Source: an uncultured Solirubrobacterales bacterium | Lineage (GTDB): Bacteria; Actinomycetota; Thermoleophilia; Solirubrobacterales; 70-9 | DNA length: 64,000 nucleotides | Assembly (NCBI GenBank): GCA_963718775.1 | Contig: OY970377.1 | Location: 418,578-482,577, forward strand | Direction: 5' to 3' | Part shown: piece by piece, positions 1-64,000 of the stretch | Layout of the letters: each line of letters starts with the position of its first letter | How positions within the stretch are numbered: position 1 is the first letter of the stretch | Made by a program: the position numbers and the translations under genes | The notes under the pieces: generated by a model | The model's input: only the letters and a program-made list of their open reading frames with translations | The model's database searches: none | What the model was told of the DNA's origin: nothing

Positions 1-1834
1 GCGTGGCCTCATCGTGCACGAGAAGCGAGATGCAGTCGGCATCATCCTTCAGAACCTCGGAACTTGCTTCCATCCGCTCGAAGAGCGCCCACCAGACCGG
101 CCGCGCCTCTCGGTGGTGGTACTCGAGCAGCTGCGCCATCTGAAACCGTGCTCGCTGGGCCTGGTCACCGAAGGTCGGATCATCGGGGACGCCCTCCACC
201 AGCGCCCGCATCAGGGCTTCGTTCTCCTCGCGGATCGCCAGCGCTTTTTCGCTGGGCTCCTGGTGCTCGGCCTCGAACCACGCAATCCACTGGGCCTCCT
301 CCCAGCCGTCGAACTCCTGTACGGCCTCCTCACGCAAACCGATGAGCCAGTCGCGGAGCTTCAGGGTCGAGATGCAGTCGTCGCGGTTGTAGTCGGCGAT
401 CTCCTCGAGGATCGTCGGGTCGTCCTCCTCCAACCAGCGCTCGAACATCACAACTGAGTCGCCACCATCAGTTACCGCCGTGTCACGCGCATCCATGTAG
501 AAGGCCTCGACCTTCTTGATCGAGTAGCTCGGCTGGGAGATCAGCATCGCCTCGCGCACGACCTTGAAGAGGTCGACGAAGACCTCGTCGCGCAGAAGCT
601 GGTCGAGCTCCTCCTCGCGCGTGCCGTGGGCGCCGGCGATGCGCTTGAGCGCCGTCACCTCGTAGTGGTTGTAGTGGTAGATGTGGAGGTCGGGGAACGC
701 CTTGCGGCGCTCGGTAACGAGGTCGATGAACTCCTCCAGTGCCCGCTTCTCCTCGGCTCGGTCCCGGCCCCAGATGGCCGTGAACTCATACTTCTCGCCA
801 TCCGCCGTCACGAAGCCAAAGAGGTACTCCAACCCGCCGTCATCGAAGAGCGGATCACCCTCCATGTCGAAAAAGACATCGCCCTCTGAGGGTCGTGGCA
901 TCCGTGCGAATCCCCTGCCCTCTTCTGGCGCGCGCAGCTCGTAGCTGTGCTCGCCGCTCTCACGGGCCGCGAGCTGGAGGCTCGCCTGCTCGTGGAGGCG
1001 CGACAGCACTTCAGCGTCGATGCTCTGAACCGCCAGGTGCTCGGCGCTGCCGAGGGCGGCGAGAGTTTCGATGCCCGCTCCTTGGAGCAACTCGCGCTGG
1101 CGTGCGCTGATGTTTGCGACCAGGCTGAGGTGATCGTCCCTCTCCCACTTCTCGTCGCAGACGGCGCGCCAGCGGCATACCGCGCAATGCGCGACGGGCT
1201 CGGGGTAGGTGCTCCGGCCACCGTCGGTGAGCGCTGCGAGGAACGCCGTGCGGACCCGGCGGAAGTAGGCGGAGAACTCGGCGAGGCGAAACGTGCGCTG
1301 CTCCTCGTTTCCAAGGACTACGTGGATGCGTTCGGGCTCGACGCCCTGGGCTGCCGCCAGCAGCTCGCTGTAGAAGCAGAGCTGGAGGACGAAGTAGGGC
1401 TTGGCGCGACGGGCGAGCTTGGTGTCGGCGACCTCGTAGCTGAAGTCCCCCAGCTCCGAAGGGCGGTCGACCCGGAAAAGGAAGTCGGCGTGGCCACGCA
1501 ATCCGTCCCTGAGGAAGGTCGCCTGATAGACGACCTCGGCGCCGCCGCGCAACGCCTCTTCGGTGCGAGCGACAGCATCGAGCAGAGTGGCCTCCGAGCC
1601 GTCTGCTTCCGGGATCTCGGCGACCCGCAAACCGTCGGCCTTCAGCGAATCTAGGTACCGCCGCTCGAACTCGTCGCCCTTGCGGGCCAGCAGCTCCGCG
1701 TCGGCCCCTCGCTCAGGCTTTGCCTCAAACTCGCCTCGTGCCCTGGCAAGGTCAAGAGTCGTCAGATGGGGACAGGCGAGGAAGTTGTTGAGGTCGCTCG
1801 CCGACAGAATCAGCTGTTTGTCGAGCAGCTGCAC
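1..1834 (-). CDS. TM0106-family RecB-like nuclease with RNase H-fold exonuclease domain. N-terminal ~610 codons only; the 3' end runs off the window.
   Basis: Absent from the ORF track because no stop lies in the window. My own minus-strand translation from GTG 1834 (alternative GTGs at 1897 and 1906) is stop-free to base 1: VQLLDKQLILSASDLNNFLACPHL...YEVADTKLARRAKPYFVLQLCFYSELL...HCAVCRWRAVCDEKWERDDHLSLVANIS...VFFDMEGDPL...HIYHYNHYEVTALKR...YNRDDCISTL. No frameshift is needed. Confidence 0.7.
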   Translation of the reverse strand, partial: MQLLDKQLILSASDLNNFLACPHLTTLDLARARGEFEAKPERGADAELLARKGDEFERRYLDSLKADGLRVAEIPEADGSEATLLDAVARTEEALRGGAEVVYQATFLRDGLRGHADFLFRVDRPSELGDFSYEVADTKLARRAKPYFVLQLCFYSELLAAAQGVEPERIHVVLGNEEQRTFRLAEFSAYFRRVRTAFLAALTDGGRSTYPEPVAHCAVCRWRAVCDEKWERDDHLSLVANISARQRELLQGAGIETLAALGSAEHLAVQSIDAEVLSRLHEQASLQLAARESGEHSYELRAPEEGRGFARMPRPSEGDVFFDMEGDPLFDDGGLEYLFGFVTADGEKYEFTAIWGRDRAEEKRALEEFIDLVTERRKAFPDLHIYHYNHYEVTALKRIAGAHGTREEELDQLLRDEVFVDLFKVVREAMLISQPSYSIKKVEAFYMDARDTAVTDGGDSVVMFERWLEEDDPTILEEIADYNRDDCISTLKLRDWLIGLREEAVQEFDGWEEAQWIAWFEAEHQEPSEKALAIREENEALMRALVEGVPDDPTFGDQAQRARFQMAQLLEYHHREARPVWWALFERMEASSEVLKDDADCISLLVHDEAT

Positions 1835-2022
1835 GCCTACCTCACACGGCGCATCGTCCGTACCCCGCAGGGCTTGGCAGCAACCAAACCCGGGCACGCA
1901 CTGCACTTGAAGTGAAGGGCACCATTGCAGTGAACATATCGTCAGTCCCCCATAATCCGCAGGCCGAGGACGCTCCTCTTGACGCCGATCTCGGTCGAGA
2001 CAACTCGTTCCCGTCGCTCGGG

Positions 2023-3168
2023 CTACGCTGCCGCGGCAAGGGTCGAGCCGACGTCAACCGATTCCAGCTCGGACCTCACCGCCTGACCGAGAACCGCCGC
2101 GAGTGCTGGCGGCACAGCATCGCCGACGACTCGATAGCCGTTCACAAAAGTGCGATCAAAGACGTACCAGTCAGGAAACGTCTGAATCCGCGCCGCCTCG
2201 CGCACAGTTATCTGTCGGTGCTCGCTCGGATGGATCGACTGATGTGAGCTATTGCGCTGACCTGAACCGTTTGCCTTCAGCTTGCCCTGCGCGCGAATCG
2301 TCTTAGCAGGCGCATCCCAGCGCAAGCGATCACGCTTGTACCGAGGATTTCGCTTTCCCGGTGCGGTTTCCTTGAAGCTCTCGAGCACAGGATCGGAATA
2401 ACGGCGAGCAACATGGTTTGGAACTGTTGGCTCCGTTCCGTAGTCAGCGGCTGGTGGAAGATCGCCAATCGCGTCACGAGTAGTGGCCCAGGGCTTCAAA
2501 ATGCCAGCGTCTCCGAGCAACCCGATCCTTGAGGGATCTCCATGCGTCGCCAGGGGAAAGGTCGGGGCCTCCGTGCCGCGAATGCCGAGCACAAAAAGCC
2601 GATGGCGATGCTGAGGGACGCCGTAATCCGCAGCATCGACCACGCTCCAGGTGATCGAGTAGCCCGGAGCGGCAAGCGCGTCCACAATGCTGCGAAAGGC
2701 ACCGCCAGCCTCACCATCTTCTCCCGCGGCGGACAACAAACCCTTGACGTTCTCGAAGATGAACGCTGCCGGCGAAATCTCTTCAAGCACACGAACGTAC
2801 TCAAGATAAAGTCGGCCAACCTCGGACTGCAGGCCCTTCCGGCCGCCTGCAACCGAGAAGCTGACGCAGGGTGGACCGCCTACCAGCAGAGCCGCCTCGC
2901 CGACTTCAAGTCCCGCTGACGACAAGATCTCCGCTGAAGACACGTCGCGGATATCGCGTTCGAGGATCTCGCAGCCCTGGAGGAACCGATGATCTGGCGA
3001 AATCGAATGTCGGAGGTCCTGATTTCTCCGCAACGCCTCGCAGGCATAGGGCTCAAGCTCCACCGCAACCTTCGTCTGAAAGCCTGACGATGCGACTCCA
3101 AGGTCCAGCCCTCCGCAACCGGAGAAGAGCGAGACGGTCGGCAGTGTTTGCAGATTCACGTCGAGCAT
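2023..3168 (-). CDS. DNA (cytosine-5)-methyltransferase, type II R-M methylase
   Basis: Track ORF 2023..3177 carries the C5-MTase motifs FSGCGG (I), PPCVSFS (IV), ENVKGL (VI), QTFPDWY and GDAVPP (X). The ATG at 3168 is preferred over the track's TTG at 3177. Confidence 0.9.
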   Translation of the reverse strand: MLDVNLQTLPTVSLFSGCGGLDLGVASSGFQTKVAVELEPYACEALRRNQDLRHSISPDHRFLQGCEILERDIRDVSSAEILSSAGLEVGEAALLVGGPPCVSFSVAGGRKGLQSEVGRLYLEYVRVLEEISPAAFIFENVKGLLSAAGEDGEAGGAFRSIVDALAAPGYSITWSVVDAADYGVPQHRHRLFVLGIRGTEAPTFPLATHGDPSRIGLLGDAGILKPWATTRDAIGDLPPAADYGTEPTVPNHVARRYSDPVLESFKETAPGKRNPRYKRDRLRWDAPAKTIRAQGKLKANGSGQRNSSHQSIHPSEHRQITVREAARIQTFPDWYVFDRTFVNGYRVVGDAVPPALAAVLGQAVRSELESVDVGSTLAAAA

Positions 3169-3222
3169 TGTATACAACTGAATGTAGACATATAGTCACG
3201 AATAGCTTGGAGTTCCGCTCCC

Positions 3223-3456
3223 GTGGCGCCTAATTCTGAATCAGCCTTCGGTCGGATTGTTCGTCGCCGCCGAAAAGCTCTGGGCCTCTCCCAGGAAGCC
3301 CTTGCGGCTGAGGCCGATCTCCATCGCACTTTCGTCTCGATGATTGAGCGAGGGGAGAGGCGTCCATCCCTGGAGGTAGTTCGCAAGCTCGCATCCGGGC
3401 TAGACACGTCAGCGGCCGATCTGGTCGCTGAGCTCGAGAGAGAAGCGCCACGGTGA
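3223..3456 (+). CDS. XRE-family helix-turn-helix protein, likely the R-M controller (C) protein
   Basis: 77 aa with RRRRKALGLSQEALAAEADLHRTFVSMIERGERRPSLEVVRKLA. It is divergent from the methylase and its stop overlaps the endonuclease start (3453..3456). Confidence 0.75.
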   Translation: MAPNSESAFGRIVRRRRKALGLSQEALAAEADLHRTFVSMIERGERRPSLEVVRKLASGLDTSAADLVAELEREAPR

Positions 3457-4619
3457 CCGGGCGAAAGCGACCCAGTCGTCCCCCAAGCAACTATGTCGCC
3501 GAGTGGTTCGGGCACATAGTCTGGCCCCCTGAGCAGATTGACGCCAGCCAGGAGGCGGTCCGCGATCAGGTGGAGGAGCGCTGTCCGTTCCTTTCAAGCG
3601 CCACGGCCTCCGACGTTCCCTGCATCAAGAAAATAAGCGCCGGCCCCTATCGGAGCGGCTTCTGCACCGCCAGCAGTCCCAGCACGGGCGTGCGAGAGGA
3701 CTGGCTGGCATGCCCCGCCAGGGTTTTTGATCAGCACTTCGCACTGATCCGCTCAGCGATCATTCACCTCTTTGAGGTTCCAAAGGGTGTGGAGTTTGAC
3801 GCCTACCCATTGACGCGCTTTGAGGATCCTGCGGTTCAAGCTCGGGTTCGTGAACTCGACGGCGGCAACGGTCCTCACCGTGTGTTCGCCTTTGCATCAA
3901 ACCCTCCCCTGCTCGGCGGAGAGATCGACATCCCGGAGACCGCCAGTTCACCTGGCAACAAGGTCGATGTCTCGATCTTCGAGATTCTACGAGTCGAAAA
4001 CGAGAAGCCAGTGCTCGGACGCTTCGCCATATTCGAGATTCAGACGGCTGATTTCCACGGCAGCCCCTTGCACGCAATCGGCGAGCTTCGGAGCCTCGGT
4101 CCGCCGACCGAGGATCGCGACTACCACGATGCGATAGCGGCAAATCCAGAGCTGCTTGGCAAGCGAGTCGAGGGACCAAACAAGGCGAACATCTTCAAGC
4201 GAACGATCTACCAGATGATTTTGAAGATTCAGATGGCCAAGGACCCCGGTTGCGCTGGATTCTGCGTTGTCTTGCCCGAGCCTGTCTGGCGTAGCTGGGA
4301 GCGGCACCTTGGCAGTCCGGCCCTGGTCGCTGACCCCGACCGACCTGGAGTCCTCCGCATGACGGCCCCAAGCGAGTCCCGGCACGTCGAGCCTCTGGTC
4401 GAGAAAGAGCCTGCCTGGATTCTTGTCTTCAAGATAGATCGGGAGTCAGCCGAGACGCCGCGCCCACTCGCGATCGTCAAGCAGATCGCGACCGATTCCC
4501 ACGCTCTGCTGCATCACGCCTTCGAGGAAGCTCCCCGCCATGCGATTGCTGAGGGTGCCCTCGAGCGATTCAGCTCCGCGTTCGAGCGCCGGCTCGGCGC
4601 GTACTGGAAGCGGAGCTGA
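3453..4619 (+). CDS. NotI-family type II restriction endonuclease
   Basis: 388 aa. From my memory of NotI these blocks match: NYVAEWFGHIVWP, a four-Cys cluster (CPFL...C...C...DWLACPARVFD), FEIQTADFHGS, EGPNKANIFKRTIYQM, WILVFK. Not confirmed by any search. Confidence 0.8.
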   Translation: MTGRKRPSRPPSNYVAEWFGHIVWPPEQIDASQEAVRDQVEERCPFLSSATASDVPCIKKISAGPYRSGFCTASSPSTGVREDWLACPARVFDQHFALIRSAIIHLFEVPKGVEFDAYPLTRFEDPAVQARVRELDGGNGPHRVFAFASNPPLLGGEIDIPETASSPGNKVDVSIFEILRVENEKPVLGRFAIFEIQTADFHGSPLHAIGELRSLGPPTEDRDYHDAIAANPELLGKRVEGPNKANIFKRTIYQMILKIQMAKDPGCAGFCVVLPEPVWRSWERHLGSPALVADPDRPGVLRMTAPSESRHVEPLVEKEPAWILVFKIDRESAETPRPLAIVKQIATDSHALLHHAFEEAPRHAIAEGALERFSSAFERRLGAYWKRS

Positions 4620-4806
4620 TCGAGTGCCGAGGTTTCAATCGGCGAGCTCAGCTGGCCTCGGCACCCCGGCTCTAGTGCCGGCCCCGGGGCGTTCTAGCGC
4701 CGCCGGGGCACTTTGCTTATGTCGGCGCGGCGACCGTAGCTCCGCCCTTGGCGCAAAGCGAGGCGGAATCGGGCGGAAACGCCGCTAATCGCCGCGTATC
4801 GGCGTC

Positions 4807-4830
4807 ATTTTGGGCACTAGTGCCCAAAAT
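4807..4830. repeat. Perfect 24-bp palindrome ATTTTGGGCACTAGTGCCCAAAAT
   Basis: Read directly from the sequence. Lies in the AT-richer spacer 86 bp from the tRNA-Gly 3' end. Confidence 0.9.
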
Positions 4831-4915
4831 GGAGGCGATAGGAGGGGATGGTTCCATTTCCCCTTTGCGCCTCCAGAAACGACGAAATCCCGCCCTAGAG
4901 CGAGATTTCGTTCGA

Positions 4916-4989
4916 AGCGGCTGATGGGATTCGAACCCACGACCTTCTGCATGGCAAGCAGACGCTCTAGCCAGCTGAGCTACAGCCGC
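4916..4989 (-). tRNA. tRNA-Gly (anticodon GCC)
   Basis: Reverse complement is GCGGCTGTAGCTCAGCTGGCTAGAGCGTCTGCTTGCCATGCAGAAGGTCGTGGGTTCGAATCCCATCAGCCGCT. It folds as a cloverleaf: acceptor GCGGCTG/CAGCCGC, D stem GCTC/GAGC, anticodon stem TCTGC/GCAGA with loop TTGCCAT, T loop TTCGAAT, and C2:G71, G3:C70, U73. Confidence 0.85.
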
Positions 4990-5229
4990 ACGGGGGCGAA
5001 TTCTAGCCTTATGGGCGGTGCCTTGGAGGCTCATACTTATTATTTGGTAGGGTTGTCGCAACCCGGAGGACGGTCGCCGGGTCAGCGAGACAACTGGAGG
5101 ATCAAGCAAATGACCACGTTCACAGTCCTCGTTTCGTTTCGCGTCGGCGCTCGTAGGCTCGGCGGTCCCTCCCTCCGTCGCCATGACTTGAGCACCCTCC
5201 GACCCGGCGACCGTTCCTCTCGGTTCTGG

Positions 5230-5732
5230 CTAGAGCGCTGACTCGGCGAGAAGCGCCTGGAGATCGAGCGGGCGCGTGTACATCTCGACCTTCTGGCCCG
5301 GCTGCGGCTCGCGGCCACTGCTCCTCGGGCCGGTCCCAGTAGAGCTCGATCCCGTTGCCGTCGGGGTCGTCGAGGTAGAGCGCCTCGCTGACGCCGTGGT
5401 CGGAGGCGCCGCTGAGCGGGACCCCGGCCGCGACCAGGCGCCGCAGCGCGTCGGCGAGGGCGCGCGCGGGTCGGGTAGCGGATCGCGACGTGGAAGAGGC
5501 CGGTCGTGCCCGGCGGCGGCGGCGAGCCGCCCTTCGAGTGCCAGGTGTTGAGGCCGATGTGGTGGTGGTAGCCGCCGGCCGAGACGAAGGCGGCCTCGTC
5601 GCCGAAGCGCTGCTGCAGCTCGAAGCCGAGCACGCCGCAGTAGAAGTCGAGCGCGCGGTCGATGTCGGCGACCTTGAGGTGGACGTGGCCGATGTCGACG
5701 CCGGGGTCGATCGGCTCGGCGTCCTCAGCCAT
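5230..5732 (-). CDS. VOC/glyoxalase-family protein; needs about 2 frame changes in this assembly
   Basis: Track ORF 5082..5732 reads well to ...GLFHVAIRYPTRA and then degenerates. Other frames continue as ALADALRRLVAAGVPLSGASDHGVSEALYLDDPDGNGIELYWDRPEEQW, then EPQPGQKVEMYTRPLDLQALLAESAL and a stop at 5230. Confidence 0.7.
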
Positions 5733-6672
5733 CGAGCGCCTCGTTGACGAGGCGGTCGGCCTCGGCGTTGTGCTCGCGGCGGACGTGGCGGATCGACCAG
5801 CGCTCGAAGTCGCGCAGGGCCCGCTTCACCTCGGCGTGCAGCTCGCGCATCGTCGCGTCCTTGACCTTGTACTCGCCCTTGACCTGCTTGACGATCAGCT
5901 CCGAGTCGCCGACCAGCTCCAGCTCGGTGGCGCCGAGCGCCGCCGCGCTCTCGATCCCCAGCAGCAGCGCCTTGTACTCGGCGACGTTGTTGGTCGCCCG
6001 GCCGATCCGCTCGCCGCGCTCCTCGAGCACCTCGCCGCCGGGCTCCTGGACGACGGCGGCGATCGCCGCCGGGCCGGGGTTGCCGCGGGCGCCGCCGTCG
6101 ACGTTGACGACCAGCTTCTCGAGCTGCTCAGGGCCATCGGGCGCTCCACGCGCTGCGCCACCGGCGGGCGCCGAGGACGAGCTGGCCGCCCTCTGCGGCG
6201 CTGGCGTTCCACTGGCCGGGCGGAGCGGTCGAGCTGCTCGACCTCGTTGCCCTTGTCGATCTGGAAGACCGGGCGCAGCTCGTCGCCGAGGTCGACGCCC
6301 CACTGGTACCAGGAGAGCTCCCAGGCGACCGTGATCCGCACCTCGCTGGGCGAGCCGGCGGCGGCGCCGACCGAGACCCAGGGCTTGCCCAGGGTGCGCA
6401 TCAGCCCGGCGACGGTGCGGGCGGCCTCGCTCGCGTTGAAGCGGTCGACGGCGCGCTCGAGGCGGCTGCCGCGGGGCCTCGCGAGCCTCCGGTTCACGCT
6501 TGCCGACGTTGGCCCCGGGCGCCGCCGGATCGACCCAGCCCAGCTGCTCGGCCCGCCCCCGGCAGAGCTCGCAGACCATCCGCGGCCCATCCTTCGGGCT
6601 CATGTAGGTGCGGGTCCGCTCCCCAGCCAGAATCGTCCGCCCGCAGATGCCACAGCTCTCGTCGGGGCTCAC
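5725..6672 (-). CDS. RNase H-domain protein with an N-terminal CxxC...CxxC segment; frameshifted
   Basis: The C-terminus VVNVDGGARGNPGPAAIAAVV...NNVAEYKALLLGIE...GDSELIVKQV...HVRREHNAEADRLVNEA is RNase HI-like. The middle part is readable only in the frame of track ORF 5895..6590. Confidence 0.6.
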   Translation of the reverse strand: MSPDESCGICGRTILAGERTRTYMSPKDGPRMVCELCRGRAEQLGWVDPAAPGANVGKREPEAREAPRQPPRARRRPLQRERGRPHRRRADAHPGQALGLGRRRRRLAQRGADHGRLGALLVPVGRRPRRRAAPGLPDRQGQRGRAARPLRPASGTPAPQRAASSSSAPAGGAARGAPDGPEQLEKLVVNVDGGARGNPGPAAIAAVVQEPGGEVLEERGERIGRATNNVAEYKALLLGIESAAALGATELELVGDSELIVKQVKGEYKVKDATMRELHAEVKRALRDFERWSIRHVRREHNAEADRLVNEALDG

Positions 6673-6707
6673 AACCCCAACTTAGATGATCCGCCGGTAC
6701 GCCCGAA

Positions 6708-8787
6708 TCACCCTGCGGCGACAACTTTCTGGGCGAGGTGCGCGGGCACCTCCTCGTAGCGCTCGAACTCGATCTCGAAGTCGGCGCGACCGCCGCTGAT
6801 CGAGCGCAGGTCGGGCGCGTAGTCGAGCACCTCGGCCATCGGCACCTCGGCCCTGACCTCGGTCGCCGCGCCCTTCGGCTCCATCCCCAGCGGGTGGCCG
6901 CGGCGCGAGTTGAGGTCGCCGATCACGTCGCCGACGACGTCGTCGGGGCAGCTGACAGTGAGCCGCACGATCGGCTCGAGCAGGACCGGGTCGGCCTCCT
7001 CCATCGCCTGCTTGAAGGCCATCGAGCCGGCGATCTTGAAGGCCATCTCCGAGGAGTCGACGTCGTGGTGCTTGCCGTCGACGAGCCGCACCCGCACGTC
7101 CTTGACCGGGTAGCCGGCGACGGTGCCGTGCTCCATCGCCTCTACGACCCCCTTCTCGACCGCCGGGATGAAGCCGCCCGGGATCGCCGCGCCCTTGATC
7201 TTGTTGACGAACTCGAGCCCGGCGCCGTCCTCGGCCGGCTCGATCTCGATCTTGCAGTCGGCGAACTGGCCGCGCCCGCCGGACTGCTTCTTGTAGCGGG
7301 CGTGGGCGCTGGCCGGGCGGCGGATCGACTCCTGGTAGGGGACGCGCGGCGGGTGCAGCTCGATCTCGACCCCGAAGCGGCGCTTCATCCGCGCGACGAT
7401 CACCTCGACGTGGATCTGGGTGAGGCCGGCGATGATCTGCTCGCCGGTCTGCGCGTCGCGGTGGACGTCGAGGGTCGGGTCCTCCTCGGTCAGCCGGCGC
7501 ACCGCCGCGGCGGCCTTGTCCTCGTCGCCCTTCGACCTCGTCTCGTAGGCGAAGGCCATCACCGGCGCGGGCAGGTCGAGCGGCGCGAAGGCGACCTCCT
7601 CCTGGCCGTCGCAGAGCACGTCGCCGGCGCGCGTCTCCTTCAGCTTGGCGACGCGCCGATGTCGCCGGCGCCGAGCTCGGCGACCGGCTTCAGCTCCTTG
7701 CCGAGCGGCTGGCCGAGCTGGCCGATCCGCTCCTTCTGGCCGCGGCTGGCGTTGACCACGTGGGAGTCGGAGCGGAGCGTGCCGCGGTAGACGCGGAAGA
7801 GGTTGATCCGGCCGGTGTAGGGGTCGGCGAGGGTCTTGAAGACGTAGGCGACCAGCGGGCCGTCCTCGTCGGGCTCGATCTCGATCGCCTCGCCCTCGCC
7901 GTCGCTCGCCGCCACAGCGCCGCGCATCGCCGGCGAGGGCAGGTCCTCGACCAGCGCCTCGAGCAGGCGGTCGGTGCCGAGGTTGCGCGTCGCCACGCCG
8001 CAGGTGACCGGGAAGACTCGCCCCGCCGTGACGCCCTGCTTCAGCAGCCGTGACGATCTCGTCGTGGTCGATCTCCTCGCCCTCGAGGTAGCGCTCCATC
8101 AGCTCGTCGGAGTTCTCCGCCACCTCGTCCATCAGCTTCTCGCGGTACTCCTCGGCCTGGTCGCGCAGCTCCTCGGGGATCTCGACCTCCTCCGCCGCGC
8201 CGCGGCCCCGCCTCCTCGTAGACGAAGGCCTTCATGTCGATCAGGTCGATCACGCCGCGCACCTCGTGCTCGGCGCCGATCGGGATCTCGGTGGCGACGA
8301 CGTGCGGGCCGAAGGCCGCCTTGAGCGAGTCGAGCGCGCGGAAGAAGTCGGCTCGCTCGCGGTCGAGCATGTTGACGAAGACGAGCCGCGCCAGCCCCTC
8401 GGCGTCGGCCCGCCGCCAGAGCCGCTCGGTGTGGACCTCGACGCCCATCACGCCGTTGACGACGACGACGGCGGCGTCGGCGACCCGCAGCGCGGCGATC
8501 GCGTCGGCGACGAAGCTCGGCTCGCCGGGCGTGTCGATCAGGTTGATCTCGCGCCCGTCGTGCTCGAAGCAGGCGAGGGCGACGTCGATCGACATCTGCC
8601 GCTCCTGCTCGTCGGGCTCGTGGTCGGAGACGGTCGAGCCCTCGGCCACCGTGCCCAGCCGGTTGACCGCGCCGGCCTCGAACAGCATCGCCTCGTGCAG
8701 GCTCGTCTTGCCGCAGCCCCGGTGCCCGATCAGGGCGACATTGCGAATCCGGTCTGCGGCCTTATGAGGCACGCACTGAAGGTACAC
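6708..8787 (-). CDS. Elongation factor G-family GTPase (EF-G paralog); at least 3 frame changes
   Basis: Consecutive pieces lie on three track ORFs: 8041..8787 (IRNVALIGHRGCGKTSL...DTPGEPSF G domain), 7640..7996 (domain II) and 6708..8132 (domains III-V, ...YKKQSGGRGQFADCKIEIEP...). Confidence 0.8.
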
Positions 8788-8813
8788 CCAGCAAGGCGCA
8801 GCTCAAACCGTCT

Positions 8814-9596
8814 TTAGTGATCGTCGCCGGGCTGCAGGCCGGACTTCAGCCGCATCACTGCCTTGGTGTGCAGCTGCGAGACGCGCGACTCGGTGACGCC
8901 GAGGACCTCGCCGATCTCACGCAGGGTGAGGTTCTCGTAGTAGTAGAGGGCGACGACGAGCTGCTCGCGCTCGGGCAGCGAGGCGATCGCCTCGGTGAGG
9001 CGGTCCTTGATCTCGCTGCTGTCGAGCGATTCCTGCGGGTCGTCGGCGCGCGGGTCGGAGATCGTGTCGAGCAGCGAGACCTGGTCGCCGGAGGAGTCGG
9101 AGACGGTCCAGAGCTCGTCGAGGGCGTAGACCGAGGAGTTGGCGATCTCCAGCAGCGAGGTCTGCAGTTCGTCCTCGTTGATCTCCAGCTTCGCCGCCAG
9201 CTCGGCCTCGCTCGGGGCTCGCTGCAGCTCGTGCTCGAGCTTCGCCTGGGCGGCCTCGATTTCGCGGGCCCGCGAGCGGACCGAGCGCGGCACCCAGTCG
9301 AGCGAGCGCAGCTCGTCGATGATCGCGCCGCGGATCCGGGTCATCGCGAAGGTCTCGAACTTGATCCCGCGCTCGGGCTCGAAGCGCTCGATCGCGCCGA
9401 TCAGGCCCATCAGGCCGTAGGAGATCAGGTCGGCGTCGTCGACGTGGGAGGGCAGGCCGGCGCCGAGCCGGCCGGCGACGAACTTGACCATCGGCGAGTA
9501 GGCGACGACCAGGCGCTCGCGAGCGCTCGCGTCCCCGTCCACCTTGTAGCGGCGCCACAGATCGCGCAGCTCCATCTCTTTTACGCCGGTTTCCAT
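8814..9596 (-). CDS. FliA/WhiG-subfamily sigma-70 factor
   Basis: Intact 260 aa with region 2 (DLISYGLMGLIGAIERFEP..GIKFETFAMTRIRGAIIDELR) and region 4 (YYENLTLREIGEVLGVTESRVSQLHTKA). Confidence 0.85.
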   Translation of the reverse strand: METGVKEMELRDLWRRYKVDGDASARERLVVAYSPMVKFVAGRLGAGLPSHVDDADLISYGLMGLIGAIERFEPERGIKFETFAMTRIRGAIIDELRSLDWVPRSVRSRAREIEAAQAKLEHELQRAPSEAELAAKLEINEDELQTSLLEIANSSVYALDELWTVSDSSGDQVSLLDTISDPRADDPQESLDSSEIKDRLTEAIASLPEREQLVVALYYYENLTLREIGEVLGVTESRVSQLHTKAVMRLKSGLQPGDDH

Positions 9597-9639
9597 GCCC
9601 TTTTGCCCGATTCTATGTTCGCTGACGAGTTATTGCGGC

Positions 9640-10521
9640 TCATGCGCGCGGATGGGTGGCAGCGTACGCGTCACGCAGCCGGGCTGCATCGACGCGAGTG
9701 TAGACCTGAGTGGTCGAGATCGAGGCGTGGCCGAGCAGCTCCTGGATCGTGCGCAGGTCGGCGCCGCCTTCGAGCAGGTGGGTGGCGAAGCTGTGGCGCA
9801 GCGAGTGCGGCGAGACGCCGGCGGCCAGCGCCGCCTCGCGCACCCAGAGGCCGAGCCGGCGGGTGACGTCGGAGTTGGAGAGGCGACGGCCGCTCTTGGA
9901 GAGGAAGAGCGCCTGCTCGCGCGGGTCGGCGGAAAGCGCGTGGCGACCCCGCTCTGTGTAGCGCTGCAGCGCCCGCTGGGCGGGCTCGCCGACCGGCAGC
10001 AGGCGTTCCTTCGACCCCTTGCCGAGCACCCGCAGCTGCTCGGTTTCGAAGTCGAATGCGCCGAGGTCGAGGTTGACGATCTCCTCGCAGCGCAGCCCGC
10101 AGGAGTAGGCGAGCTCCAGCATCGCCCGGTCGCGCAGCTCCAGCGGCGTGCGCGCCGGGATCCGCTCCAGCAGAGCCCGCACCTGCTCGACCGTGAGCAC
10201 CCGCGGCAGCTTTTGCTCGCGCTTCGGGCTGGAGACGAGGTCGGCCGGGTTCTGCCCGACCCGCTCGGTGCGGACCAGGAAGTCGAAGAGACCGCGGATC
10301 GCCGCCAGCTTGCGGGCGACGGTCGCCGGCGCGGCGCCCGCAGAGGAGAGGCCGGCGGCGTAGCGCCGCACGTCGCGGTGGCGGATATCCCCGGGCGCCC
10401 TCTCCCCCGCCCACTCGACGAACTGGCCGAGGTCGACGCCGTAGGCCCGGCGCGTCCGCTCGGCCGCGTTGCGTCCACTCAGGTCGCGGTCGTATGCGGC
10501 CAACGCCTCGTCCCAGCTCAT
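9640..10521 (-). CDS. xerC: Tyrosine recombinase XerC/XerD
   Basis: Intact 293 aa with ...[16 protein letters not shown]...[37 protein letters not shown]. Its position near dprA matches actinobacterial xerC. Confidence 0.8.
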
Positions 10522-10560
10522 CAGACACAGGTTCGCCGCGGCACGCCCAGGGCCTCCAAG

Positions 10561-10669
10561 GAAGGTCCCGGCAGGGGTGAAGCGTCTTGTACTTTTTCGC
10601 GGCTGTCCTTCGGGGACAGCAATCTCCGCTCCTCGAAAGAGTTAAGCGAAACCCCTGCCGGGAGCTTCC
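10561..10669 (+). repeat. Hairpin repeat family A, copy A1
   Basis: GGAAGGTCCCGGCAGGGG-TGAAGCGTCTTGTACTTTTTCG-apex-CGAAAGAGTTAAGCGAAA-CCCCTGCCGGGAGCTTCC. The 3' end abuts the TGA stop (10670..10672) of the minus-strand gene. Confidence 0.9.
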
Positions 10670-11707
10670 TCAGCCGATGTAGATCGGAGTGCCGACTTCG
10701 ACCAGGTCGTAGAGCTCTTCGACGTCGGGGATCGCCATCCGCACGCAGCCGTGCGAGGCGGCCGAGCCGAGCGAGTAGGTCTCTTCGGTGCCGTGGATGC
10801 CGGCGCCTTCGTAGATCGCCATCCAGCGCGCCTTGATCGGGTTCGACGGCCCCGGCGGGATGTCCTGGCCGGCGAGGCTGCCGGCCCAGTCGGATTCGGG
10901 CACGTGCCAGGTGGGGTTTTCTTCCTTTTCCTGAATCGCGTAGAGCCCTTCTGGGGTTTCGAGCCCTTCCTGGCCGACCGCCACCGTGTAGGTCTTGGCC
11001 AGCTTCAGGTCCTTCCAGAGACGCAGCGTGAAGGTGGCGCGATCGAGGGTCAGGTAGGTCGGATACGCGGAGGCGACTTCCTTCGTCGTCACCTCGGGCT
11101 TGACCGCATGCGTACGAGCGGCGATCGTGTGGTCGGCGTCGGCATTGAGCACAGCGGCGCGCAGCTGGCGAGTCAGCAGATTGTCGCGCAGCTTGCGCCC
11201 GTTCTCCGCCGTGACGACTTCGAGGGTGTCGCCGCTCGGGTTGACCGTCGCGTCCTGCGGTTCGCGGTCGACCTCGTCGGCGACCTTGCGCACGAAGCGG
11301 TTGATCGCCGGCTGCGAGTAGGTGACGTCGGCGCCGACGTGCTCGTCGACGCTGCCGCCGGTGACGTAGCGGACGAGGCGCCCGGGTAGGCCGCCTTCGC
11401 GGCTTTCGTCGAGGGCCTCTTCGACCGCGGCGTCGACGTCGGCGTGGATCTTGAGGCTCTCGCCCGGTAGCTCCCAGCGCTCACCGTCGTAGCCGACGCG
11501 GAGCGAGTGACGCAGCGGACGCAGCAGCTGGGCCTGCACCGCCTGCTTCGCTTCGTCTTCGTCCATCCCACCGACGTCGACGCCGCCAACCGTGACACCG
11601 TCGGCGATCTTGTCCTTCTGGGTGCTGTCGTAGGCGTAGGCGGCGAAGACTCCGAGAGCCAGCAGCGCCAGCACGGCGACGATTGCGATTTGAGTCTTAC
11701 GTCCCAT
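10670..11707 (-). CDS. L,D-transpeptidase (YkuD domain) with an N-terminal membrane anchor
   Basis: Intact 345 aa. The C-terminus ...IHGTEETYSLGSAASHGCVRMAIPDVEELYDLV carries the catalytic H/C motif. Confidence 0.8.
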   Translation of the reverse strand: MGRKTQIAIVAVLALLALGVFAAYAYDSTQKDKIADGVTVGGVDVGGMDEDEAKQAVQAQLLRPLRHSLRVGYDGERWELPGESLKIHADVDAAVEEALDESREGGLPGRLVRYVTGGSVDEHVGADVTYSQPAINRFVRKVADEVDREPQDATVNPSGDTLEVVTAENGRKLRDNLLTRQLRAAVLNADADHTIAARTHAVKPEVTTKEVASAYPTYLTLDRATFTLRLWKDLKLAKTYTVAVGQEGLETPEGLYAIQEKEENPTWHVPESDWAGSLAGQDIPPGPSNPIKARWMAIYEGAGIHGTEETYSLGSAASHGCVRMAIPDVEELYDLVEVGTPIYIG

Positions 11708-11827
11708 CAGTTCTTCTCCGAAGTCATCATCGGCGCAACCGCAACTCTCCTGCGCAAAGTGTAGGCATACGGATCATTCGGCCAGAACGGTCCGATTCCC
11801 TGCAAACCGCTCTCGGCAGTGAAGCGG

Positions 11828-11996
11828 CTAGGAGGGACTGGCGAAACCCGCGTGTACGGACCGGCGAGCGCCGGACCAAGCGGGGCAAGGACGCAGGGAG
11901 GCCGAATAGCAGCGCTATTTGGCCGACCGAGGACGCCGCACCGCGCAGTGTCCGCCGCCGCCGGACGTGCGCGGGGGTTTCGCCAATCCCTCCTAG
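11828..11996. repeat. 169-nt imperfect palindrome (element C)
   Basis: Arms are CTAGGAGGGACTGGCGAAACCCGCG and CGCGGGGGTTTCGCCAATCCCTCCTAG. The apex holds a GGCCGAATAGC-AGC-GCTATTTGGCC hairpin. Lies in the divergent spacer 18 nt before the 12015 start. Confidence 0.8.
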
Positions 11997-12014
11997 GGCG
12001 GATATCGTTGCGGC

Positions 12015-12728
12015 GTGCGCTCCAAGGACGATGTCCGCAAGGAGGTCTGGAAGGCGATGGACCGCGAGGGCGTGTCCCGCTTCCCCGGCGCCGAGGGGCG
12101 AATCCCGAACTTCGCCGGGGCGAAGCTGGCCGCCGAGAAGCTCGCCGGGCACCGCCTCTGGAAGCGCGCGCGGGTGATCAAGGCCAATCCCGACTCGCCG
12201 CAGACCTACGCGCGCCGGGTCGCCCTCGAGGAGGGCAAGACCGTGATCATGGCCGTGCCGCGCCTGCGCGACCCGCATCCGTTCCGCGTCCTCGACCCGA
12301 AGAAGCTGTCCAAAGCGGCGGTCAAGGAGGCGGCGACGATCAAGGGGGCGCTCAAACACGGCCGCGTGACGGCGCTCGAAGAGCTGCCGGAGATCGACTT
12401 CGTCCTCTGCGGCTCGGTCGCCGTCAACCTCAGCGGCGCGCGGGTCGGCAAGGGCGGCGGCTACTCCGACCTCGAGTACGGCGTCCTGATCGACGCCGGC
12501 AAGATCGACAGCCACACGACCGTGGCGACGACCGTGCACCCGACCCAGGTCCTGCGCCGCCACCTGATGATGACCTCGCACGACCTGCCGGTCGACGTGA
12601 TCGCCACGCCGCGCGCCGTGATCGAGGTCGAGCGCCAGTACGAGCGCCCGCGCGGCATCCTCTGGGACCACCTGCAGCCACCGCAGATCCGCGAAATACC
12701 CATACTCGAACGTATGGGCTATGCCTGA
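12015..12728 (+). CDS. 5-formyltetrahydrofolate cyclo-ligase family protein
   Basis: Intact 237 aa with ...IPNFAGA...VIMAVPRL...GSVAVNLSGARVGKGGGYSDLEY.... Confidence 0.7.
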   Translation: MRSKDDVRKEVWKAMDREGVSRFPGAEGRIPNFAGAKLAAEKLAGHRLWKRARVIKANPDSPQTYARRVALEEGKTVIMAVPRLRDPHPFRVLDPKKLSKAAVKEAATIKGALKHGRVTALEELPEIDFVLCGSVAVNLSGARVGKGGGYSDLEYGVLIDAGKIDSHTTVATTVHPTQVLRRHLMMTSHDLPVDVIATPRAVIEVERQYERPRGILWDHLQPPQIREIPILERMGYA

Positions 12729-13593
12729 CGATTACGGCAACCCCGATCCCGAGTGGCTGGGAATCGACTGGCGGCCACGGCTGCACCGGGTCGAGCTCCC
12801 CGGCGCGACCGTCAACTACGCGGAGATCGGCGAAGGCGAGCCGATCGTCTTCATCCACGGCATCTCGGGCTCCTGGCAGAACTGGCTGGAGAACCTGCCC
12901 CACTTCGGCCGCAACCGCCGTGCGATCGCGCTTGACCTGCCCGGCTTCGGCGCCAGTCCGATGCCCTCCTGGACGATCGACATGCCCGCCTACGGCCGTC
13001 TGCTGCACGACTTCTGCGAGAAGCTCGGCATCGAGGGCGCGACCCTGGTCGGCAACTCGATGGGTGGCCTGGTCGCGGCGGAGGCGGTGCTCACTGCGCC
13101 GGAGCGCTTCGGCCGTCTGGCGCTGGTCTCCGCCGCCGGCCTGATCAACACCTGGCTGCCCCACCAGCGCGGCGTGGCCACCTCGCGCGCCTGGAGCACG
13201 TTCGGTCGCCCCTTCGGCGCCGCTGCCCGCTTCGTCGTCACCCACCCCCACGCCCGCTACGCGATGTTCCGCTTCTTCATCCGCTACCCGGGGCGGCTGC
13301 GCAAGGAGCTGCTCTGGGAGCAGATGGCCTCGGGCCTGCCGGCGCCGGGCTTCGCCGACTCGCTCGACGCGGTGATCGAATACGACGCTCGCGACCGCCT
13401 CGAAGAGATCGAGATCCCGACGATGATCGTCTGGGGGATGGACGACTGGGTGATCTCAGCCGCCGCGGCCTTGAGCTACCACCGCCGCATCCCCCACTCC
13501 CGCCTGGAGATCTTCGAGCGGACGGGACACGTGCCGCAACTGGAGCGTCCGGCCCGCTTCAACCGGGTGCTCGAGGAGTTCCTCATCAGCTGA
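12721..13593 (+). CDS. Alpha/beta-fold hydrolase
   Basis: Intact 290 aa with HGISGS, the nucleophile elbow GNSMGG, and ...GHVPQLERP. Confidence 0.8.
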   Translation: MPDDYGNPDPEWLGIDWRPRLHRVELPGATVNYAEIGEGEPIVFIHGISGSWQNWLENLPHFGRNRRAIALDLPGFGASPMPSWTIDMPAYGRLLHDFCEKLGIEGATLVGNSMGGLVAAEAVLTAPERFGRLALVSAAGLINTWLPHQRGVATSRAWSTFGRPFGAAARFVVTHPHARYAMFRFFIRYPGRLRKELLWEQMASGLPAPGFADSLDAVIEYDARDRLEEIEIPTMIVWGMDDWVISAAAALSYHRRIPHSRLEIFERTGHVPQLERPARFNRVLEEFLIS

Positions 13594-13629
13594 CGCGCTC
13601 CATCCCTCGGCTTTCAAACTCGAGCTCGT

Positions 13630-13745
13630 CTAGCGGGACTGGGCAGGGGTGAAGCGTCTTGTACTTTTTCGCGGCTTACGCTCGGGCGACAGCAATCCAG
13701 CGACCCTCGAAAAAGTTAAGCGGAACCCCTGCCCAGTCCCGCTAG
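13630..13745 (+). repeat. Hairpin repeat family A, copy A2
   Basis: Perfect 20-bp outer stem CTAGCGGGACTGGGCAGGGG / CCCCTGCCCAGTCCCGCTAG enclosing the conserved core. The 3' arm contains the ilvD stop codon (13742..13744). Confidence 0.9.
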
Positions 13746-15445
13746 CCAGTTACAGCGCCTTCGGAAGCCGAGGAGACCGTCGCCGCGTACTTGGCCATTA
13801 CGCCACGGCCGAAGGGAGATGGCGGCGACTCGTAGGCGGCGACCCGCTCTGGCGATCTCCTCGTCTGAGAGGTCGACGTCGATGCGGCGACCGTCGATGT
13901 CGACGGTGATCTGGTCGCCCTCGTGGATCGCCGCGATCGGGCCGCCCTTGGCCGCCTCGGGGGCGACGTGGCCGATCATCAGGCCGCGGGTGGCGCCGGA
14001 GAAGCGCCCGTCGGTGACCATCGCGACGCTCTCCCCGAGCCCCTCGCCGACGATCGCCGCGGTGACCTGGAGCATCTCGCGCATCCCGGGGCCGCCGACC
14101 GGCCCCTCGTTGCGGATGACGACGACGTCGCCCGGCTTGATCTGCTGGTCCTTGACGGCGCGGAAGCATTCCTCTTCGGACTCGAAGACGCGGGCTGGCC
14201 CGATCTGCTGGGTCCGCTCGGTGCCGGCGAGCTTCACCACCGCCCCTTCGGGCGCGAGGTTGCCGCCGAGGATCGCCAGGCCGCCTTCGGGCTTGAGCGG
14301 ATCGTCGAGCGGGCGCACGACTTCCTGACCGGGCGCCTCGGTCGCCTCCGCCGCCACCTCGCCGATCGTCTTGCCGGTGACGGTGATCGCGTCGTCGTGG
14401 AGGTTGCCGGATTCGGCGAGGCGCTTGAGGATCACCGGCACGCCGCCGGCCGCGTAGAGGTCGGTGGCGACGAAGCGCCCGCCCGGCTTGAGGTCGGCGA
14501 AGAGCGGCGTCGCCCGGGAGATGCGCTCGAAGTCGTCCATGGTCAGCTCGATCGTCAAGCTCGTGGGCGAGCGCGATCAGGTGCAGGACCGCGTTGGTCG
14601 ACCCGCCCGAGGCGCAGACGCAGGCGATCGCGTTCTCCAGCGAGTCGCGGGTGATCACCTTGCTCGGCCTCATGTCGTCGACCAGGACACCGAGGACCAG
14701 CTCGCCGATCCGCTCGGCGACCGTTCCCTTGTCGTCGTCTTCGGCGGGCACCATCGCCGAGCCGCCGGCGCTGATCCCAAGCGCCTCGAAGGCGCAGGCC
14801 ATCGTGTTGGCGGTGAACTGGCCGCCGCAGGCGCCGGCGCCGGGGCTGGCGACGCCCTCCAGCTCGTTCAGTTCCTCGTCGCTCATGTCGCCGGCGTTGT
14901 GGGCGCCGATCGCCTCGAAGATGTCGAGGATCGTCACGTCGCGGCCGTGCCAGTGGCCGGGAGCGATCGAGCCGCCGTAGAGGAGCGACCGACGGCACGT
15001 CGAGCCGAGCCAGCGCCATCGCGCAGCCCGGGATCGTCTTGTCGCAGGCGCAGAGGGCGACGATCGCGTCGAACTGGTAGCCGCGCGCCATCAGCTCGAT
15101 CGAGTCGGCGATCACCTCGCGGCTGATCAGCGAGGCCTTCATCCCCTGGGTGCCCATCGTGACGCCGTCGGAGACGGCGACGGTGTTGAACTCCATCGGC
15201 GTGCCGCCGGCGGCGCGTACGCCCTCTTTGACGTGCTCGGCGAGGCCGCGCAGGTGGAAGTTGCAGGGCATCGCCTCGGTCCAGGTGTTGGCGATGCCGA
15301 TCGTCGGCCGGCTGAGCGCCTCGTCGTCGAAGCCGATGCCCTTCATGTAGGCGCGCGCGTGGGCGCGGTCGGGGCCGTCGAAGACGACGCTGGAGCGAGG
15401 ACGGGGAAGCTTGGTCGTGGTGGCGCCGTTTGAGCTCATCGCCAA
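13742..15445 (-). CDS. ilvD: Dihydroxy-acid dehydratase; at least 3 frame changes
   Basis: Pieces lie on track ORFs 14555..15445, 13798..14937 and 13716..14558. The last codons [18 protein letters not shown]-stop are in another frame, ending at 13742. Confidence 0.85.
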
Positions 15446-15482
15446 AATCTACTGAGGCGGTCCAGAGGCGAGGTCGAAGACA

Positions 15483-16249
<767 letters not shown>

Positions 16250-16253
<4 letters not shown>

Positions 16254-17383
16254 CTGGCGCAGCCTAGAGACCGGGAGTTGCGAGCAGCGTTCGGGAATAG
16301 ATCGCCGACCAGGGAACAGGAGACGTAGCCGAGCGCCTCCAGGGTCGCCAGGGCAGAGGCAGCCTCGGCGCCGGAGAGGTCGAGGCTGGCGGCGACCGCG
16401 TCGCAGGTCTCCTCTCCCCTCTCCACCGCCGCCAGCACGCGACGCAGCCCTGGCTCCAGGTCGTGGCCGGTTGGGCTCGGCCGTCTGCGACGCCCGGCCC
16501 CAGCATCGCGTCGAGCACGTCCTGGGCGTCGCGAATGAGGCAGGCGCCGCCGGCGAGCAGGTCGTTGGCGCCCGCCGAAGCGCGCGAGTTGACCGGGCCG
16601 GGCACAGCGCCCAGGTCGCGACCGAGGTCCGCGGCTAGATCGGCGGTGATCAGCGACCCCGAGCGCTGCGCCGCCTCGACCACCACCGTCATCCCCGCAA
16701 GGGCGGCCATGATCCGGTTGCGGGCCGGAAAGGTCCAGCGCCAGGCGCCGGTTCCCGGCGGCAGCTCGGAGAGGACGAGACCCTGTTCGGAGATCCGCCG
16801 CCAGAGCGAGCGATGCGCGGCCGGATAGGCGACGTCGGCGCCACAGCCGAGCACGGCGACGGTGAGCCCGGCATCGAGCGCGCCGCGGTGGGCGCAGGCG
16901 TCGATGCCGAAGGCGAGCCCGCTGACGACCAGGAAACCGGCGGCGGCAAGCTCGCGACCCAGCTCACGGGCGATCTCGCGACCGTAGGAGCTGGCCCGCC
17001 TGGCGCCGACGACGGTCACTGCGCCCTCCGGCTCCAGCCGCTCGAGCAGCGCCGGGTCACCGCGCCCGATCAGGGCCCAGGGCGCGTCGGCGGCATCGCG
17101 CAGACCGACCGGGAAGCGCGAGTCGTGGCGACAGCAGGCCCAGCACTGCGCGGCCAGCAGGTCGGCCAAGAGCGTGCGCTCCGGCACCGCCGTCGACCTG
17201 GGCAAGGATCTGAGCGGCGACCTTCGGCGCCGCTGCCGCGGCGAGGTCCTCGTTGGAGAGGCGCAGCAGTTCGGGCGAGCGCGAGCCCGGCGCCCCGGTG
17301 GCGATCTTCTCGATGTAGGGCGCCAGATGGGCGAGCAGCCGCGAGCGGCGCAGGCAGTCGGGGCAGGCTCGCGGCTCGCTCAT
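16250..17383 (-). CDS. dprA: DNA-processing protein DprA; frameshifted
   Basis: The N-terminus MSEPRACPDCL... is embedded in track ORF 17057..18982. The Rossmann core (VVGARRASSYG...VVSGLAFGIDACAHRGAL...FPARNRIMAALAG) is on 16264..17205 and the C-terminal winged helix on 16250..16438. The ATG overlaps the yifB stop (ATGA at 17380..17383). Confidence 0.8.
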
Positions 17384-18941
17384 TCTCGGTCCCTGCGACG
17401 CAGCTGCAGCGCCTGGGCCATCTGCTCGCGGCCGATCGTCTCGGTCGCCGGCAAGGTCGGCGACCGTCTGCGCCAGACGCAGGACGCGGTCGTGGGCGCG
17501 GCCGCTGAGCCGGCGCCGCGAGTAGGAATCGGCGAGCAGCGAGGCGGCGCCCTCGTCGAGCGCGCACTCGCGCACCTCCGCCGGGGTCATCTCGGCGTTG
17601 CAGCGGCCCGGCCCGAGGCGGAGTTCCTGGCGCTCGCGCGCCGCGACGACCCGCTCGCGCACCGTCGCCGACGCCTCACCCGGCGGTCCGCCGATCTCCT
17701 CGGCACTGGGCTGGCGGATCGCGGCGAGGACGTCGATGCGATCGGCGAGCGCGCCGCTGAGCCGGGCCTGGTAGCGCTGCACCGCCAGCGGCGCGCAGCT
17801 GCACTCGGGGTCGGCCTCGCCGCGCCCGCAGGGGCAGGGATTGGCCGCAGCGACGAGCATGAAGCGGCAGGGCAGGTGCCGCCAGGAACCGGCGCGGGCG
17901 ATCGAGACCCAACCGGTCTCCAGCGGCGCCCGCAGCGCCTCCAGCGTGTCGCGGCGGAACTCGCAGAGCTCGTCGAGGAAGAGCACGCCGCGATGGGCCA
18001 GCGTCGCCTCGCCGGGACTCGGCGGGTTGCCGCCGCCGACCAGACCGGCCGGACTGACCGTGTGATGCGGGGCCCGGAAGGGCCTGCCTCCAGGCTGGCC
18101 ACCGCCCAGCCGGCCGCAGGCGCTGGCGATCCGCGCCACCTCCAGCGCCTCCTCGGCCGCCAGCGGCGGCAGGATCGACGGCAGCCGGCTTGCCGCCAGC
18201 GACTTGCCGGCGCCGGGCGGGCCGACCATCAGCAGGCTGTGGCCGCCGGCCGCGGCGACCTCGAGCGCGTAGCGGAGGTGGCGCTGGCCGCGCAGGTCGG
18301 CGAGGTCCGGGGCGCCGCCGTCGGGACTGAGCCGCAGCGACATCGGCTGCGGCCGCTCCGGCGTCCACTCCCCTGCCGCAAGCGCCGAGAGCTGGCCGAG
18401 GCTCTCCAGGCAGATCACCTCGATGCCCTCGACCAGCGCCGCCTCGGGGCCGTTCTCGGCCGGCACCACGATCGCCTCGATGCCCGCGCTCGCGCGCCGC
18501 CTCGGCGATCGCCAGCACCCCGGGCACGGGACGAACCGAGCCGTCGAGGGCCAGCTCGCCGACCAGCGCCAGCTTCGGCAGCCGCTCGAGGTCGAGCTGA
18601 CCGGACGCGGTGAGCAGGGCGGCGGCGATCGCCAGGTCCAGCCCCGGCCCGGCCTTGCGCAGGCTGGCCGGAGCGAGGTTGGCGACGATCCGCCGCAGCG
18701 GGAACTCGAAGCCGCAGTTGACCAGCGCCGCCCGCACCCGCTCGCGCGCCTCGCGCACCGCGGCGTCGGGCAGGCCGACGACGGAGAAGGCGGGCAGGCC
18801 GCGGTGGACGTCGACCTCGACCCGGACCGGGCGGGCGGAGATGCCGTCGAGGGTGAATGTCTGCGCCGTGGCGAGCACGGAAACCACGCTAGGGAGCCGA
18901 ATCCGACGCGTGGCGCGCAGGGTCGCACGGAACAGCGCCAT
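17380..18941 (-). CDS. YifB/ComM Mg-chelatase-like AAA+ protein; frameshifted
   Basis: The N-terminal Lon-like domain is on 17676..18941 and the AAA+ core (LLMVGPPGAGKSLAASRL...GVLFLDELCEF...) on 17057..18982. The last codons ETIGREQMAQALQLRRRDRE are in a third frame. Confidence 0.85.
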
Positions 18942-19004
18942 CTAGTCGACGGAAGGCGCGCAGCAACCGAGCGAGCCCGCAATCGCCCCTAGGGTCGGCG
19001 CGCG

Positions 19005-19412
19005 ATGACCGTTCAGCGACAGCGAATCGGCCGCGCCGCCGAGGACCTGGTCGCCGACGCGACTGGCGAGCATCAGGCTGGGAGATCGTCGAGCGCAACG
19101 CCCGCACCCGCTTCGGCGAGCTCGACATCGTCGCCCTCGACGGCCGCACGCTCGTCTTCGTCGAGGTCAAGGCCGGCCGCGAGGACTCCGCCTTCGGCCC
19201 CGAGCGCCCGGTCCTCGGCGTCGACCGCCGCAAGCAGCAGCGCGTCCGCCGCCTCGCCACCGCCTGGATGGGCGAACGCCGCGACGCGCCTCGCTACGCC
19301 GAGATCCGCTTCGACGCCGTCGGCGTCACCTTCGACCGCGCCGGCCGCGTCGATCGACGTCGAGCACATCCGCGGCAGCGTTCTAGCCGGCGCAGCTCCA
19401 GCTGGCGAGTAG
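19005..19412 (+). CDS. YraN (UPF0102) family endonuclease; frameshifted and on the opposite strand to its usual neighbours
   Basis: My translation gives [18 protein letters not shown].., then [34 protein letters not shown]...[42 protein letters not shown] across 3 frames. Confidence 0.6.
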
Positions 19413-20060
19413 GCGACCGACTGGAACGAGCGCCGGTGCAGGGGCGAGATGCCGATCCGCTCGATCGCCTCGCGGTGCTCGGGGGTCGAGTAGCCGACGT
19501 GCTCCTCGAAGCCCCAGCCGGGGTGGTCGCGGCCGGCGCCGTGCATGTAGCGGTCGCGGGTCACCTTGGCGATCACCGAGGCGGCGGCGATCGCGGCGCT
19601 GGTGCCGTCGCCTTCGATCACGGCCCGGTGCGGCACCGTGCAGTCGCGCAGCGAGAAGCCGTCGACCAGGCAGGTCGCCTCCGCGCCGGGCCGCAGCCGT
19701 TCCAGCGCGCTGGCCAAGCGCTTCGATGTTGGTCACGTGCAGGCCGCGATCGTCGATCCCGCGGGCGCAGCGGACGACGACGCTGACCCGCTCGGCGGCG
19801 CGCAGCACGCAGGGGAAGAGCTCCGCCCGCTTCTCGGCGTTCATCTGCTTGGAGTCGTGCAGGCCGGCGAGGGCGCGGCGGTCGGCGTGGGAGAGCGTCT
19901 CGTAGTCGATCAGCACCGCGGCGGCGACCAGCGGGCCGGCGAGGCAGCCGCGCCCGGCCTCGTCGGCACCGGCGACGAGGCGGCGTGCCGAGGCCGCGGT
20001 CGAAGGCGAAGAGCCGCCGCGTCCGCGCCAGCCGGCGCTGGTGGGCCTTGCCCCCGACGG
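19383..20060 (-). CDS. rnhB: Ribonuclease HII; frameshifted, both termini uncertain
   Basis: [21 protein letters not shown]...LHDSKQM is on 19383..20180. ...[36 protein letters not shown]...[24 protein letters not shown] is on 19073..19717. Confidence 0.65.
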
Positions 20061-20073
20061 GCCCGGCTGGCTC

Positions 20074-20673
20074 TTAGAAGACGCCGACGCGGTCTGGGGG
20101 CCAGTAGGTGGCAAAGGCCTTGCCGATGATCCAGTCGCGGGGGACGGGGCCCCAGAAGCGGCTGTCGTCGCTTTCGCCACGGTTGTCGCCCATCATGAAG
20201 TAGTGGTCGGGTGGAATGGTGATCTGCTTCGGCAGATTGCAGGCCGGCAGCGTGCCGCAGGGCCGGATGAAGGACTCGTCGGCTCTTCTCGACGCCGTTG
20301 ACGACCGGGTGGCCGTTGCGGACGCTGAGCGTGTCGCCGGGGCCGGCGACGATCCGCTTGATGAAGTTCTGGTCCGACTCGCCGGCGGTCGGCTGCGGGC
20401 AGGGCATGCCGACGTCGATCGGCTGGCGGGCGCCGATCGTCTTGCCACAGCGGGCGGGCTGGAATCGGCGCCGGCCGGCGGGTGGAAGACGACGATGTCG
20501 CCGATCCCAGGGTCGGTGAAGTGGTAGAGGAAGCGGTTGACGAGCACGCGCTGGCCGACGTCGAGGGTCGGCTCCATCGACTGCGAGGGGATCTGGTAGG
20601 GCTTGATCAGCCAGGCCTGGATCGCCAGCGCCAGGCCCAGGGCCAGGGCGACGATGACGACCAGCTCGACCAA
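20074..20673 (-). CDS. lepB: Signal peptidase I; about 2 internal frame changes
   Basis: [10 protein letters not shown]...GDIVVFHPP at the N-terminus and ...[29 protein letters not shown] at the C-terminus of track ORF 20074..20673. The middle is out of frame. Confidence 0.8.
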
Positions 20674-20711
20674 CCCGCCGCCACGACTCTTCGGCTTCGG
20701 GATCGAAGGGT

Positions 20712-21410
20712 TCAGGCCGAGTCCTCGCCGGAGTCGTCGGACTTCTTGTCCGGCGACTCATCCTCGGCATCCTCCGCCGCGGCGTTGTCCTCGGTCTCCC
20801 CCGCCTCGGGCGCCTCGGCGTCCGTGCCCTCATCAGCTTCACCGCTCACCTCCGCGGTTGCCTCCGCCTCAGTCCCCCCTGCTGCCTCGGGGGCGCTCTC
20901 TACCGCCTCAGGCGCCTCGTCAGTCTCAGCGGCGTCGGGGCCCTCAGCCTCAGGAGTCTCAGTCTGCGCCGCTGCGTCTTCCTCGGCTTGGCTAACGCCC
21001 TCGGCGTCAACCGCCTCGGGCTCCGCAGCCGCAGTCGGCGCAGAGATCAGCTCCTCGTCGATGCCCCAGCGCCGCTCGGCAACTCGCGCTGCCTTGCCGA
21101 TCCGGCCGCGCAGGTAGTAGAGCTTCGCCCGGCGCACGTCGCCGCGGGCGGCGATCTCGAGTTTCTCGATCTTCGGCGAGTGCAGCGGAAAGGTTCGCTC
21201 GACGCCGACGCCGAAGGACTGCTTGCGGACGGTGAAGGTCTCGCGCACGCCGGAGCCCTGACGCCGCAGGACGATTCCCTCGAAGACCTGGGTGCGGCGG
21301 CGGGTGCCCTCGACGACCTGGAAGTGGACGCGCACGCGATCGCCAGGATCAAAGGAAGGGAGACCCTTCCTCAGTTGACTGCGCTCGATGTCGTCGATGA
21401 CGCTGCTCAT
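20712..21410 (-). CDS. rplS: 50S ribosomal protein L19 with a ~115-aa acidic C-terminal extension
   Basis: Intact 232 aa. The first ~115 aa are a canonical L19 ([26 protein letters not shown]...RRAKLYYLR). The remainder is E/A/D/T-rich low complexity. Confidence 0.9.
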
Positions 21411-21465
21411 GCGAAAAAAGACCGCCGGGCCCGGGCAGGGCGCCGCGCGGTGCGGGCAATCGTAC

Positions 21466-22143
21466 CTACTCGGGGTCTTTTTCGAACTGCTCGGCTCGCG
21501 CCCGGCTCTGCTCGGCCCGCCAGAGCCGCACCCGCTCGTGGTCGCCGGAGAGCAGCACGTCCGGCACTCCCCAGCCCCGGTACTCGGCCGGACGGGTGTA
21601 GTGCGGGTACTCGGGCATGCCCTCGAGCAGCTGGCTGAACGACTCCTCGACTGCGCTGTGCTCGTGCCCGAGCGCCCCCGGCAGCTTGCGCATCACCACG
21701 TCGGCGAGCACCATCGCCGGCAGCTCGCCACCGGCCAGCACGTAGCGCCCGATCGAGACCTCGTCGTCGGCGAAGTGCTCGTGCACCCGCTCGTCGAACC
21801 CCTCGTAGCGCCCGCAGAGCAACGCCACGTGCGGCTCCTGCGTCAGCTCGTCGGCCAGCTCGTCGTCGAGCAACCGCCCCGTCGGCGAGAGCAGCACCAC
21901 CCGAGGCTTCTCCTCGTTCGGATAGGCGGCTTGCAGCGCCGCATCGACCACGTCGACCCGGAGGACCATCCCAGCCCCGCCCCCATACGGCGAATCGTCA
22001 ACCTGCCCGGCACTCAGCGGAGTCGTGTCGCGGTAGTTGAAGAGACGAAGCTCGTTGCCCTGCGCCAGCGCGTTCTGCACCGACCGCTGCGACCGAAACC
22101 AGTCGAACGCCTCGGGAAAGAGAGAGAAGATGTCGAGTCTCAT
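21466..22143 (-). CDS. trmD: tRNA (guanine37-N1)-methyltransferase
   Basis: Intact 225 aa with FPE.F...[13 protein letters not shown]...[13 protein letters not shown]...[16 protein letters not shown]. Confidence 0.9.
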
Positions 22144-22256
22144 AGCGGAATCCTGGTGGGGGTGAAGCGTCTTGTACTTTTTCGCGGCTCACCCTCGGGC
22201 GCCAGCGAAATTCCGCTTCTCGAAAAGTTAAGCGAAACCCCCGCCAGGATTCCGCT
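22144..22256 (+). repeat. Hairpin repeat family A, copy A3
   Basis: Arms are AGCGGAATCCTGGTGGGGG / CCCCCGCCAGGATTCCGCT around the conserved core. It starts one base after the trmD start codon (CAT at 22141..22143) and fills the KH-trmD spacer. Confidence 0.9.
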
Positions 22257-22264
22257 TACCGACC

Positions 22265-22495
22265 TCAGTCCAGTATGTCGACGATGACCCGACGGTCGAG
22301 CCGCACCGCCGCAGCCTTGGCGATCGTCCGAATCGCGTTGGCAACCCGGCCGCCCTTGCCGATCACGCGCCCGAGATCATCCTCGGCGACGGTGATCTCG
22401 TAGACGAGGTCGCCGTCCTCTTCGAGCTCCTCGACGACGACAGCGGCGGGGTCCTCGACCAGCGACTTGACGAGGAACTCGAGGAGCTCCGTCAT
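22265..22495 (-). CDS. KH-domain RNA-binding protein (YlqC/UPF0109 type)
   Basis: Intact 76 aa with ...DDLGRVIGKGGRVANAIRTI.... Sits in the conserved position after rpsP. Confidence 0.8.
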   Translation of the reverse strand: MTELLEFLVKSLVEDPAAVVVEELEEDGDLVYEITVAEDDLGRVIGKGGRVANAIRTIAKAAAVRLDRRVIVDILD

Positions 22496-22498
22496 CGA

Positions 22499-22753
22499 CT
22501 AGCTACCTGAGGCGCGAATGCCCTTGGTGCGCAGCAGCGTGGCGACCGTCTCCGAGGGCTGAGCGCCGTGCTCGAGCCAGTGCTTGGCACGCTCCTCGTC
22601 GAACTCGATCGTCGAGGGCTCGGTCTGCGGGTTGTAGCGACCGATCGTCTCGATCGTGCGCCCGTCACGCGGGGAGCGCTTGTCGGCGACGACGATCCGC
22701 CAGATCGGGTTCTTCTTCGAGCCGACGCGTCTTAGTCTGATTCGGACTGCCAT
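22499..22753 (-). CDS. rpsP: 30S ribosomal protein S16
   Basis: [42 protein letters not shown].... The start is taken at the internal Met of track ORF 22499..22801. Confidence 0.9.
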
Positions 22754-22766
22754 TGGACGCGGCAGA

Positions 22767-24134
<1,368 letters not shown>

Positions 24135-24156
24135 TGGGCTGAGCTTAAGGCAGGGG

Positions 24157-24200
24157 TGAGTTCGTGGTTAGTCGCGGTATACGCGAAAAAACACGAAGTC
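24157..24200 (+). repeat. Short hairpin repeat family E, copy E1
   Basis: TGAGTTCGTGGTTAGTCGCGGTATACGCGAAAAAACACGAAGTCA. About 34 of 45 positions match E2. The last bases overlap the ftsY stop codon. Confidence 0.55.
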
Positions 24201-25197
24201 AGCCTTCGGCGAGGAGGGCGTTGGCGAAGTCGGTGGGGTCGAAGGGGCGCAGGTCCTCGAGCGTCTCTCCGGTGCCGATCAGCTTGACGGGGATGCCTAG
24301 CTCGTCGGCGATGGCGAGGACGATGCCGCCCTTGGCGGTGCCGTCGAGCTTGGTGAGGACGACACCGTCGACCTCGGCGGCCTCGGCGAAGACCTTCGCC
24401 TGGCGCAGGCCGTTCTGGCCGGTGGTGGCGTCGATCGAGAGCAGGGTCTCGTGCGGGGCGCCGGGGAGCTGCTTGGCGATCACCCGGCGCACCTTGGCCA
24501 GCTCGTCCATCAGGTTGCTCTGGGTGTGCAGACGGCCGGCGGTGTCGACGATGACGATGTCGGCGCCGCGGGCACGGGCGGCGGCGATCGCGTCGAAGGC
24601 GACGGCGCCGGGGTCGCCGCCCTCCGCCGAGCGGACCAGTTCCGCTCCGGACCGCTCCGCCCACTCGGCGAGCTGCTCCGCCGCGGCGGCGCGGTAGGTG
24701 TCGGCGGCGCCGAGCACGACCGAGAGGCCGAACTCCTTGGAGAGGTGCCAGGCGATCTTGCCGATCGTCGTCGTCTTGCCGGTGCCGTTGACGCCGACCA
24801 TCAGCAGCACCGCCGGTTCGCCGCTGAGGTCGATCGGCGCCCGCGCGGTCGAGGCCACCTCGGCGAGGATCTCGATCAGGCGGGCGCGCACCGCCTCGCC
24901 GTCGGCCGTGACCTTGCCGGCCTCGACCTCGTGCTCGAGCCGCTCGACCACCTTGGCCGTCGTCGGCGCCCCGGTGTCGGCGAGGATCAGCGCCTCCTCG
25001 AGCCGCTCCCAGGTCTCGTCGTCGATGCGCTCGAAGAGACTGGCCGAGATCTCCTCGGTCAGCGCCTGGCGGCTCTTCGAGAGACTCTCGCGCAGACGGC
25101 GGAAAACGCCGCGGCGCTGCCCGGGGTCTTCAGCCGCCGAGGCGTTCGCGCTCACGCGCGAACCGAGGTCGAGTATCTCCTGCCAGCTGGTCGCCAT
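24199..25197 (-). CDS. ftsY: Signal recognition particle receptor FtsY
   Basis: Intact 332 aa with MVGVNGTGKTTTIGKIA, DTAGRLH, TKLDGTAKGG. Confidence 0.9.
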   Translation of the reverse strand: MATSWQEILDLGSRVSANASAAEDPGQRRGVFRRLRESLSKSRQALTEEISASLFERIDDETWERLEEALILADTGAPTTAKVVERLEHEVEAGKVTADGEAVRARLIEILAEVASTARAPIDLSGEPAVLLMVGVNGTGKTTTIGKIAWHLSKEFGLSVVLGAADTYRAAAAEQLAEWAERSGAELVRSAEGGDPGAVAFDAIAAARARGADIVIVDTAGRLHTQSNLMDELAKVRRVIAKQLPGAPHETLLSIDATTGQNGLRQAKVFAEAAEVDGVVLTKLDGTAKGGIVLAIADELGIPVKLIGTGETLEDLRPFDPTDFANALLAEG

Positions 25198-26608
25198 GGG
25201 ATTTGCCGTCGGAGGCTATCCGGGCGGCGGCGAGGAGCTCCTCCACGGCCTCGCGGAGGTAGGCGGAGATGCGTTCGAGGTCGGGCATCGAGGCGCGGTC
25301 GGCGAGCAGGCCGAAGTTGACCTGGCCGTTGTAGCTGATGATCGCTATCGCCAGCGCGTGGCGGCGGGCGAGGAAGCCGATCGGGAAGACGCCCTCGAGC
25401 TCGCGGCCAAGGATGTAGAAGGGGATCTGCGGGCCCGGGAAGTTGGTGACGAGGAGGTTGAAGAGACGGGTCGAGAAGTTGATCGCCGCGGTCGGCGCGA
25501 GCAGCAGCGGCGGAGCGAAGTCGCGGAACCAGTCGTTGAGCCCCCAGATCGCTTCCGCGCCCAGCGGCTGCTTGGAGGACTTCAGCTCCTCCATCGCCAC
25601 GTGCACGGCATTGAGGCGCTCGACCGGATCGGCGATGCCGACCGGCAGCGGGCCCCGCATCGCGGTCAATTTGTTGCCCAGCTCACCCTGCTCGTTGACG
25701 GTGCGGATCGAGACCGGCACCAGCGCCTTCAGCTCCATCCCCTCGGTGGAGACTTCGCGATCGTGCAGCCAGCGACGCAGGGCGCCGGCGGTGGCGGCGA
25801 GGATCACGTCGTTGACCGTCACGCCAAGGGCGTTCTTGATCAGCTTGAAGTCATCGAGCGTGAAGCCCGCCCAGGAGAAGCTGCGCGCGGGCCCGATCTC
25901 GACGTTGAGCGGCACCTTCGGCGCCGGTCGAGCCAGGTTCCAGGTCACCTCCCAGAGGCCGGCGACGCCGTCGGCGGCACGTTTGCGGGCCCGCCCCGGC
26001 TGACGCGCCGCTTTGCCGAGCCAGCGGGCCATCCGTCGCACGGTTTCCCAGATGCCGCCCACGGCGCGGGCGAGCAGGGTGAGCGAGGAGGGCGACTTCT
26101 GGGCGCTCCAAGGCTGCTCGTCGCCGATCGGCTTCGCGTCGGGCTCGACGTCGAAGAGCAGCGTGCCGATGTCGACGGCCGAGAAGCCGTCGGCGAGCGC
26201 GTGGTGGGTCTTGTAGACGATCGCGAAGCGCTCGTCCTCGAAGCCCTCGACCAGCACCAGCTCCCAGAGCGGACTGCGAACGATCGAGCGGCGGCGAGAG
26301 GACCTCGCCGACCAAGTCGTGGAACTGGGTGTCGTCGCCGGGAGGCGGCAGGCTCACCCGTCGCAGGTGGTTGGCGAGGTCGAAGTCGGCGATCGTCGAC
26401 CCAGAAGGGGGTGCCGAGCCGCAGCGGCGGGAAGACGAGTCGCTGGCGCAGGCGCGGCAGCAGGTGGACCCGGGTGCGAATGTGGGCGACGAAGTCCTCG
26501 TGGGCGGGCGGGTCGCCCAGCGCACATCAGCACGGCGCCGATCGCCATGTGCCCGTTGGACTTCTCGTTGACCAGGAATGACGTATCGAACGACGTCAGC
26601 CTGTCCAT
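25130..26608 (-). CDS. WS/DGAT-family wax ester synthase / diacylglycerol acyltransferase; frameshifted
   Basis: The HHALADG active-site motif and C-terminal domain are on track ORF 25130..26257. The N-terminus MDRLTSFDTSFLVNEKSNGHMAIGAVLM is on 26354..26623. The annotated tail overlaps the ftsY start by ~68 nt, so the true stop is uncertain. Confidence 0.75.
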
Positions 26609-26716
26609 GTGGCGTTGCGCCACAGTCCCTCCTTTCGTACCCCGCGAACAGCGTAGCGGGGTCCCTGCTCAGGAACGTTCTGCTTTCTTTAAGCGCAGAA
26701 GGGCGGCTAGAAGGGT

Positions 26717-29194
26717 CTAAGCGGCTTCGACCGAGCCCGACCGAGGCGTCACGGCGGGCTGCTCGCCGATCAAGGGAGCCGACGACGTCTCGGCGCCGCT
26801 CGCTTCATCCTCATCGCTCTCGGCCAGGCCGGCGAACGGCGGCGGAGCTGCCGCGGCCTCGGAGCCCGCCCCTTCGGCCTCGACTTCGCGCGGCAGGCGG
26901 CGGGAGACGACCTTGGTCACGCCGTCGCCGCCCATGCTGACGCCGTAGAGGACGTCGGCGGCGTCCATCGTCCGTTTCTGGTGGGTGACGATGACGAACT
27001 GGGCGCGATCGGAGAAGCGCCTGATCAGCTGCAGGAAGCGATCGATGTTGGCGTCGTCGAGGGCGGCCTCGACCTCGTCGAGGATGTAGAAGGGGCAGGG
27101 CCGGGCGAGGAAGACCGCGAAGACGAAGGCGATCGCGACCAGCGACTTCTCGCCGCCGGAGAGCAGTGAGAGCTTGCGGGTCGACTTGCCGGCCGGGGTG
27201 ACCTCGATCTCGACCCCGAGCTCGTCGCGCTGCTCTTCCTCCTCGTCGTCGCCCACCTCGGCGGCATCCTCGCCCTCGGCAGGCGCCTCGCTCTCGGCAT
27301 CGCGGACCGGGCGCAGGGCGACCCGTCCGCAGGCGTCCCCGGCCGCCCGGGAAGAGGTGCTCGATCATCTCCTCGAAGTTCTTCGCGGTCGCCTCGAAGG
27401 TCTGCTCGAAGGCGCGCTCGATCTCACGGTCGATGTCGCGGATCAGCGCCTCCAGCTCGCGCATGCCGCGCTCGGTGTCCTCGCGCTGGGCCTGCAGCGA
27501 CTCGACGTGGTCGCGCGCCTCCTCGTACTCCTGCTCGGCCAGCGGGTTGACCGGGCCGATCTGGGCGCGGCGGCGCTCCAGCCGCTCCAGCCGGCGGTCG
27601 ATTTCGGCGCGCTCCTCGTCGCTCAGCGGCTGCTCGGCCGCGGCGACCTCCTCGCCGAGTCGCTCGGAGATCGAGGCCAGCTCCTTGGCGGCCTCGGCGC
27701 GGCGATCGCCGAGGTGGGCGGCCTCGACCTCGACCTCGGTCAGCCGGTCGGAGGCGGCGGTCATCTCCGTCTGCAGCTCGTACTCGCGCTGTGAGCAGGC
27801 GCGCATCTCCTCGGCGATCTCGTCGCCGTCGCCCTCGCCACCGACGACGCGCTGCTCGATCCGCTCGACCCGGGCGCGAATCGCGGCCTCGGCCGCCGTC
27901 GGCCGCCGCAGCGGCCGCACGGACGTCGTCGAGCAGCTCCTCGCCGGCGGCGAGGCGCTTGCGCAGCATCTCGCGGTGGCGCTCGCCGAGCAGCCCCTCG
28001 GCGCGGCGCGCGTGCCGCGAGGCGCGCTCGGCGCCGCCGCGGACATCGCCCAGAGCCGCCTCGCGGGCTGCCTCGCTGGCGTCGGCTGAGCGGGCCCGCG
28101 CCAGGCCCGTCGCCGGCGCTGGTCAGACCGGCGTCGATCTCGCCCAGCTCCTCCTCCAGCTGCCGGGCTCGTTCGCCCGGCGCGGCGGCGCCCTCGCCGA
28201 CGTCGAGCGTCAGCGGCCCGAGCTCGGCGCGCAGCGCCTCCAGGCCGCTGGTCAACTCCCCCTCGCGGTCGCCGAGGCCGGCGGCGCGGACGGCGATCCG
28301 TTGCTGATCGCCGCGCAGCTTGGTCAGCACGCCCCAGGCCTGGGTGCGCTCGCGGTCGCGGGCGGCAAAGCGCTCCTCGGCGGCGCGCCGCTTCTCGCTC
28401 ACCTCGGCCAGTCGCTTCTCCAGCGTCGCCCGCTGGGCGCGCGCCTCCTGTGCGGCCTTTTCGGCTGCCGCGGCGCGGTCGGCGCCGAAGCGCAGCTCCT
28501 CGGCGACCAGCTGCCCGCGCAGGCCCAGTTCCTCGCGCTCGATCCGCGCTCCCAGCTCGGCCGCCTGCGCCTGGCGCTTCAGCGGCCGCAGGCGAGCGCG
28601 AGCCTCGCGCTCGAGGTCGAGGGCGCGGTCGAGGTTGTCGCGCGCGGCGCGCAGCTTCAGCTCGGCCCGGCGGCGCCGTTTGCGGTGCTTGCCGAGGCCG
28701 GCCGCCTCCTCGATCAGGAGGCGCCGTTCGCGCGGCTTGGAGTGGATGATCGACTCGACCCGGCCCTGGCTGATCACCGAGTGCATCTCGCGGCCGAGAT
28801 TGGTGTCGGAGAGCACCTCGGTGACGTCGACGAGGCGGCAGCGGGCGCCGTTGAGCCGGTAGCCGCCGTCGCCGGAGCGGTCGAGCGTGCGCTTGATCGC
28901 GATCTCGGAGAGCTCGGTGGCAGCGCGGCCCTCGGAGTTGTCGATCGTCACCTCGACTTCGGCGGCGCGGCGCTGGCCGACGCCCTTGCCGCCGGCCGAG
29001 ATCACGTCCTGCATCGAGGCGCCGCGGATCGCCCCCGGGCTCTGCTCGCCGAGCGCCCAGAGCACCGCGTCGGTGATGTTCGACTTGCCCGAGCCGTTGG
29101 GGCCGACGATCACGCTGACGCCGGGCGAGAACTCCAGCCTCGCCCGCTCGGGGAACGACTTGAACCCCTTCATCTCGATCGATCTCAGATACAT
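26717..29194 (-). CDS. smc: SMC-family chromosome partition ATPase, unusually short (~825 codons) with no recognisable hinge; at least 3 frame changes
   Basis: N-terminal head MYLRSIEMKGFKSF...GPNGSGKSNITDA is on 27761..29194. The coiled coil is on 27424..27969 and 26811..28046. C-terminal head LSLLSGGEKSLVAIAFVFAVF...FYILDEVEAALDDANI...VTHQKRTM is on 26717..27256. It sits in the canonical rnc-smc-ftsY position. Confidence 0.8.
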
Positions 29195-29272
29195 CTGGCT
29201 ATTCGCTCCGCTTCCAGTCCCTCACGCTCGGATCGCAAGGCTCTCTATTGAGTCGGACGCAACGGCGGACAT

Positions 29273-29951
29273 CTAGTCCCCAAGCCGTTTCAGCGCCTGC
29301 TCGGCGGCCGCTTGCTCGGCCGCCTTCTTGCTCCGGCCCACCCCGTCGCCGACCCGCTCGGAGTCGACGACCGCCGCCACTTCGAATTTCCGTCGGTGCG
29401 GTGGGCCGGATTCGGCGATCACCTCGTAGCTTACGTGCGCGTGGCGGCGCGCCAGCAGCTCTTGCAGCGCTGACTTGAAGTCGACCATCGTCTCGGCCGG
29501 CGTGCTCGATCCGCGGCTCGAAGGCGGCGGCGACGGCATCGGCGATGCGCTCGAAGCCAAAGGCGAGGAAGCAGGCGCCGATCAGCGCCTCGGTCACCTC
29601 GGGCAGCGGCCGCTCGCCGCTGAGCAGCACCTCGGCGGGAATCCCCGCCACCATCTCCTCCGGCTCGTTGGCGCGCAGCATCGCCGGCACGCCAAGCTCG
29701 CGGCCGACCTCGGCGCAGGAGACGCCGCTGACCGCCTGGTTGTGGATCTTGGTCAGGCCGCCGGCGTCGACGTCGGGGAAGCGGTCGACCAGGTCGCGGG
29801 CGACCGCGAGGGCAAGCACGCTGTCGCCGAGGTAGGCGAGGCGCTCGTAGGACTCGGTGCGGTCCTCGGTCCAGGAGGAGTGGGTGAGCGCCTGGCGCCG
29901 CAGCTCCTCCGGCAGGTCCTCGATCAGTTCCGCCAGCGCGGCGGCACTCAC
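29273..29951 (-). CDS. rnc: Ribonuclease III; 1 frame change
   Basis: The catalytic domain ...ERLAYLGDSVLALAVARDL... is within track ORF 29199..30650, and the dsRBD ...DFKSALQELLARRH..VSYEV...GPPHRRKFEV is on 29273..29560. The GTG start overlaps the acpP stop (GTGA at 29948..29951). Confidence 0.85.
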
Positions 29952-30193
29952 GCCGGGGCGTGCTCGAGCACGAACGCGACCGCGTCGCCGACGGTCGCGA
30001 TCTTCGTCGCCTGCTCCTCGGAGACGGAGATCCCGTAGGTGTCCTCCAGCTCCATGACCAGCTCGTAGAGGTCGAGCGAGTCGGCGTCGAGGTCCTCCTT
30101 GAAGCGGGTCGCCTCGCCGATCTTCGCGGCGTCGACCTCGAGCTCCTCGGCGAGGTGCTCGCGGACCAGGGTGAGGACTTCCTCGCGGGTCAT
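29948..30193 (-). CDS. acpP: Acyl carrier protein
   Basis: Intact 81 aa with the DLDADSLDLYELVMELE phosphopantetheine-site motif. Confidence 0.9.
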   Translation of the reverse strand: MTREEVLTLVREHLAEELEVDAAKIGEATRFKEDLDADSLDLYELVMELEDTYGISVSEEQATKIATVGDAVAFVLEHAPA

Positions 30194-30205
30194 CGAGGGT
30201 TCCTA

Positions 30206-31232
30206 TCACGCGCCGTCCCCGCCGTCCCGGGCAGCGGCCAGCTCGCCGCGGCCGGCGCCGCCCTCGCGCAGCAGCGTCAGCCGTGCGACCGACCGCATCG
30301 ACCTCGACGCAGCGCGCCGCCAGGCGCACCGCGTTGGCGATCCCCTCGGCGCCCGAGCTGCCGTGGCCGACCACGGCGATGCCGCGCAGGCCGAGCAGGA
30401 TCGCGCCGCCGGTCGTGTCGGGGTGCAGCTCGCGGCGCAGGCCGCCGAGCGCCGGGCGCATCAGCAGGCCACCGAGCGCGGCCAGCGGGTTGGAGCGGGC
30501 GGCGTCGCGGATCGCCCCGGTCACCGTCTTCGCCGTGCCCTCCATCAGCTTCAGCGAGACGTTGCCGGTGAAGCCGTCGGTGACGACCACGTCGGCCGCT
30601 CCTGCTCGGAAGGTCGCGCCCCTCGACGTTGCCGACGAACTCGATCCCACTCGCCTGCGGAGAGGACCGCGTGGGCGGCGACCACCTCCTCACGACCCTT
30701 GCCCGCCTCCTCGCCGACCGAGAGCAGCCCCACGCGGGGTCGCTCGACGCCGAGCACGGCCTCGCTGAAGGCGGCGCCGAGGAAGGCGAACTGGACGAGG
30801 TGCTGGGCGCGCACCTCGACGTTGGCGCCGACGTCGAGGAAGAGGACCGACTTGCCGGGGACCGGGAGCTGCACGGCAAGCGCCGGTCGCTGCACTCCCT
30901 TCAGTCGTCGCAGGCCGAAGGTGGCTGCTGCCATAGTCGCCCCGGTCGAGCCGGGACTGACCATCGCCTCGGCATCGCCGTCGGCGACAGTCGGCGGCAG
31001 CGCGAACAACCGAGGCCTCTTTCTTCGCCCGCACGGCAGAGACCGGATCGTCGTCGTTGCCGATCCACTCCGCGGTCGGGACGACCTCGATCCCGTCGAC
31101 GCCGTCGAGCCCGAGCTCCTCCGGGGGGCCGAAGACCCGCACCCGGATCCCGTCGTCCGCAGCCATTCGCGCGCCCTCGGCGAGCACGCCAAAGCCCTGC
31201 TCGGCCCCGAACCCATCCAGGGCGACGGTCAC
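30206..31232 (-). CDS. plsX: Phosphate acyltransferase PlsX; at least 3 frame changes
   Basis: Pieces lie on 30690..31307 (VTVALDGFG...), 30551..31216 (...GSTGATMAAA...FLDVGANVE...) and the N-terminal part of 29199..30650 (...VVVTDGFTGNVSLKLMEG...GIAVVGHGSS...). The stop at 30206 is inferred in a further frame. Confidence 0.8.
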
Positions 31233-31248
31233 GCCGCGCCCCAAGGCG

Positions 31249-31461
31249 CTACTCCGAGTCGGTGGGCGTCGCCGCGGGCTCGGCGACCGTGTGTTTGATG
31301 ACCTCACGCCCGGCGTAGGTGCCGCAGGTCGGGCAGACGCGGTGCGGCAGGCGCGGGCTGTGGCAGCGCGGACAGCGGTTCAGGCGCGCCTTGCCGGCCT
31401 TGTGGTTGGCGCGCCGCTTGTCGCGCCGGGCGCTGGAGGTTCTCTTCTTTGGGACGGCCAT
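31249..31461 (-). CDS. rpmF: 50S ribosomal protein L32
   Basis: MAVPKKRTSSARRDKRRANHK...CPRCHSPRLPHRVCPTCGTY.... The start is taken at the internal Met of track ORF 31249..31503. Confidence 0.9.
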   Translation of the reverse strand: MAVPKKRTSSARRDKRRANHKAGKARLNRCPRCHSPRLPHRVCPTCGTYAGREVIKHTVAEPAATPTDSE

Positions 31462-31488
31462 CGGTCGCGGGATGGTAGCGGGTTGAGA

Positions 31489-31601
31489 GAGGGAGTCGGG
31501 CACCCCTCCTCTCTCAACTTTTTCGCCTCCAGCGAGGCAGTTCTCGCTGAGGCATAGCGGCGAAAAAGTACAAGCCGTTCGGAGGGGTGCCCGACTCCCT
31601 C
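31489..31601 (-). repeat. Hairpin repeat subfamily B, copy B4
   Basis: Reverse complement is GAGGGAGTCGGGCACCCCTCC-GAACGGCTTGTACTTTTTCG-apex-CGAAAAAGTTGAGAGAGG-AGGGGTGCCCGACTCCCTC. Lies 27 nt upstream of the rpmF start. Confidence 0.9.
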
Positions 31602-32095
31602 AGTAAGCCGCTCTGACTACCGCGAGATCGTCGGCTTGCCAGGTGATCTCGCCGCCCGACCAATCGAGGAGCTTTTGGAGCGTCTCCGGCTCGAAGACGT
31701 CAGCCGATGACCAGCGAGCGAGACTGCTCCTTGACGCGGCGACAGAGCGCCTGGGTCTGCTCGTCGTCGAGCTGGTTGACCGAGAGAACGGAGATGACCA
31801 GGTCCCAGGGCCCGTCGGGCAGCGGGTCCTCCATGCGGGCGAGCTGGACGTCGTCGTAGCTCTGGCGGGCGCGGAAGACCATGTCGGGGCTGGCGTCGAG
31901 GCCGACCACCCAGGCGTCGGGATGGGCCTCGATCAGGCGCCGGGTCGTCTCGCCGGTGCCCATGCCCAGCTCCAGCACCCGCTCGGGCGGGAACGGGATC
32001 GCCGCGATCGCCTGCTCCTGCAGCTCGTCGTAGCGCGGGATCTGCGAGCGGATCCGCTCCAGGTAGACCTCGGGTGTCCAGTCGAATCGATCCAT
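31600..32095 (-). CDS. Class I SAM-dependent methyltransferase; probable C-terminal frame change
   Basis: Track ORF 31700..32095 carries VLELGMGTGETTRRL...VVGLDASPDMV...DLVISVLSVNQL. A plausible continuation ADVFEPETLQKLLDWSGGEITWQADDL.. lies in another frame, down to ~31600. Confidence 0.7.
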
Positions 32096-32153
32096 TCCGT
32101 AATCTCGTCGGAGGGAGCCATCGTAGGCCCCGGCTCAGCGGAGGAGAGTCTCT

Positions 32154-32676
32154 ATGGCACAAGCGACCACGATCATCGACCTGGCGCGGCTGTCCCTGTC
32201 CCATGGCGAGGGTCGCCGCCTCGACCTGCCGGTGCATCTGGAGCCGCTCGAGCTGGCCGGCCAGACCTACGCCGTATCGCCCGAGACCGGTGCAGGCCCG
32301 CATCGACGTCTCCCGCCCCAGCGGCGGCTATGCCTTCCGCCTGCGCTTCGCGCTCCGCATCGAGGGGCCCTGCATGCGCTGCCTGGAAGGCGCGGCCCTG
32401 GAGACCGAGGTCGACGCCCGCGAGGTCGCCCAGGACAACACCGACGACGAGGAGCTGCGCAGCCCCTACGTCGAGGACGAGCAGCTCGACCTCGGCCGCT
32501 GGGCCCACGACGCCGCCGTCCTCACCATCCCCACCCAGTTCCTCTGCCGCCCCGACTGCGCCGGCCTCTGCCCCACCTGCGGCGAGTCCCTCAACGACGC
32601 CGACCCCGAGGACCACAAGCACGAGCAAGCACCGGACCCTCGCTGGGCCAAGCTCAAAGAGCTAAAGCTCGACTAG
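32154..32676 (+). CDS. yceD: YceD/DUF177 family protein; 1 frame change; on the opposite strand to rpmF
   Basis: The N-terminus MAQATTIIDLARLSLSHGEGRRLDLPVHLEPLELAGQTYAV is on 32154..32777. The rest, ...GGYAFRLRFALRIEGPCMRCLE...CRPDCAGLCPTCGESLN, is on 32074..32676. Confidence 0.8.
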
Positions 32677-32687
32677 GGCGCCTGGAC

Positions 32688-32801
32688 GGAGGGACGGGCA
32701 CCCCTCCGAACGGCTTGTACTTTTTTCGGGCACCGGCCCAGGCGTCAGCCCTACCACACTACTTCGAAAAAAGTTGAGAGAGGAGGGGTGCCCGTCCCTC
32801 C
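32688..32801 (+). repeat. Hairpin repeat subfamily B, copy B5
   Basis: Perfect 20-bp outer stem GGAGGGACGGGCACCCCTCC / GGAGGGGTGCCCGTCCCTCC. The inner stem has 6 T paired to 6 A. It starts 12 nt after the yceD stop. Confidence 0.9.
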
Positions 32802-32813
32802 CGCCTACGAGCG

Positions 32814-33299
32814 CTACTGCTGCTCGTCTAGCTCCGGTACCGGCTGTTGCTCCTCGTCCCGCCCAGCCAGCCGGTCGCGGCCACGCTGCACGGCGGCGAG
32901 GAACTTCTGAAGGTTGACCTCGAGCGTGTTGAGGATCTCGTCGGCGTAGTCCTCGGCGCCGAGGCGAATCTCGCGCTCACGCGTGCGGGCGTCCTCGACG
33001 ATCTCGTCGGCGGCCCGCTCGGCCTGCTTGGTGACCTCCTCGTCGGAGATCAGGCGGGCCTGCTGCTCACGCGCCTCGCGGACGATCCGCTCAGCCTCGC
33101 GCTTGGCCTCGGCGAGCATCTCCTGACGCTCCTTGACGATCCAGCGCGCCTGCTTGATCTCCTCGGGGATCGTCGCCCGCATCTGGTCGAGCAGGTCGTA
33201 GATCTCCTCGCGATCGACGCGCACCTGGTCCGTCAGCGGCACGGGGCGCGCGTTGTGAACCACATCGTCGAGCTTGTCTATGAGAACGAGAACGTCCAT
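32814..33299 (-). CDS. Conserved coiled-coil protein (DivIVA / ATP-synthase-b-like repeats); function unknown
   Basis: Intact 161 aa rich in E/R/A heptad-like sequence (...EIKQARWIVKERQEMLAEAKREAERIVREAREQQARL...). The functional call is weak. Confidence 0.45.
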   Translation of the reverse strand: MDVLVLIDKLDDVVHNARPVPLTDQVRVDREEIYDLLDQMRATIPEEIKQARWIVKERQEMLAEAKREAERIVREAREQQARLISDEEVTKQAERAADEIVEDARTREREIRLGAEDYADEILNTLEVNLQKFLAAVQRGRDRLAGRDEEQQPVPELDEQQ

Positions 33300-33403
33300 C
33301 AGCAGGTCGTAAGCCTACGTGTCAGAGGCATCTTCGGTGAAGAAGCGGTTATTTCCTCGGCTTTTTGCAAGCTCTCTCCCACGCCGCACCGCACTCGAGA
33401 AGC

Positions 33404-33903
<500 letters not shown>

Positions 33904-33904
<1 letters not shown>

Positions 33905-34446
33905 CAGTCGGCCTCTCCGTAGAAGGAGACGTCGGCGGCGCCGTAGCGACGCTGGCGCAGGCGAGGCAGCGACTCGATGCGGAGCGGCCGGCCGGCGCCG
34001 CTCTCGACGATCGCCCGCCCGCCCTCGCCGAGAAGGCGGGGAAGATGAGTGTCCAGTTCCTGCCCCACGCGGTCGGCGAGTCTATAGGGGGCGTCGACGA
34101 AGACGAGGTCGAAGACGGCTGCGTCGCCGTCCTCGAGCCGGCCGGCCAGCCAGCGCGCGACGTCGGCTCGGACCAGCTCGACTCGCTCGGCGAGCTCGAG
34201 GCGCTCGACGTTGCCGAGCGCGGCGCGGGTGTCGCGGTCGACCAGGACCGCACGGGAGGCGCCACGCGAGAGCGCCTCGATCGCCAGCGCCCCGGTGCCG
34301 CAGTAGAGGTCGAGGACGCTGGCGCCGCCGACGTCGCCGAGGGCCGAGAAGATCGCCTCGCGGGCGCGGTCGGAGGTCGGCCGCACCTTCCAGCCGCGCG
34401 GCGCGACGAGGTGCTGCCCACCGAGCTCTCCAGCAATCACACGCAC
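33904..34446 (-). CDS. rsmD: 16S rRNA (guanine966-N2)-methyltransferase
   Basis: VRVIAGELGG..L..P.G..VRPTSDRAREAIFS.L...VLDLYCGTGALAIEALSRGA...FVDAPY. The start is the GTG inside track ORF 33904..34557. Confidence 0.85.
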
Positions 34447-34447
34447 A

Positions 34448-36585
34448 TCACAGTGGTATCGGGTCGGCGGCGCCGGCGCCGAAGCGGCGGCGCGCCGCCT
34501 CCAGCAGTGGGCCGAGCTCGGCCGCTTCGAGCGAGCCGTGCTCGCGCAGCAGGACAAGCACCTCGTCGCGGGCGGCGATCAGGACCGCGCGTGTCCTCGG
34601 GCAGCTCGGCGACGGCGAAGCGCGGCAGGCCATGCTGGCGGGTGCCCAGCACCTCGCCCTCGCCGCGCAGGCTGAGGTCGACCTCGGCCAGCTTGAAGCC
34701 GTCGCTCTCGCGCGCGACCGCCTTCAGCCGCCGCCGCGCCATCTCGCCGGCGTCTTCGGGGAAGAGCAGGCAGATCGATTCGTGCTCGCCGCGGCCGACC
34801 CGGCCGCGCAGCTGGTGCAGCTGCGAGACGCCGTAGCGCTCGGCGCCCTCGATCACCATCACGGTCGCGTTGGCGACGTCGATCCCGACCTCGATCACCG
34901 TGGTCGCGACCAGCACGTCGGTCTCGTCCCGAGCGCGAAGGCCTCCATCGCCGCCGCCTTCTCGGCCGAGCGCATCTGGCCGTGGATGACGCCGACCGAG
35001 AAGTCGCGCAGCTCGCCTGCGGCCAGCCGCTCCGCCTCGACCTCGGCCGCCCTGCCCTGCATTTTCTCGGACTCCTCGACCAGCGGGCAGACGACGTAGG
35101 CCTGACGCCCTTCGCGCAGCTGACCGCGGATGAACTCGTAGGCGCCGGCGCGATCGTCCTCCTCGACGATCCGCGTCCGCACCGGCTTGCGACCCGAGGG
35201 CAGCTCGTGCAGCGCGGTCGTGTCGAGGTCGCCGTAAGCGGTCAGCGAGAGCGTGCGCGGGATCGGCGTCGCGGTCATGTGCAGCACGTGCGGCGCCATC
35301 CCCTCCACCCCCTTCGAGTCCAGCGCCTTGCGCTGCTCGACCCCGAAGCGGTGCTGCTCGTCGACGACGCAGAGGCCGAGGCGGGCGAACCTGACCGTGC
35401 GGCTCGATCAGGGCGTGCGTGCCGACGATCAGGCCCAGCTCGCCGGTGGCGAGGCGCTCGAGGGCTTCCTTGCGCCGGGCGGCCGGCGTGGCCCCGGTCA
35501 GCAGCGCGAACGGGGTCGCCTCTTCGGCCAGCAGCTTGCCCAGGGTCACCGCGTGCTGCTCGGCCAGCGTCTCGGTCGGCGCCATCAGCACCGCCTGGAA
35601 GCCGGCTTCCAGCGCCCGCAGCATCGAGTAGAGGGCGACGACGGTCTTGCCCGAGCCGACCTCGCCCATCAGCAGCCGCTGCATCGGCTCGCCGGAGTCG
35701 AGATCGGCGTCGATCTCGTCGAAGGCCTTCAGCTGGTCCCGGGTCGGCTCGAACGGCAGCGACTCGATCCAGCGCCCGACCTGCTCGCCCGGCTTGCCGA
35801 GCCGCGGCGCCGGCCGCGCCGCCCGGTGCGCCCGCTTGCGCGTCGCCAGGATCGCCTGGTAGAGGAAGAGCTCCTCGAAGCGCAGCCGCTCGCGCGCCTC
35901 CTCGACGTCCTCCTCGGTCTCGGGGAAGTGGACCGCCTTGATCGCGTCGGCGACTCCCGCCAGCCCCCGCCGCACCCGCAACTCCGCCGGCAGCGGCTCG
36001 AGCACGTTGCCGCCACGGACGCGACTCGCCTGCTCCATCCACTGCCGCAGCCGCTGTGCTTTCAGCTGCTCGGTTCCGGGATGGACGGGAACCAGCGCCC
36101 TCGCTGCGGCGTCGCCGCGTGAACTCGTATTCGGAGACGCGGAAGCCCCGTTTGTCGCGCGAGCCGGTGAGCAGCATCTGCGTCACCTTCGGTCAGCTTC
36201 GGGGCCAGCCAGGGCTGGTTGAACCAGGTCGCCCTGACCGCGCCGCTCTCGTCGCCGACCTTGACGCTGAGGATCGAGAGGCCGCGGCGGCGAAACGGAC
36301 GCGGCGCGTTGCCAAGCACCTCGACCGCGATGCGTCGCCTGCTGCTTCGGCTCGAGGCTCGCGACCGGCACGATCTGTGCGGTCACGATGGCTGTGCGGG
36401 AAGCGCATGAGCAGGTCGCCGACGGTGGCGATGCCGGCACTCCGCCGCGACCTCGGCCGAGCTTCGGCCCGACCCCCTCCAGCGCCTGCAGCGAGACGTC
36501 GAGGGCGCTCGGCCGCGGCCAGTGGACCGGGGCATCGCGCAGCTGCGCCTGCGTTAGCTCCGAGCTACCTGCGAAAGCGCGCACT
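34448..36585 (-). CDS. recG: ATP-dependent DNA helicase RecG; many frame changes
   Basis: Pieces lie on the tail of 36183..37373 (LQALEGVGPKLG), 36062..36319 (wedge domain), 34437..36038 (MGEVGSGKTVVAL..., ATTVIEVGIDVANATVMVI), 34895..35308 and 34448..34633 (C-terminus). Confidence 0.85.
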
Positions 36586-38217
36586 ACTGAGCGGCGAGCA
36601 GCCACCACCAGCTCGGCTGACCGCCTTCGTGGGTCTCGATCTCGACGCCGTCCGGGACGTGGGTGTCGAGCTCGTCGAGCGGCGATCGGCGCCTCGTCGC
36701 CGGCGATCACGGTGACGATCTCGGCGCCCTCGGCGAGCTTCTCGATCGTCGCCGCGAAGGTCGAGCCGGCGCCGCCCCAGGCGACGATCTCCTCGCCGGC
36801 GAAGCCGACCGCGTCGCCCTTGCGGAAGCGCCCCTGGGCATCGTCGCGGGCCGCCGGGGCAACGCCGCCGTCGGCGATCGTGCCGAGCGCCTCCTCGAGC
36901 CGCTCCGCGTTCTCGTCGGCGGTGGCGTCCGGATCGAGCTCGACCAGGGTCAGGAGGCTCTTCTGCAGCGAGGTCGCGGCGACGACCCGGGCCGGCTTCT
37001 CCGACAGCTCGCAGGCCCGCTCGGCGGCCATGACCACGTTCGAGGAGCTGGGGAAGACGAGGACTTCCTCGGCCGGGACCTCGTGGATGCCGGCCAGCAG
37101 CTCGTAGGTCGAAGGGTTGAGCGTCTCGCCGCCGGGCACGACGTGGGCGCCGAGCTCGGCGAAGAGGCGCTCGAGGCCCTCGCCGGCCGCGACCGCGAGG
37201 GCGCCGGTGCGACCGCCGTCGAGCCGGGCGCGCCGCTCGGCGATCTGCTCGCGCATGTCGGCGACGTCGAGGTTGGTCACCTTGCCGGCGTCCTCGAAGA
37301 GGGCGACGGCGGCCTCGGGCTCGTCGGTGTGGACGTGGACCTTGAGCGTCACCTCGTCGCCGACGACGAGCACCGAGTCGCCGAGGCCCTCCAGCCGCGG
37401 CAGGAAGTCGCGGCCGCTGAGGCCGCGTGCCGGAGACGATGAAGTTGGTGCAGTAGCGGAAGCGGCTGTCCTCGTGGTGGGGCCGGCTGAGCCGCGGCGC
37501 CTCGTGGTGGGAGACCTCGGGCACCGCCGCGCCGTCGCCGCGCAGGCCGGCGACGACGCCGGCGAGGATCAGCACGAGGCCGTAGCCGCCGGCGTCGACG
37601 ACGCCGGACTCGCGCAGCACCTCGAGCTGCTCGGGCGTCCGCTCGACCGCCCGCTGGCCGTCGGCGATCGCCCGCTCCAGCACCTCGGCGAGGATCGCGT
37701 CCTGCTGCTCGTCGGGGACGCCGCGGTCGAGCCGCTGCTTGTCGGCGTCGAGGCGGGAGAGCTGGCGGGCGATCGAGTGCGCCATCTCGCGGAAGACGGT
37801 CAGCATCGTCCCCTCGGCCGGCTCGCGCACCGAGTCGTAGGCGGCGTCGGCGGCGCTGGCGAAGGCGGAGGCGACCAGCACCGGGTCGATCAGCTCGCCG
37901 GGCCGGCTCGCCAGCTCCTCGGCGGCGCCGCGGACGATCTGGCTGAGGATGACGCCGGAGTTGCCGCGGGCGCCCATCAGCGCCGCCCGGGCCAGCGCCT
38001 GGACCAGCTGGGTGCGGCCGATCTCGTCGACCTCGAGGCCGTCGAGCCGGTCGAGCTCCTCCATCACCGCCCGCATCGTCATCGCCATGTTGTCGCCGGT
38101 GTCGCCGTCGGCGACGGGGAAGACGTTGAGGTCGTTGACCTCCTGGCGGCGCTCCTCCAGGTTGGCGTAGGCGGAGGTGACGACGCGCCGGAAGCGCACG
38201 ATCGAGGGATCTGGCAT
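36585..38217 (-). CDS. DAK2-domain fusion protein YloV; frameshifted
   Basis: The N-terminal Dak2 domain (MPDPSIVRFRRVV...VFPVADGDTGDNM...GARGNSGVILSQI) is on 36565..38550 and the C-terminal half on 36183..37373. The last codons ...GGQPSWWWLLAAQ are in a third frame. Confidence 0.8.
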
Positions 38218-38293
38218 TGGTCGAAATCTAACTGCCGGGTCCGGATGCGCAGCTCGGAGTCGAGCCGCCGAGTTCGCTACGGTGCCACGCTCG

Positions 38294-40485
38294 ATGAGAC
38301 GCTTCGCCACCTGGTGCACCGGGCACCGCAAGACCGTGATCCTCAGCTGGATCGTCGCCCTGATCGGGGTCGGCATGATCGCCGGCTCGGTCGGCTCCGA
38401 CTTCTCGAAGACTTCAAGCTGCCCGTCCTCCGACTCGACCGACGCCTTCGACCTGCTCGAAAACAGGTTCCCGGCGCAGTCGGGCGACACGGCGACGATC
38501 GTCTTCAAGGCCGAAGGCGGGGTCGAGTCACCGGCGGTGCGCAAGACCATGGAGGGCCTCTTCGCCGAAGCGGAAGAGCTCCCCCACGTCAGCGAAGTCG
38601 CCAGCCCCTACGCGGGCGGCGGCGCGGCGGCGATCAGCGACGACGGCAAGATCGCCTACGCGACCGTCCAGTACGACGTCTTCACCGACGAAATCGAAAA
38701 AGAGGACACCGAGAAGCTGATCGACGAGGCCGAGGCGGCCAACGGCGACGGCCTCCAGGTCGAGCTCGGCGGCCAGCCGATCGAGGAAGCGCGCGCCGAA
38801 GAAGAAGGCGACGCCTCGTTCATGATCGGCCTGCTGGCTGCGGTCGTCATCCTGCTGCTCACCTTCGGCTCGGTCGTGGCGATGGGCCTGCCGCTCGTCA
38901 CCGCGCTGTTCGCGCTCGGCGTCGGCCTCAGCCTGGTCACGCTCGGCACCCACGTCTTCGACACCGCCGAGTTCGCGCCGCAGCTGGCGGCGATGATCGG
39001 CCTCGGCGTCGGCATCGACTACGCGCTCTTCATCCTCACCCGCTTCCGCAACGGCCTCGACGAGGGGCTGGAATCCCGCGACGCGGCGATCGCCGCCGTC
39101 GACACCGCCGGCCGCGCCGTCCTCTTCGCCGGGGTGACGGTGATCATCGCCCTGATGGGGATGCTGCTGCTCGGCCTCTCCTTCCTCTACGGCGTGGCGA
39201 TGTCGGCGGCCCTCGCCGTGCTGATGACGATGATCGCGGCGCTCACCCTGCTGCCCGCCCTGCTGACGATCGCCGGGCGCCGGGTCGACAAGCTGCGCAT
39301 TCCGGGCCTCGAAGCGCGCCCCCTCGACCGCCGAAGACACCCGCTGGTTCCGCTGGAGCCGCGAGATCCAGCGCCGCCCGGTGGCCTCGGCGCTGCTCTC
39401 CGGCGGCCTGCTGCTGATCCTCTGCATCCCCACCCTCTCGCTGCGCCTCGGCTCCAACGACGCCGGCACCGACCCGGCCGGGACGACGACGCGCGAGGCC
39501 TACGACCTGCTCGCCGAAGGCTTCGGGCCGGGCTTCAACGGGCCCTTCTCGATCGTCGCGGCGCTGCCCAGCAAGGGCGAAGACACGGCGCTCACCGAGC
39601 TGCGCCGCACGCTCGTCGGCGAAGAAGGCGTCGCCGAGACGACCGCGGTGATGCTCAACCCGGCCAAGGACACCGGCGTCTTCCAGGTCTACCCGACGAC
39701 CTCGCCGCAGAGCGAGAAGACGACCGAGCTGCTCGACCACATCCGCGACGAGCTGATCCCGCCGGTCGAGCAGCAGACCGGCGCCCAGGTGCACGTCGGC
39801 GGCATCACCGCGATCTTCGAGGACTTCGGCACCGCGATCGCCGACAAGCTGCCGCTCTTCATCGGCGTCGTCGTGCTGCTCTCGGCGCTGCTGCTGATGG
39901 CCGTCTTCCGCTCGGTCCTGGTGCCGCTGAAGGCGGTCGTGATGAACCTGCTCAGCATCGGCGCCGCCTTCGGCCTGATCGTCGCCGTCTTCCAGTGGGG
40001 CTGGGGCGCGAGCCTGATCGGCGATCGACGGCACCGGGCCGATCATCTCCTTCTTCCCGATCTTCCTCTTCGCGATCGTCTTCGGCCTCTCGATGGACTA
40101 CGAGGTCTTCCTGATGTCGCGGATCCACGAGGAGTGGGAGCGCGACCGCGACGCCACCCTCGCCGTCACCCGCGGCCTCGCCCTGACCGGCCGCGTGATC
40201 ACCGCCGCGGCGGCGATCATGGTCACCGTCTTCCTCTCCTTCATGATCGGCGAAGACCGCATCATCAAACTCTTCGGCCTCGGCCTCGCCTCGGCCGATC
40301 TTCATCGACGCCGTGATCATCCGCTCGGTCCTCGTCCCGGCGATCATGCAGCTCTTCGGCGAGCGGGCCTGGTGGCTCCCCGGCTGGCTGGACCGGATCC
40401 TGCCGCAAGCTGCATGTGGAGCCGGCCGAGGGCGATCCGGCGCCGACTGGCGAGCATCCCGTGGTCGCTGCGTCGACATGACTAG
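38294..40485 (+). CDS. MMPL-family (RND superfamily) membrane transporter; at least 3 frame changes
   Basis: Pieces lie on 38177..40114 (from MRRFATWCTGHRKTV...), 39381..40316, 40313..40573 and 40093..40485. Duplicated GxxxDYxxF-type transmembrane modules are present. Confidence 0.8.
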
Positions 40486-40495
40486 CGGTCCCTGG

Positions 40496-40605
40496 GCCGC
40501 GATGGCGGTGCCCCTCCCCTGGAGCGCGCGTCGCGCAGCTGGTTTGGGGCTCTGCTTCGAGCGTGGACACTGAGCCTCCTCGGGGAGGGGCCCCGCCATC
40601 GCGGC
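40496..40605. repeat. 110-nt long-stem hairpin (element F)
   Basis: 24-bp stem GCCGCGATGGCGGTGCCCCTCCCC / GGGGAGGGGCCCCGCCATCGCGGC with 1 mismatch and a 62-nt interior. It starts 11 nt after the MMPL stop. Confidence 0.8.
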
Positions 40606-40887
40606 TCCGAAAGCTGGATAGCTCTCCAGCAAGAACCGAACCCGAGCCACAACAGCTTCAACGAGTCCAGCGCGCGAGCATCGGGAAGCTTTCGCGACTC
40701 GCAGAGTCTGGACGAGTCGAGGGGCGTCCGGTCGGCCTCCAGGCGAATGTCGCGAAGCGGCGGAAATGCAATCCGGTGATTGCGCGGCGCTAGCCGCGCT
40801 CCGACATAGTCGCTAAGCGCGCGCAGCGCGCGTGCGACATCAATTCGACCGAAGGCCGACCGGGCTCCCTCACCCTCAGCCTGCGAT

Positions 40888-41079
40888 CTAGGCGGCCTTG
40901 ACGACCTTGTTGGCCTTGAGGCAGCGCGTGCAGACGTAGGCGCGCAGCTTGCGCCCGTTCTCCTCGATCCGCACCTTCTGCAGGTTCGGATCGAAGCGCC
41001 GCTTGGTGGCGACCATCGAGTGGCTGCGGGACTGGCCGAACGCCGGTCCCTTGCCGCAGCTGTGACAGACCTTGGCCAT
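40888..41079 (-). CDS. rpmB: 50S ribosomal protein L28
   Basis: [38 protein letters not shown].... The start is the internal Met of track ORF 40888..41091. Confidence 0.9.
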
Positions 41080-41183
41080 CGGGTCGGGCATGGTACCTGG
41101 ATCTGAAGTTAGCTAAGTAGACTAATAGCGACGACGATCTAGCAGCCTTCTCCAAGGGGGAAGAGAAATGGGTCGCCGAGGAC

Positions 41184-41478
41184 TTGAACAGCGTGAACAT
41201 GCACGAAGCCAAGACCCAACTCTCGAAGCTGGTCGCCAGGGTGGAGAAAGGCGAGGAGATCGTGATCAGCCGCGCAGGGAAGCCGGCGGCGAAGCTGGTG
41301 CCGGTGCCTCAGGAAAATCCGGCAAGCGAACCCTCGGCGTCTGGGAGGGGCAAGGTGTGGATGGTCTCCGACGAGGAGATGGACGAAGGCCGAAGCAGGG
41401 AAATCGCGCGAAGAATTCGACGGCCCGGAAGATCTGCCCGAGTGGCCGGAGGACCTCTGGAAGAGTCCACCGGGGTGA
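41184..41478 (+). CDS. Phd/YefM-type antitoxin; frameshifted
   Basis: MNSVNMHEAKTQLSKLVARVEKGEEIVISRAGKPAAKLVPV.... The C-terminal part is readable only by frame switching (..[21 protein letters not shown]-stop). The stop overlaps the toxin GTG (GTGA at 41475..41478). Confidence 0.6.
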
Positions 41479-41859
41479 GGCTGCTGCTCGACACCCACGC
41501 GTTGATCTGGCTTCTATCGGAACCCGAGCGTCTGTCCGATGCCGCGCTTGAGCCGCGTCGAGGACGTCGAAAACGACGTCTACGTCAGCGTCGTCAGCGT
41601 CTGGGAGATCGCGACTCAAGGCGCTCCAAGGGAAAGCTTCGAATCCCCTCAACGCTCGAAACAGCCCTGGAGGAGCAGCGCTTCGAGACACTGCCGCTCA
41701 CTCTGCGCCACGTACTCGCCGATCGAGTCGCTGCCCAACCATCACCGGGATCCCTTTGATCGGATGCTCGTCTGCCAAGCCCAGATCGACGATCTGACGC
41801 TAGTCACCTCCGATCGCGCGATGCGGCGCTATCCGATCGCAGTCCTGCCGGCGTCCTAG
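41475..41859 (+). CDS. vapC: PIN-domain VapC-type toxin; frameshifted
   Basis: [21 protein letters not shown].. is in the frame of 41184..41759. ..[12 protein letters not shown].. and ..[31 protein letters not shown] are on 41539..41859. Confidence 0.7.
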
Positions 41860-42375
41860 CCGTCCCGCACCTGCCAGCGGTACGGATTGACCTCTTGTTT
41901 GAGCAGGGCCATGCGGGCGACGGTCAGGGCGGCGTTGCGGCCCTGGTCGCGCTTGCCGCCGCCGGCCCGGGCGAGGGCCTGCTCCATCGTGTCGCAGGTG
42001 ATCACGCCGAAGGCGCAGGGCACGCCGGTGGCCAGCTGCACGTCCTGGATGCCGCGGGCGGCCTCGGCGCAGACGAAGTCGTAGTGGTCGGTCTCGCCGC
42101 GGATGACGACGCCGAGGCAGGCGACGCCGGCGAAGCGTTCGCTGGTCGCGTGCAGCTTGGCGGCGAAGGGCAGCTCGTAGGCGCCGGGCACCGAGACCTC
42201 GCTGACCGAGGAGGCCGGCACGCCGGCCAGCTCGAAGCCTTCGCGGGCGCCGCTGAGCAGGCGTTCGGCCAGGTCCTCGTAGAAGCGGCCGACGCAGACG
42301 GCGAACTCGCGGCCCGCGAGCGCCGCCCGCTCCTCCTCGCGTGAAGTCCTCGAGGAAGGCGGTCGACTCAGCCAT
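41856..42375 (-). CDS. ribH: 6,7-dimethyl-8-ribityllumazine synthase; 1 frame change near the 5' end
   Basis: ...[17 protein letters not shown]...[11 protein letters not shown]...[15 protein letters not shown]...[11 protein letters not shown] is at the tail of track ORF 41856..43601. The start [11 protein letters not shown] is on 41800..42375. Confidence 0.85.
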
Positions 42376-43710
42376 CGGCCGGCTCGCCCCCCTCGGCGGC
42401 GTCGCGCTCCTCCTCGTCGTGGATCATCTCCTCGTCGAGGGCGAGGCCCTGGTGGTGCAGCGAGTGGCCCATCTTGTCGCGCTTGGCCCGCAGGTAGGCC
42501 TCGTTGTGGGCGTTGGGCGAGGACTCGATCGGCACCTGCTCGCTGACCGAGAGGCCGTAGCCCTCGAGGCCGACGATCTTCTTCGGGTTGTTGGTGAGGA
42601 TGCGGATGCTGGTCAGGCCGAGGTCGCCGAGGATCTGGGCGCCGATCCCGTAGTCGCGCAGGTCGGCCGGCAGGCCGAGCTTGAGGTTGGCCTCGACCGT
42701 GTCGGCGCCCTCCTCCTGCAGCTTGTAGGCCTTGAGCTTGTTGAGCAGGCCGATCCCGCGCCCCTCCTGGGAGAGGTAGAGGAGGACGCCGCGGCCCTCC
42801 TGCTCGATCTGGGTCAGCGCCGCGACGAGTTGCTCGCCGCAGTCGCAGCGCATGCTGTGGAAGACGTCGCCGGTGAGGCACTCGCTGTGCACGCGGACCA
42901 GCACGTCCTCGACGCCGTCGACGTCGCCCTTGACCATCGCCACGTGGTGCTTGTCGTCGACCAGAGAGCGATAGCCGACCGCGGTGAAGTCGCCGAACTC
43001 GGTCGGCAGGGCAGTCGACGACGACCCGCTCGACCAGCTTCTCCTCGGTGCGGCGGCGGTAGGCGATCAGGTCGGCGACGGTGATCATCTTCAGGCCGTG
43101 GCGCTCGCAGTAGGGGACCAGGTCCGGGACCCGGGCCATCGTGCCGTCGTCGTTCATCACCTCGCAGATCACCCCGGCGGGCGTCAGGCCGGCGAGGCGG
43201 GCGAGGTCGACGCTGGCCTCGGTGTGGCCGGTGCGCTCGAGCACGCCGCCCTCCTTGGCCCGCAGCGGGAACATGTGACCGGGGACGACGATCTCACTCG
43301 GCCCGGAGCTGGGATCGATCGCGACCTGGATCGTGTGGGCGCGGTCGTGGGCGGAGATGCCGGTGCTGACGCCGCCGGCCGCCTCGATCGTCACCGTGAA
43401 GGCGGTCTGCAGCGGCGCCTCGTTCTTGGCCGCCATCAGCTTCAGGCCGAGCTTCTCGCAGCGTTCCGCGGTCAGCGCCAGGCAGATCAGGCCGCGCGCC
43501 TCCTTGGCCATGAAGTTGACCGCCTCGGGGGTGGCGAACTGCGCCGCCATCACCAGGTCGCCCTCGTTCTCGCGGTCCTCGCCGTCGCAGACGACGACCA
43601 TGCGGCCGCGCGCGGATCTCCTCGATCGCTTCCTCGATCGTCGAGAACGGGCTCTCGCCCGCTTCCCTGCTCGTCTCGTCTGTCCGTTGCGCCTCGGTCA
43701 TCTGGCTCAC
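42368..43710 (-). CDS. ribBA: Bifunctional DHBP synthase / GTP cyclohydrolase II; 2 frame changes
   Basis: 43294..43710 holds the start, 41856..43601 the DHBP synthase domain ([16 protein letters not shown]...) and 42368..42943 the GTP cyclohydrolase II domain ([21 protein letters not shown]). Confidence 0.9.
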
Positions 43711-44318
43711 GCCCGCTCCTCTCCGGCGAATGGCTTCGCCAGTCGCTCAACATACTTCGCCACCACATCGCACTCGACGTTCAAGCGGTCGCCGGTGGCG
43801 ACCCCACCAAGATTCGTGCGCTCCAGGGTCTCGGGGATCAGCGAGACCTCAACCCAGGAATCGGCCAGGTCGGCAGTCGTCAGGCTGACCCCACTAAGCG
43901 CAATCGAGCCCTTGTCGACCACGTAGCGCAGCAGCTTCGGATCCAGCTCCACGCGCAGACGCCTGGCAAGGCCGTCCTCCTCGACCGAAAGCACCTCTCC
44001 AACGCCGTCGGCGTGCCCCTGGACGATGTGGCCACCGAGCCGCTCCGATGCCTTCATCGCCAGCTCAAGGTTGACGCGGTCGCCACTTGCCAGATCCCCG
44101 ATGGCGGTGACCTGCAGTGTCTGGTTCATCGCGTCGGTCGCGAAACCGTTTGGGTCAACTGCCGTCGCGGTAAGGCAAACGCCGTTGACAGACACCGAGT
44201 CACCGGTCGCGATCTCGGGCGCCAAGCGGGTCCCGATCCGCAACCGCGCGCCGTCGTCGCCGGATTCAACCGACTCGACCCTGCCGACGTCTTCGACCAG
44301 CCCGGTGAACATCACCAC
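43707..44318 (-). CDS. ribE: Riboflavin synthase alpha chain
   Basis: Intact 203 aa with MFTGLVEDVG...SVSVNGVCLT...SIALSGVSLT. Confidence 0.9.
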   Translation of the reverse strand: MVMFTGLVEDVGRVESVESGDDGARLRIGTRLAPEIATGDSVSVNGVCLTATAVDPNGFATDAMNQTLQVTAIGDLASGDRVNLELAMKASERLGGHIVQGHADGVGEVLSVEEDGLARRLRVELDPKLLRYVVDKGSIALSGVSLTTADLADSWVEVSLIPETLERTNLGGVATGDRLNVECDVVAKYVERLAKPFAGEERA

Positions 44319-45505
44319 TCCCGGAACCGTGCCGTGATCAAAGCATCCATACCAACGGCCTTAACCGTGCTGCTCAATGCGGTTTCTCGCGCGGGTGGCG
44401 CAGATGCGGGGGGGCCGAGAACGGAGGCCCCGCCCCCGCCCGCAGATCCCCCCGCAGCTGCGACGGGCCCCGTGCGCCAATCACTTCCGAGCAGGACGGG
44501 GGCGACGAAGGTCCTTGCTTCGTCTAGCTGGTCGGCGATCTGGAAGGCGCTGGCCAGGGTCGGGCCGCCCTCGAGGAAGAGGCTCGTGATGCCGCGGCGG
44601 CCCAGATCGGCAAGGGCTGCCTCGATGCCGTCAGCGACGAGGATCTCGGCGCCGGCCTCACGAAGGGCTGATGCATCAGCTTCGGGTGAGACGACGACGA
44701 GCACCGGCGAGTCGTCGAGGGTTCGGAGCAGCTGCGAATCGAGCGGCAGACGGGCCTGGCGGTCGAAGACGACGCGAACCGGCTGCCGCGAGCTCGTTCC
44801 GGTGCGCTTTATGCTCGCCTGGGGTGCATAAGGCGCACCGGAAGGCTCTGGGCGGGCGGTTAGGAGGGGGTCGTCGGTTAGGACGGTGTCGATGCCGACG
44901 GCGATCGCGTCGGATTCGGCGCGCCAGCGGTGGACCAGCTCACGGCTGCGCTCGCCGGAGATCCAGGGCGAGTCGCCGGGCGGGGCGCTGGTGCGGCCGT
45001 CGAGCGACATCGCCAGCTTCAGGGTGACCAGCGGCAGGCCCGTGCGCGCATGCTTGCGGAAGGGCTGGTTGAGCAGGCGGGCCGCGGTGGCCTCCTCGCC
45101 TGCGGCGAGCTCGACCTCGACGCCGCCGTCGCGCAGGATGCCGGGCCCGCGCCCGGCCGCCTTCTCGCTCGGATCATCGGAAGCGATCACGACCCGGGCG
45201 ATTCCCGCCTCAAGGATCGCCTCGGTGCAGGGCGGTTGCCGCCCCGTATGCGCACAGGGCTCCAACGTCACGTACATCGTCGCCCCCGCCGGGTCCTCTC
45301 CACGCCTCTCGCAATCCGCCAGCGCCGCCCGCTCCGCATGCAGGCCACCCAGCTCGGCATGAAACCCCTCGCCGATCACCTCGCCGCCTCGCACCACAAC
45401 AGCTCCGACAAGAGGATTAGGACTGACCCGACCGCGCCCACCCTCCGCCAGCTCAAGCGCCCGCGCGAGATGCGACCGATCCGTGCCTGTCAGTTGCGCA
45501 TTCAT
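44312..45505 (-). CDS. ribD: Bifunctional riboflavin deaminase/reductase RibD, carrying two in-frame repeat insertions
   Basis: C-terminal part of chimeric track ORF 44312..46282, from MNAQLTGTDRSHLARALELAEGG...HAERAAL...TLEPCAHTGRQPPC.... The ATG is at 45505. Confidence 0.85.
   Translation of the reverse strand: MNAQLTGTDRSHLARALELAEGGRGRVSPNPLVGAVVVRGGEVIGEGFHAELGGLHAERAALADCERRGEDPAGATMYVTLEPCAHTGRQPPCTEAILEAGIARVVIASDDPSEKAAGRGPGILRDGGVEVELAAGEEATAARLLNQPFRKHARTGLPLVTLKLAMSLDGRTSAPPGDSPWISGERSRELVHRWRAESDAIAVGIDTVLTDDPLLTARPEPSGAPYAPQASIKRTGTSSRQPVRVVFDRQARLPLDSQLLRTLDDSPVLVVVSPEADASALREAGAEILVADGIEAALADLGRRGITSLFLEGGPTLASAFQIADQLDEARTFVAPVLLGSDWRTGPVAAAGGSAGGGGASVLGPPASAPPARETALSSTVKAVGMDALITARFREW
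44384..44455 (+). repeat. Repeat family R3, copy a (inside the ribD 3' coding region)
   Basis: TTCTCGCGCGGGTGGCGCAGATGCGGGGGGGCCGAGAACGGAGGCC...CCCGCAGATCCCC, shared with 45566..45670. Translated as ..GGSAGGGGASVLGPPASAPPARE... Confidence 0.7.
44799..44841 (-). repeat. Short palindromic element R1 inside the ribD coding sequence
   Basis: CCGGTGCGCTTTATGC-TCGCCTGGGGT-GCATAAGGCGCACCGG: a 16-bp stem with one G-T pair. The 21 nt GGTGCATAAGGCGCACCGGAA are identical to 51594..51614. Confidence 0.85.
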
Positions 45506-45565
45506 GCCACTGATTGACTGGTCAATCAACCAATCGTACAGCGCCTGCGCAGGGAGTCTGTGACG

Positions 45566-45670
45566 TTCCTCGCGCGGGTGGCGCGGGGAGGGGGCCGAGA
45601 ACGGACGCCGCGCGCGCCCGCAGGCCCCCTCCCCGTGACAGGACCCGCGCGCCGACCCCGCAGATACCCT
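45566..45670 (+). repeat. Repeat family R3, copy b (intergenic, between ribD and the glycosyltransferase)
   Basis: TTCCTCGCGCGGGTGGCGCGGGGAGGGGGCCGAGAACGGACGCC...GGCCCCCTCCCC...CCCCGCAGATACCC. Same orientation as copy a, with extra internal sequence. Confidence 0.7.
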
Positions 45671-45684
45671 GACCCGCGCCCCCA

Positions 45685-46674
45685 ATGAAGCTGATCGTCC
45701 AAATCCCCTGCCTGAACGAGGAGTCCACCCTCCCCGCGACGATCGCCGACATCCCGCGGCAGATCGACGGGCATCGACACGGTCGAGCTGCTGGTCGTCG
45801 ACGACGGCTCGACCGACCGCACGGTCGAGGTCGCCCGCGAGAACGGCGTCGAGCACATCGTCCGCCTGACCAACAACAAGGGCCTGGCGGCCGGCTTCCA
45901 GGCGGGGCTCGACGCCTGCCTCAAGCTCGGCGCCGACGTCGTCGTCAACACCGACGCCGACAACCAGTACCGCGGCGCCGACATCCCGAAGCTGCTGGCG
46001 CCGATCCTCGCCGGCGAGGCCGACATGGTCGTCGGCGATCGCCAGGTCGACCAGATCGAGCACTTCTCGGGCCAGAAGAAAGCCCTGCAGCGACTCGGCA
46101 GCTGGGTCGTGCGACGGCTCTCCGGCACCGAGATCGCCGACACCACCTCCGGCTTCCGCGCCTACAACCGCGAGGCGGCGCTGGGCCTGCTCGTCGTCGA
46201 CAACTTCACCTACACGCTGGAGAGCCTGATCCAGGCCGGCAAGATGCTGGTCGCGGTCGGACCAGGTCGAGATCGGCGTCAACCCGCAGACTCGCGAGTC
46301 GCGGCTCTTCGCTTCGACCGGCGGCTACGTGCGCCGCAACGCGCTCTCGATCCTGCGCATCTACGCGCGCTACGAGCCGCTGCGCGTCTTCGCCACGGCC
46401 GGCCTCGTCGTCGCGCTGCTCGCCCTCGCCGCCTGGCTGCCCTTCCTGCTCGACTGGATCCTCAACGGCGACAGCACCGGCCACCTGCAGTCGCTGATCC
46501 TCGGCGCGGTGCTCTTCATCGTCGCGATCCAGCTGCTCGCCCTGGGCGTGATCGGCGACCTGCTTGGCCGGGCAGCGGGTGATGACGCAACGGGTCTTCG
46601 AGCGCGTGCGCCGGGTCGAGCTGGCGCTCGACGTGCCGCCCTCGCACTACGAGCGCGGCGCTCCGGACCGCTGA
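45685..46674 (+). CDS. GT2-family glycosyltransferase; at least 2 frame changes
   Basis: [24 protein letters not shown].. is on 45685..46497. ..[10 protein letters not shown].., ..TDADNQY.. and DMVVGDRQV...[11 protein letters not shown] are on 46025..46582. The C-terminal transmembrane part is on 46329..47303. The stop overlaps the next ATG (46672..46676). Confidence 0.8.
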
Positions 46675-48082
46675 TGCAGGCGCTGCGCAAGGCGCTGGGC
46701 GCCCGCCGTGGCGGCCAGGCGGGCGCCAGCTCGGCGACCGCCGACTACGGCAAGACGGCGAGCTTCCTGGCGATCGGCGTCGGCCTCACCGGGGTGATCA
46801 CCTACGTCTACTTCTTCATCGCCTCGCACGTGCTCTCCAAGCCCGACTACGGCGAGATCACCGTCGTCTGGTCGGCCGTCTTCATCACGATCTCGACCCT
46901 CTACCGGCCGGTCGAACAGCTGCTCTCCCGCCACATCTCCGAACACCTGGTCAAGGGCGAGGAGATCGGCGGCACGACGCGCAACGCGGCGACGATCCAG
47001 CTCGGCCTGGCGCTGCTCTTCGCGGTCCTCGCCCTGGCCTTTCGCGGGCCGCTGCAGGACGGCCTGCTCGAGGGCAACGAAACGCTCTACTGGGTCTACT
47101 TCTCGGCGGTCCTCTTCTACGCGGCGAGCTACTTCGCCCGCGGCTATCCTCGCCGGCGTCAAGCGCTTCGGGCTCTTCACCGCGCTGATCCTCTCCGAGT
47201 CCTGCTTCCGCACGCTCTTCGCCGTCCTCGTCGCGGTCAGCCTGCTCGAGCGGCCAGTCCTGGGTGGCGATCGGCATCGTCGCCGCGCCCTCGCTCTCCC
47301 TGATGGTCGTGCCGCTGGCCTTCGCCCGCGGCGCGCGGACGGCGCCGGCAGCGCCCCAGGCCGCCAGCCAGGACTCGTCTGTCTCGGTCGCCCACGGCAG
47401 CGGCTTCGCGGCTGCCGTGCTGGTGATCATGTTCAGCGAACAGGCCTTCCTCAACGCCGGGCCGCTGGTCGTGCGCGCCCTCGACGGCGCCGCTGCGGCC
47501 GGCTTCATCTTCAACGTGCTGATGCTGGCGCGGGCGCCGCTGCAGCTCTTCCAGGCGGTCTCGACCAGCATCCTCCCCCACCTGACCGGCCTGCACACCA
47601 GCGATGAGCCCGGCAGCGAGGACGAGTTCCATCGCTCGGTGCGGGCGGTGCTGCTCGGCATCGTCGCCTTCACGGCGGTGATGGCGCTGGCGATCCTCGC
47701 CGCCGGCCCGCAGCTGATGCAGCTCGCCTTCAGCGACAAGTTCAGCTACGAGCGCGGCGAACTGCTCTTGGTCGCCCTCGGCACCGGGCTCTACCTCGCC
47801 TCGGTGACGGTCAACCAGGCCTGCGTCGCCCAGGGCCAGGTGCGCCGCGCCGCGAGCCGCTGGATCGCCTGCGCCGCCCTCTTCATCGGCTGGAACTTCG
47901 TGCCCCTGGTCAACGACGAGTTCCTCCGCGTCGAGATCGGCTTCACGCTGACCGCCGGCGTGCTCTTCGGCCTGCTCTACCTGATCTACCGCCGCCCCCA
48001 CGAACGTGCCGAGGACGTGCCGGCGCCGGGCTCTGCCGAGGAACTCGAGCTGCGCCTCGCCGCGATGGACGAGAACACCTAG
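46674..48082 (+). CDS. Polytopic membrane protein, oligosaccharide flippase (MOP/Wzx-like) candidate; frameshifted
   Basis: Runs from MQALRKALG... within 46329..47303 and continues on 47264..48082. It has many hydrophobic segments. The family call rests on topology and context only. Confidence 0.55.
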
Positions 48083-48085
48083 GCG

Positions 48086-49884
48086 ATGGGAGGACACGAC
48101 GCCGAGCTGATCCTCGTCGCCGGCGCCCTGCTCGCCGCCGGCATCCTCGGCGCCCTGCTCGCCGATCGCATCCGCATCCCGGGACTGCTGCTCTTCCTCG
48201 GCCTGGGCATGCTTGCCGGCTCGGAGGGAATCGGCGGAATCGAGTTCGACGACGTCGAGCTGGCCCGGACCCTGGGCACGATCGCGCTCGTCCTCATCCT
48301 CTTCGAGGGCGGTCTGACGGCGGGCTGGTCGGAGATCCGCCCGGTGCTCGGCACGGCCGCCTCGCTGGCGACGATCGGGACCGCGGTAACCGCCTGCACG
48401 GCCGGGCTCGTCGCCCACTGGATCTTCGGCATCAGCGTGCTGGAAGGGATGATCGTCGGCGCCGCGATCGCCGCCACCGACTCGGCGGCGATCTTCGCCG
48501 TGCTGCGTCGCTCGACCCTGAAAAAGACGGCTGGCGCGGACGCTGGAGGGTGAGTCGGGGATGAACGACCCGGTCGCCCTGCTGCTCGTGATCGGCTTCA
48601 TCGAATGGATCCAGGAGCCCGGCTTCGGGCTCGCCGACATGGCCGGACTGCTCGCCCTCAAACTGGCGATCGGCGCCGTGATCGGCCTGGCGCTGGGCCG
48701 CCTCGCCGTGATCGCCCTCGACCGGGCGCGGCTGCCGACCGACGGGATCTACCCGGTCGCGACGATCGCGATCGCCGGGCTCGCCTTCGGCCTGGCCGAG
48801 GTCGCCCACGGCTCGGGATTCCTCGCCGTCTACCTCACCGCCCTCGCCCTCGGCTCGACCCGCATCCCGGCGCGGCGCACGATCGTCGCCTTCCACGAGG
48901 GCGTCGGCTGGGTCGCCCAGATCGGCCTCTTCATCCTGCTCGGCCTGCTCGTCTTCCCCAGCACGCTCGGCGACGTCGCCTGGGAAAGCCTCGCCCTCTC
49001 GGCCGTGCTGATCGTCCTCGCCCGCCCCCTCGCCGCCTTCGTCGCCACTGCCCTCTCCCCGCTCGACGTCCGCGAGCGGGCGATGCTGGGCTGGGCTGGG
49101 CTGCGCGGCGCGACGCCGATCTGGCTCGCCACCTTTCCGGTCGTCGCCGGCGTGGGCAGCGGCGAAGAGCTGTTCGCGATCGTCTTCTTCGTCGTCGTCA
49201 CCTCGACCCTGATCCAGGGGGCGAGCTTCGAGCCGCTGGCCAGCCGCCTCGGCCTGACCACCGACGAGCCGGCGCTGCCGCGGCGCCTGCTCGAGTCGGG
49301 GCGAATCCGCCGCATGGGCGGCGACGTCGTCTCCTACCGACTGCGCCCGGGGGCGGCGGCGGCCGGTCACCTGGTCCGCGAACTCGGCCTGCCGCGCGAG
49401 GCGCTGGTCAACGTGATCGTCCGCGACGGACACGCGATCCCGCCGCGCGGCTCGACCGAGGTGCGCGAGGGCGACGAGCTGCACATCCTCGTCCGCGGCG
49501 AGCTGCGCGAGGAGGTCGAGGAGCTGACCAAGCGCTGGCACGATGGGCCGATCGGCATTCCGACCCCGGAGCGCCTGCCGCCGCGCGGCGCGCCACAGAT
49601 CTTCTCGGTGGGGCCGGCGATCGAGATCGAGGACCCCTCCGCGCCTGGCGCCGTCGACGGGATCGCGGTGGTCGCCATCCTGCGCAGCCGCCGCGACCAC
49701 CCCAGCGCCCTGGTCGCGCTTGCCGACAGTCGCTACGCCCTGGTCACCGAGACCGTGGTGGCACTCGGCGATCGTCGCTCAGTGGCCCGTTGGTGCGAGC
49801 GCCGCGCCGAACGAGCCGGCAGACGACCCAGCGGAGCGCGCCTGGTGGCAGGAGGTAATTGGTGCGCTGATGGCGCGGGGTTGA
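48086..49884 (+). CDS. CPA1-type K+/Na+:H+ antiporter with a C-terminal TrkA-C domain; frameshifted
   Basis: 48086..48553 holds the N-terminal transmembranes, 48561..50663 (first ~430 aa: ...GESGMNDPVALLL..., TrkA-C ...GDELHILV...) the middle, and 49543..49884 the last codons ...AERAWWQEVIGALMARG. Confidence 0.8.
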
Positions 49885-49885
49885 G

Positions 49886-49995
49886 GTCTGCCCCGGCAGG
49901 GACTCCGCATAACTTTTTCGAGAGGCGGGGATTGCTGGCGCCCGATGGTGCGGCCGCGAAAAAGTACAAGACGCTCCGCCCCCGCCGGGGCGACC
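49886..49995 (-). repeat. Hairpin repeat family A, copy A6
   Basis: Reverse complement is GGTCGCCCCGGCGGGGG-CGGAGCGTCTTGTACTTTTTCG-apex-CGAAAAAGTTATGCGGAGT-CCCTGCCGGGGCAGACC. It fills the spacer between the antiporter stop (49884) and the rpe stop (49996). Confidence 0.9.
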
Positions 49996-50685
49996 TCAAG
50001 CAGCGCCGGCCGCGGCGACGATCTCTGCGTAGGCGGAAGCGGGGTCGTCGGTGTCGAAGATGGCTGAGCCGGCGACGAAGAGGGATGCACCGGCGTCCGC
50101 GACCGTGCCGGCGGTCTTGGTGTCGATGCCGCCGTCGACCTCGATCTTGGCCTTGCCGGCGCCGCGACTTCAGGCGTGAGACCTTGTCGGGTGAGCTCTC
50201 GATGAAAGCCTGGCCGCCCCAGCCGGGGTTGACGGTCATGCAAAGGACGATGTCGGCGAGGTCGCGCAGCTCGGCGAGGGTCTCGACCGGGGTGCCGGGG
50301 TTGAGCGCGATCCCCGCCAGACAGCCGAGCTCACGGATCGCGGCAAGGGTGCGGTTGGCGTGCGGCGTCGCCTCCTCGATGGAAGGTGATCGAGTCGGCG
50401 CCGGCCTCGGCGAAGGCCTCGATCTGGCGTTCGGGCTGCTCGATCATCAGGTGGACGTCGAGGACGCCGCCGGCATCGTGGACCTGGTCGGCGATCGACG
50501 CGGCGACCAGCGGCCCGATCGTGATCGGCGGCACGAAATGCCCGTCCATCACGTCGAAGTGGATGACCCGCGCGCCGGCATCCATCACCTCGGCGATCTG
50601 CGCGCCCAGCCGGCGAGCAGTCGGCCGAGAGGATCGAAGGCGCGACGCGCGGCGAAGCGATGACCTCCTGCATCCGCTCGCTCAT
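49996..50685 (-). CDS. rpe: Ribulose-phosphate 3-epimerase; at least 3 frame changes
   Basis: Pieces lie on 50236..50781 (..VAPSILSAD), 50331..50588 (..HFDVMDGHFVPPITIGP...DVHLM...) and 49733..50239 (MTVNPGWGGQAF..). The C-terminus ..VDGGI...VAGSAIF.. is in a further frame. Confidence 0.85.
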
Positions 50686-50933
50686 ACCGGCCTCATCATC
50701 GAGTCCCCGCAGGTTTGACAGGTCATGTCCTCGGTGGTGCTCATCCGCGCGATCGTCTGGTGCTCGCCGCAGTTGGGGCACTGCGAGACGAGCTCGAAGC
50801 GGCGCAGACAGTACACGCAGCGAAAGCGGCCCGGCAGCTGCGTCGGGCGCAGCCAGGGCTCACCGCAACCAGGGCAGGCCGCCCGGCGCAGGACGCTCTC
50901 GCTCTCTCCCGCCTCACTCATCGCCAGCATCAT
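50682..50933 (-). CDS. Small zinc-ribbon protein with four CxxC pairs; hypothetical
   Basis: 83 aa with CPGCG...CVYC...CPNCG...CQTCG. It overlaps the rsmB stop region and the rpe start by a few nt, which suggests translational coupling. Confidence 0.5.
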   Translation of the reverse strand: MMLAMSEAGESESVLRRAACPGCGEPWLRPTQLPGRFRCVYCLRRFELVSQCPNCGEHQTIARMSTTEDMTCQTCGDSMMRPV

Positions 50934-52251
50934 CGCGCCTCAGGCGGCAGATGAAGAAGCCGGTGGTGCGATCGCGATCCGGACGGAGCTGAAAACGCTC
51001 TCCGCCGTCGACTTGCTCCTCGTTCTCCCGGGCGCTGATCGTGCAGGTCGAGTAGACGAGCGTGCCGCCCGGTCGGAGCGCCGCCCTCGCCCTTTGGAGG
51101 AGTTGGGCCTGGACCTCGACCAGGCGGTCGATGGTGGCCGGCGACTTGCGCCAGCGCGCGTCGGGGCGCGAGGCGAGGGCGCCCAGGTCGGAGCAGGGGG
51201 CGTCGAGGAGGACCCGGTCGAAGCCGGGGGCCATGCCCGGTTGCGCGGCATCGGTCTCGATCACGGTGACGCTGCGCAGGCCGAGGCGACGAGCCTGATC
51301 CGCGACTTCGGCGGCACGCTCGGGGTCGTTCTCCACCGAGATCACCTCGCCGCGGTCGCCCATCCGAGCGGCGATCTGGCCGGTCTTGATGCCGGGGCCG
51401 GCGCAGAGATCGAGGATGTGCTCGCCGGGCTGGGGGTCGAGGACCTCGACCACCGCGGCCGATCCCCGGCTCTGCGGAGTCAGCTCGCCAGCAGCGATCA
51501 GCTCCGGCACGAGGTCGCCGGTCCGCCCCTCGATCGCGATCATCTCCGGCAGCGCCAGCACCCCCTCGCTTGCAGTGCGCCTTTTGCTCCCGGTGGGTGC
51601 ATAAGGCGCACCGGAACCAGCGGCGCGGGCGTCGATGCCGGCGTCGCGCAGCTTGGCGAGGATGGAGTCGCGGTCGGTGCGCAGGGTGTTGACGCGGAAG
51701 GCGACCTCGGGCGGCTCGTTGCAGGCGGCGAGCAGGGAGCGGGCCTGCTCGGGCCCCAGCTCGTCCCACCACATCTGCGCCAGCCAGAGCGGCGCCGAGT
51801 GGGCGACGGCGGCTGCCTGCGGGGTCGAGTCGTCGCCGAGCAGCGACTCGACCAACGAGGCGCGCTCGCGGGTCGCCCGGCGCAGGACGGCGTTGACCAG
51901 GCCGGCGGCATGCGCGGCGCCGGCCTGCTTGACCAGCTCCACCGCCTGGTCGACCGCGGCGTGGTCGGGGGTCCCGTCGGCGAAGAGCAGCTCGTACATG
52001 CCCAGCCGCAAGGCTCCCAGCAGCGGCGGGTCGAGATCGCGCAGCGGCCGGTCGACCAGCTGCGAGAGCGCCGCGTCGATCGTGCCGCGGCGCTGCACCG
52101 TGCCGTAGGCGAGCCGCTGCGCCTGGGCCCGCTCGCGAGCGTCGAGCGCACGCTCGTCGGCGGCTTCGCGGAAGGCGCGCTCGGTGTGGGCCTCTTCCTC
52201 GAAGGTCGCCCGGATCGTCTCGTAGGCGAGGGTGCGAGCCGGAGCAATCAT
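50914..52251 (-). CDS. rsmB: 16S rRNA (cytosine967-C5)-methyltransferase RsmB, carrying the R2 in-frame insertion
   Basis: Intact 445 aa with a NusB-like N-terminal domain, then ..LDLCAGPGIKT...DRVLLDAPCSDLG...GGTLVYSTCT. Confidence 0.9.
   Translation of the reverse strand: MIAPARTLAYETIRATFEEEAHTERAFREAADERALDARERAQAQRLAYGTVQRRGTIDAALSQLVDRPLRDLDPPLLGALRLGMYELLFADGTPDHAAVDQAVELVKQAGAAHAAGLVNAVLRRATRERASLVESLLGDDSTPQAAAVAHSAPLWLAQMWWDELGPEQARSLLAACNEPPEVAFRVNTLRTDRDSILAKLRDAGIDARAAGSGAPYAPTGSKRRTASEGVLALPEMIAIEGRTGDLVPELIAAGELTPQSRGSAAVVEVLDPQPGEHILDLCAGPGIKTGQIAARMGDRGEVISVENDPERAAEVADQARRLGLRSVTVIETDAAQPGMAPGFDRVLLDAPCSDLGALASRPDARWRKSPATIDRLVEVQAQLLQRARAALRPGGTLVYSTCTISARENEEQVDGGERFQLRPDRDRTTGFFICRLRRDDAGDE
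51575..51614 (-). repeat. Short palindromic element R2 inside the rsmB coding sequence
   Basis: GTGCGCCTTTTGC-TCCCGGTGGGT-GCATAAGGCGCACCGG. Homologous to R1 and translated in the same element frame (SGAPYAPTGSKRRTAS). Confidence 0.85.
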
Positions 52252-52262
52252 GACAATGGATC

Positions 52263-52318
52263 GCGTTCAAATCGCCACGGATTCGAACCCCCGGAAGTCA
52301 CCGTGTCGATTTGAACGC
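52263..52318 (-). repeat. Hairpin repeat family D, copy D1
   Basis: GCGTTCAAATCGCCACGG-ATTCGAACCCCCGGAAGTCA-CCGTGTCGATTTGAACGC. It ends one base before the fmt stop codon (52319..52321). Confidence 0.8.
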
Positions 52319-53226
52319 TCACAGTTTCGGCAGCTGGTGGCCGCGCAGGTAGGCGTCTGCCGCCATCGACTTGCCACCGGCCGGCTGCACCACCTCGAGC
52401 CGCAGGGCGCCCCGGCCGCAGCCGAGCAGCAGCGCCCCCCACTCGGCGCGCACCTCGCCGGCCTTGACGCCGACATCGACCGCGCGCGCTCGCCGCACCC
52501 CCAGCCGCTCGCCGCCGCTGGTCTCCAGATAGGCGCCAACGTGCGGAGTCAGCGCACGGACGATGCGGGCCAGCTCGACCGCCGGCCGCTTGGGGTCGAG
52601 GCGGCGCTCCAGCGAGGCGATCTTCTCCGCGTAGGTGGCCTCCGCATCGTCCTGCTCGACGAAATCGAGTCGCCCCTCGGCCAGCAGGTCGAATGCCCGC
52701 ACCAGCAGCTCGCCGCCGAGCGTGGCCAGACTGCGCGGCAAGCGCTTCGAAGTCTTCCTCGGAGCCGATCGGCAGCTCCTCGCGGAGAGCGACCGGCCCG
52801 GAGTCGAGGCCCTCGGTCAGCTTCATCACGCAGACGCCCGGTGCGCTCGTCGCCGGCCATGATCGCCCGCTCGATCGGCGCCGCGCCGCGCCAGCGGGGC
52901 AGCAGCGATGGGTGGATGTTGAGCATCGGCCACTCCGAGAGCAGCGGCTCGCGGATCATCTGGCCGAAGGCGCAGACCGCGAGCGCCTGTGGCTGGACGG
53001 CGCGGATCTGCTCGAGCGCCGCCTCGTCGTTGACGTTCTCGGCCTGCAGCAGGTCGATCCCCAGCTCGGCGGCGGCCTCGGCGGCGGGTGGCGCCTGGGT
53101 GCGGCGCCCGCGGCCCTTGGGGCGATCGGGGGGCGTGACGACCAGCAGCGGCCTGTGCGCCGACTCGGCCAGCTGGCGCAGCACCGCCGCGGCGAACTCC
53201 GAGGTGCCGAGGTAGACCGTCCTCAC
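52319..53226 (-). CDS. fmt: Methionyl-tRNA formyltransferase; 2 frame changes
   Basis: 52549..53625 (VRTVYLGTSEFAA...NIHPSLLPRWRGAAPIERAIMAGDERTG), then 52248..52829, then 52319..52741 (C-terminal domain). Confidence 0.85.
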
Positions 53227-53242
53227 GCGTCGCACTGTGGGC

Positions 53243-53294
53243 GCGTCAATCGACACGGTGACTGCCGGGTATTCGAGTCCGTGGCGATTGACGT
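53243..53294 (+). repeat. Hairpin repeat family D, copy D2
   Basis: GCGTCAATCGACACGG-TGACTGCCGGGTATTCGAGT-CCGTGGCGATTGACGT. It is the inverted counterpart of D1 on the other side of fmt. Confidence 0.8.
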
Positions 53295-53324
53295 GTTCAC
53301 GCTGTGCTCTTCGGCTCACGATGC

Positions 53325-53936
53325 TCAGCGTCGGCATCGTCCTGCTCGTCCAGCGGCGGGCTGTAGCTGCTCGCCCTCGCGCAGGGCCCGCAGGGCGCCC
53401 TTGCGCTGCGCGCGCGGCGCGCGGTCGAGGATCAGCACGCCGTCGAGATGGTCGAGCTCGTGCTGGAGCACTCGCGCCTCCAGGCCCGAGGCCTCGATCT
53501 GCACCGGCTCGCCGTCGACGTCCAGCCCGCTGAAGCGGGCATGCAGGGGGCGCTCGACGTCCATCGAGACCCGCGGCAGGCTGAGGCAGCCCTCCTCGGC
53601 GACGACGATCTCGTCGGAGAGCCACTCGACCTCCGGGTTGACCAGCGCCGTCGGCTCGCTGTCGGGGCCCGCCTGGAAGACGAGCAGGCGGCGCAGCACG
53701 CCGACCTGGGTCGCGGCCAGGCCGACGCCCATGGCGCCGCGCATGATCCCGATCATGCGCTCTACCTCGGCGCGCAGCTCGGGGCCGAACTCGCCGACCG
53801 GCGAGGCCTTGCTCTTCAGCACCGGATCGCCGAACTTGACCACCTGCGCAAGCGCCGCTTCGCGGCGCTCCAGCAGCTCGGCTTCGAGCCCGCTCTCGTC
53901 GCGCTCGTCGGTTTCAGTTTCGGCGTGCTCGCTCAC
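53325..53936 (-). CDS. def: Peptide deformylase; extreme C-terminus possibly frame-shifted
   Basis: GVGLAATQVG...EEGCLSLP...QHELDHLDG metal-binding motifs. Has an acidic N-terminal extension. Confidence 0.9.
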   Translation of the reverse strand: MSEHAETETDERDESGLEAELLERREAALAQVVKFGDPVLKSKASPVGEFGPELRAEVERMIGIMRGAMGVGLAATQVGVLRRLLVFQAGPDSEPTALVNPEVEWLSDEIVVAEEGCLSLPRVSMDVERPLHARFSGLDVDGEPVQIEASGLEARVLQHELDHLDGVLILDRAPRAQRKGALRALREGEQLQPAAGRAGRCRR

Positions 53937-53968
53937 AGATCAATTCTATGGACCGCCCCCTCCGGGGC

Positions 53969-54013
53969 TGAGTTCGCCTTTACTCGCGCTATACGCGAAG
54001 AAACGGGAACTCA
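53969..54013 (+). repeat. Short hairpin repeat family E, copy E2
   Basis: CTGAGTTCGCCTTTACTCGCGCTATACGCGAAGAAACGGGAACTCA. Lies between the def start and the priA stop. Confidence 0.55.
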
Positions 54014-54024
54014 CGGTCGCAGTC

Positions 54025-56214
54025 TTACTGGGGGTCAACGTCGACGGAGATCGCGACGTCGCGCAGGGAGCGGTCGGTGGCGAGGCGATCGACCGTCTCG
54101 CGCACGACGCCGACCGTCGCGTCGCGCTCGCCGGTCTTGAGCAGCAGGCGGCGGCGGTGGCGGTTGCGGACGCGGAACATCGGCGCCGGGCCGAGCAGGT
54201 CGGTGTCGTCGGGAAGGACCGGCATGAGGGCCTGGGCGAGGTCGAGCGGAGACCCGGTCGAGGCGAACCTCGGACTCGGCCTTGAGGACGATCCTGATCA
54301 GGTGCGAGAAGGGCGGGTAGCGCAGCGCCTGGCGGCGCTCGATCTCCTCGCCGAGGAAGGCGGCCGCGTCGTGACGACCGGCGTGGACGATGCTGGGCGC
54401 GGTCGGCGCCAGGGTCTGGACGATCACCTCGCCGCCGGCGGCGCCGCGACCGCTGCGACCGGCGAGCTGGGCGACCATCGCGAAGGTCCGCTCGGCGGCG
54501 CGGAAGTCGGGGAAGCGCAGGGTGGCGTCGGCGTCGAGGATCGCGCTCAGCGTCACCTCGGGGAAGTCGTGCCCCTTGGCGACCATCTGGGTGCCGACGA
54601 GGACGGCGCTCTCGGCCTCGCCGAAGGCGGCGAGGATGCGGGCATGGGCGCCACGGCCGCTGGCCGTGTCGGCGTCGAGGCGGAAGACCGGCATCGGCGC
54701 CAGCCGCTCGGCCAGCAGCGCCTCGACCTGCTCGGTGCCGACGCCGGCGCGCGAGAGCGTGGTCGAGTCGCAATCGCCGCAGGCGCGCGGCAGCGGCTCG
54801 GAATGGGCGCAGTGATGGCAGACGAGGCGGCCGCTGTGGCGGTGGACGATCAGCGAGACGTCGCAGTTGGGACAGTCCCAGTGACGCCCGCAGGACCGGC
54901 AGGTGAGCCAGGGCGCGAAGCCGCGCCGGTTGACCATCACGATCGCCTTCGCCCCGGCCTCGCGGACGCGGCCGAGCGCCTCCCAGGTGGCGGGATGCAG
55001 CGGGCCGGAGCGGGGATCGGCCTCGCTCATGTCGAGCACCCGCACCGGCGGCATCGGGCGGCCGTCGACGCGGTGGGGCAGCTCCAGCGGGGCAGCTCCA
55101 GCCACGACTCGGGCCGCGGCGTCGCCGTGCCGGCGACGAGCACGGCGCCGCACTCGGCGGCACGGCGCCGGGCCACCGTGCGGGCGTCGTAACAGGGGTC
55201 GCCCTCCTGCTTGTAGGAGGCGTCGTGCTCCTCGTCGATCACGATCAGGCCGAGGTCCTGCAGCGGCGCGAAGACAGCCGAGCGGGGGCCGACGCAGACG
55301 CTCGCTTCGCCGCCGCGCAGGCGGCGCCATTCGTCGTAGCGCTCGCCGTCGGAGAGGGCCGAGTGCAGGACGGCGAAACGGTCGCCGAGCCGCGCGCGGA
55401 AACGCGCCACCGCCTGCGGCGCCAGGCCGATCTCCGGGACGAGGACGATCGCGCCCTTGCCTCGCGCCAGCGCCGCCTCGACCGCGGCCAGGTAGACCTC
55501 GGTCTTGCCCGAGCCGGTGACGCCGTGGAGGAGCAGCTCGCGAGGGGCGCCTGCTTCGCCATCGAGCGCCGCAACGATCCCCTCGACCGCCGCGGTCTGC
55601 TCGGGGAGCAGCTCGGGGCGCCCGCCGCGGGCGCCGACCTCGGGGTGGCTGGAACGCCGCCGCACCCGCGAGCTGCGGGTGGCGATCAGGCCGCGCTCCT
55701 CGAGGCGGCGCAGCACGGCGCGATCGGCGCCAACCGCCGCGGCCAGCTCGCCGGCCGACATCTCCCCCGCCCGCAACGCCTCCAGCACGGCGCGCTGCTT
55801 GACCCCGAGGCGCTCTCCGCCCCTCAGCGCCTCCTCGCCGGCGGCGGCGATCTCGGCGCGCAGCTCGAGGCGTGAGCGCACCCGCTGTCCTGCGGCGCCG
55901 GTTCCCGGTGGCAGCACCAGCTGCAGGCCGCGCGAGGGCGTCGAGCAGTACTCGCGGGCGATCCAGAGGCCGAGCCGGACCAGCTCCGCCGGCGTCCCCG
56001 CCTCGAGCGCCTCGAGCGGCTCGGCCAGCCGCTCCGGCGGCAGCTCGGAGGCCTCGGCAAGCTCGACGACGACGCCGAGCACGCGCTGACGGCCGAAGGG
56101 AATGCGGACGACGCTGCCCACCTCGAGATCGGCCATCGCCTCAGGCAAGCGGTAGTCGAAGGGCCCGCGCAGGGCACGGGCGGTGGTGAGCGGCTCAACC
56201 TTCGCTATCGACAC
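54025..56214 (-). CDS. priA: Primosomal protein N' (PriA helicase); at least 3 frame changes
   Basis: 55027..56274 (N-terminus and GVTGSGKTEVYL Walker A), 54035..55330 (Cys-rich zinc region CRSCGRHWDCPNCDVSL..HCAH...CGDC, helicase C) and 54025..54225 (C-terminus). Confidence 0.85.
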
Positions 56215-56263
56215 TGGGTCACGGTATGGAGGAGTGCGGACGGCGTGGGTATGCTGAGCGGCG

Positions 56264-56773
56264 ATGGCGCTCAATCTCAGTCCGGGAGAGCAGGTGATCT
56301 TCCAGGGCCATCCTTCCTGGCGGGCGATCCTCGGCTTCTACCTGAAGGGCATCCTCGTCGCGGCGATCGTCGGCGTACTCGCCAGGCTCTTCGACGTGAG
56401 CAGCGCCACGGTCTTCCTGATCGTCCTCGTGATCGTCGGCCTTACCGTCCTGATCGGCTTCGTCAAGCGGATCGCGACGACCTACACGATCACCGACCGC
56501 CGCCTCAACATCCGCCGCGGCATCATCTCTCGCGAGGTTCAGGAGACCCGCCTCGAGCGGGTCCAGAACGTCAACTACCAGCAGTCGGTCTACCAGCGCC
56601 TGATGCAGATCGGCGACGTCGATTTCGACACGGCAGCGGGCGACGACTACAACTTCGTCTTCGCCGGGGTGGCTGACCCCCAAGACGTCGTACACAGGGT
56701 CGACCAGGCGACGGGAACGGGTACTGCCGGGACACACGGACTAGGCGAGCCTCAACCGCCAACTACTGGCTGA
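56264..56773 (+). CDS. Membrane protein with a bacterial PH (bPH_2 / YdbS-like) domain
   Basis: Intact 169 aa: two transmembrane segments followed by ..YTITDRRLNIRRGIISREVQETRLERVQNVNYQQSVYQRLMQIGDVDF... Confidence 0.7.
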   Translation: MALNLSPGEQVIFQGHPSWRAILGFYLKGILVAAIVGVLARLFDVSSATVFLIVLVIVGLTVLIGFVKRIATTYTITDRRLNIRRGIISREVQETRLERVQNVNYQQSVYQRLMQIGDVDFDTAAGDDYNFVFAGVADPQDVVHRVDQATGTGTAGTHGLGEPQPPTTG

Positions 56774-56785
56774 CTTTTGCGGGAG

Positions 56786-56900
56786 GGCGGGATCCGGGTG
56801 GGGGTTTCGCTTAACTTTTTCGAGGATCGTCGATTGCTGACGCCTCGGGCGAGCTGCCGCGAAAAAGTACAAGACGCTTCACCCCCACCCGGATCCCGCC
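56786..56900 (-). repeat. Hairpin repeat family A, copy A7
   Basis: Perfect 19-bp outer stem GGCGGGATCCGGGTGGGGG / CCCCCACCCGGATCCCGCC around the conserved core, in reverse orientation. Confidence 0.9.
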
Positions 56901-57141
56901 AGCGGCGCCCGGACGTCAGTCAGTAGCAAGCGCCTCCAGCAGTCCCAGGCGAAGCCAGTCGCCACCAGCTCACAAACTGCAGCGGCCGGGAGCCGTGGTT
57001 GGGAGCTGGATTGAGCCCCCTCGCCTTTCCTCCTGAGCTTCTTCACCTCGAACGCTGCGGAACTGCGGTGGGTGACTAGACCTTGCAGATGCTCGCGATC
57101 TGACGCTTAAAGCTGAAGCGCTCTACCGAAACGGCTCCGTT

Positions 57142-57258
57142 GGCGGGGACGGGGTAGGGGTGAAACGTCTTGTACTTTTTGGCGGAAGCTCAATCGAGGC
57201 GCCAGCTATCCGGCGATCCTCCAAAAAGTTAAGTGGAACCCCTGCCCCCGTCCCCGCC
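57142..57258 (+). repeat. Hairpin repeat family A, copy A8
   Basis: GGCGGGGACGGGGTAGGGG-TGAAACGTCTTGTACTTTTTGG-apex-CCAAAAAGTTAAGTGGAA-CCCCTGCCCCCGTCCCCGCC. The inner stem carries a compensated CG-to-GG/CC change. The 3' arm touches the metK stop codon. Confidence 0.9.
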
Positions 57259-58508
57259 TAAGCAGCGGCCACAGCAGAACCAGCAGCCGCCTTCAAAGCC
57301 TCAGCCCGATCTGTCTTCTCCCAGGTGAAGGCATCGCCCTCCCTGCCGAAGTGCCCGTACGCCGAGGTCTGGCGGAAGACCGGCCGGTGCAGATCGAGGT
57401 AGCCACGGAAAGCTCCCGGGCGTAGGTCGAACTCGCTTTCGACTATGCGGGAGATCTGCGAATCCGGAAGCTTGCCGGTGCCGAAGGTCTCGACCATCAG
57501 AGAGATCGGCCGGGCGACGCCGATCGCGTAGGCGACCTGGACCTCGCAGCGCTGCGCGAGGCCGGCGGCGACGACGTTCTTGGCGACGTAGCGCGAGGCG
57601 TAGGCGGCCGAACGGTCGACCTTGGAGGGATCCTTGCCGGAGAAGGCGCCGCCGCCGTGGCGGGCCATGCCACCGTAGGTGTCGACGATGATCTTGCGGC
57701 CGGTGAGGCCGGCGTCGCCGACCGGGCCGCCGATCACGAACTTGCCGGTCGGGTTGACGAGGAAGTGCTGGCGCAGCTCGTCGGCGTCGTAGAGGCCGGC
57801 GGCCTCGGCGCCGAGCACCGGCAAGACGACGTGCTCCCAGAGGTCGGGCTTGATCTTCGACTCCGACTCGACGCCCTCGGCGTGCTGGGTCGAGATCAAG
57901 AGCTTCTCCACTTTGACGGGACGGCCATCGGCGTAGCGGACGGTGACCTGGGTCTTGCCGTCGGGACCGAGATAGTCGAGCGTGCCGTCCTTGCGCACCG
58001 CCGCCAGCCGTTCGGCGAGCCGGTGGGCGAGGTGGATCGGCATCGGCATCAGCGCCTCGGTCTCGTCGGTCGCGTAGCCGAACATCATTCCCTGATCGCC
58101 GGCGCCGGCGATCAGCAGCTCGTCTTCGACCGAGCCCTCGGTGCGGTTCTCGTAGGCGAGGTCGACGCCCTGGGCGATGTCGGGCGACTGCTTGTCGAGC
58201 GAAACCAAGACCGAGATGTGATCGCAGTTGTAGCCGTAGTCGCCGTGGTCGTAGCCGATATCGCGAATCGTCTCGCGGACCAGCTCGGGGACGTCGAGAT
58301 GGACCGTGGTCGAGATCTCGCCGGAGACCACCGCCATGCCGGTGTTGACAAGGGTCTCGCAGGCGACCCGACCCTCCGGATCGCCGGCCATCACCGCGTC
58401 GAGCACGGTGTCGGAGATCGCGTCGGCGACCTTGTCGGGGTGGCCCTCGGTGACGGACTCGGAAGTGAAGAGGTACTCGCCCTCGGCGAGCGGCTGGATC
58501 TCGGTCAT
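57258..58508 (-). CDS. metK: S-adenosylmethionine synthetase
   Basis: Intact 416 aa with [16 protein letters not shown]...[12 protein letters not shown]...[19 protein letters not shown]. Confidence 0.95.
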
Positions 58509-58559
58509 AGGTCGAAGCCTAGCGTTGGCCGCTGGAAAAAGTACTGACCAAGCAGGTCA

Positions 58560-60095
58560 AGACCGTATGGAGAGCTGACCGACTCCAGCGGTAGGTAGGT
58601 CGGCACCCCGCGCATGAAAGTGCGGGGACTGGGCCGCAGGGCGGACCTGCGGCCGACACCCCAATCATGGGAGGTGCCGACATGGCTCAGCCTAAAAGCG
58701 TGGTCGGCCTCGACGTCCACGCCACCCAAACCCACGCCTGCGTTCTTTGCCCCGAGACAGGCGAGCTTCGCTCCAAACGCTTGAACGGCCCGCCCCGGCG
58801 GGCCCTGGACTTTCTCGAAGGGCTCCACGCTCCCGTCCTCGCCGTCTATGAGGCAGGGCCGACGGGCTATGGCCTCGCTCGTGGCGCCGTCGAGCGCGAC
58901 CTCGACGTGCGCATCTGCGCGCCGGGGTCGATCCCAAAAGCGCCGAGCGATCGGGTGAAGACCGACCGCCGCGATGCCGAGCGCCTGGCGCGCCTGTGCC
59001 TCGCCGGCGAACTGTCCTTCGTGCGCGTGCCGAGCCCCGAGGAGGAGCGCTTTCGCGACCTCGCCCGTTGTCGAGAGGCAATCCGCGCCGATTTGATGCG
59101 CGCTCGCCACCGGGTGGGCAAGTTCCTGCTGCGCCGCGAGTTGCGCTGGGGAGGCCCGGGCTCGGCCTGGACGCAGGCCCACTGGCGCTGGCTGGCGGGG
59201 ATCGAGTTCTCCGACGGCGCCTCCAGTGCCGTGCTCGCCGACTACCTGAGTGCCGTGAGGGCGCTTGAGCAGCGTCGTGGCGTGGCCGAGCGGGCGATCG
59301 AGGAGGGCTGGCCCGAGTCTCCCTGGGCCGAGACGATCGCGCGGTTGCGCTGCCTGCGGGGCATCGACACGCTGACGGCGCTCGGGCTTTGCGGGGAGGC
59401 TGGAGACCTGCGGCGCTTTGAGCGCCCGGCGTCGCTGATGGCCTACTTCGGCATCGTGCCCTCCGAGCACTCCTCAGGGGGGCAGCGGCGGCGCGGCCCG
59501 ATCACCAAGGCGGGCTCCGCGCATGCCCGCCGGTTGCTGGTCGAGGCCGCCCACCACTACCGCCACGCGCCCAGGGTGGCGGGGTCGCTGGAGCGTCGCC
59601 AGCGCGGCGTCGACCCACGAGCGTGTGAGATCGGCTGGCGCGCTCAGGTCCGCCTGCATCGTCGCTGGCAACGGTTGCGGGTGGAGCGGGGCAAGCCCGC
59701 CAACGTGGTCAGGATCGCCCTGGCACGCGAGCTCGGCTGCTTTGTGTGGGAGGTGGGGCAGCTGGACTGAGCGAGCGGGGAAACCAACGCGCCCTCGACG
59801 ACGCTGTCGGGGCGGCACGAGATCAACGAAGGCCAGCACGTCGCCGCAGGGCGGCCTGCGCTGCGTCCTGGGGCAACCGGCGGGGATTCCCGCCGGCCGC
59901 GCCCGCTTCAAGACTGCAGGCCACGCGACGAATCGGCGGTCATGGGGTAGCCAGTCCCCGCATATGAGGCTGACGATGCAGTCGACGCGTCTGGAATTTG
60001 CTCGTGTCGCCCCGAGAGCGCCGCGACACCGTGGTCGCGGTCCCTCAGGGACCCGTTCGATCCTGCCCGCTTGACGAGGGGCTCTCCATATGAGG
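58560..60095 (+). mobile_element. IS110-family insertion sequence; ends approximate
   Basis: One DEDD-type transposase gene. A 10-bp subterminal inverted repeat TATGGAGAGC (58566..58575) / GCTCTCCATA (60081..60090) brackets it. Non-coding stretches are ~115 nt on the 5' side and ~320 nt on the 3' side. Confidence 0.65.
58682..59770 (+). CDS. IS110-family transposase/recombinase
   Basis: MAQPKSVVGLDVHATQTH... (DEDD N-terminal domain) and ...LRGIDTLTALGLCGEAGDLRRFERPASLMAYFGIVPSEHSSGGQRRRGPITKAGSAHARRLLVEAA (Transposase_20-type C-terminal domain). The ATG at 58682 follows a GGGAGG Shine-Dalgarno sequence; the track starts at 58667. Confidence 0.9.
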   Translation: MAQPKSVVGLDVHATQTHACVLCPETGELRSKRLNGPPRRALDFLEGLHAPVLAVYEAGPTGYGLARGAVERDLDVRICAPGSIPKAPSDRVKTDRRDAERLARLCLAGELSFVRVPSPEEERFRDLARCREAIRADLMRARHRVGKFLLRRELRWGGPGSAWTQAHWRWLAGIEFSDGASSAVLADYLSAVRALEQRRGVAERAIEEGWPESPWAETIARLRCLRGIDTLTALGLCGEAGDLRRFERPASLMAYFGIVPSEHSSGGQRRRGPITKAGSAHARRLLVEAAHHYRHAPRVAGSLERRQRGVDPRACEIGWRAQVRLHRRWQRLRVERGKPANVVRIALARELGCFVWEVGQLD

Positions 60096-60153
60096 ACGCA
60101 GGGAGCGAAGCGTGCTCTGCACGCGAGCGACCGAGGACGCCGATATGCGCCGG

Positions 60154-61473
60154 TCAGCGCCCTTCGCGTGTTCCCGAATGGGGGACGTAGTCGATAACCA
60201 GAGGCACGCCCTCGAGGCTGTAGGTCTCGCGCAGACGGTTCTCGAGGTGGTAAGCCCAGTCGCGGATGATCAGCTTGCGGTCGTTGACCTGGATCGCGAT
60301 GCGCGGCGGTCGCTCTCCCACTTGTGCCGCGTAGTAGAGGCGCAGGCGGCGGCCGCGGCGTGACGGCGGCGGGGTCTTGGCGACGACGTCGGCGACGAAG
60401 CGGTTCAGCTCCGGCGTCGGGATCCGCTCGGCCGCGCGGTCGGCAAGCTCGAGCGCCTTGGGCAGCAGGTTGGCGACGTTGCGCCCGCGTGTCGCCGAGC
60501 AGGTGACGACGGCGGGGCGCAGGCGTGACTTGCGCTCGACCCGGGCGCGGGCGTCGTCGATGTCGGTGCGGGTGATGTCCCACTTGTTGAGCGCCAGCAG
60601 GGTCGCGCAGCCGGCCCGCATCGCGATCTCCCCCACGCGCAGGTCCTCGGCGGTGATCCCGTCGGAGGCGTCGCAGACGACCAGCGCCACGTCGGCTCGC
60701 TCGACCGCGTGTTCGGAGCGCAGCTGCGCGTAGTAGTCGACGGTGCCGGCGACCTTGGAGCGGCGGCGCAGGCCGGCGGTGTCGACCAGCACGACCTTGC
60801 GGCCGTCGACCTCCAGCTCGGTGTCGATCGCGTCACGAGTGGTGCCGGCCTTCGCCGAGACGATCACCCGCTCGGAGCCGAGGAAGGCGTTGACCAGCGA
60901 GGACTTGCCTGCGTTGGGGCGGCCGATGACCGCGACCCTGGTCGCCTCGCTCGGCTCGCCGGGCTGGGCGCGGTCGCCGAGCAGCTCGACGACGCGGTCG
61001 AGCAGATCGCCGCTGCCGAGACCGTGGCTGGCCGATACCGCCATGGGCTCGCCGAGGCCGAGCTTGTTCAGCTCGGCGGTCATGTGCTCGTCCTCGGGGC
61101 GGTCGAGTTTGTTGGCGACGACGACGACCGGCACCGGCGCGCCGCGCAGCGTCTTGGCCAGCTCGGCGTCGCCGGCCCGCACGCCGGCGCGGGCATCGAC
61201 GACCAGCATCACCACGTCGGCCTCGGCAATGCCGAGCCGCGCCTGGGCCTGCACGTCGCGGGCCAGCTCGGACTCGTCCTCGATGTCGATGCCGCCGGTG
61301 TCGAGCAGCTCGAAGGCCACGCCGTTCCACTCGCAGGGCACGACCTTGCGGTCGCGAGTGACGCCGGGCTGGGCGTCGGTTACCGCCTCGCGCCCGCCGG
61401 CGAGCCGGTTGACCAGCGTGCTCTTGCCGACGTTGGGGAAGCCGACGACGGCGACGGTTGGCAGGCTGCTCAC
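60154..61473 (-). CDS. der: Ribosome-associated GTPase Der (EngA)
   Basis: Intact 439 aa with two G domains ([20 protein letters not shown]) and a KH-like C-terminus. Confidence 0.95.
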
Positions 61474-62108
61474 GCGAGGCCCCGCTCTCGGGCCAGAGCC
61501 TCGACGCGATCGACGACCTCTTCGAGCGCCAGGCCGGTTGTGTCGAGCTCGACCGCGTCGGGCGCCGCCCGCAGGGCGCTGTGCTCGCGGTTCTCGTCGC
61601 GGGCGTCGCGCTCGCGCTGCGCGGCCAAAACCGCCGCCAGGCTCTCGCCGGTCTGAGCGGCGCGGCGGCGGGCGCGCTCGTCGGGTGATGCAGTGAGAAA
61701 GACCTTCAAGGGCGCCTCGGGGCTGACCACGGTGCCGATGTCACGGCCCTCGGCGACGTAGCGGCCGGCGGCGATCAGGCGACGCTGCTCAGCCACCATC
61801 GCCTCGCGGACCAGGCGGTGGACGGAGACGCGCGAGGAGGCGTCGGTCACCCGCGGCTCGCGGATCGCGGCGCTGACGTCGCGGCCGTCCAGCTCAACCC
61901 GCTCATCCTCGAAGCCGATCGCCAGCGCGCCCGCCAGCGCGCCCATCGCGATTCCGTCGTCGAGGTCGTCATCGCCCTCCAGCGCGGCCAGGGCCACGCA
62001 GCGGTACATCGCCCCGGAGTCGAGGTAGGTGAAGTCGAGCCGCTGCGCCAGGGCGCGGGCGACCGTCGACTTGCCGGCCCCGGCGGGACCGTCGATGGCG
62101 ATGACCAT
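61470..62108 (-). CDS. cmk: Cytidylate kinase
   Basis: [32 protein letters not shown]...[16 protein letters not shown]. The start is taken inside chimeric track ORF 61470..62492. Confidence 0.9.
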
Positions 62109-62133
62109 GGCCGCAGCGTATGGGCGCTGCGAC

Positions 62134-63432
62134 TCAGGCGCTGCCAGACAAAGAGGCGAGGTCCGCCTCGAAGCCCGGATAGCTGACCGCGGCGGCGTCC
62201 ATGCCCTCGACTTCGACCCCCTCGCGGGAGGCGAGGCCGGCGACCGCCCCAAGCATCGCGATGCGGTGGTCGCCGTGGGACTCGATCGCGCCGCCGCGCA
62301 GCCCACCGCCTCCCTCGATCCGCATCCCGTCCTCGCTCGGCTCGGCTGCGGCGCCAAGCGCACGCAGCGCCTCGCAGGTCGTCGCGACCCGGTCGGACTC
62401 CTTGCGGCGCAGCTCGGCGGCGTCGCGGATGATCGTCTCGCCCTCGGCAAAGCAGGCGGCGAGGGCGACCAGAGGCAGCTCGTCGATCGCAAGCGGGATC
62501 TCGCCGCCGCCGACCTCGGCGCCGTTCAGCCCAGACGCCCGCGCCCGGATCGACCCGATCGGCTCGCCACCGCGCTCACCGACCACTTCGACCTCGATCT
62601 CAGCCCCCATCCGCTCGAGGATGCCGAGCAGGCCGGTCCGGGTCGGGTTGGTGCCGACGCCCTCCATGACCACCTCGCTACCCGGCACGAGCAGCGCCGC
62701 GACGAGGAAGAAGGCGGCCGAGGAAAAATCCGCCGGCACGGCGAGCTCACCCGGCTCAAGCTGCTTTGCCGGCCGTATCGCGATGCCACCGCGCAGCCAG
62801 GCCACGTCGGCGCCCGCCGCGGAGAGCATCCGCTCGGTGTGGTCGCGGCTGCGGGCCGGCTCCCCCACCCAGGTATCGCCCTCGGCGAGCAGGCCGGCGA
62901 AGAGCAGGCACGACTTGACCTGGGCGCTCGCCACGGGCAGCTCGTACTCGAGGCCCTTCAGTGCCGCCCCCTCGACCTCGAGCGGCGGCAGACGTTGGTC
63001 TCGGCAGCTCAGGCTGGCGCCCATCCGGCGCAGCGGCTCGGCGATCCGGTCGATCGGGCGGCGCCGGATCGAGGCATCGCCGTCGAGCGTCCAGCGTCCC
63101 TCCGATTGCCCGGCGAGCCAGCCGGGCAGTAGCCGCAGCAGCGTGCCGGCATTGCCGACGTCGATCCGCGCCGGCGCCGGGCCGCGCAGGCCGACGCCGC
63201 GGATGCGGATCGTCGGCTCGATGCCGTCAGCGCCGATTCCCTCGACCTCGGCGCCCAGTGCCTGCACCGCCGCCAGCGTCGAGCGGGTGTCGGCGGCGTC
63301 GAGGTAGTCCTCGATCTCCGTCTCCCCCTCGCCCATCGCCGCGATCAGAGCGGCGCGGTGAGAGATCGACTTGTCCGACGGCGGGCGCAGGCTGCCGCGC
63401 AGCGGCCCGGTTGGATCGAAGCGAGTCGCCAC
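62134..63432 (-). CDS. aroA: 3-phosphoshikimate 1-carboxyvinyltransferase (EPSP synthase)
   Basis: ...PPSDKSISHRAALIAA...GNAGTLLRLL...RRRPIDRI...ELRRKESDR...DHRIAM.... GTG start at 63432, inside track ORF 62134..63522. Confidence 0.9.
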   Translation of the reverse strand: MATRFDPTGPLRGSLRPPSDKSISHRAALIAAMGEGETEIEDYLDAADTRSTLAAVQALGAEVEGIGADGIEPTIRIRGVGLRGPAPARIDVGNAGTLLRLLPGWLAGQSEGRWTLDGDASIRRRPIDRIAEPLRRMGASLSCRDQRLPPLEVEGAALKGLEYELPVASAQVKSCLLFAGLLAEGDTWVGEPARSRDHTERMLSAAGADVAWLRGGIAIRPAKQLEPGELAVPADFSSAAFFLVAALLVPGSEVVMEGVGTNPTRTGLLGILERMGAEIEVEVVGERGGEPIGSIRARASGLNGAEVGGGEIPLAIDELPLVALAACFAEGETIIRDAAELRRKESDRVATTCEALRALGAAAEPSEDGMRIEGGGGLRGGAIESHGDHRIAMLGAVAGLASREGVEVEGMDAAAVSYPGFEADLASLSGSA

Positions 63433-63436
63433 GCCG

Positions 63437-64000
63437 CTACTCGCCGTCGCCGACGACGCTGACGGTGTGGCCCAGCTCGCGCACCAGCGCGACGGCGCGG
63501 GCTGCCTGGTCGTCGCCGGCAACCCAGAGCGAGACGGCCCCCGAGGTCATGTCGGGGGCCGGGTAGAGCGCCATGTCCTCGATGTTGACGCCGGCGTCGC
63601 CAAGGGCGAGAGCCAGCTCGGCGATCGTGCCCGGCCGGTTGGCGACGACTACGCGCAGCTCGCGCAGCTCGCCGCCGGAAAGCTCGGTCTCGAGCAGGCG
63701 ACGACGATCGGCAGCAGCGCCGGCGTGCCACTCCGACACCGCGGCGCGCTCGCCCTTGCGGATCAGCTCTGCCGCCTCACGCAACCGTTCGGCGACGGCG
63801 TCGACCGCCTCCGCCACCGCCTCGCGGTTGCTGGCGAAGATGTCTCCCCAGATCGCCGGGTTGGCGCCGGCGACACGGGTCGTGTCGCGGAAGCTGGGGC
63901 CGACCTCGGGCATCCGCTCGGAGTCGCGGGTCAGCTCCGCCGCTGCCTGGCCGACGAGCACGTTGGCGACCACGTGCGGCAGGTGGCTGACCGTCGCCAT
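63437..64000 (-). CDS. tyrA: Prephenate dehydrogenase, C-terminal part with an ACT-like domain; the 5' end is outside the window
   Basis: ...SHLPHVVANVL...FRDTTRVAGANPAIWGDIF..N.... Followed by ...ELRVVVANRPGTIAELALALGDAGVNIEDM. Confidence 0.8.
   Translation of the reverse strand: MATVSHLPHVVANVLVGQAAAELTRDSERMPEVGPSFRDTTRVAGANPAIWGDIFASNREAVAEAVDAVAERLREAAELIRKGERAAVSEWHAGAAADRRRLLETELSGGELRELRVVVANRPGTIAELALALGDAGVNIEDMALYPAPDMTSGAVSLWVAGDDQAARAVALVRELGHTVSVVGDGE

Follow-up and report, generated by a model that had tools for sequence, protein, structure and literature searches.

Why should the same hairpin-forming repeat of ~113 bases stand eight times among the housekeeping genes of a soil actinobacterium, and is it a mobile element, a signal in RNA, a site in DNA or a transcription terminator? 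The question is raised by a stretch of 64 kb (the window) from an uncultured Solirubrobacterales bacterium. Members of this order are abundant soil bacteria, mostly uncultured and with compact genomes, and classical terminators are scarce in their high-GC phylum. In annotation such hairpins may be taken for small RNA genes or terminators, and a repeat family of this kind is a ready marker for studies of insertion and turnover in metagenome-assembled genomes.

Copies in the window and in related genomes

The copies (Table 1) were located window-wide with a 12-mer count and with a covariance model (CM) built from 82 copies, the whole window being scanned with filters off. The 12-mer CTTGTACTTTTT occurs eight times against 0.12 expected, a count reached in none of 100 shuffles, and its partner GAAAAAGTTRAG is present at all eight positions. 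CM scores of the eight copies were 82-120 bits, while the best other forward match reached 18 bits. No decayed or weaker copies were detected by the CM in the 64-kb window and, since nothing falls between the intact copies and the 18-bit background, the count is exactly eight. The 12-mer, its partner and the CM all agree with the coordinates given in an earlier note, which had been made from the letters alone. Five copies are in plus and three in minus orientation, spaced 0.4-17 kb apart with housekeeping genes around them. The two variants that the note had pointed out in B5 and A8 are present in the sequence, and subfamily B carries the signature CGGCTTGTAC / GTTGAGAGAGG.

Table 1. Copies of the repeat in the 64-kb window
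Copy	Subfamily	Position	Strand	CM score (bits)	Fold (kcal/mol)	Fold z-score	Variant
A1	A	10559..10670	+	108.8 and 101.6	-62.9	-6.9	
A2	A	13630..13745	+	126.3 and 120.2	-73.8	-8.9	
A3	A	22144..22256	+	109.4			
B4	B	31489..31601	-	90.9	-78.7	-10.8	
B5	B	32688..32801	+	92.7			T6/A6
A6	A	49883..49997	-	99.8 and 95.8			
A7	A	56786..56900	-	120.7	-72.8	-9.2	
A8	A	57142..57258	+	108.7			TTTTTGG/CCAAAAA

The gene identities that had been proposed (L,D-transpeptidase, dihydroxy-acid dehydratase, TrmD and MetK) were all supported by Pfam. Two minus-strand genes identified by Pfam flank A1, an L,D-transpeptidase gene, whose stop (TCA) overlaps the hairpin base, and the gene of a recombinase of the XerC/D type. 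The flanks of A2 (alpha/beta hydrolase gene, plus; ilvD, minus) and of B5 (yceD-like gene, plus; 161-aa gene, minus) are convergent. The ilvD stop (CTAG, 13742-13745) is contained in the A2 palindrome CTAGCGGG...CCCGCTAG, the IlvD C-terminus reading ...SEGAVTG before the stop. On direct reading the A6 palindrome reaches 49881-49999 (TTGAGGTC...GACCTCAA), with a TGA on its left and the rpe stop (TCA, 49996-49998) on its right; both the ilvD and the rpe stop thus sit in the hairpin base. A7 and A8 form a pair with their 5' ends face to face across a 241-nt spacer; the stop of a bPH_2-domain gene (plus) lies 12 nt from the 3' end of A7, and the metK stop codon (CTA, 57258-57260) overlaps the 3' end of A8. 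A3 is situated within the rpsP-KH-trmD-rplS operon, 8 nt from the KH-protein stop and 0 nt from the trmD start codon, which finishes at 22143, one base before the copy, so that its described end at this start codon is correct.

A search of relatives, as suggested at the time, yielded many further copies: 74 more strong ones in 67 Solirubrobacterales/Thermoleophilia loci from dozens of genomes. Subfamilies A, B and C were found together within single genomes, and two copies may stand in opposite orientations even within 8 kb. Because the loci were gathered by an exact 15-mer from the 5' core, part of the conservation of that half in them follows from the sampling, which has no bearing on the 3' core, on the pairing or on the window copies. 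None of the copies matched Rfam at gathering thresholds, where a single tRNA is all that passes in the whole window, and at E<=10 they matched only plant miRNA-precursor models far below threshold, i.e., noise. No description of Solirubrobacterales repeats was found in the literature. As compared with Rfam, the repeat family is new, as had been supposed, and it has an unusual conservation pattern.

Fold and conservation of the core

Each copy folds into a long irregular hairpin of -55 to -79 kcal/mol, with z-scores of -6.9 to -10.8 for seven copies and of -2.6 for A6. From base to tip it is made up of an outer stem of 20 bp, a 3x3 purine loop (GGA/GRA), an R-Y pair, a CGT bulge, an irregular helix (CUU-GU-AC-U5 / A5-GU-U-AAG) and an apex of variable length, which mostly closes with GC-GNCA-GC. 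No palindrome occurs within either half (arm + GRARCGTCTTGTACTTTTT; AAAAAGTTAAGYGRAA + arm), and pairing requires the whole element.

The outer stem is free in sequence and its pairing is always kept. Paired cells amounted to 96% versus 74-75% in the shuffled control, double changes occurred at all 20 outer-stem pairs, and pairing fell to 38-58% when the partner was slid out of register; covariation is well above both controls. The matched changes that had been read between the arms of A7 and A3 (positions 1, 6 and 11, each answered in the 3' arm) were confirmed, with an additional T.G wobble in A3. A further pair, R25-Y156, was newly found. It is G-C in 45, A-T in 30 and A-A in 7 copies, never G-T or A-C in any of the 82, and both states are present in 9 of 19 orthologous site groups.

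Conservation is maximal in the interior of the element and least in the outermost 8 bp. The inner core, GRAR-CGT-CTTGTAC-T5 ... A5-GTTAAG-Y-GRA, is asymmetric and nearly invariant, and it is unusually conserved across species. Core divergence in orthologous pairs was 7.5% in the 5' half and 7.4% in the 3' half, whereas the flanking genes diverged by 12% at the first two codon positions and by 29% at the third. The outer stems of these pairs showed 184 double versus 49 single changes, and the outer 8-nt identity was 0.51 between orthologous copies and 0.41, the random baseline, between unrelated ones. Divergence of the apex at shared sites was near random, and apex identity was 0.64 within genomes and 0.58 between them.

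Placement, gain and retention

The 56 distinct sites included 20 convergent, 27 tandem and 6 divergent junctions, and the copies were biased to gene 3' ends (40 of 53 sites). A stop codon overlapped the last 0-2 nt of the hairpin in 21/57 cases on the 3' side and 18/43 on the 5' side; stops were mostly located -2 to +21 nt from the 3' end, and the palindrome often ran into stop codons at both ends. T and A were enriched directly outside both ends (30-42% per position), for much of which stop codons account. The claim of non-random placement stands: copies abut stop codons, mostly at convergent or tandem gene junctions. At tandem sites the downstream starts were 0-40 nt from the hairpin base, and the form in the mRNA was antisense at 19 and sense at 8. 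The same placement has been reported for REPs (PMC3733652), and work cited in PMC12306157 reports that REPs <16 nt from the stop stall ribosomes. Since the hairpin base abuts stops and is transcribed through, the repeat in mRNA probably acts as REPs close to stops do, by blocking 3' exonucleases and hindering ribosomes at termination, and not by ending transcription. Such hairpins provide a testable link to gene expression in a high-GC phylum.

Presence/absence polymorphism, which had been named as a check, was observed at three window sites, from which it follows that the element can enter new sites. Ten relatives (contigs L121-L130) with an identical KH protein lack a copy at the A3 site, the B5 site is empty in L028 (TAG-GCG-CTA), and A8, the 241-nt spacer and A7 are all missing from the syntenic relative L131. 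The B4 site is filled in L028 too, where the alignment shows the core flipped between the same flanks. About 19 sites were common to several species, mostly in the same orientation, and among ~36 orthologous pairs orientation was kept in all but one. The element is occasionally gained at new gene-end junctions and otherwise kept at the same junctions across species. Near-identical copies were found within no single genome, which argues against recent bursts.

Signatures of a mobiliser were searched for in the same loci, and no partner transposase or RAYT was found for the family. There was no Y1 transposase among 20 ORFs scanned beside copies, and in 500 kb of loci there were no half-elements flanking an ORF and no related autonomous IS with the same ends. 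The three filled/empty comparisons showed no shared direct repeat and no consistent target-site duplication. Conserved terminal repeats are likewise missing, the outer 8 bp being complementary and variable in sequence. The sole transposase seen between two copies, of the IS1595 family (locus L038), was rejected as a partner, its own ends being unrelated to the repeat.

Possible explanations and known systems

Based on these results, the best explanation, in which our confidence is slightly better than even, is a ~113-nt palindromic intergenic repeat family, specific to Solirubrobacterales/Thermoleophilia and belonging to the broad REP/REPIN and MITE class. The core is probably recognised by a protein on folded single-stranded RNA or DNA. 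Its invariant asymmetry would be read by a predicted conserved trans-acting protein, either a mobilising enzyme, as RAYT is for REPs, or a host factor. Conservation of the core at old sites is unlike the prediction for a purely selfish element. A bolder and rather improbable reading is that of a structured nucleic-acid module maintained by the host, not a decaying mobile element, at hundreds of copies per genome, with its purine loop, R-Y pair, CGT bulge and GNCA tip read by the predicted protein. If true, it would mean either a mobilisation/domestication system that is new and not related to RAYTs, or a new ribonucleoprotein or processing signal by which gene ends are marked throughout a major actinobacterial order of the soil.

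It is possible, although unlikely, that the repeat is a cis-acting structured RNA of the host, i.e., a 3'-UTR or intercistronic hairpin whose loops bind an RNA-binding protein or RNase and which sets mRNA processing, decay or translational coupling. The core at shared sites is conserved above non-synonymous sites of the neighbour genes, window scores are bimodal with decayed copies absent, and copies lie in transcribed positions beside stops and starts. Moreover, the purine-rich loops and a conserved G.U pair occur on one strand only, a U31.G153 wobble is found in subfamily B, G.U outnumbers A.C in the outer stem (39 versus 21), and the sense RNA folds better than the antisense by 3.2 kcal/mol on average and in 58/82 copies. 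However, G.U pairs account for only 2.4% of outer-stem cells, about the frequency of other mismatches, orientation relative to transcription is not fixed, and the antisense excess at tandem sites makes the purine-loop strand the one less often in mRNA. Three insertion polymorphisms and hundreds of inferred copies would also be atypical for a regulatory RNA.

More doubtful is a site acting at the DNA level, as a cruciform or a single-stranded fold in replication, bound by a Xer/integron-type tyrosine recombinase, a topoisomerase/gyrase or a nucleoid protein; BIMEs reportedly bind gyrase. The occurrence of both orientations, in the window and within 8 kb elsewhere, would be natural if both strands mattered, and the flipped core at the B4 site, the one-arm bulges, resembling the extrahelical bases of folded attC and IS608 ends, and the almost wholly Watson-Crick covariation with few wobbles point the same way. 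In 75/82 copies the 3' core, GTTAAGY, agrees with the GTTRRRY consensus of attC R', yet by our estimate ~7% would be expected by chance for such a fit within the conserved region, and the 5' partner, R-cgt-CTT-gt-AC, is the attC R'' box RYYYAAC interrupted twice, by CGT and GT. On the other hand, copies are scattered among housekeeping genes with no array beside an integrase, the one tyrosine recombinase in view (beside A1) scores close to housekeeping XerC/XerD equivalog models, and the bias to 3' ends and the abutment of stop codons suggest a link to transcription or translation.

An intrinsic, possibly bidirectional, terminator that happens to be repeated is very improbable. The hairpins share with intrinsic terminators, among them the repeated terminator motifs of Actinobacteria, a high GC content and a position directly after stop codons; they are also very stable, and convergent pairs are enriched. 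But neither strand carries a T-run after the 3' arm, and the T5 tract, which pairs with A5, is found on the 5' side of the apex, the opposite of what a bidirectional terminator would show; nor would an invariant asymmetric core be needed by a generic terminator. The downstream starts at tandem sites are also too near to accord with it, and A3, at the base of which trmD starts inside an essential operon with no promoter room, is not an efficient terminator. Just as improbable is a palindrome without function or selection, perfected solely by intrastrand templated repair (quasipalindrome correction): this caveat of the earlier note may apply to the outer stem, which changes at or above the synonymous-site rate, mostly by double changes, and often extends into stop codons on both sides, but it fails for the strictly conserved asymmetric core, because repair would erase bulges, the G.T pair and asymmetric loops that are invariant across the order, the core sequence is conserved beyond pairing alone, and the R-Y pair is limited to a purine on the 5' arm.

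Among known systems, the likeness to REP/BIME, Correia or MITE elements that had been proposed is supported by the Rfam, relatives, covariation and polymorphism outcomes. The proposed resemblance to MIRU did not hold. MIRUs occur in operon spacers as tandem direct repeats 40-100 bp long, with small ORFs overlapping the flanking stop and start codons; the present copies are single inverted-repeat hairpins, so MIRU does not fit, and their varying apex length leaves no conserved reading frame.

The attC sites of integrons consist of paired R'' and R' boxes and of L boxes with extrahelical bases, one site per cassette beside intI, and in folded attC and IS608 ends the extrahelical bases set strand choice. 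As in these and in CTX phage attP, structure is conserved above sequence in the repeat. It shares with attC an imperfect hairpin of 60-140 nt with extrahelical bases on one arm, the GTTRRRY-like motif on the 3' arm, and ORF stops in or beside the site. It differs in being neither arrayed nor adjacent to an integron integrase, in having no intact RYYYAAC, and in carrying a 20-bp GC-rich helix outside the conserved boxes.

MITEs are marked by terminal inverted repeats recognised by a transposase, target-site duplications of fixed length and a related autonomous IS. Like Correia of Neisseria, the repeat is non-coding, dispersed and hairpin-folding, within the ~100-150 nt range, co-transcribed with neighbouring genes and polymorphic in insertion between relatives. 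However, its interior is strongly constrained while the ends and apex drift, the opposite of the usual MITE pattern with its conserved termini; the three filled/empty comparisons gave no consistent target duplication, the TA enrichment of its flanks being confounded by stop codons, no parent IS with its ends was found in the 500 kb of loci, and the copies are old and diverged instead of products of recent bursts.

A REP unit is an imperfect palindrome of 20-40 nt with a GTAG or CGTC head, a REPIN comprises two inverted units, and the cognate RAYT (Y1 HUH transposase) gene is usually flanked by repeats. The repeat differs in that its halves are not small palindromes and are unequal in sequence, with conserved bulges and loops, in that CGTC forms a bulge inside a long hairpin, in that no RAYT gene was seen for it, and in its new sequence and Thermoleophilia host. 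It resembles REPs and REPINs as a many-copy extragenic palindrome of ~110 nt when doubled, with two conserved halves, inverted, enclosing a spacer of lower conservation, CGTC and GTAG tetranucleotides in the 5' half, a position at convergent or tandem junctions ~20 nt or less from stop codons, and long-term vertical retention. A partner protein, if found, would make it clear whether there are REP-like systems outside Proteobacteria that rely on a vertically inherited helper.

Copies in the window and in related genomes

All eight copies of the hairpin repeat reported in the earlier note were recovered at their positions (see table). The 12-mer CTTGTACTTTTT occurs eight times in the window, against 0.12 occurrences expected, and its partner motif GAAAAAGTTRAG was found at the same eight places. 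The window has a G+C content of about 70%. In the alignment of the eight copies 31 columns are invariant, mostly in two blocks, and every copy is predicted to fold into a long hairpin (-55 to -79 kcal/mol), with fold z-scores of -6.9 to -10.8 in seven copies and -2.6 in A6. A covariance model built from the eight copies (R1) matched these copies alone in the window. With a second model (R2, from 82 copies) and all filters off, the eight scored 82-120 bits in the window and the next forward match 18 bits. The two scans and this gap in score indicate that exactly eight copies, none of them decayed, are present in an unbiased 64-kb sample. The finer details previously read from the sequence were also correct, namely the compensated differences between the arms of A7 and A3 (alignment of the eight regions), TTTTTGG/CCAAAAA in A8 and T6/A6 in B5.

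Other palindromic sequences were noticed in the window. A 110-nt hairpin, whose 24-nt arms are 96% complementary, scored only 13 bits with R2; its arms resemble subfamily B (GGTGCCCCTCCCC / GGGGAGGGGCC) and it is without the T5/A5 core. It may be related to the repeat, as a decayed or a distinct form. The window also has two copies of a smaller hairpin repeat (about 47 nt), which share GGGTGCATAAGGCGCACCGGAA and its complement and are unrelated to the main family. In addition, there is a near-perfect palindrome of 62 nt (two 31-nt arms without a spacer, 81% complementary) beside the sole tRNA gene of the window, where the G+C content is lower.

Loci were gathered from one genome per species with the exact 15-mer CGKCTTGTACTTTTT of the 5' core, and at least 120 were listed. 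Among the matches listed, about 67 loci came from metagenome-assembled genomes of Solirubrobacterales or Thermoleophilia, and the rest were AT-rich chance matches. The search for further copies in relatives, which the earlier note had proposed, gave 74 strong full-length copies with R1 in the 67 loci. Three subfamilies, co-occurring within genomes, were distinguished by their cores: CGTCTTGTAC in A, CGGCTTGTAC in B and GGCGTCCTG-T5...A5-CCCAGCA in C, the last being present in the fetched loci only and in none of the window copies. What subfamily C has in common with A and B is limited to the CGTC motif, T5/A5 stem and GC-rich arms. A viral or plasmid origin was rejected, as the 15-mer was present in 120 viral contigs and the paired 3' core in none. 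No matching family was found in Rfam, either at gathering thresholds or at E<=10, and no description of such repeats was found in the literature on Solirubrobacterales, Conexibacter and Thermoleophilia. The repeat is real and statistically solid, and it is undescribed as far as Rfam and the literature were checked.

Coordinates of repeat copies and neighbouring features (L-numbers are loci or contigs of relatives)
Feature	Sequence	Coordinates	Strand
A1	window	10559-10670	+
A2	window	13630-13745	+
A3	window	22144-22256	+
B4	window	31489-31601	-
B5	window	32688-32801	+
A6	window	49883-49997	-
A7	window	56786-56900	-
A8	window	57142-57258	+
Subfamily C copy	L040	3486-3588	
Subfamily C copy	L003	3880-3993	
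Subfamily C copy	L113	954-1072	
Copy beside SEC-C gene	L098	777-892	
110-nt hairpin	window	40496-40605	
~47-nt hairpin, first copy	window	44797-44843	
~47-nt hairpin, second copy	window	51570-51616	
62-nt palindrome	window	4788-4849	
tRNA gene	window	4916-4989	-
Tyrosine recombinase gene	window	9640-10521	-
ilvD	window	13746-15445	
rpe	window	49996-50700	
A7-A8 spacer	window	56901-57141	
Spacer between paired copies	L024	4649-4972	
Spacer between paired copies	L052	7323-7612	
IS1595-family insertion sequence	L038	1336-2647	

Fold, covariation and the strand involved

Standard pairs occupy 96% of cells in the alignment of 82 copies, compared with 74-75% after shuffling, and none of 500 shuffles came up to any of the observed measures. 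Sliding the 3' partner by 1-3 columns lowered pairing to 38-58%. Two-sided changes occurred at 20 of 20 pairs of the outer stem, where 97.5% of cells are paired. The inner helix is near-invariant except for two apex-adjacent pairs, which covary as C-G, U-A or G-C without any wobble. At columns 25 (R) and 156 (Y), 45 copies have G-C, 30 have A-T and the seven copies of subfamily B have A-A; G-T and A-C never occur among the 82 (Fisher p ~1e-21), and no correlation of neighbouring variable positions with these columns was seen. R25-Y156 is therefore read as a true pair, and the register G27-Y156 given by RNAalifold was replaced accordingly.

From base to tip, the element consists of a 20-bp stem, a 3x3 purine loop GGA/GRA (tandem G.A in subfamily B), the R-Y pair, a CGT bulge, CUU/AAG, a GU/U irregularity including a conserved G.U, AC-U5 / A5-GU, the two covarying pairs and a variable apex usually ending GC-GNCA-GC. 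Its asymmetry is strictly conserved, so that its two strands are distinguishable. In a comparison by eye, the loop motifs of kink-turns, sarcin-ricin loops and the hairpin ribozyme mismatched in polarity or sequence. Coding potential was rejected because neither the length nor the sequence of the apex is constant and ORFs running through copies are spurious; a scan and inspection by eye detected no sigma-70-like promoter within the element.

The asymmetric core, which is conserved across the order, is probably the binding site of a conserved protein reading a folded single strand. The decisive form may be either RNA or DNA. The purine loops, the conserved G.U, the 39 G.U against 21 A.C in the outer stem and a folding advantage of 3.2 kcal/mol for sense RNA point to the sense strand as RNA; pointing away from RNA are the lower frequency of the sense strand in mRNA, the rarity of wobbles and the local coexistence of both orientations.

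Retention, gain and placement at gene ends

Retention of the element is common and long. About 36 pairs among the 82 copies occupy orthologous sites of different species with flank identity of 72-90%. Orientation was the same in all of them with the only exception being B4 and its counterpart in L028 (one of the 67 loci, syntenic with the window at 30-34 kb), whose flanks agree but whose cores are inverted relative to each other. Between orthologous copies the 5' core diverged by 7.5% and the 3' core by 7.4%, while the flanking genes diverged by 12% at codon positions 1+2 and by 29% at the third position. Because the loci were collected by exact match to the 5' core, its conservation in them is partly by construction, which does not bear on the 3' core, the pairing or the census of the window. 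The apex is near random (identity 0.5-0.65), and identity in the outer 8 nt of the arms is 0.51, slightly above the 0.41 of unrelated pairs. In the outer stems, 462 pairs were unchanged and 184 had double Watson-Crick changes, wobbles numbered 21 and mismatches 28, and the state of the R-Y pair was switched in 9 of 19 site groups. Two readings are possible. The arms and apex could evolve in place at or above the synonymous rate, with pairing restored in a concerted way, or else the elements could be replaced at fixed sites.

Copies are also gained occasionally. The presence/absence polymorphism for which the earlier note had suggested looking was found at three window sites (A3, B5 and A7/A8), all empty in relatives. 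Ten metagenome contigs encode a KH protein 100% identical to the one beside A3 and have no element there, their KH-trmD spacer ranging from a 4-nt overlap to 7 nt; the corresponding junction in the window is TGA-GGTCGGTA-[113 nt]-ATG. At the empty B5 site in L028 the convergent stops are 3 nt apart. In L131, a soil contig syntenic with the window around metK, 18 nt separate the metK stop from the convergent one, and the window has 490 extra nt there, comprising A8, a 241-nt spacer and A7. These empty sites indicate that the element can be gained, always into very short gene-end spacers. No consistent target duplication was found at the three filled/empty sites; a TA duplication fits A3 and does not fit B5 or A7/A8.

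The spacer between A7 and A8 has a G+C content below that of its surroundings, and no convincing ORF, promoter-like site or Rfam match was found in it. As a conserved unit it was rejected, having no match in any fetched locus. Paired copies at the orthologous loci L024 and L052 enclose spacers that are homologous between the two loci, and the codon-like look of the substitutions in these spacers suggests that a small gene, or the remnant of one, lies between the two copies.

For the analysis of placement, the direction of flanking genes was called from codon-position G+C, and orthologous sites were collapsed to 56 distinct sites. Twenty of these are convergent and six divergent; at tandem sites the element is antisense to transcription at 19 and sense at eight. 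At 40 of 53 sites, what the element faces with its 3' end is the end of a gene. Stops cluster sharply at the hairpin base: of 57 stops of genes running into the 3' end, 21 overlap the last 0-2 nt and a further 21 lie at +4 to +21 nt, and for genes running into the 5' end overlap was seen in 18 of 43. In 24 copies each side of the base has a stop triplet, and the palindrome is therefore often TGAGG...CCTCA or TAGGG...CCCTA. Starts of downstream genes lie 0-40 nt from the hairpin base. In the window, the flanking genes named earlier (L,D-transpeptidase, dihydroxy-acid dehydratase, TrmD and MetK) agreed with Pfam, and the reading frames placed the ilvD and rpe stops within hairpin bases, as had been claimed. 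REPs are placed likewise (PMC3733652), and those less than 16 nt from a stop have been reported as stalling ribosomes (as cited in PMC12306157). In transcripts, a hairpin abutting a stop probably acts like a stop-proximal REP while being read through, and would then affect decay and the termination of translation.

Several features beside the copies deserve mention. The essential genes ilvD and rpe change frame once and twice, respectively, most likely because of indel errors in long-read assembly rather than as pseudogenes; ORF-based coordinates in the window are thus unreliable. The tyrosine recombinase (293 aa) encoded 38 nt downstream of A1 scores near the XerC and XerD equivalog models and is probably a housekeeping Xer; no evidence linking it to the repeat was seen. 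At L098, a gene with a C-terminal SEC-C motif (ending in CWCGSGKKYKKCHGA and the stop) terminates exactly at the hairpin base, and its KKYKK-encoding DNA AAAAAGTACAAGA matches 13 nt in the antisense core exactly, possibly by coincidence.

Comparison with known elements

The element bears some likeness to integron attC sites, in that its GTTAAGY fits the R' consensus and its bulged bases recall those of attC; an attC array was nevertheless rejected as its class. It is not a REP doublet, since its halves are not palindromic. Nor is it a classical MITE, since the termini are the least conserved part, target duplication is not clear and no parent IS was found in the loci, where separated halves, as would be expected at the ends of a parent IS, did not occur in 500 kb. 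Two hairpin copies in L038 have between them an IS1595-family insertion sequence with a 309-aa DDE transposase and terminal repeats GGAGCTAAGCGGGTACGC...TAGGCAGCTA, next to which there are additional solo ends; at the orthologous locus L015 there is one hairpin copy without an IS. This transposase was rejected as an autonomous parent, as its IS has its own, unrelated terminal repeats. Strict dependence on the replication strand, as in IS200/IS605, does not agree with the two orientations found within single 8-kb loci and within the window. The element is also not an efficient terminator, since no T-run follows the hairpin, T5 precedes the apex and pairs with A5, and A3 lies inside the rpsP-KH-trmD-rplS operon with its base touched by the trmD start codon. 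The element has an unusual pattern of conservation; it is best grouped with palindromic repeats of the REP/REPIN- and MITE-like kind, a well-known class in which it is a new variant rather than a new kind of system.

Follow-up and report, generated by a model that had tools for sequence, protein, structure and literature searches.

The locus described here lies in a window of 64 kb, which is the whole stretch of DNA that was analysed, from an uncultured Solirubrobacterales bacterium. Two divergent genes, encoding a methyltransferase and YceD, form a small cassette between a block of genes that ends with p161 and another that begins with rpmF (Table 1). All genes neighbouring the cassette are on the minus strand. 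Few gene adjacencies in bacteria are as conserved as that of yceD and rpmF. The canonical operon, in which yceD is directly upstream of rpmF and on the same strand, is not found in the window. The first-pass annotation had placed a methyltransferase on the minus strand and yceD on the plus strand between two repeats, and the Pfam matches agree with these assignments. In NCBIfam, the methyltransferase reaches the cut-off of no specific family and the 161-aa protein carries no specific name.

Table 1. Features of the cassette, its junctions and its flanks (positions are those of the window)
Feature	Position	Strand	Remarks
rpmF (ribosomal protein L32)	31249..31461	-	Pfam L32p, E=5e-22; first gene of rpmF-plsX-acpP-rnc-smc block
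Fixed flank upstream of rpmF	31462..31488	-	-10-like TACCAT (reverse complement of 31472-31477), 10 nt before ATG
B4 hairpin repeat, 113 nt	31489..31601	-	Between methyltransferase stop codon and rpmF; R1 covariance model 94.9 bits
B4 cassette-distal arm	31497..31523		27-nt perfect inverted repeat of 32768-32794, AAAAAGTTGAGAGAGGAGGGGTGCCCG
B4 cassette-proximal arm	31563..31593		31-nt perfect inverted repeat of 32695-32725, CGGGCACCCCTCCGAACGGCTTGTACTTTTT
Class I SAM-dependent methyltransferase, about 165 aa	31600..32095	-	Pfam Methyltransf_25 (E=2e-12), Methyltransf_11/12
Divergent 58-nt spacer of the cassette	32096..32153		-10-like hexamers and yceD Shine-Dalgarno GGAGGAG
yceD (DUF177), 173 aa	32154..32676	+	Pfam PF02620, E=1e-22
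B5 hairpin repeat, about 115 nt	32687..32802	+	Between stop codons of yceD and the 161-aa gene; R1 covariance model 99.7 bits
B5 cassette-proximal arm	32695..32725		Partner of 31563-31593
B5 cassette-distal arm	32768..32794		Partner of 31497-31523
p161 (conserved 161-aa coiled-coil protein)	32814..33299	-	Last gene of recG-rsmD-coaD-p161 block

Both reading frames of the cassette are interrupted by one-base insertions, near 31702 in the methyltransferase and at about 32290 in yceD. Relatives carry intact 164-aa orthologues of the methyltransferase and are missing the extra base in yceD; their full-length 173-aa YceD proteins are 82-94% identical. Decay of the two cassette genes into pseudogenes was rejected because the frameshifts match one-base insertions found across the assembly, about 29 in 10.8 kb of the window compared with a close relative, nearly all of them within genes. 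The interruptions thus look like long-read assembly errors. The spacer contains a -10-like TAATCT (32100-32105) facing yceD and a -10-like TACGAT (reverse complement of 32120-32125) facing the methyltransferase, and these hexamers and the yceD Shine-Dalgarno sequence are at least 90% conserved in the consensus of 91 loci. A TANNNT hexamer 8-16 nt upstream of the rpmF ATG is present at 150 of 151 loci, in both orientations, and reads TACCAT in 133.

The cassette is bracketed by two hairpin repeats, B4 and B5, in minus and plus orientation, respectively. The first-pass annotation had described them as long inverted repeats, and this is borne out by two perfect inverted blocks, 31 nt and 27 nt long, that surround centres (~40 nt each) unrelated to one another. 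The last 2 nt of B4 fall within the methyltransferase stop codon TGA (31600-31602). B4 and B5 each fold on themselves, with a perfect outer stem of 20-21 nt per element. The outer stems are self-consistent within each element, but those of B4 differ from those of B5, so that no recent crossover within the outer stems is visible in the window.

The two elements belong to a family of ~113-nt hairpin repeats. When the window is searched with a covariance model of this family, exactly 8 copies are obtained. The core word AACGGCTTGTACTTTTT, allowing up to 3 mismatches, has 8 matches compared to 0 expected, and the stem word GGGCACCCCTCC is confined to B4 and B5 (4 matches compared to 0.87 expected). 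In the family 95.6% of the cells are paired, and changes on both sides occur at 18 of the 19 outer pairs. The outermost ~12 nt of the stems are different in every copy. The predicted hairpins of the family range from -68 to -88 kcal/mol, and RNAfold gives a long hairpin for B4. A search of Rfam 15 with the whole window returned no match at the gathering score apart from a tRNA, and the region 31400-32900 has no match at E<=1, leaving the B element without a known RNA family. A simple promoter and terminator scan found nothing at B4 or B5. Neither element looks like an intrinsic (Rho-independent) terminator, in which a GC-rich stem-loop is followed directly by a T-run, since the T- and A-runs are inside the hairpin, not after it. 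Nor do the elements look like MITEs, which depend on a transposase and have conserved terminal inverted repeats, as the ends of the stems vary per copy and the comparison of filled with empty sites gives no clear target-site duplication.

In their architecture the B elements resemble the REP/REPIN elements (Bertels & Rainey 2011, PMC3116915; PMC3337134). They are ~100 nt long and extragenic, have two inverted arms separated by a spacer that is less conserved, fold into a long hairpin, are present in many copies (8 in 64 kb) just after genes, and differ in presence or absence between close relatives. In the REP/REPIN class such repeats flank a single-copy RAYT (Y1 transposase). Unlike in REPINs, however, each copy has outermost stems of its own, in which changes compensate one another, as though the core were embedded in a hairpin specific to the locus, and the B elements are unrelated to the described REPINs in sequence and in lineage (Solirubrobacterales). 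No description of REP-like repeats in Solirubrobacterales was found in the literature.

The cassette has turned round at least about 11 times during the diversification of the soil Solirubrobacterales lineage. The first-pass annotation had predicted an alternative order in which yceD is restored in front of rpmF-plsX. This order, p161 - methyltransferase (antisense) - yceD - rpmF - plsX, is present at 78 of 160 related Solirubrobacterales loci (numbered here with the prefix L), which have yceD co-directional with rpmF and are called canonical; the other 82 are flipped, as in the window. Comparison of the related genomes shows, then, that the segment exists in both orientations and not solely in the present one. 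For example, L001 and L002 are flipped, and L003 and L004 are canonical. The flanks are collinear in all loci compared and are never rearranged. The breakpoints are always a few bases or less from the two stop codons. They hug these codons in genomes that are free of junction elements, as can be seen in L152 (TAG abutting CTA), L155 (TAG-CGC-TCA) and L011 (overlapping stop codons).

By parsimony, 7 flips are required with 72 taxa and 13 with 110. The left-flank tree requires 14 flips, the right-flank tree 13 and the cassette tree 13 (bootstrap 11-19), all of these counts being from neighbor-joining (NJ) trees of protein alignments that cover 0.3-2 kb and not from whole-genome phylogenies. About 24 flips are required when the orientation states are shuffled. 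The fraction of genome pairs with opposite states climbs with flank divergence from 0 through 0.06, 0.20 and 0.38 to about 0.53. Cassette divergence in the opposite-state pairs goes up in step with flank divergence. Imported foreign cassettes were rejected as a source of the mixed states, because the distances of the cassette rise with those of the flanks and flips are as numerous on the tree of the cassette as on those of the flanks. No paper joining yceD, rpmF and inversion was found in the literature.

The junction on the p161 side is called J1 (B5 in the window) and that on the rpmF side J2 (B4 in the window, which is in the flipped state). Inserts are present at both junctions in 64 of 126 genomes, and 23 of the 126 have no junction element; the latter genomes include both states. 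The core types of the elements differ between species and comprise the B type, a 'short' type and others. The two junction elements of one genome are similar to each other, with a median score of 75 within genomes versus 25 between genomes (p=1.5e-9). Orthologues of B4 occupy the matching junction in L014, L032 and L178. B4 is precisely missing from L001, L086, L088 and L011, and B5 is missing from L086, L178 and one X2 contig. In L014, the J2 element combines the outer stems of B4 in the window with the centre of the J1 element of L014 itself, which shows gene conversion between the two junction elements. The J2 core is reversed in L007.

The flipped state of the window genome is inherited and probably fixed. 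All of its close relatives are flipped, including L001 without B4, L178 without B5 and L086 without both. Since the nearest relatives are flipped even where these elements are missing, the orientation of the window is inherited and not recent. Exact matches to the p161 protein are found only in flipped relatives, with 84-90% DNA identity, and no database record was found for the exact CoaD protein of the window. Midpoint rooting makes flipped the root state of the sampled clade, and flipped is thus as native here as canonical. The proposal of the first-pass annotation that the present arrangement is the product of recombination between B4 and B5 is therefore not shown in this lineage. The first-pass annotation had further suggested that the inversion is either fixed or still switching. 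The former probably holds, whereas the latter gains nothing from genome pairs with less than 3% flank divergence, none of which has opposite states (there are only 5 such pairs). Nothing shows that the cassette is still switching in the window genome.

No public sequencing run contains the window strain (best word share 0.14), and none was found for L014, the relative with a near-perfect inverted pair (word share 0.09 or less). The contigs of four soil metagenomes that cover the region are from relatives without the extra base at 32289 in yceD, and one of them is a flipped relative without B5. The B4/B5 pair, with its arms of 31 and 27 nt, leaves the window among the few genomes that are primed for a further flip.

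The most probable reading, to which a probability of roughly 0.6 can be assigned, is that the cassette flips recurrently at junctions made hot by palindromic repeats, that its orientation is neutral and that the flipped state has become fixed here. The methyltransferase and yceD would constitute a self-contained, divergently transcribed cassette of 1.1 kb with a fixed operon on either side, recG-rsmD-coaD-p161 on the upstream and rpmF-plsX-acpP-rnc-smc on the downstream side. Long palindromic elements may pile up directly past stop codons and thereby render both junctions hot. These elements would be of the B family or of two or more further core types and apparently lie within locus-resident GC-rich hairpins. 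Because each element is a palindrome and the two in a genome tend to be near-copies of each other, inverted homology would enclose the cassette time and again. If B4 and B5 crossed over at their cassette-proximal stems, the cassette alone would be inverted, and a non-crossover outcome would be gene conversion. Breakage of the hairpins followed by rejoining might be an alternative route to an equal outcome. The repeats are likely, but not proven, to be the mediators of the flips. The scarcity of long perfect inverted matches across the cassette and the genomes of both states that have no junction element count against this role.

The conserved -10-like motifs suggest that the cassette has its own divergent promoters and that a separate promoter in the fixed flank serves rpmF; we infer promoter and terminator roles from motifs only. 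Given such promoters, the two orientations would be functionally equivalent and would drift to about 50:50. The sequences suggest that both orientations work equally well, and neutrality of the orientation is plausible.

It is possible, though rather unlikely, that the flips are made by breakage at the hairpins or by inversion with duplication, and not by crossing-over of pre-existing repeats. Palindromes might be cut at both junctions and the freed cassette end-joined in reverse. Alternatively, in a replicative or template-switch route, the J1 copy would stay with p161 and an inverted copy would travel with the methyltransferase end. The B-type elements have fixed orientations: those at the p161 junction are antisense to p161 in 14 of 14 strong matches among the relatives, and those beside the methyltransferase stop codon are sense to the methyltransferase in 12 of 12, in both states. 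This is the expectation if inversion with duplication started from a canonical genome whose only element was at J1, but the counts are clustered by phylogeny and represent few independent events. The full-length inverted near-copies at the L014 junctions (99/111) and the solo half-stem of B4 left beside rpmF at J2 of the canonical L003 also argue for such a route. So do the frequent loss or shortening of elements and the scarcity of long inverted homology, a perfect inverted match across the cassette reaching 25 nt or more in only 7 of 124 genomes and 15 nt or more in 16. The different outer stems and unrelated centres of the window's B4 and B5, on the other hand, argue against it. Furthermore, intact junction-specific cores survive a flip at both junctions, staying put with unchanged orientation in the canonical L020 and the flipped L013.

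Intramolecular replicative transposition, as carried out by IS26, Tn3 and Mu, turns round the DNA in between and leaves an additional copy of the element in inverted orientation. The flipped state with an inverted pair, as in the window and in L014, is the expected product of such an event in a canonical locus that has one element, at J1. The B elements, however, are non-coding hairpins of 113 nt with no known transposase, and a target-site duplication was not seen.

It is improbable that the hairpins are mere passengers at any gene 3' end, the recurrent inversion having another cause such as selection or an instability tied to divergent and convergent transcription of the cassette. The remaining B copies of the window are likewise located 0-37 nt past stop codons. 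Where both junctions are occupied, the longest inverted match reaches 15 nt or more in 25% of genomes versus 13% in the between-genome null, which is a modest excess. Opposite-state genomes that carry no elements exist and can be as little as 6% apart in flank protein sequence (L097 and L018). The elements either turn over very fast or are not required. Against a passenger role, the same two junctions have been re-used in 11 or more independent events with a precision of a few bases, which calls for a local mechanism, and concerted evolution and conversion are seen between the two junction elements.

Invertons and other phase-variable segments (Hin/Gin, FimB/E, shufflons) are short stretches of DNA that are bracketed by inverted repeats and occur in two orientations. 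The cassette resembles them in these respects, and in the window it is bracketed by the perfect inverted blocks of B4 and B5. A programmed, still active switch would have a trans-acting site-specific recombinase whose targets are the conserved arms or stems of the hairpins at the junctions and which flips the cassette within populations; this would change the cassette gene that reads towards rpmF-plsX. The perfect arms around unrelated centres, the far better conservation of arms than of centres between species and the orientation ratio near 50:50 are consistent with such a switch. Nevertheless, it is very improbable. No recombinase or invertase gene is present within ~6 kb of the cassette in any locus examined, and within this distance every one of these loci has recG, rsmD, coaD, p161, rpmF, plsX, acpP, rnc and smc. 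Unlike a conserved recombination site, the cores vary between species, and in many genomes of both states the elements are of another core type or absent. One strain has a single state at all 10 places listed among 24 contigs, this strain being element-free. In further contrast to invertons, switching of the cassette is seen only on the evolutionary time scale, and whole genes with their own putative promoters invert here rather than a promoter or a variant of a coding sequence.

The more general proposition that the junction hairpins are active inversion sites, driven by a recombinase or by the hairpins themselves, and still flip the cassette within populations of genomes with an inverted pair, of which this is one, is given an equally low chance. 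If it were true, cells would differ in the cassette gene that is transcribed into the rpmF-plsX operon (ribosome and lipid synthesis) and also in the one that collides with the recG-coaD operon. The locus calls for caution, as a repeat-flanked 'invertible' segment in one genome may be an old drifting polymorphism and not a switch.

An assembly artefact, in which the orientation or the repeats stem from misassembly across inverted repeats, is highly unlikely in spite of the error-prone window assembly, because the same state is found when one strain, or strains that are near-identical, have been assembled independently (L001/L002, L020/L104, L056/L143 and L058/L146), both states occur in genomes without junction repeats, where such misassembly is not possible, and the whole structure (1.3 kb) is below the typical length of long reads.

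An order-level soil lineage has thus broken and restored the yceD-rpmF adjacency at least about 11 times by inverting a 1.1-kb cassette at the same two junctions. It offers a natural replicated experiment on how palindromic repeats make local rearrangement hot spots, on the rates at which elements are gained, converted and lost, and on whether co-transcription of yceD and rpmF matters.

In Neisseria, Correia repeat elements mark the breakpoints of inversions (Spencer-Smith et al. 2012, PMC3454330). As in the present case, small palindromic repeats are at the ends of inversions that were found by genome comparison. The Neisseria inversions, however, are large and mostly unique, whereas here a two-gene cassette has been toggled repeatedly with the same junctions. 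Human genomes contain recurrent 'toggling' inversions between inverted segmental duplications. There, too, one interval is inverted again and again between the inverted repeats on its two sides, which produces homoplasy on the tree, but in a different organism, on a scale of kb to Mb compared to 1.1 kb, and between simple inverted repeats rather than palindromic ones.

The divergent pair of methyltransferase and yceD genes (the cassette), which lies between rpmF and the gene of a 161-aa protein (p161), exists in two orientations among the relatives of the window, which comes from an uncultured Solirubrobacterales bacterium. Loci, denoted by L numbers, were gathered from 80 species-representative genomes and 80 metagenome contigs. 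Among the 160 classifiable loci, which include the window, 82 have the window's arrangement ('flipped') and 78 have yceD co-directional with rpmF ('canonical'). All 160 retain an intact divergent pair, and none has rearranged flanks. L001 and L002, whose YceD is 93% identical to that of the window, are flipped, whereas L003 and L004 (88 - 89%) have the order p161 - methyltransferase (antisense) - yceD - rpmF - plsX. This is the arrangement that the first-pass annotation predicted would result from flipping the segment, and the comparison with related genomes that it proposed thus uncovered both orientations. Independently assembled genomes of one strain, or of near-identical strains, agree in orientation, and misassembly is ruled out because junctions free of any repeat are found in both states.

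The inversion has occurred many times. For an NJ tree built from eight flank proteins of 72 taxa, parsimony requires 7 changes of state (bootstrap 6 - 10), compared to about 24 for shuffled states, and 13 changes (bootstrap 11 - 15) are required for 110 taxa. Trees of the left (rpmF-side) flank, the right (p161-side) flank and the cassette give 14, 13 and 13 changes, respectively (bootstrap 11 - 19). The proportion of opposite-state genome pairs grows with flank protein divergence: it is 0 below 3% (a class of just 5 pairs), 0.06 at 3 - 6%, 0.20 at 6 - 9% and 0.38 at 9 - 12%, with a plateau at about 0.53. This is the behavior of a reversible two-state character. Import of a foreign cassette was rejected, because cassette divergence follows flank divergence in opposite-state pairs. 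The probability that recurrent inversion is real is put at about 0.9.

Features of the window; paired positions are the two arms or copies of a repeat
Feature	Position	Strand	Remarks
B4	31489-31601		long hairpin, inverted relative to B5
B5	32687-32802		long hairpin, inverted relative to B4
Cassette-proximal arms of B4/B5	31563-31593 / 32695-32725		perfect inverted block, 31 nt
Flank-proximal arms of B4/B5	31497-31523 / 32768-32794		perfect inverted block, 27 nt
Class I SAM-methyltransferase	31600-32095	minus	within cassette
yceD	32154-32676	plus	within cassette
161-aa protein	32814-33299	minus	
fmt-bracketing repeat	52270-52325 / 53234-53289		56 nt, 84% complementary, each arm palindromic
53-nt palindromic repeats	44792-44844 / 51569-51621		79% complementary, 6.7 kb apart
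PH-domain-like membrane protein	56264-56773	plus	
Second inverted B pair	56786-56900 / 57142-57258	minus / plus	78 nt, 82% complementary
metK	57258-58508	minus	

The start codons of the two cassette genes are 58 nt apart. All genes flanking the segment are on the minus strand: recG, rsmD, coaD and the gene of the 161-aa coiled-coil protein on the right, and rpmF, plsX, acpP, rnc and smc on the left. The 161-aa protein is very strongly constrained, being 96 - 100% identical in nearly all relatives compared to 80 - 90% for its neighbors; L076 is an outlier (70% over part of the length). It has no match above the cut-off in Pfam/NCBIfam and a weak DivIVA/Wag31-like similarity. Each cassette gene carries a one-base insertion, that in yceD having no counterpart in relatives. 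In 10.8 kb of the window (27168-38000) there are about 29 one-base insertions compared to L001, a close relative. Nearly all of these insertions lie within housekeeping genes (smc, rnc, plsX, recG, fakA, methyltransferase and yceD). One-base deletions number about 7, and several fall within or beside intergenic spacers. The insertions look like uncorrected errors of long-read assembly, and most reading frames in this region are therefore artificially broken. The same errors probably run through the entire window.

The hairpins of B4 and B5 have asymmetric internal loops and two stems, an outer one that is perfect, GC-rich and 20 - 21 nt long and an inner one, ACTTTTTCG/CGAAAAAGT. The outer stems of B4 and B5 are self-consistent but differ from one another, and their centers, about 40 nt each, are unrelated. 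The B family has eight copies in the 64-kb window. The other six share a stem variant, GGGGTGAAGCG.../...CGAAACCCC, unlike that of B4 and B5, to which the word GGGCACCCCTCC is confined. Across the copies, 18 of 19 outer-stem pairs have changes on both sides, and 95.6% of cells are paired overall, compared to 76% after shuffling and 43 - 61% with the partner slid. Rfam contains no family matching the B elements, and a scan for classical terminators at B4 and B5 found none.

Breakpoints abut the stop codons in element-free genomes: the junction reads TAG|CTA in flipped L152 and TAG-CGC-TCA in canonical L155, and the stop codons overlap in L011. Inserts of about 60 nt or more, many of 100 - 150 nt, are present at both junctions in 64 of 126 genomes and at neither in 23. 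They are hairpins of several core types, including the B type, a 'short' type (CAAAACGCGC..GCGCTTGAGTGTTTTG) and one containing CCCGGGAGGCTTTGGGAGC. The p161-yceD junction of L175 (3487-3522) has a bare stem hairpin devoid of a core, GAGGAGGG-GTCA-CCCTCCTC. This stem and the locus-specific outer stems suggest that resident GC-rich hairpins contain the B and 'short' cores or have lost them; this would account for the apparent covariation without selection on RNA structure. Larger insertions of 0.8 - 1.4 kb that separate the cassette from p161 or rpmF (L027 3615-4453, with an ORF-like stretch; L034 1109-2422; L058 3077-4436) make the junctions general insertion hot spots.

Within one genome, the elements at the p161-side (J1) and rpmF-side (J2) junctions are far more alike than junction elements are between genomes (median local score 75 versus 25, p=1.5e-9). 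They are found in direct or inverted orientation, in either state. The J2 element of L014 has exactly the outer stems of the window's B4, whereas its center matches the J1 element of L014 and not the B4 center common to the window and L032. Gene conversion between inverted junction elements is the best explanation of this mosaic. In both canonical L020 and flipped L013, J1 has a CTTGAGTG core and J2 a CTGGAGTG core, and the orientation of these cores is unchanged. That flip therefore moved the cassette alone, as would be expected from exchange between cassette-proximal stems. In L007 the J2 core alone is reversed, and canonical L003 has, adjoining rpmF, a solo half-stem, GGAGGGGTGCCCGACTCC, that corresponds to the distal stem of B4.

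Perfect inverted matches between the two sides of the cassette reach 25 nt or more in only 7 of 124 genomes, including the window, and the element-free, opposite-state L097 and L018 are only 6% apart in flank protein sequence. Together with the differing outer stems of B4 and B5, this implies either fast element turnover or another route for some flips. Fast turnover is indeed observed: B4 and B5 are both present in the window, whereas L001 has only B5, L178 only B4 and L086 neither. As another route, inversion with duplication of the J1 element could operate, and it fits the orientation of B-type elements, which are sense to an adjoining methyltransferase gene in 12 of 12 cases and antisense to an adjoining p161 in 14 of 14, counts that come from few independent events. 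Flips could also arise by breakage at the hairpins and rejoining. On balance, the hairpins rather likely promote the recurrent inversion.

Both orientations may be tolerated. The divergent spacer (55 nt) is highly conserved. Its -10-like hexamers, TAATCT and TACGAT, point in opposite directions, and it also includes the Shine-Dalgarno sequence of yceD. On the fixed flank, 150 of 151 loci, in either state, have a TANNNT hexamer (TACCAT in 133 loci) that precedes the start codon of rpmF by 8 - 16 nt. Judged from these conserved motifs, the cassette looks transcriptionally autonomous and rpmF-plsX independent of it. The flip may thus be nearly neutral, in keeping with the roughly 50:50 distribution. 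The L001 spacer contains a 161-nt insert (4849-5009) within the conserved CATCGTAAG motif. Its terminal inverted repeats (GAGTCTGCCCAAGAACCC / GGGTTCTTGGGCAGACTC) are perfect over 18 nt, TA bounds it on either side, and it has the appearance of an IS630/mariner-type MITE that entered the putative promoter region. The insert is also present in L002, L016 and L024, whose spacers measure 219 - 222 nt.

The first-pass annotation had correctly noticed inverted repeats bracketing a flipped yceD segment and read the arrangement as a product of recombination between B4 and B5. This interpretation is partly supported: the segment does invert, but the window does not carry a fresh product, as its nearest relatives (L001, L086, L085, L010, L032, L014, L175, L177 and L178) are all flipped. 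B4 has orthologs in L014, L032 and L178, so this lineage has long possessed both the flipped state and the elements. Midpoint rooting places the flipped state at the root, weakly, because the character saturates so fast. Public sequencing runs include none with the window strain. In one element-free strain, for which 24 contigs were read, all 10 displayed places are in the same state. That the cassette still switches in the window genome is very improbable.

In their behavior the B elements are similar to palindromic repeats of the REP/REPIN type (PMC3116915, PMC3337134), of which they are candidate members. Unlike classical MITEs, they have ends that vary between copies and no visible target duplication. 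The segment differs from a programmed inverton in having no recombinase nearby and no site conserved across relatives. Small palindromic repeats are known at inversion ends in Neisseria (PMC3454330). The present case is a repeat-associated inversion, which is a known kind, here recurrent, gene-scale and probably neutral. It is unusual that one small housekeeping cassette has been toggled repeatedly at identical junctions across a whole lineage.

Other hairpin repeats are present in the window. The second inverted B pair, between the 3' ends of the PH-domain-like membrane protein gene and metK, brackets 241 nt that contain no convincing ORF. This stretch could be a remnant or one more small segment capable of inversion. 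The repeat around fmt, between def and rsmB, belongs to a different hairpin family with the same layout of a gene bracketed by inverted hairpins. The related 53-nt palindromic repeats, with the core GGTGCGC(C)TTATGC...GCATAAGGCGCACC, constitute a further hairpin family.

Follow-up and report, generated by a model that had tools for sequence, protein, structure and literature searches.

A dispersed 47-nt hairpin repeat inserted in frame in ribD and rsmB of uncultured Solirubrobacterales

Introduction

How did the same palindromic sequence come to lie in frame within two unrelated housekeeping genes, and what has been conserved there since? The question was raised by ribD and rsmB in a 64-kb stretch of DNA, referred to here as the window, which was analyzed over its whole length. 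The host organisms are uncultured Solirubrobacterales soil bacteria, and both genes are essential. The original prediction described one palindromic element shared by the two genes and named the palindromic elements of Rickettsia (RPEs) as the best-known parallel, a comparison that proved apt with regard to how the element works.

In-frame intragenic palindromic repeats are already known, in the form of RPEs and some ERIC, BOX and MITE copies (PMC10969869). RPEs are palindromic elements of approximately 100-150 bp (Ogata et al. 2000, as summarised in PMC10969869), while ERIC, BOX, Correia and other MITEs sometimes lie inside ORFs and contribute coding sequence (PMC10969869). A search of the literature on such repeats in Solirubrobacterales returned nothing; the original prediction was made with no such case known from a high-GC actinobacterial-type genome. 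We considered it highly probable that a dispersed hairpin repeat, with both RPE-like and REP-like traits, inserted in frame into permissive loops and has been preserved there as a hairpin.

Two related hairpins in the window

The first hairpin, R1 (44797..44843, minus strand), lies in ribD (44312..45505, minus strand), which encodes a bifunctional deaminase/reductase of 397 aa. It spans 47 nt with 18 of 20 stem positions paired, and its mRNA strand reads TTCCGGTGCGCCTTATGCACC-CCAGG-CGAGCATAAAGCGCACCGGAA. The second, R2 (51570..51616, minus strand), is also 47 nt long, encodes SGAPYAPTGSKRRTA and lies in rsmB (50914..52251, minus strand), the gene for the 16S rRNA m5C967 methyltransferase (445 aa); its core (51575-51611) has 15 of 17 positions paired. 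The palindromic character and the two host genes were therefore as predicted, but the element is 47 rather than about 42 nt long, and the stems are slightly longer than the 13-16 bp first proposed. Both copies are in frame, as claimed; the letters originally quoted are those of the antisense strand, because ribD and rsmB are both on the minus strand.

The two hairpins are homologous. The 21-mer GGTGCATAAGGCGCACCGGAA is identical in R1 and R2, and the 17-mer GGTGCATAAGGCGCACC has two exact occurrences in the window, at 44823 and 51596. When up to three mismatches were allowed, the 17-mer gave five matches in the window against 0.10 expected from shuffles, with none of 100 shuffles reaching five; four of the five were the two arms each of R1 and R2. 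A hairpin scan of the entire window found no others with a stem of at least 14 bp. Folding of the mRNA strand yielded -34.9 kcal/mol (z = -7.4) for R1 and -33.0 kcal/mol (z = -4.1) for R2, and on both strands folding was far better than that of shuffled controls. A fuzzy search of the 64 kb returned R1 and R2, both genic, as the family members present, with no intergenic copy.

A dispersed repeat family

Further copies were sought by scanning one genome per species for the 17-mer, which gave at least 113 stretches. Among the matches listed, approximately 60 were full hairpins, several per genome, and their hosts were uncultured Solirubrobacterales MAGs together with one bin labelled Chloroflexota; the other listed matches (Neisseria and others) consisted of the 17-mer alone inside an unrelated conserved gene. 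A fuzzy search raised the count to at least 72 copies in 63 loci among the matches listed. R1 and R2 are thus two copies of a dispersed 47-nt hairpin-repeat family, designated family A, which is one of several hairpin families that share an architecture within a clade of uncultured Solirubrobacterales with small genomes. Since dozens of copies occur in other genomes, local gene conversion between ribD and rsmB and a chance match were both ruled out as the source of the similarity. Strict within-genome concerted evolution was also rejected: the ribD and rsmB copies of locus L114 are different subfamily variants, and L142 carries a family-C copy in ribD but a family-A copy in rsmB.

Most family-A copies were intergenic by a simple ORF and GC3 test. 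Twenty-eight of 69 non-genic copies lay no more than 15 nt after a stop codon, and further copies stood just 5' of a ribosome-binding site and start codon, as judged from crude gene calls in the fetched loci (GC3 and ORF rules) that missed some real genes, ribD among them. Family-A copies were shared at orthologous positions across MAGs.

The family consensus is TTCCGGTGCGCCTT[A/T]TGC..loop..GCATAAGGCGCACCGGAA, or in fuller form TTCCGGTGCGCCTT[A/T]TGC[A/T]C-loop-G[T/A]GCA[T/A]AAGGCGCACCGGAA. It comprises a basal stem (TTCCGGTGCGCC/GGCGCACCGGAA), a TT/AA middle, and an apical stem and loop that vary. An alignment of 84 distinct copies had a nearly invariant basal stem and an invariant TT/AA step, with the variation in the apical stem and loop. 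Paired cells made up 88.5% of the alignment, and 10 pairs had changed on both sides, yielding a covariation score of 0.098 versus 0.078 in shuffles (reached by 0 of 500).

Host loops and encoded peptides

The RibD insert comprises 21 codons (PEPSGAPYAPQASIKRTGTSS; 44789..44851, minus strand) between the conserved TAR and RQP codons, and the translation reads ...DDPLLTAR-PEPSGAPYAPQASIKRTGTSS-RQPVRVVFD..., placing it directly after DDPLLTAR as originally reported. Approximately 51 nt were added, empty-site orthologues having 4-5 codons at this place. Across R2, RsmB reads ...GIDARAAGSGAPYAPTGSKRRTASEGVLALPE..., the host frame giving ...ARAAGSGAPYAPTGSKRRTASEGVLALPE.... The claim that similar peptides were added in one element frame agreed with both translations.

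Both insertion sites are permissive surface loops, as was suspected from the variable linkers of homologues. The AlphaFold model of RibD was too poor for mapping (mean pLDDT 50.5), and PDB sequence alignment with HMMER was used instead. The E. coli and Klebsiella enzymes (2o7p, 8dq9) have an equally long natural loop with which the insert aligns gap-free, and Acinetobacter RibD (3zpc) is 11 residues shorter at the insert point. For RsmB, residues 213-233 correspond to the insert and are modelled as coil with pLDDT values under 50; they lie between two strands and just after the well-predicted NusB-like domain, in line with the insert's proposed position beyond that domain.

Two further genes, pheT and one for an AMP-binding acyl-CoA synthetase (both Pfam-confirmed), hold the same element in frame, and rsmB orthologues of other MAGs also have the insert. 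Every in-frame copy uses the same element frame, giving S-G-A-P-Y-A-P ... K-(R/K)-R-T-G. When the consensus was read in its three frames, one contained TAA, the second was open and encoded a Cys-rich, hydrophobic peptide (FRCALCT..VHKAHR), and the third was the frame observed. The restriction to a single frame fits survival of the least harmful insertions alone. In approximately 200 orthologues, the inserts examined were always a multiple of 3 nt and stop-free in the host frame, and this retention of open reading frames suggests that they are translated as loop extensions; insert-spanning peptides would then include SGAPYAPQASIK or SGAPYAPTGSK.

Alternatively, the 47 nt might go untranslated through ribosome bypass or excision from the mRNA, in the manner of the T4 gene 60 gap and the mitochondrial 'byp' inserts. 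The family-A inserts resemble these in size (about 50 nt) and in forming a strong hairpin within coding sequence. Bypass inserts, however, carry stop codons or frame breaks and matched take-off and landing codons, whereas the family-A inserts keep the host frame open in every case. A bypassed segment would be free of both the frame and the multiple-of-three constraints, so the uniform length rule and the convergence of independent insertions on one benign frame each count against bypass, which we regard as exceedingly improbable.

Two minor features of the ribD locus were noted. Near the C-terminus of RibD, approximately residues 345-376 (window 44375-44470) form a second segment specific to the lineage, with many Gly, Ala and Pro residues; a hairpin scan indicated that it is apparently not hairpin-derived, and relatives of 364-367 aa are without approximately 35 residues there. 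Upstream of ribD, window 45506-45700 contained no FMN riboswitch or other Rfam family.

Polarity and age of the insertions

Orthologues of both genes were compared to establish which state came first. RibD was surveyed in 80 metagenome loci and in 120 homologues from databases. Most relatives at 74-82% identity had the insert in the same place, and deeper relatives had a 4-5-residue linker, TAR-(I/V)(D/E)GA-RQP. The RsmB insert was present in 113 of 120 relatives (77-88% identity), the empty site, A-RxP-(E/D)xxWPLAAPE, occurring in the other seven and in all deeper loci. Because the sites are empty in deeper orthologues, the insertions are lineage-specific, and the added peptide was absent from those orthologues of both proteins. 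The insertions are old, being common to most relatives at 74-88% identity. In a single-gene neighbor-joining tree of ribD, filled and empty sites were intermixed.

Comparison of filled and empty ribD sites revealed no convincing target-site duplication or target motif beyond a GCCCGC direct repeat inherent to the TAR/AR codons. Nor was a conserved flank or a target-site duplication visible in approximately 70 family-A copies.

Conservation of the hairpin

Codon positions within the stems indicated what has been conserved. In 17 family-A orthologues of ribD, stem third positions had an identity of 0.90, against 0.52-0.69 in the flanks; in rsmB the values were 0.92 and 0.67-0.73 (Mann-Whitney p = 0.004). 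Second positions behaved in the opposite manner, with stem identities of 0.71 (ribD) and 0.73 (rsmB) and flanking identities of 0.79-0.90 and 0.92-0.96. Within the stems, codon position 3 was the most conserved and position 2 the least. Third-position GC in the stems was 0.51 (ribD) and 0.47 (rsmB), and the flanking GC3 of ribD was 0.84-0.91. This pattern is the reverse of that expected under protein-level selection and places the constraint on the nucleic acid; the conserved entity is the hairpin and not the peptide.

These results also bear on a different explanation, in which SGAPYAP..KRRTG would be a protein motif, either ancestral or selected convergently, and the DNA similarity would be secondary. 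In favor of such a motif, all in-frame copies share a frame and encode similar peptides. However, the peptide is absent from deeper orthologues, the same DNA is mostly intergenic, the codon-position pattern runs the wrong way, and the peptides diverge freely while pairing is kept. An ancestral motif was rejected on the empty sites and the codon positions, and the protein-motif explanation as a whole was judged very improbable.

Pairing at the ribD locus has outlasted the sequence that forms it. All inserts there fold into a strong hairpin (-26 to -63 kcal/mol), even those with very different stems (families A, B, E and F). In 24 orthologues, a distance of exactly 43 nt separates the symmetry axis from the end of the RQPx codon. 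These hairpins keep 16-24 of 24 Watson-Crick pairs, and most stem positions show two to four types of pair; the TT/AA step 10-11 nt from the axis is invariant in all 24. Loci of intermediate sequence, L176 among them, link family A to family B. The fixed-axis ribD hairpins are best explained as one old insertion that evolved in place with compensatory changes.

A separate observation was made at the rsmB insertion site of L115, where a hairpin of quite different sequence (CGCGGGCTGCATCCGGGCCCTATAGGGGCGCCGATGCAGCACGCG; 3788-3832) parallels the ribD case in that the sequence has turned over while the pairing has been retained.

Proposed spread and retention of the element

The dispersed copies lead us to infer that the family-A element spreads, or once spread, by a copying mechanism. 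Surviving copies would be those that do little harm, after stop codons, in leaders before start codons and occasionally in genes. Survival of a genic copy would require landing in a permissive surface loop, an addition that is a multiple of three, and a frame without stops whose peptide is small and hydrophilic (SGAPYAP..KRRTG). The ribD and rsmB insertions would have occurred in the ancestor of the clade, the hairpin being preserved since then by selection on the nucleic acid, by self-correction of the palindrome, or by both.

No transposase was found; a tblastn search for RAYT across 1.7 Mb of fragments yielded nothing at E < 1, which is a weak test. In L018 (5765-6769), two family-A hairpins 958 nt apart bracket a low-GC gene (58-65%) with AbiEi_4 and a REase_MTES_1575/DUF559 nuclease-like domain, a locus with orthologues in L057, L068 and L069. 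The bracketing recalls RAYT genes flanked by REPs, but it may be a coincidence.

The retention of the hairpin is compatible both with nucleotide-level selection, acting on a functional signal in DNA or RNA, and with neutral self-correction of the palindrome. Under the first, the hairpin would be a cis-element, either a DNA site to which a host protein binds or an RNA processing or stability signal (such as an RNase III-type substrate), under purifying selection even within coding sequence and with the peptide as a by-product. This would complement, rather than exclude, the explanation of the hairpin as a dispersed repeat that inserted into permissive loops. It is favored by the stem third positions, which are more conserved than the flanks and AT-rich relative to their GC3, by the invariant TT/AA step, by the retention of pairing through sequence turnover, and by the persistence of copies at orthologous intergenic positions across MAGs. 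The near-invariance of the basal-stem sequence across species, in particular, argues for recognition by a sequence-specific factor.

Other observations speak against a cis-element. Orientation relative to the upstream gene was unbiased (8 against 6), and no U-tract follows the hairpin, observations that make a classical terminator, or an RNA role tied to one strand, less likely. A canonical Rho-independent terminator was rejected outright: the T and A runs lie inside the stem (CCTT..AAGG), and the flanks are GC-rich and contain no T-run. Moreover, the ribD copy was lost or never present in many lineages with no visible consequence. Rfam 15 had no relevant match to the hairpins at E ≤ 1 within 43000-53500 and none at the gathering score window-wide, the sole Rfam match in the window being a tRNA (4916-4989). 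A functional cis-element was held as a tentative explanation. Equally tentative is its more specific form, a sequence- and structure-specific signal that might be recognized by a protein, host- or element-encoded, or might act in the mRNA, under purifying selection within essential genes. The RibD and RsmB loops would in that case be long-term carriers of a non-coding element, and permissive loops such as the TAR|RQP loop of RibD would be recurrent landing sites for a hairpin superfamily in Solirubrobacterales.

Imperfect palindromes tend toward perfect ones through template switching. Such switching, or gene conversion between arms or among copies, could transfer changes from one arm to the other and so maintain the palindrome without selection, yielding apparent compensatory evolution as well as sequence homogeneity. 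Compensatory double changes are equally frequent in intergenic and genic copies, near-perfect stems are common, and the absence of orientation bias is consistent with a process of this kind. Acting alone, however, self-correction leaves unexplained why the basal stem keeps its sequence identity, and not just its pairing, across species and loci. It also does not account for the fixed A·A or T·T mismatches at columns 15/33 and 19/29, which roughly half of the copies have kept. Retention without selection was held to be as tentative an explanation as a functional cis-element.

Comparison with known repeat systems

Like the RPEs, family A is a palindromic family found both in intergenic sequence and inside unrelated housekeeping genes, and its old, vertically inherited in-frame insertions add peptide where the fold tolerates it. 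The palindrome is repeated several times per MAG and lies in frame in four kinds of gene (ribD, rsmB, pheT and the AMP-binding synthetase gene), with the frames open. Unlike the RPEs, which belong to AT-rich, obligately intracellular Alphaproteobacteria, family A is a 47-nt GC-rich hairpin of high-GC, free-living Actinomycetota; no sequence relationship between the two is known, and size and host set family A apart from the elements summarised in PMC10969869. In family A, moreover, it is seen directly that the hairpin and not the peptide is conserved. The original interpretation as in-frame palindromic insertions was thus upheld, with the amendments that the insertions are old, that the family is mostly extragenic, and that conservation acts on the hairpin.

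Because it is mainly extragenic, family A is also REP-like. As described for REPs and REPINs (PMC3116915, PMC5581495), it consists of short, GC-rich, imperfect palindromes that form hairpins, lie mostly outside genes and near gene 3' ends, have a high copy number (tens per genome in REP/REPIN systems), fall into several sequence families per lineage and persist at orthologous positions through vertical inheritance. REPIN-RAYT systems are likewise long-lived and vertically inherited (PMC3116915, PMC5581495); Actinobacteria are not mentioned in those papers on RAYTs. Unlike REPs, family A lacks GTAG/CTAC at the 5' end, its consensus starting with TTCCGGTG, and it has in-frame genic copies, whereas REPs are extragenic almost by definition. 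With intragenic MITEs it shares the character of a small non-autonomous repeat that is sometimes coding. MITEs, however, are longer, with terminal inverted repeats round an internal region and usually target-site duplications, while the family-A element is wholly one hairpin with no visible duplication.

In-frame colonization of housekeeping proteins, best known from Rickettsia, is also seen here in free-living high-GC actinobacteria, from an order with hardly any representatives outside metagenomes, and the element responsible is much smaller. The codon-position and fixed-axis evidence for hairpin conservation inside coding sequence adds interest. With so many orthologues, a single insertion can be traced through deep divergence, an unusually clean natural experiment in which it becomes testable whether repeats are kept by selection or by palindrome self-repair, and how new loop segments enter proteins. 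For annotation, the inserts and associated hairpin families account for differences in length among Solirubrobacterales genes and for their unusual AT-rich codons.

Other hairpin families and repeats

The ribD loop has received more than family A. Family C (L132, L142) and family D (L133, L158) also occupy it; their axes differ, and additional copies exist elsewhere, of family C at L142 20724 and of D-like sequences in L027 and L050. The two are therefore likely to be independent insertions into the same loop, which would then have been taken by at least two hairpin families other than family A. In L129 (772-930), ribD carries two tandem in-frame hairpins of subfamily A2 (TCCGCTGTTCC...), giving PSSAVPLPRIPGEKNSAS...GSAVPLPRMEGQKRSG. 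Many further hairpin families of approximately 45 nt and the same architecture were present in the contigs examined.

In L142, the family-A hairpin of rsmB (2875-2921) lies approximately 20 codons upstream of the usual site, and approximately 20 residues, the strand-helix segment after FRVN, have been lost as well.

A second, unrelated intergenic repeat family, GGGGTGAAGCGTCTTGTACTTTTTCGCGGC..., has at least eight occurrences in the window. It lies on the plus strand at 10563-10641, 13635-13713, 22148-22226 and 57146-57185, and is inverted at 49953-49989 and 56856-56899, with related cores at 31563-31593 and 32695-32725. The repeat does not form a hairpin and has no Rfam match; it may belong to another class of repeats or serve as a motif in promoters or leaders.

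Many metagenome contigs carry two other hairpin families downstream of ribD, at orthologous intergenic sites lying approximately 10 kb and 3-4 kb from the gene (L126 20931, L137 20570, L153 16230 and L161 20075; L126 14309, L130 14388, L144 14428 and others). Both families have a conserved basal stem (CGGCGTTCGTCC.. and CCCTCGCCCTCCT..) and an apical stem in which the changes are fully compensated.
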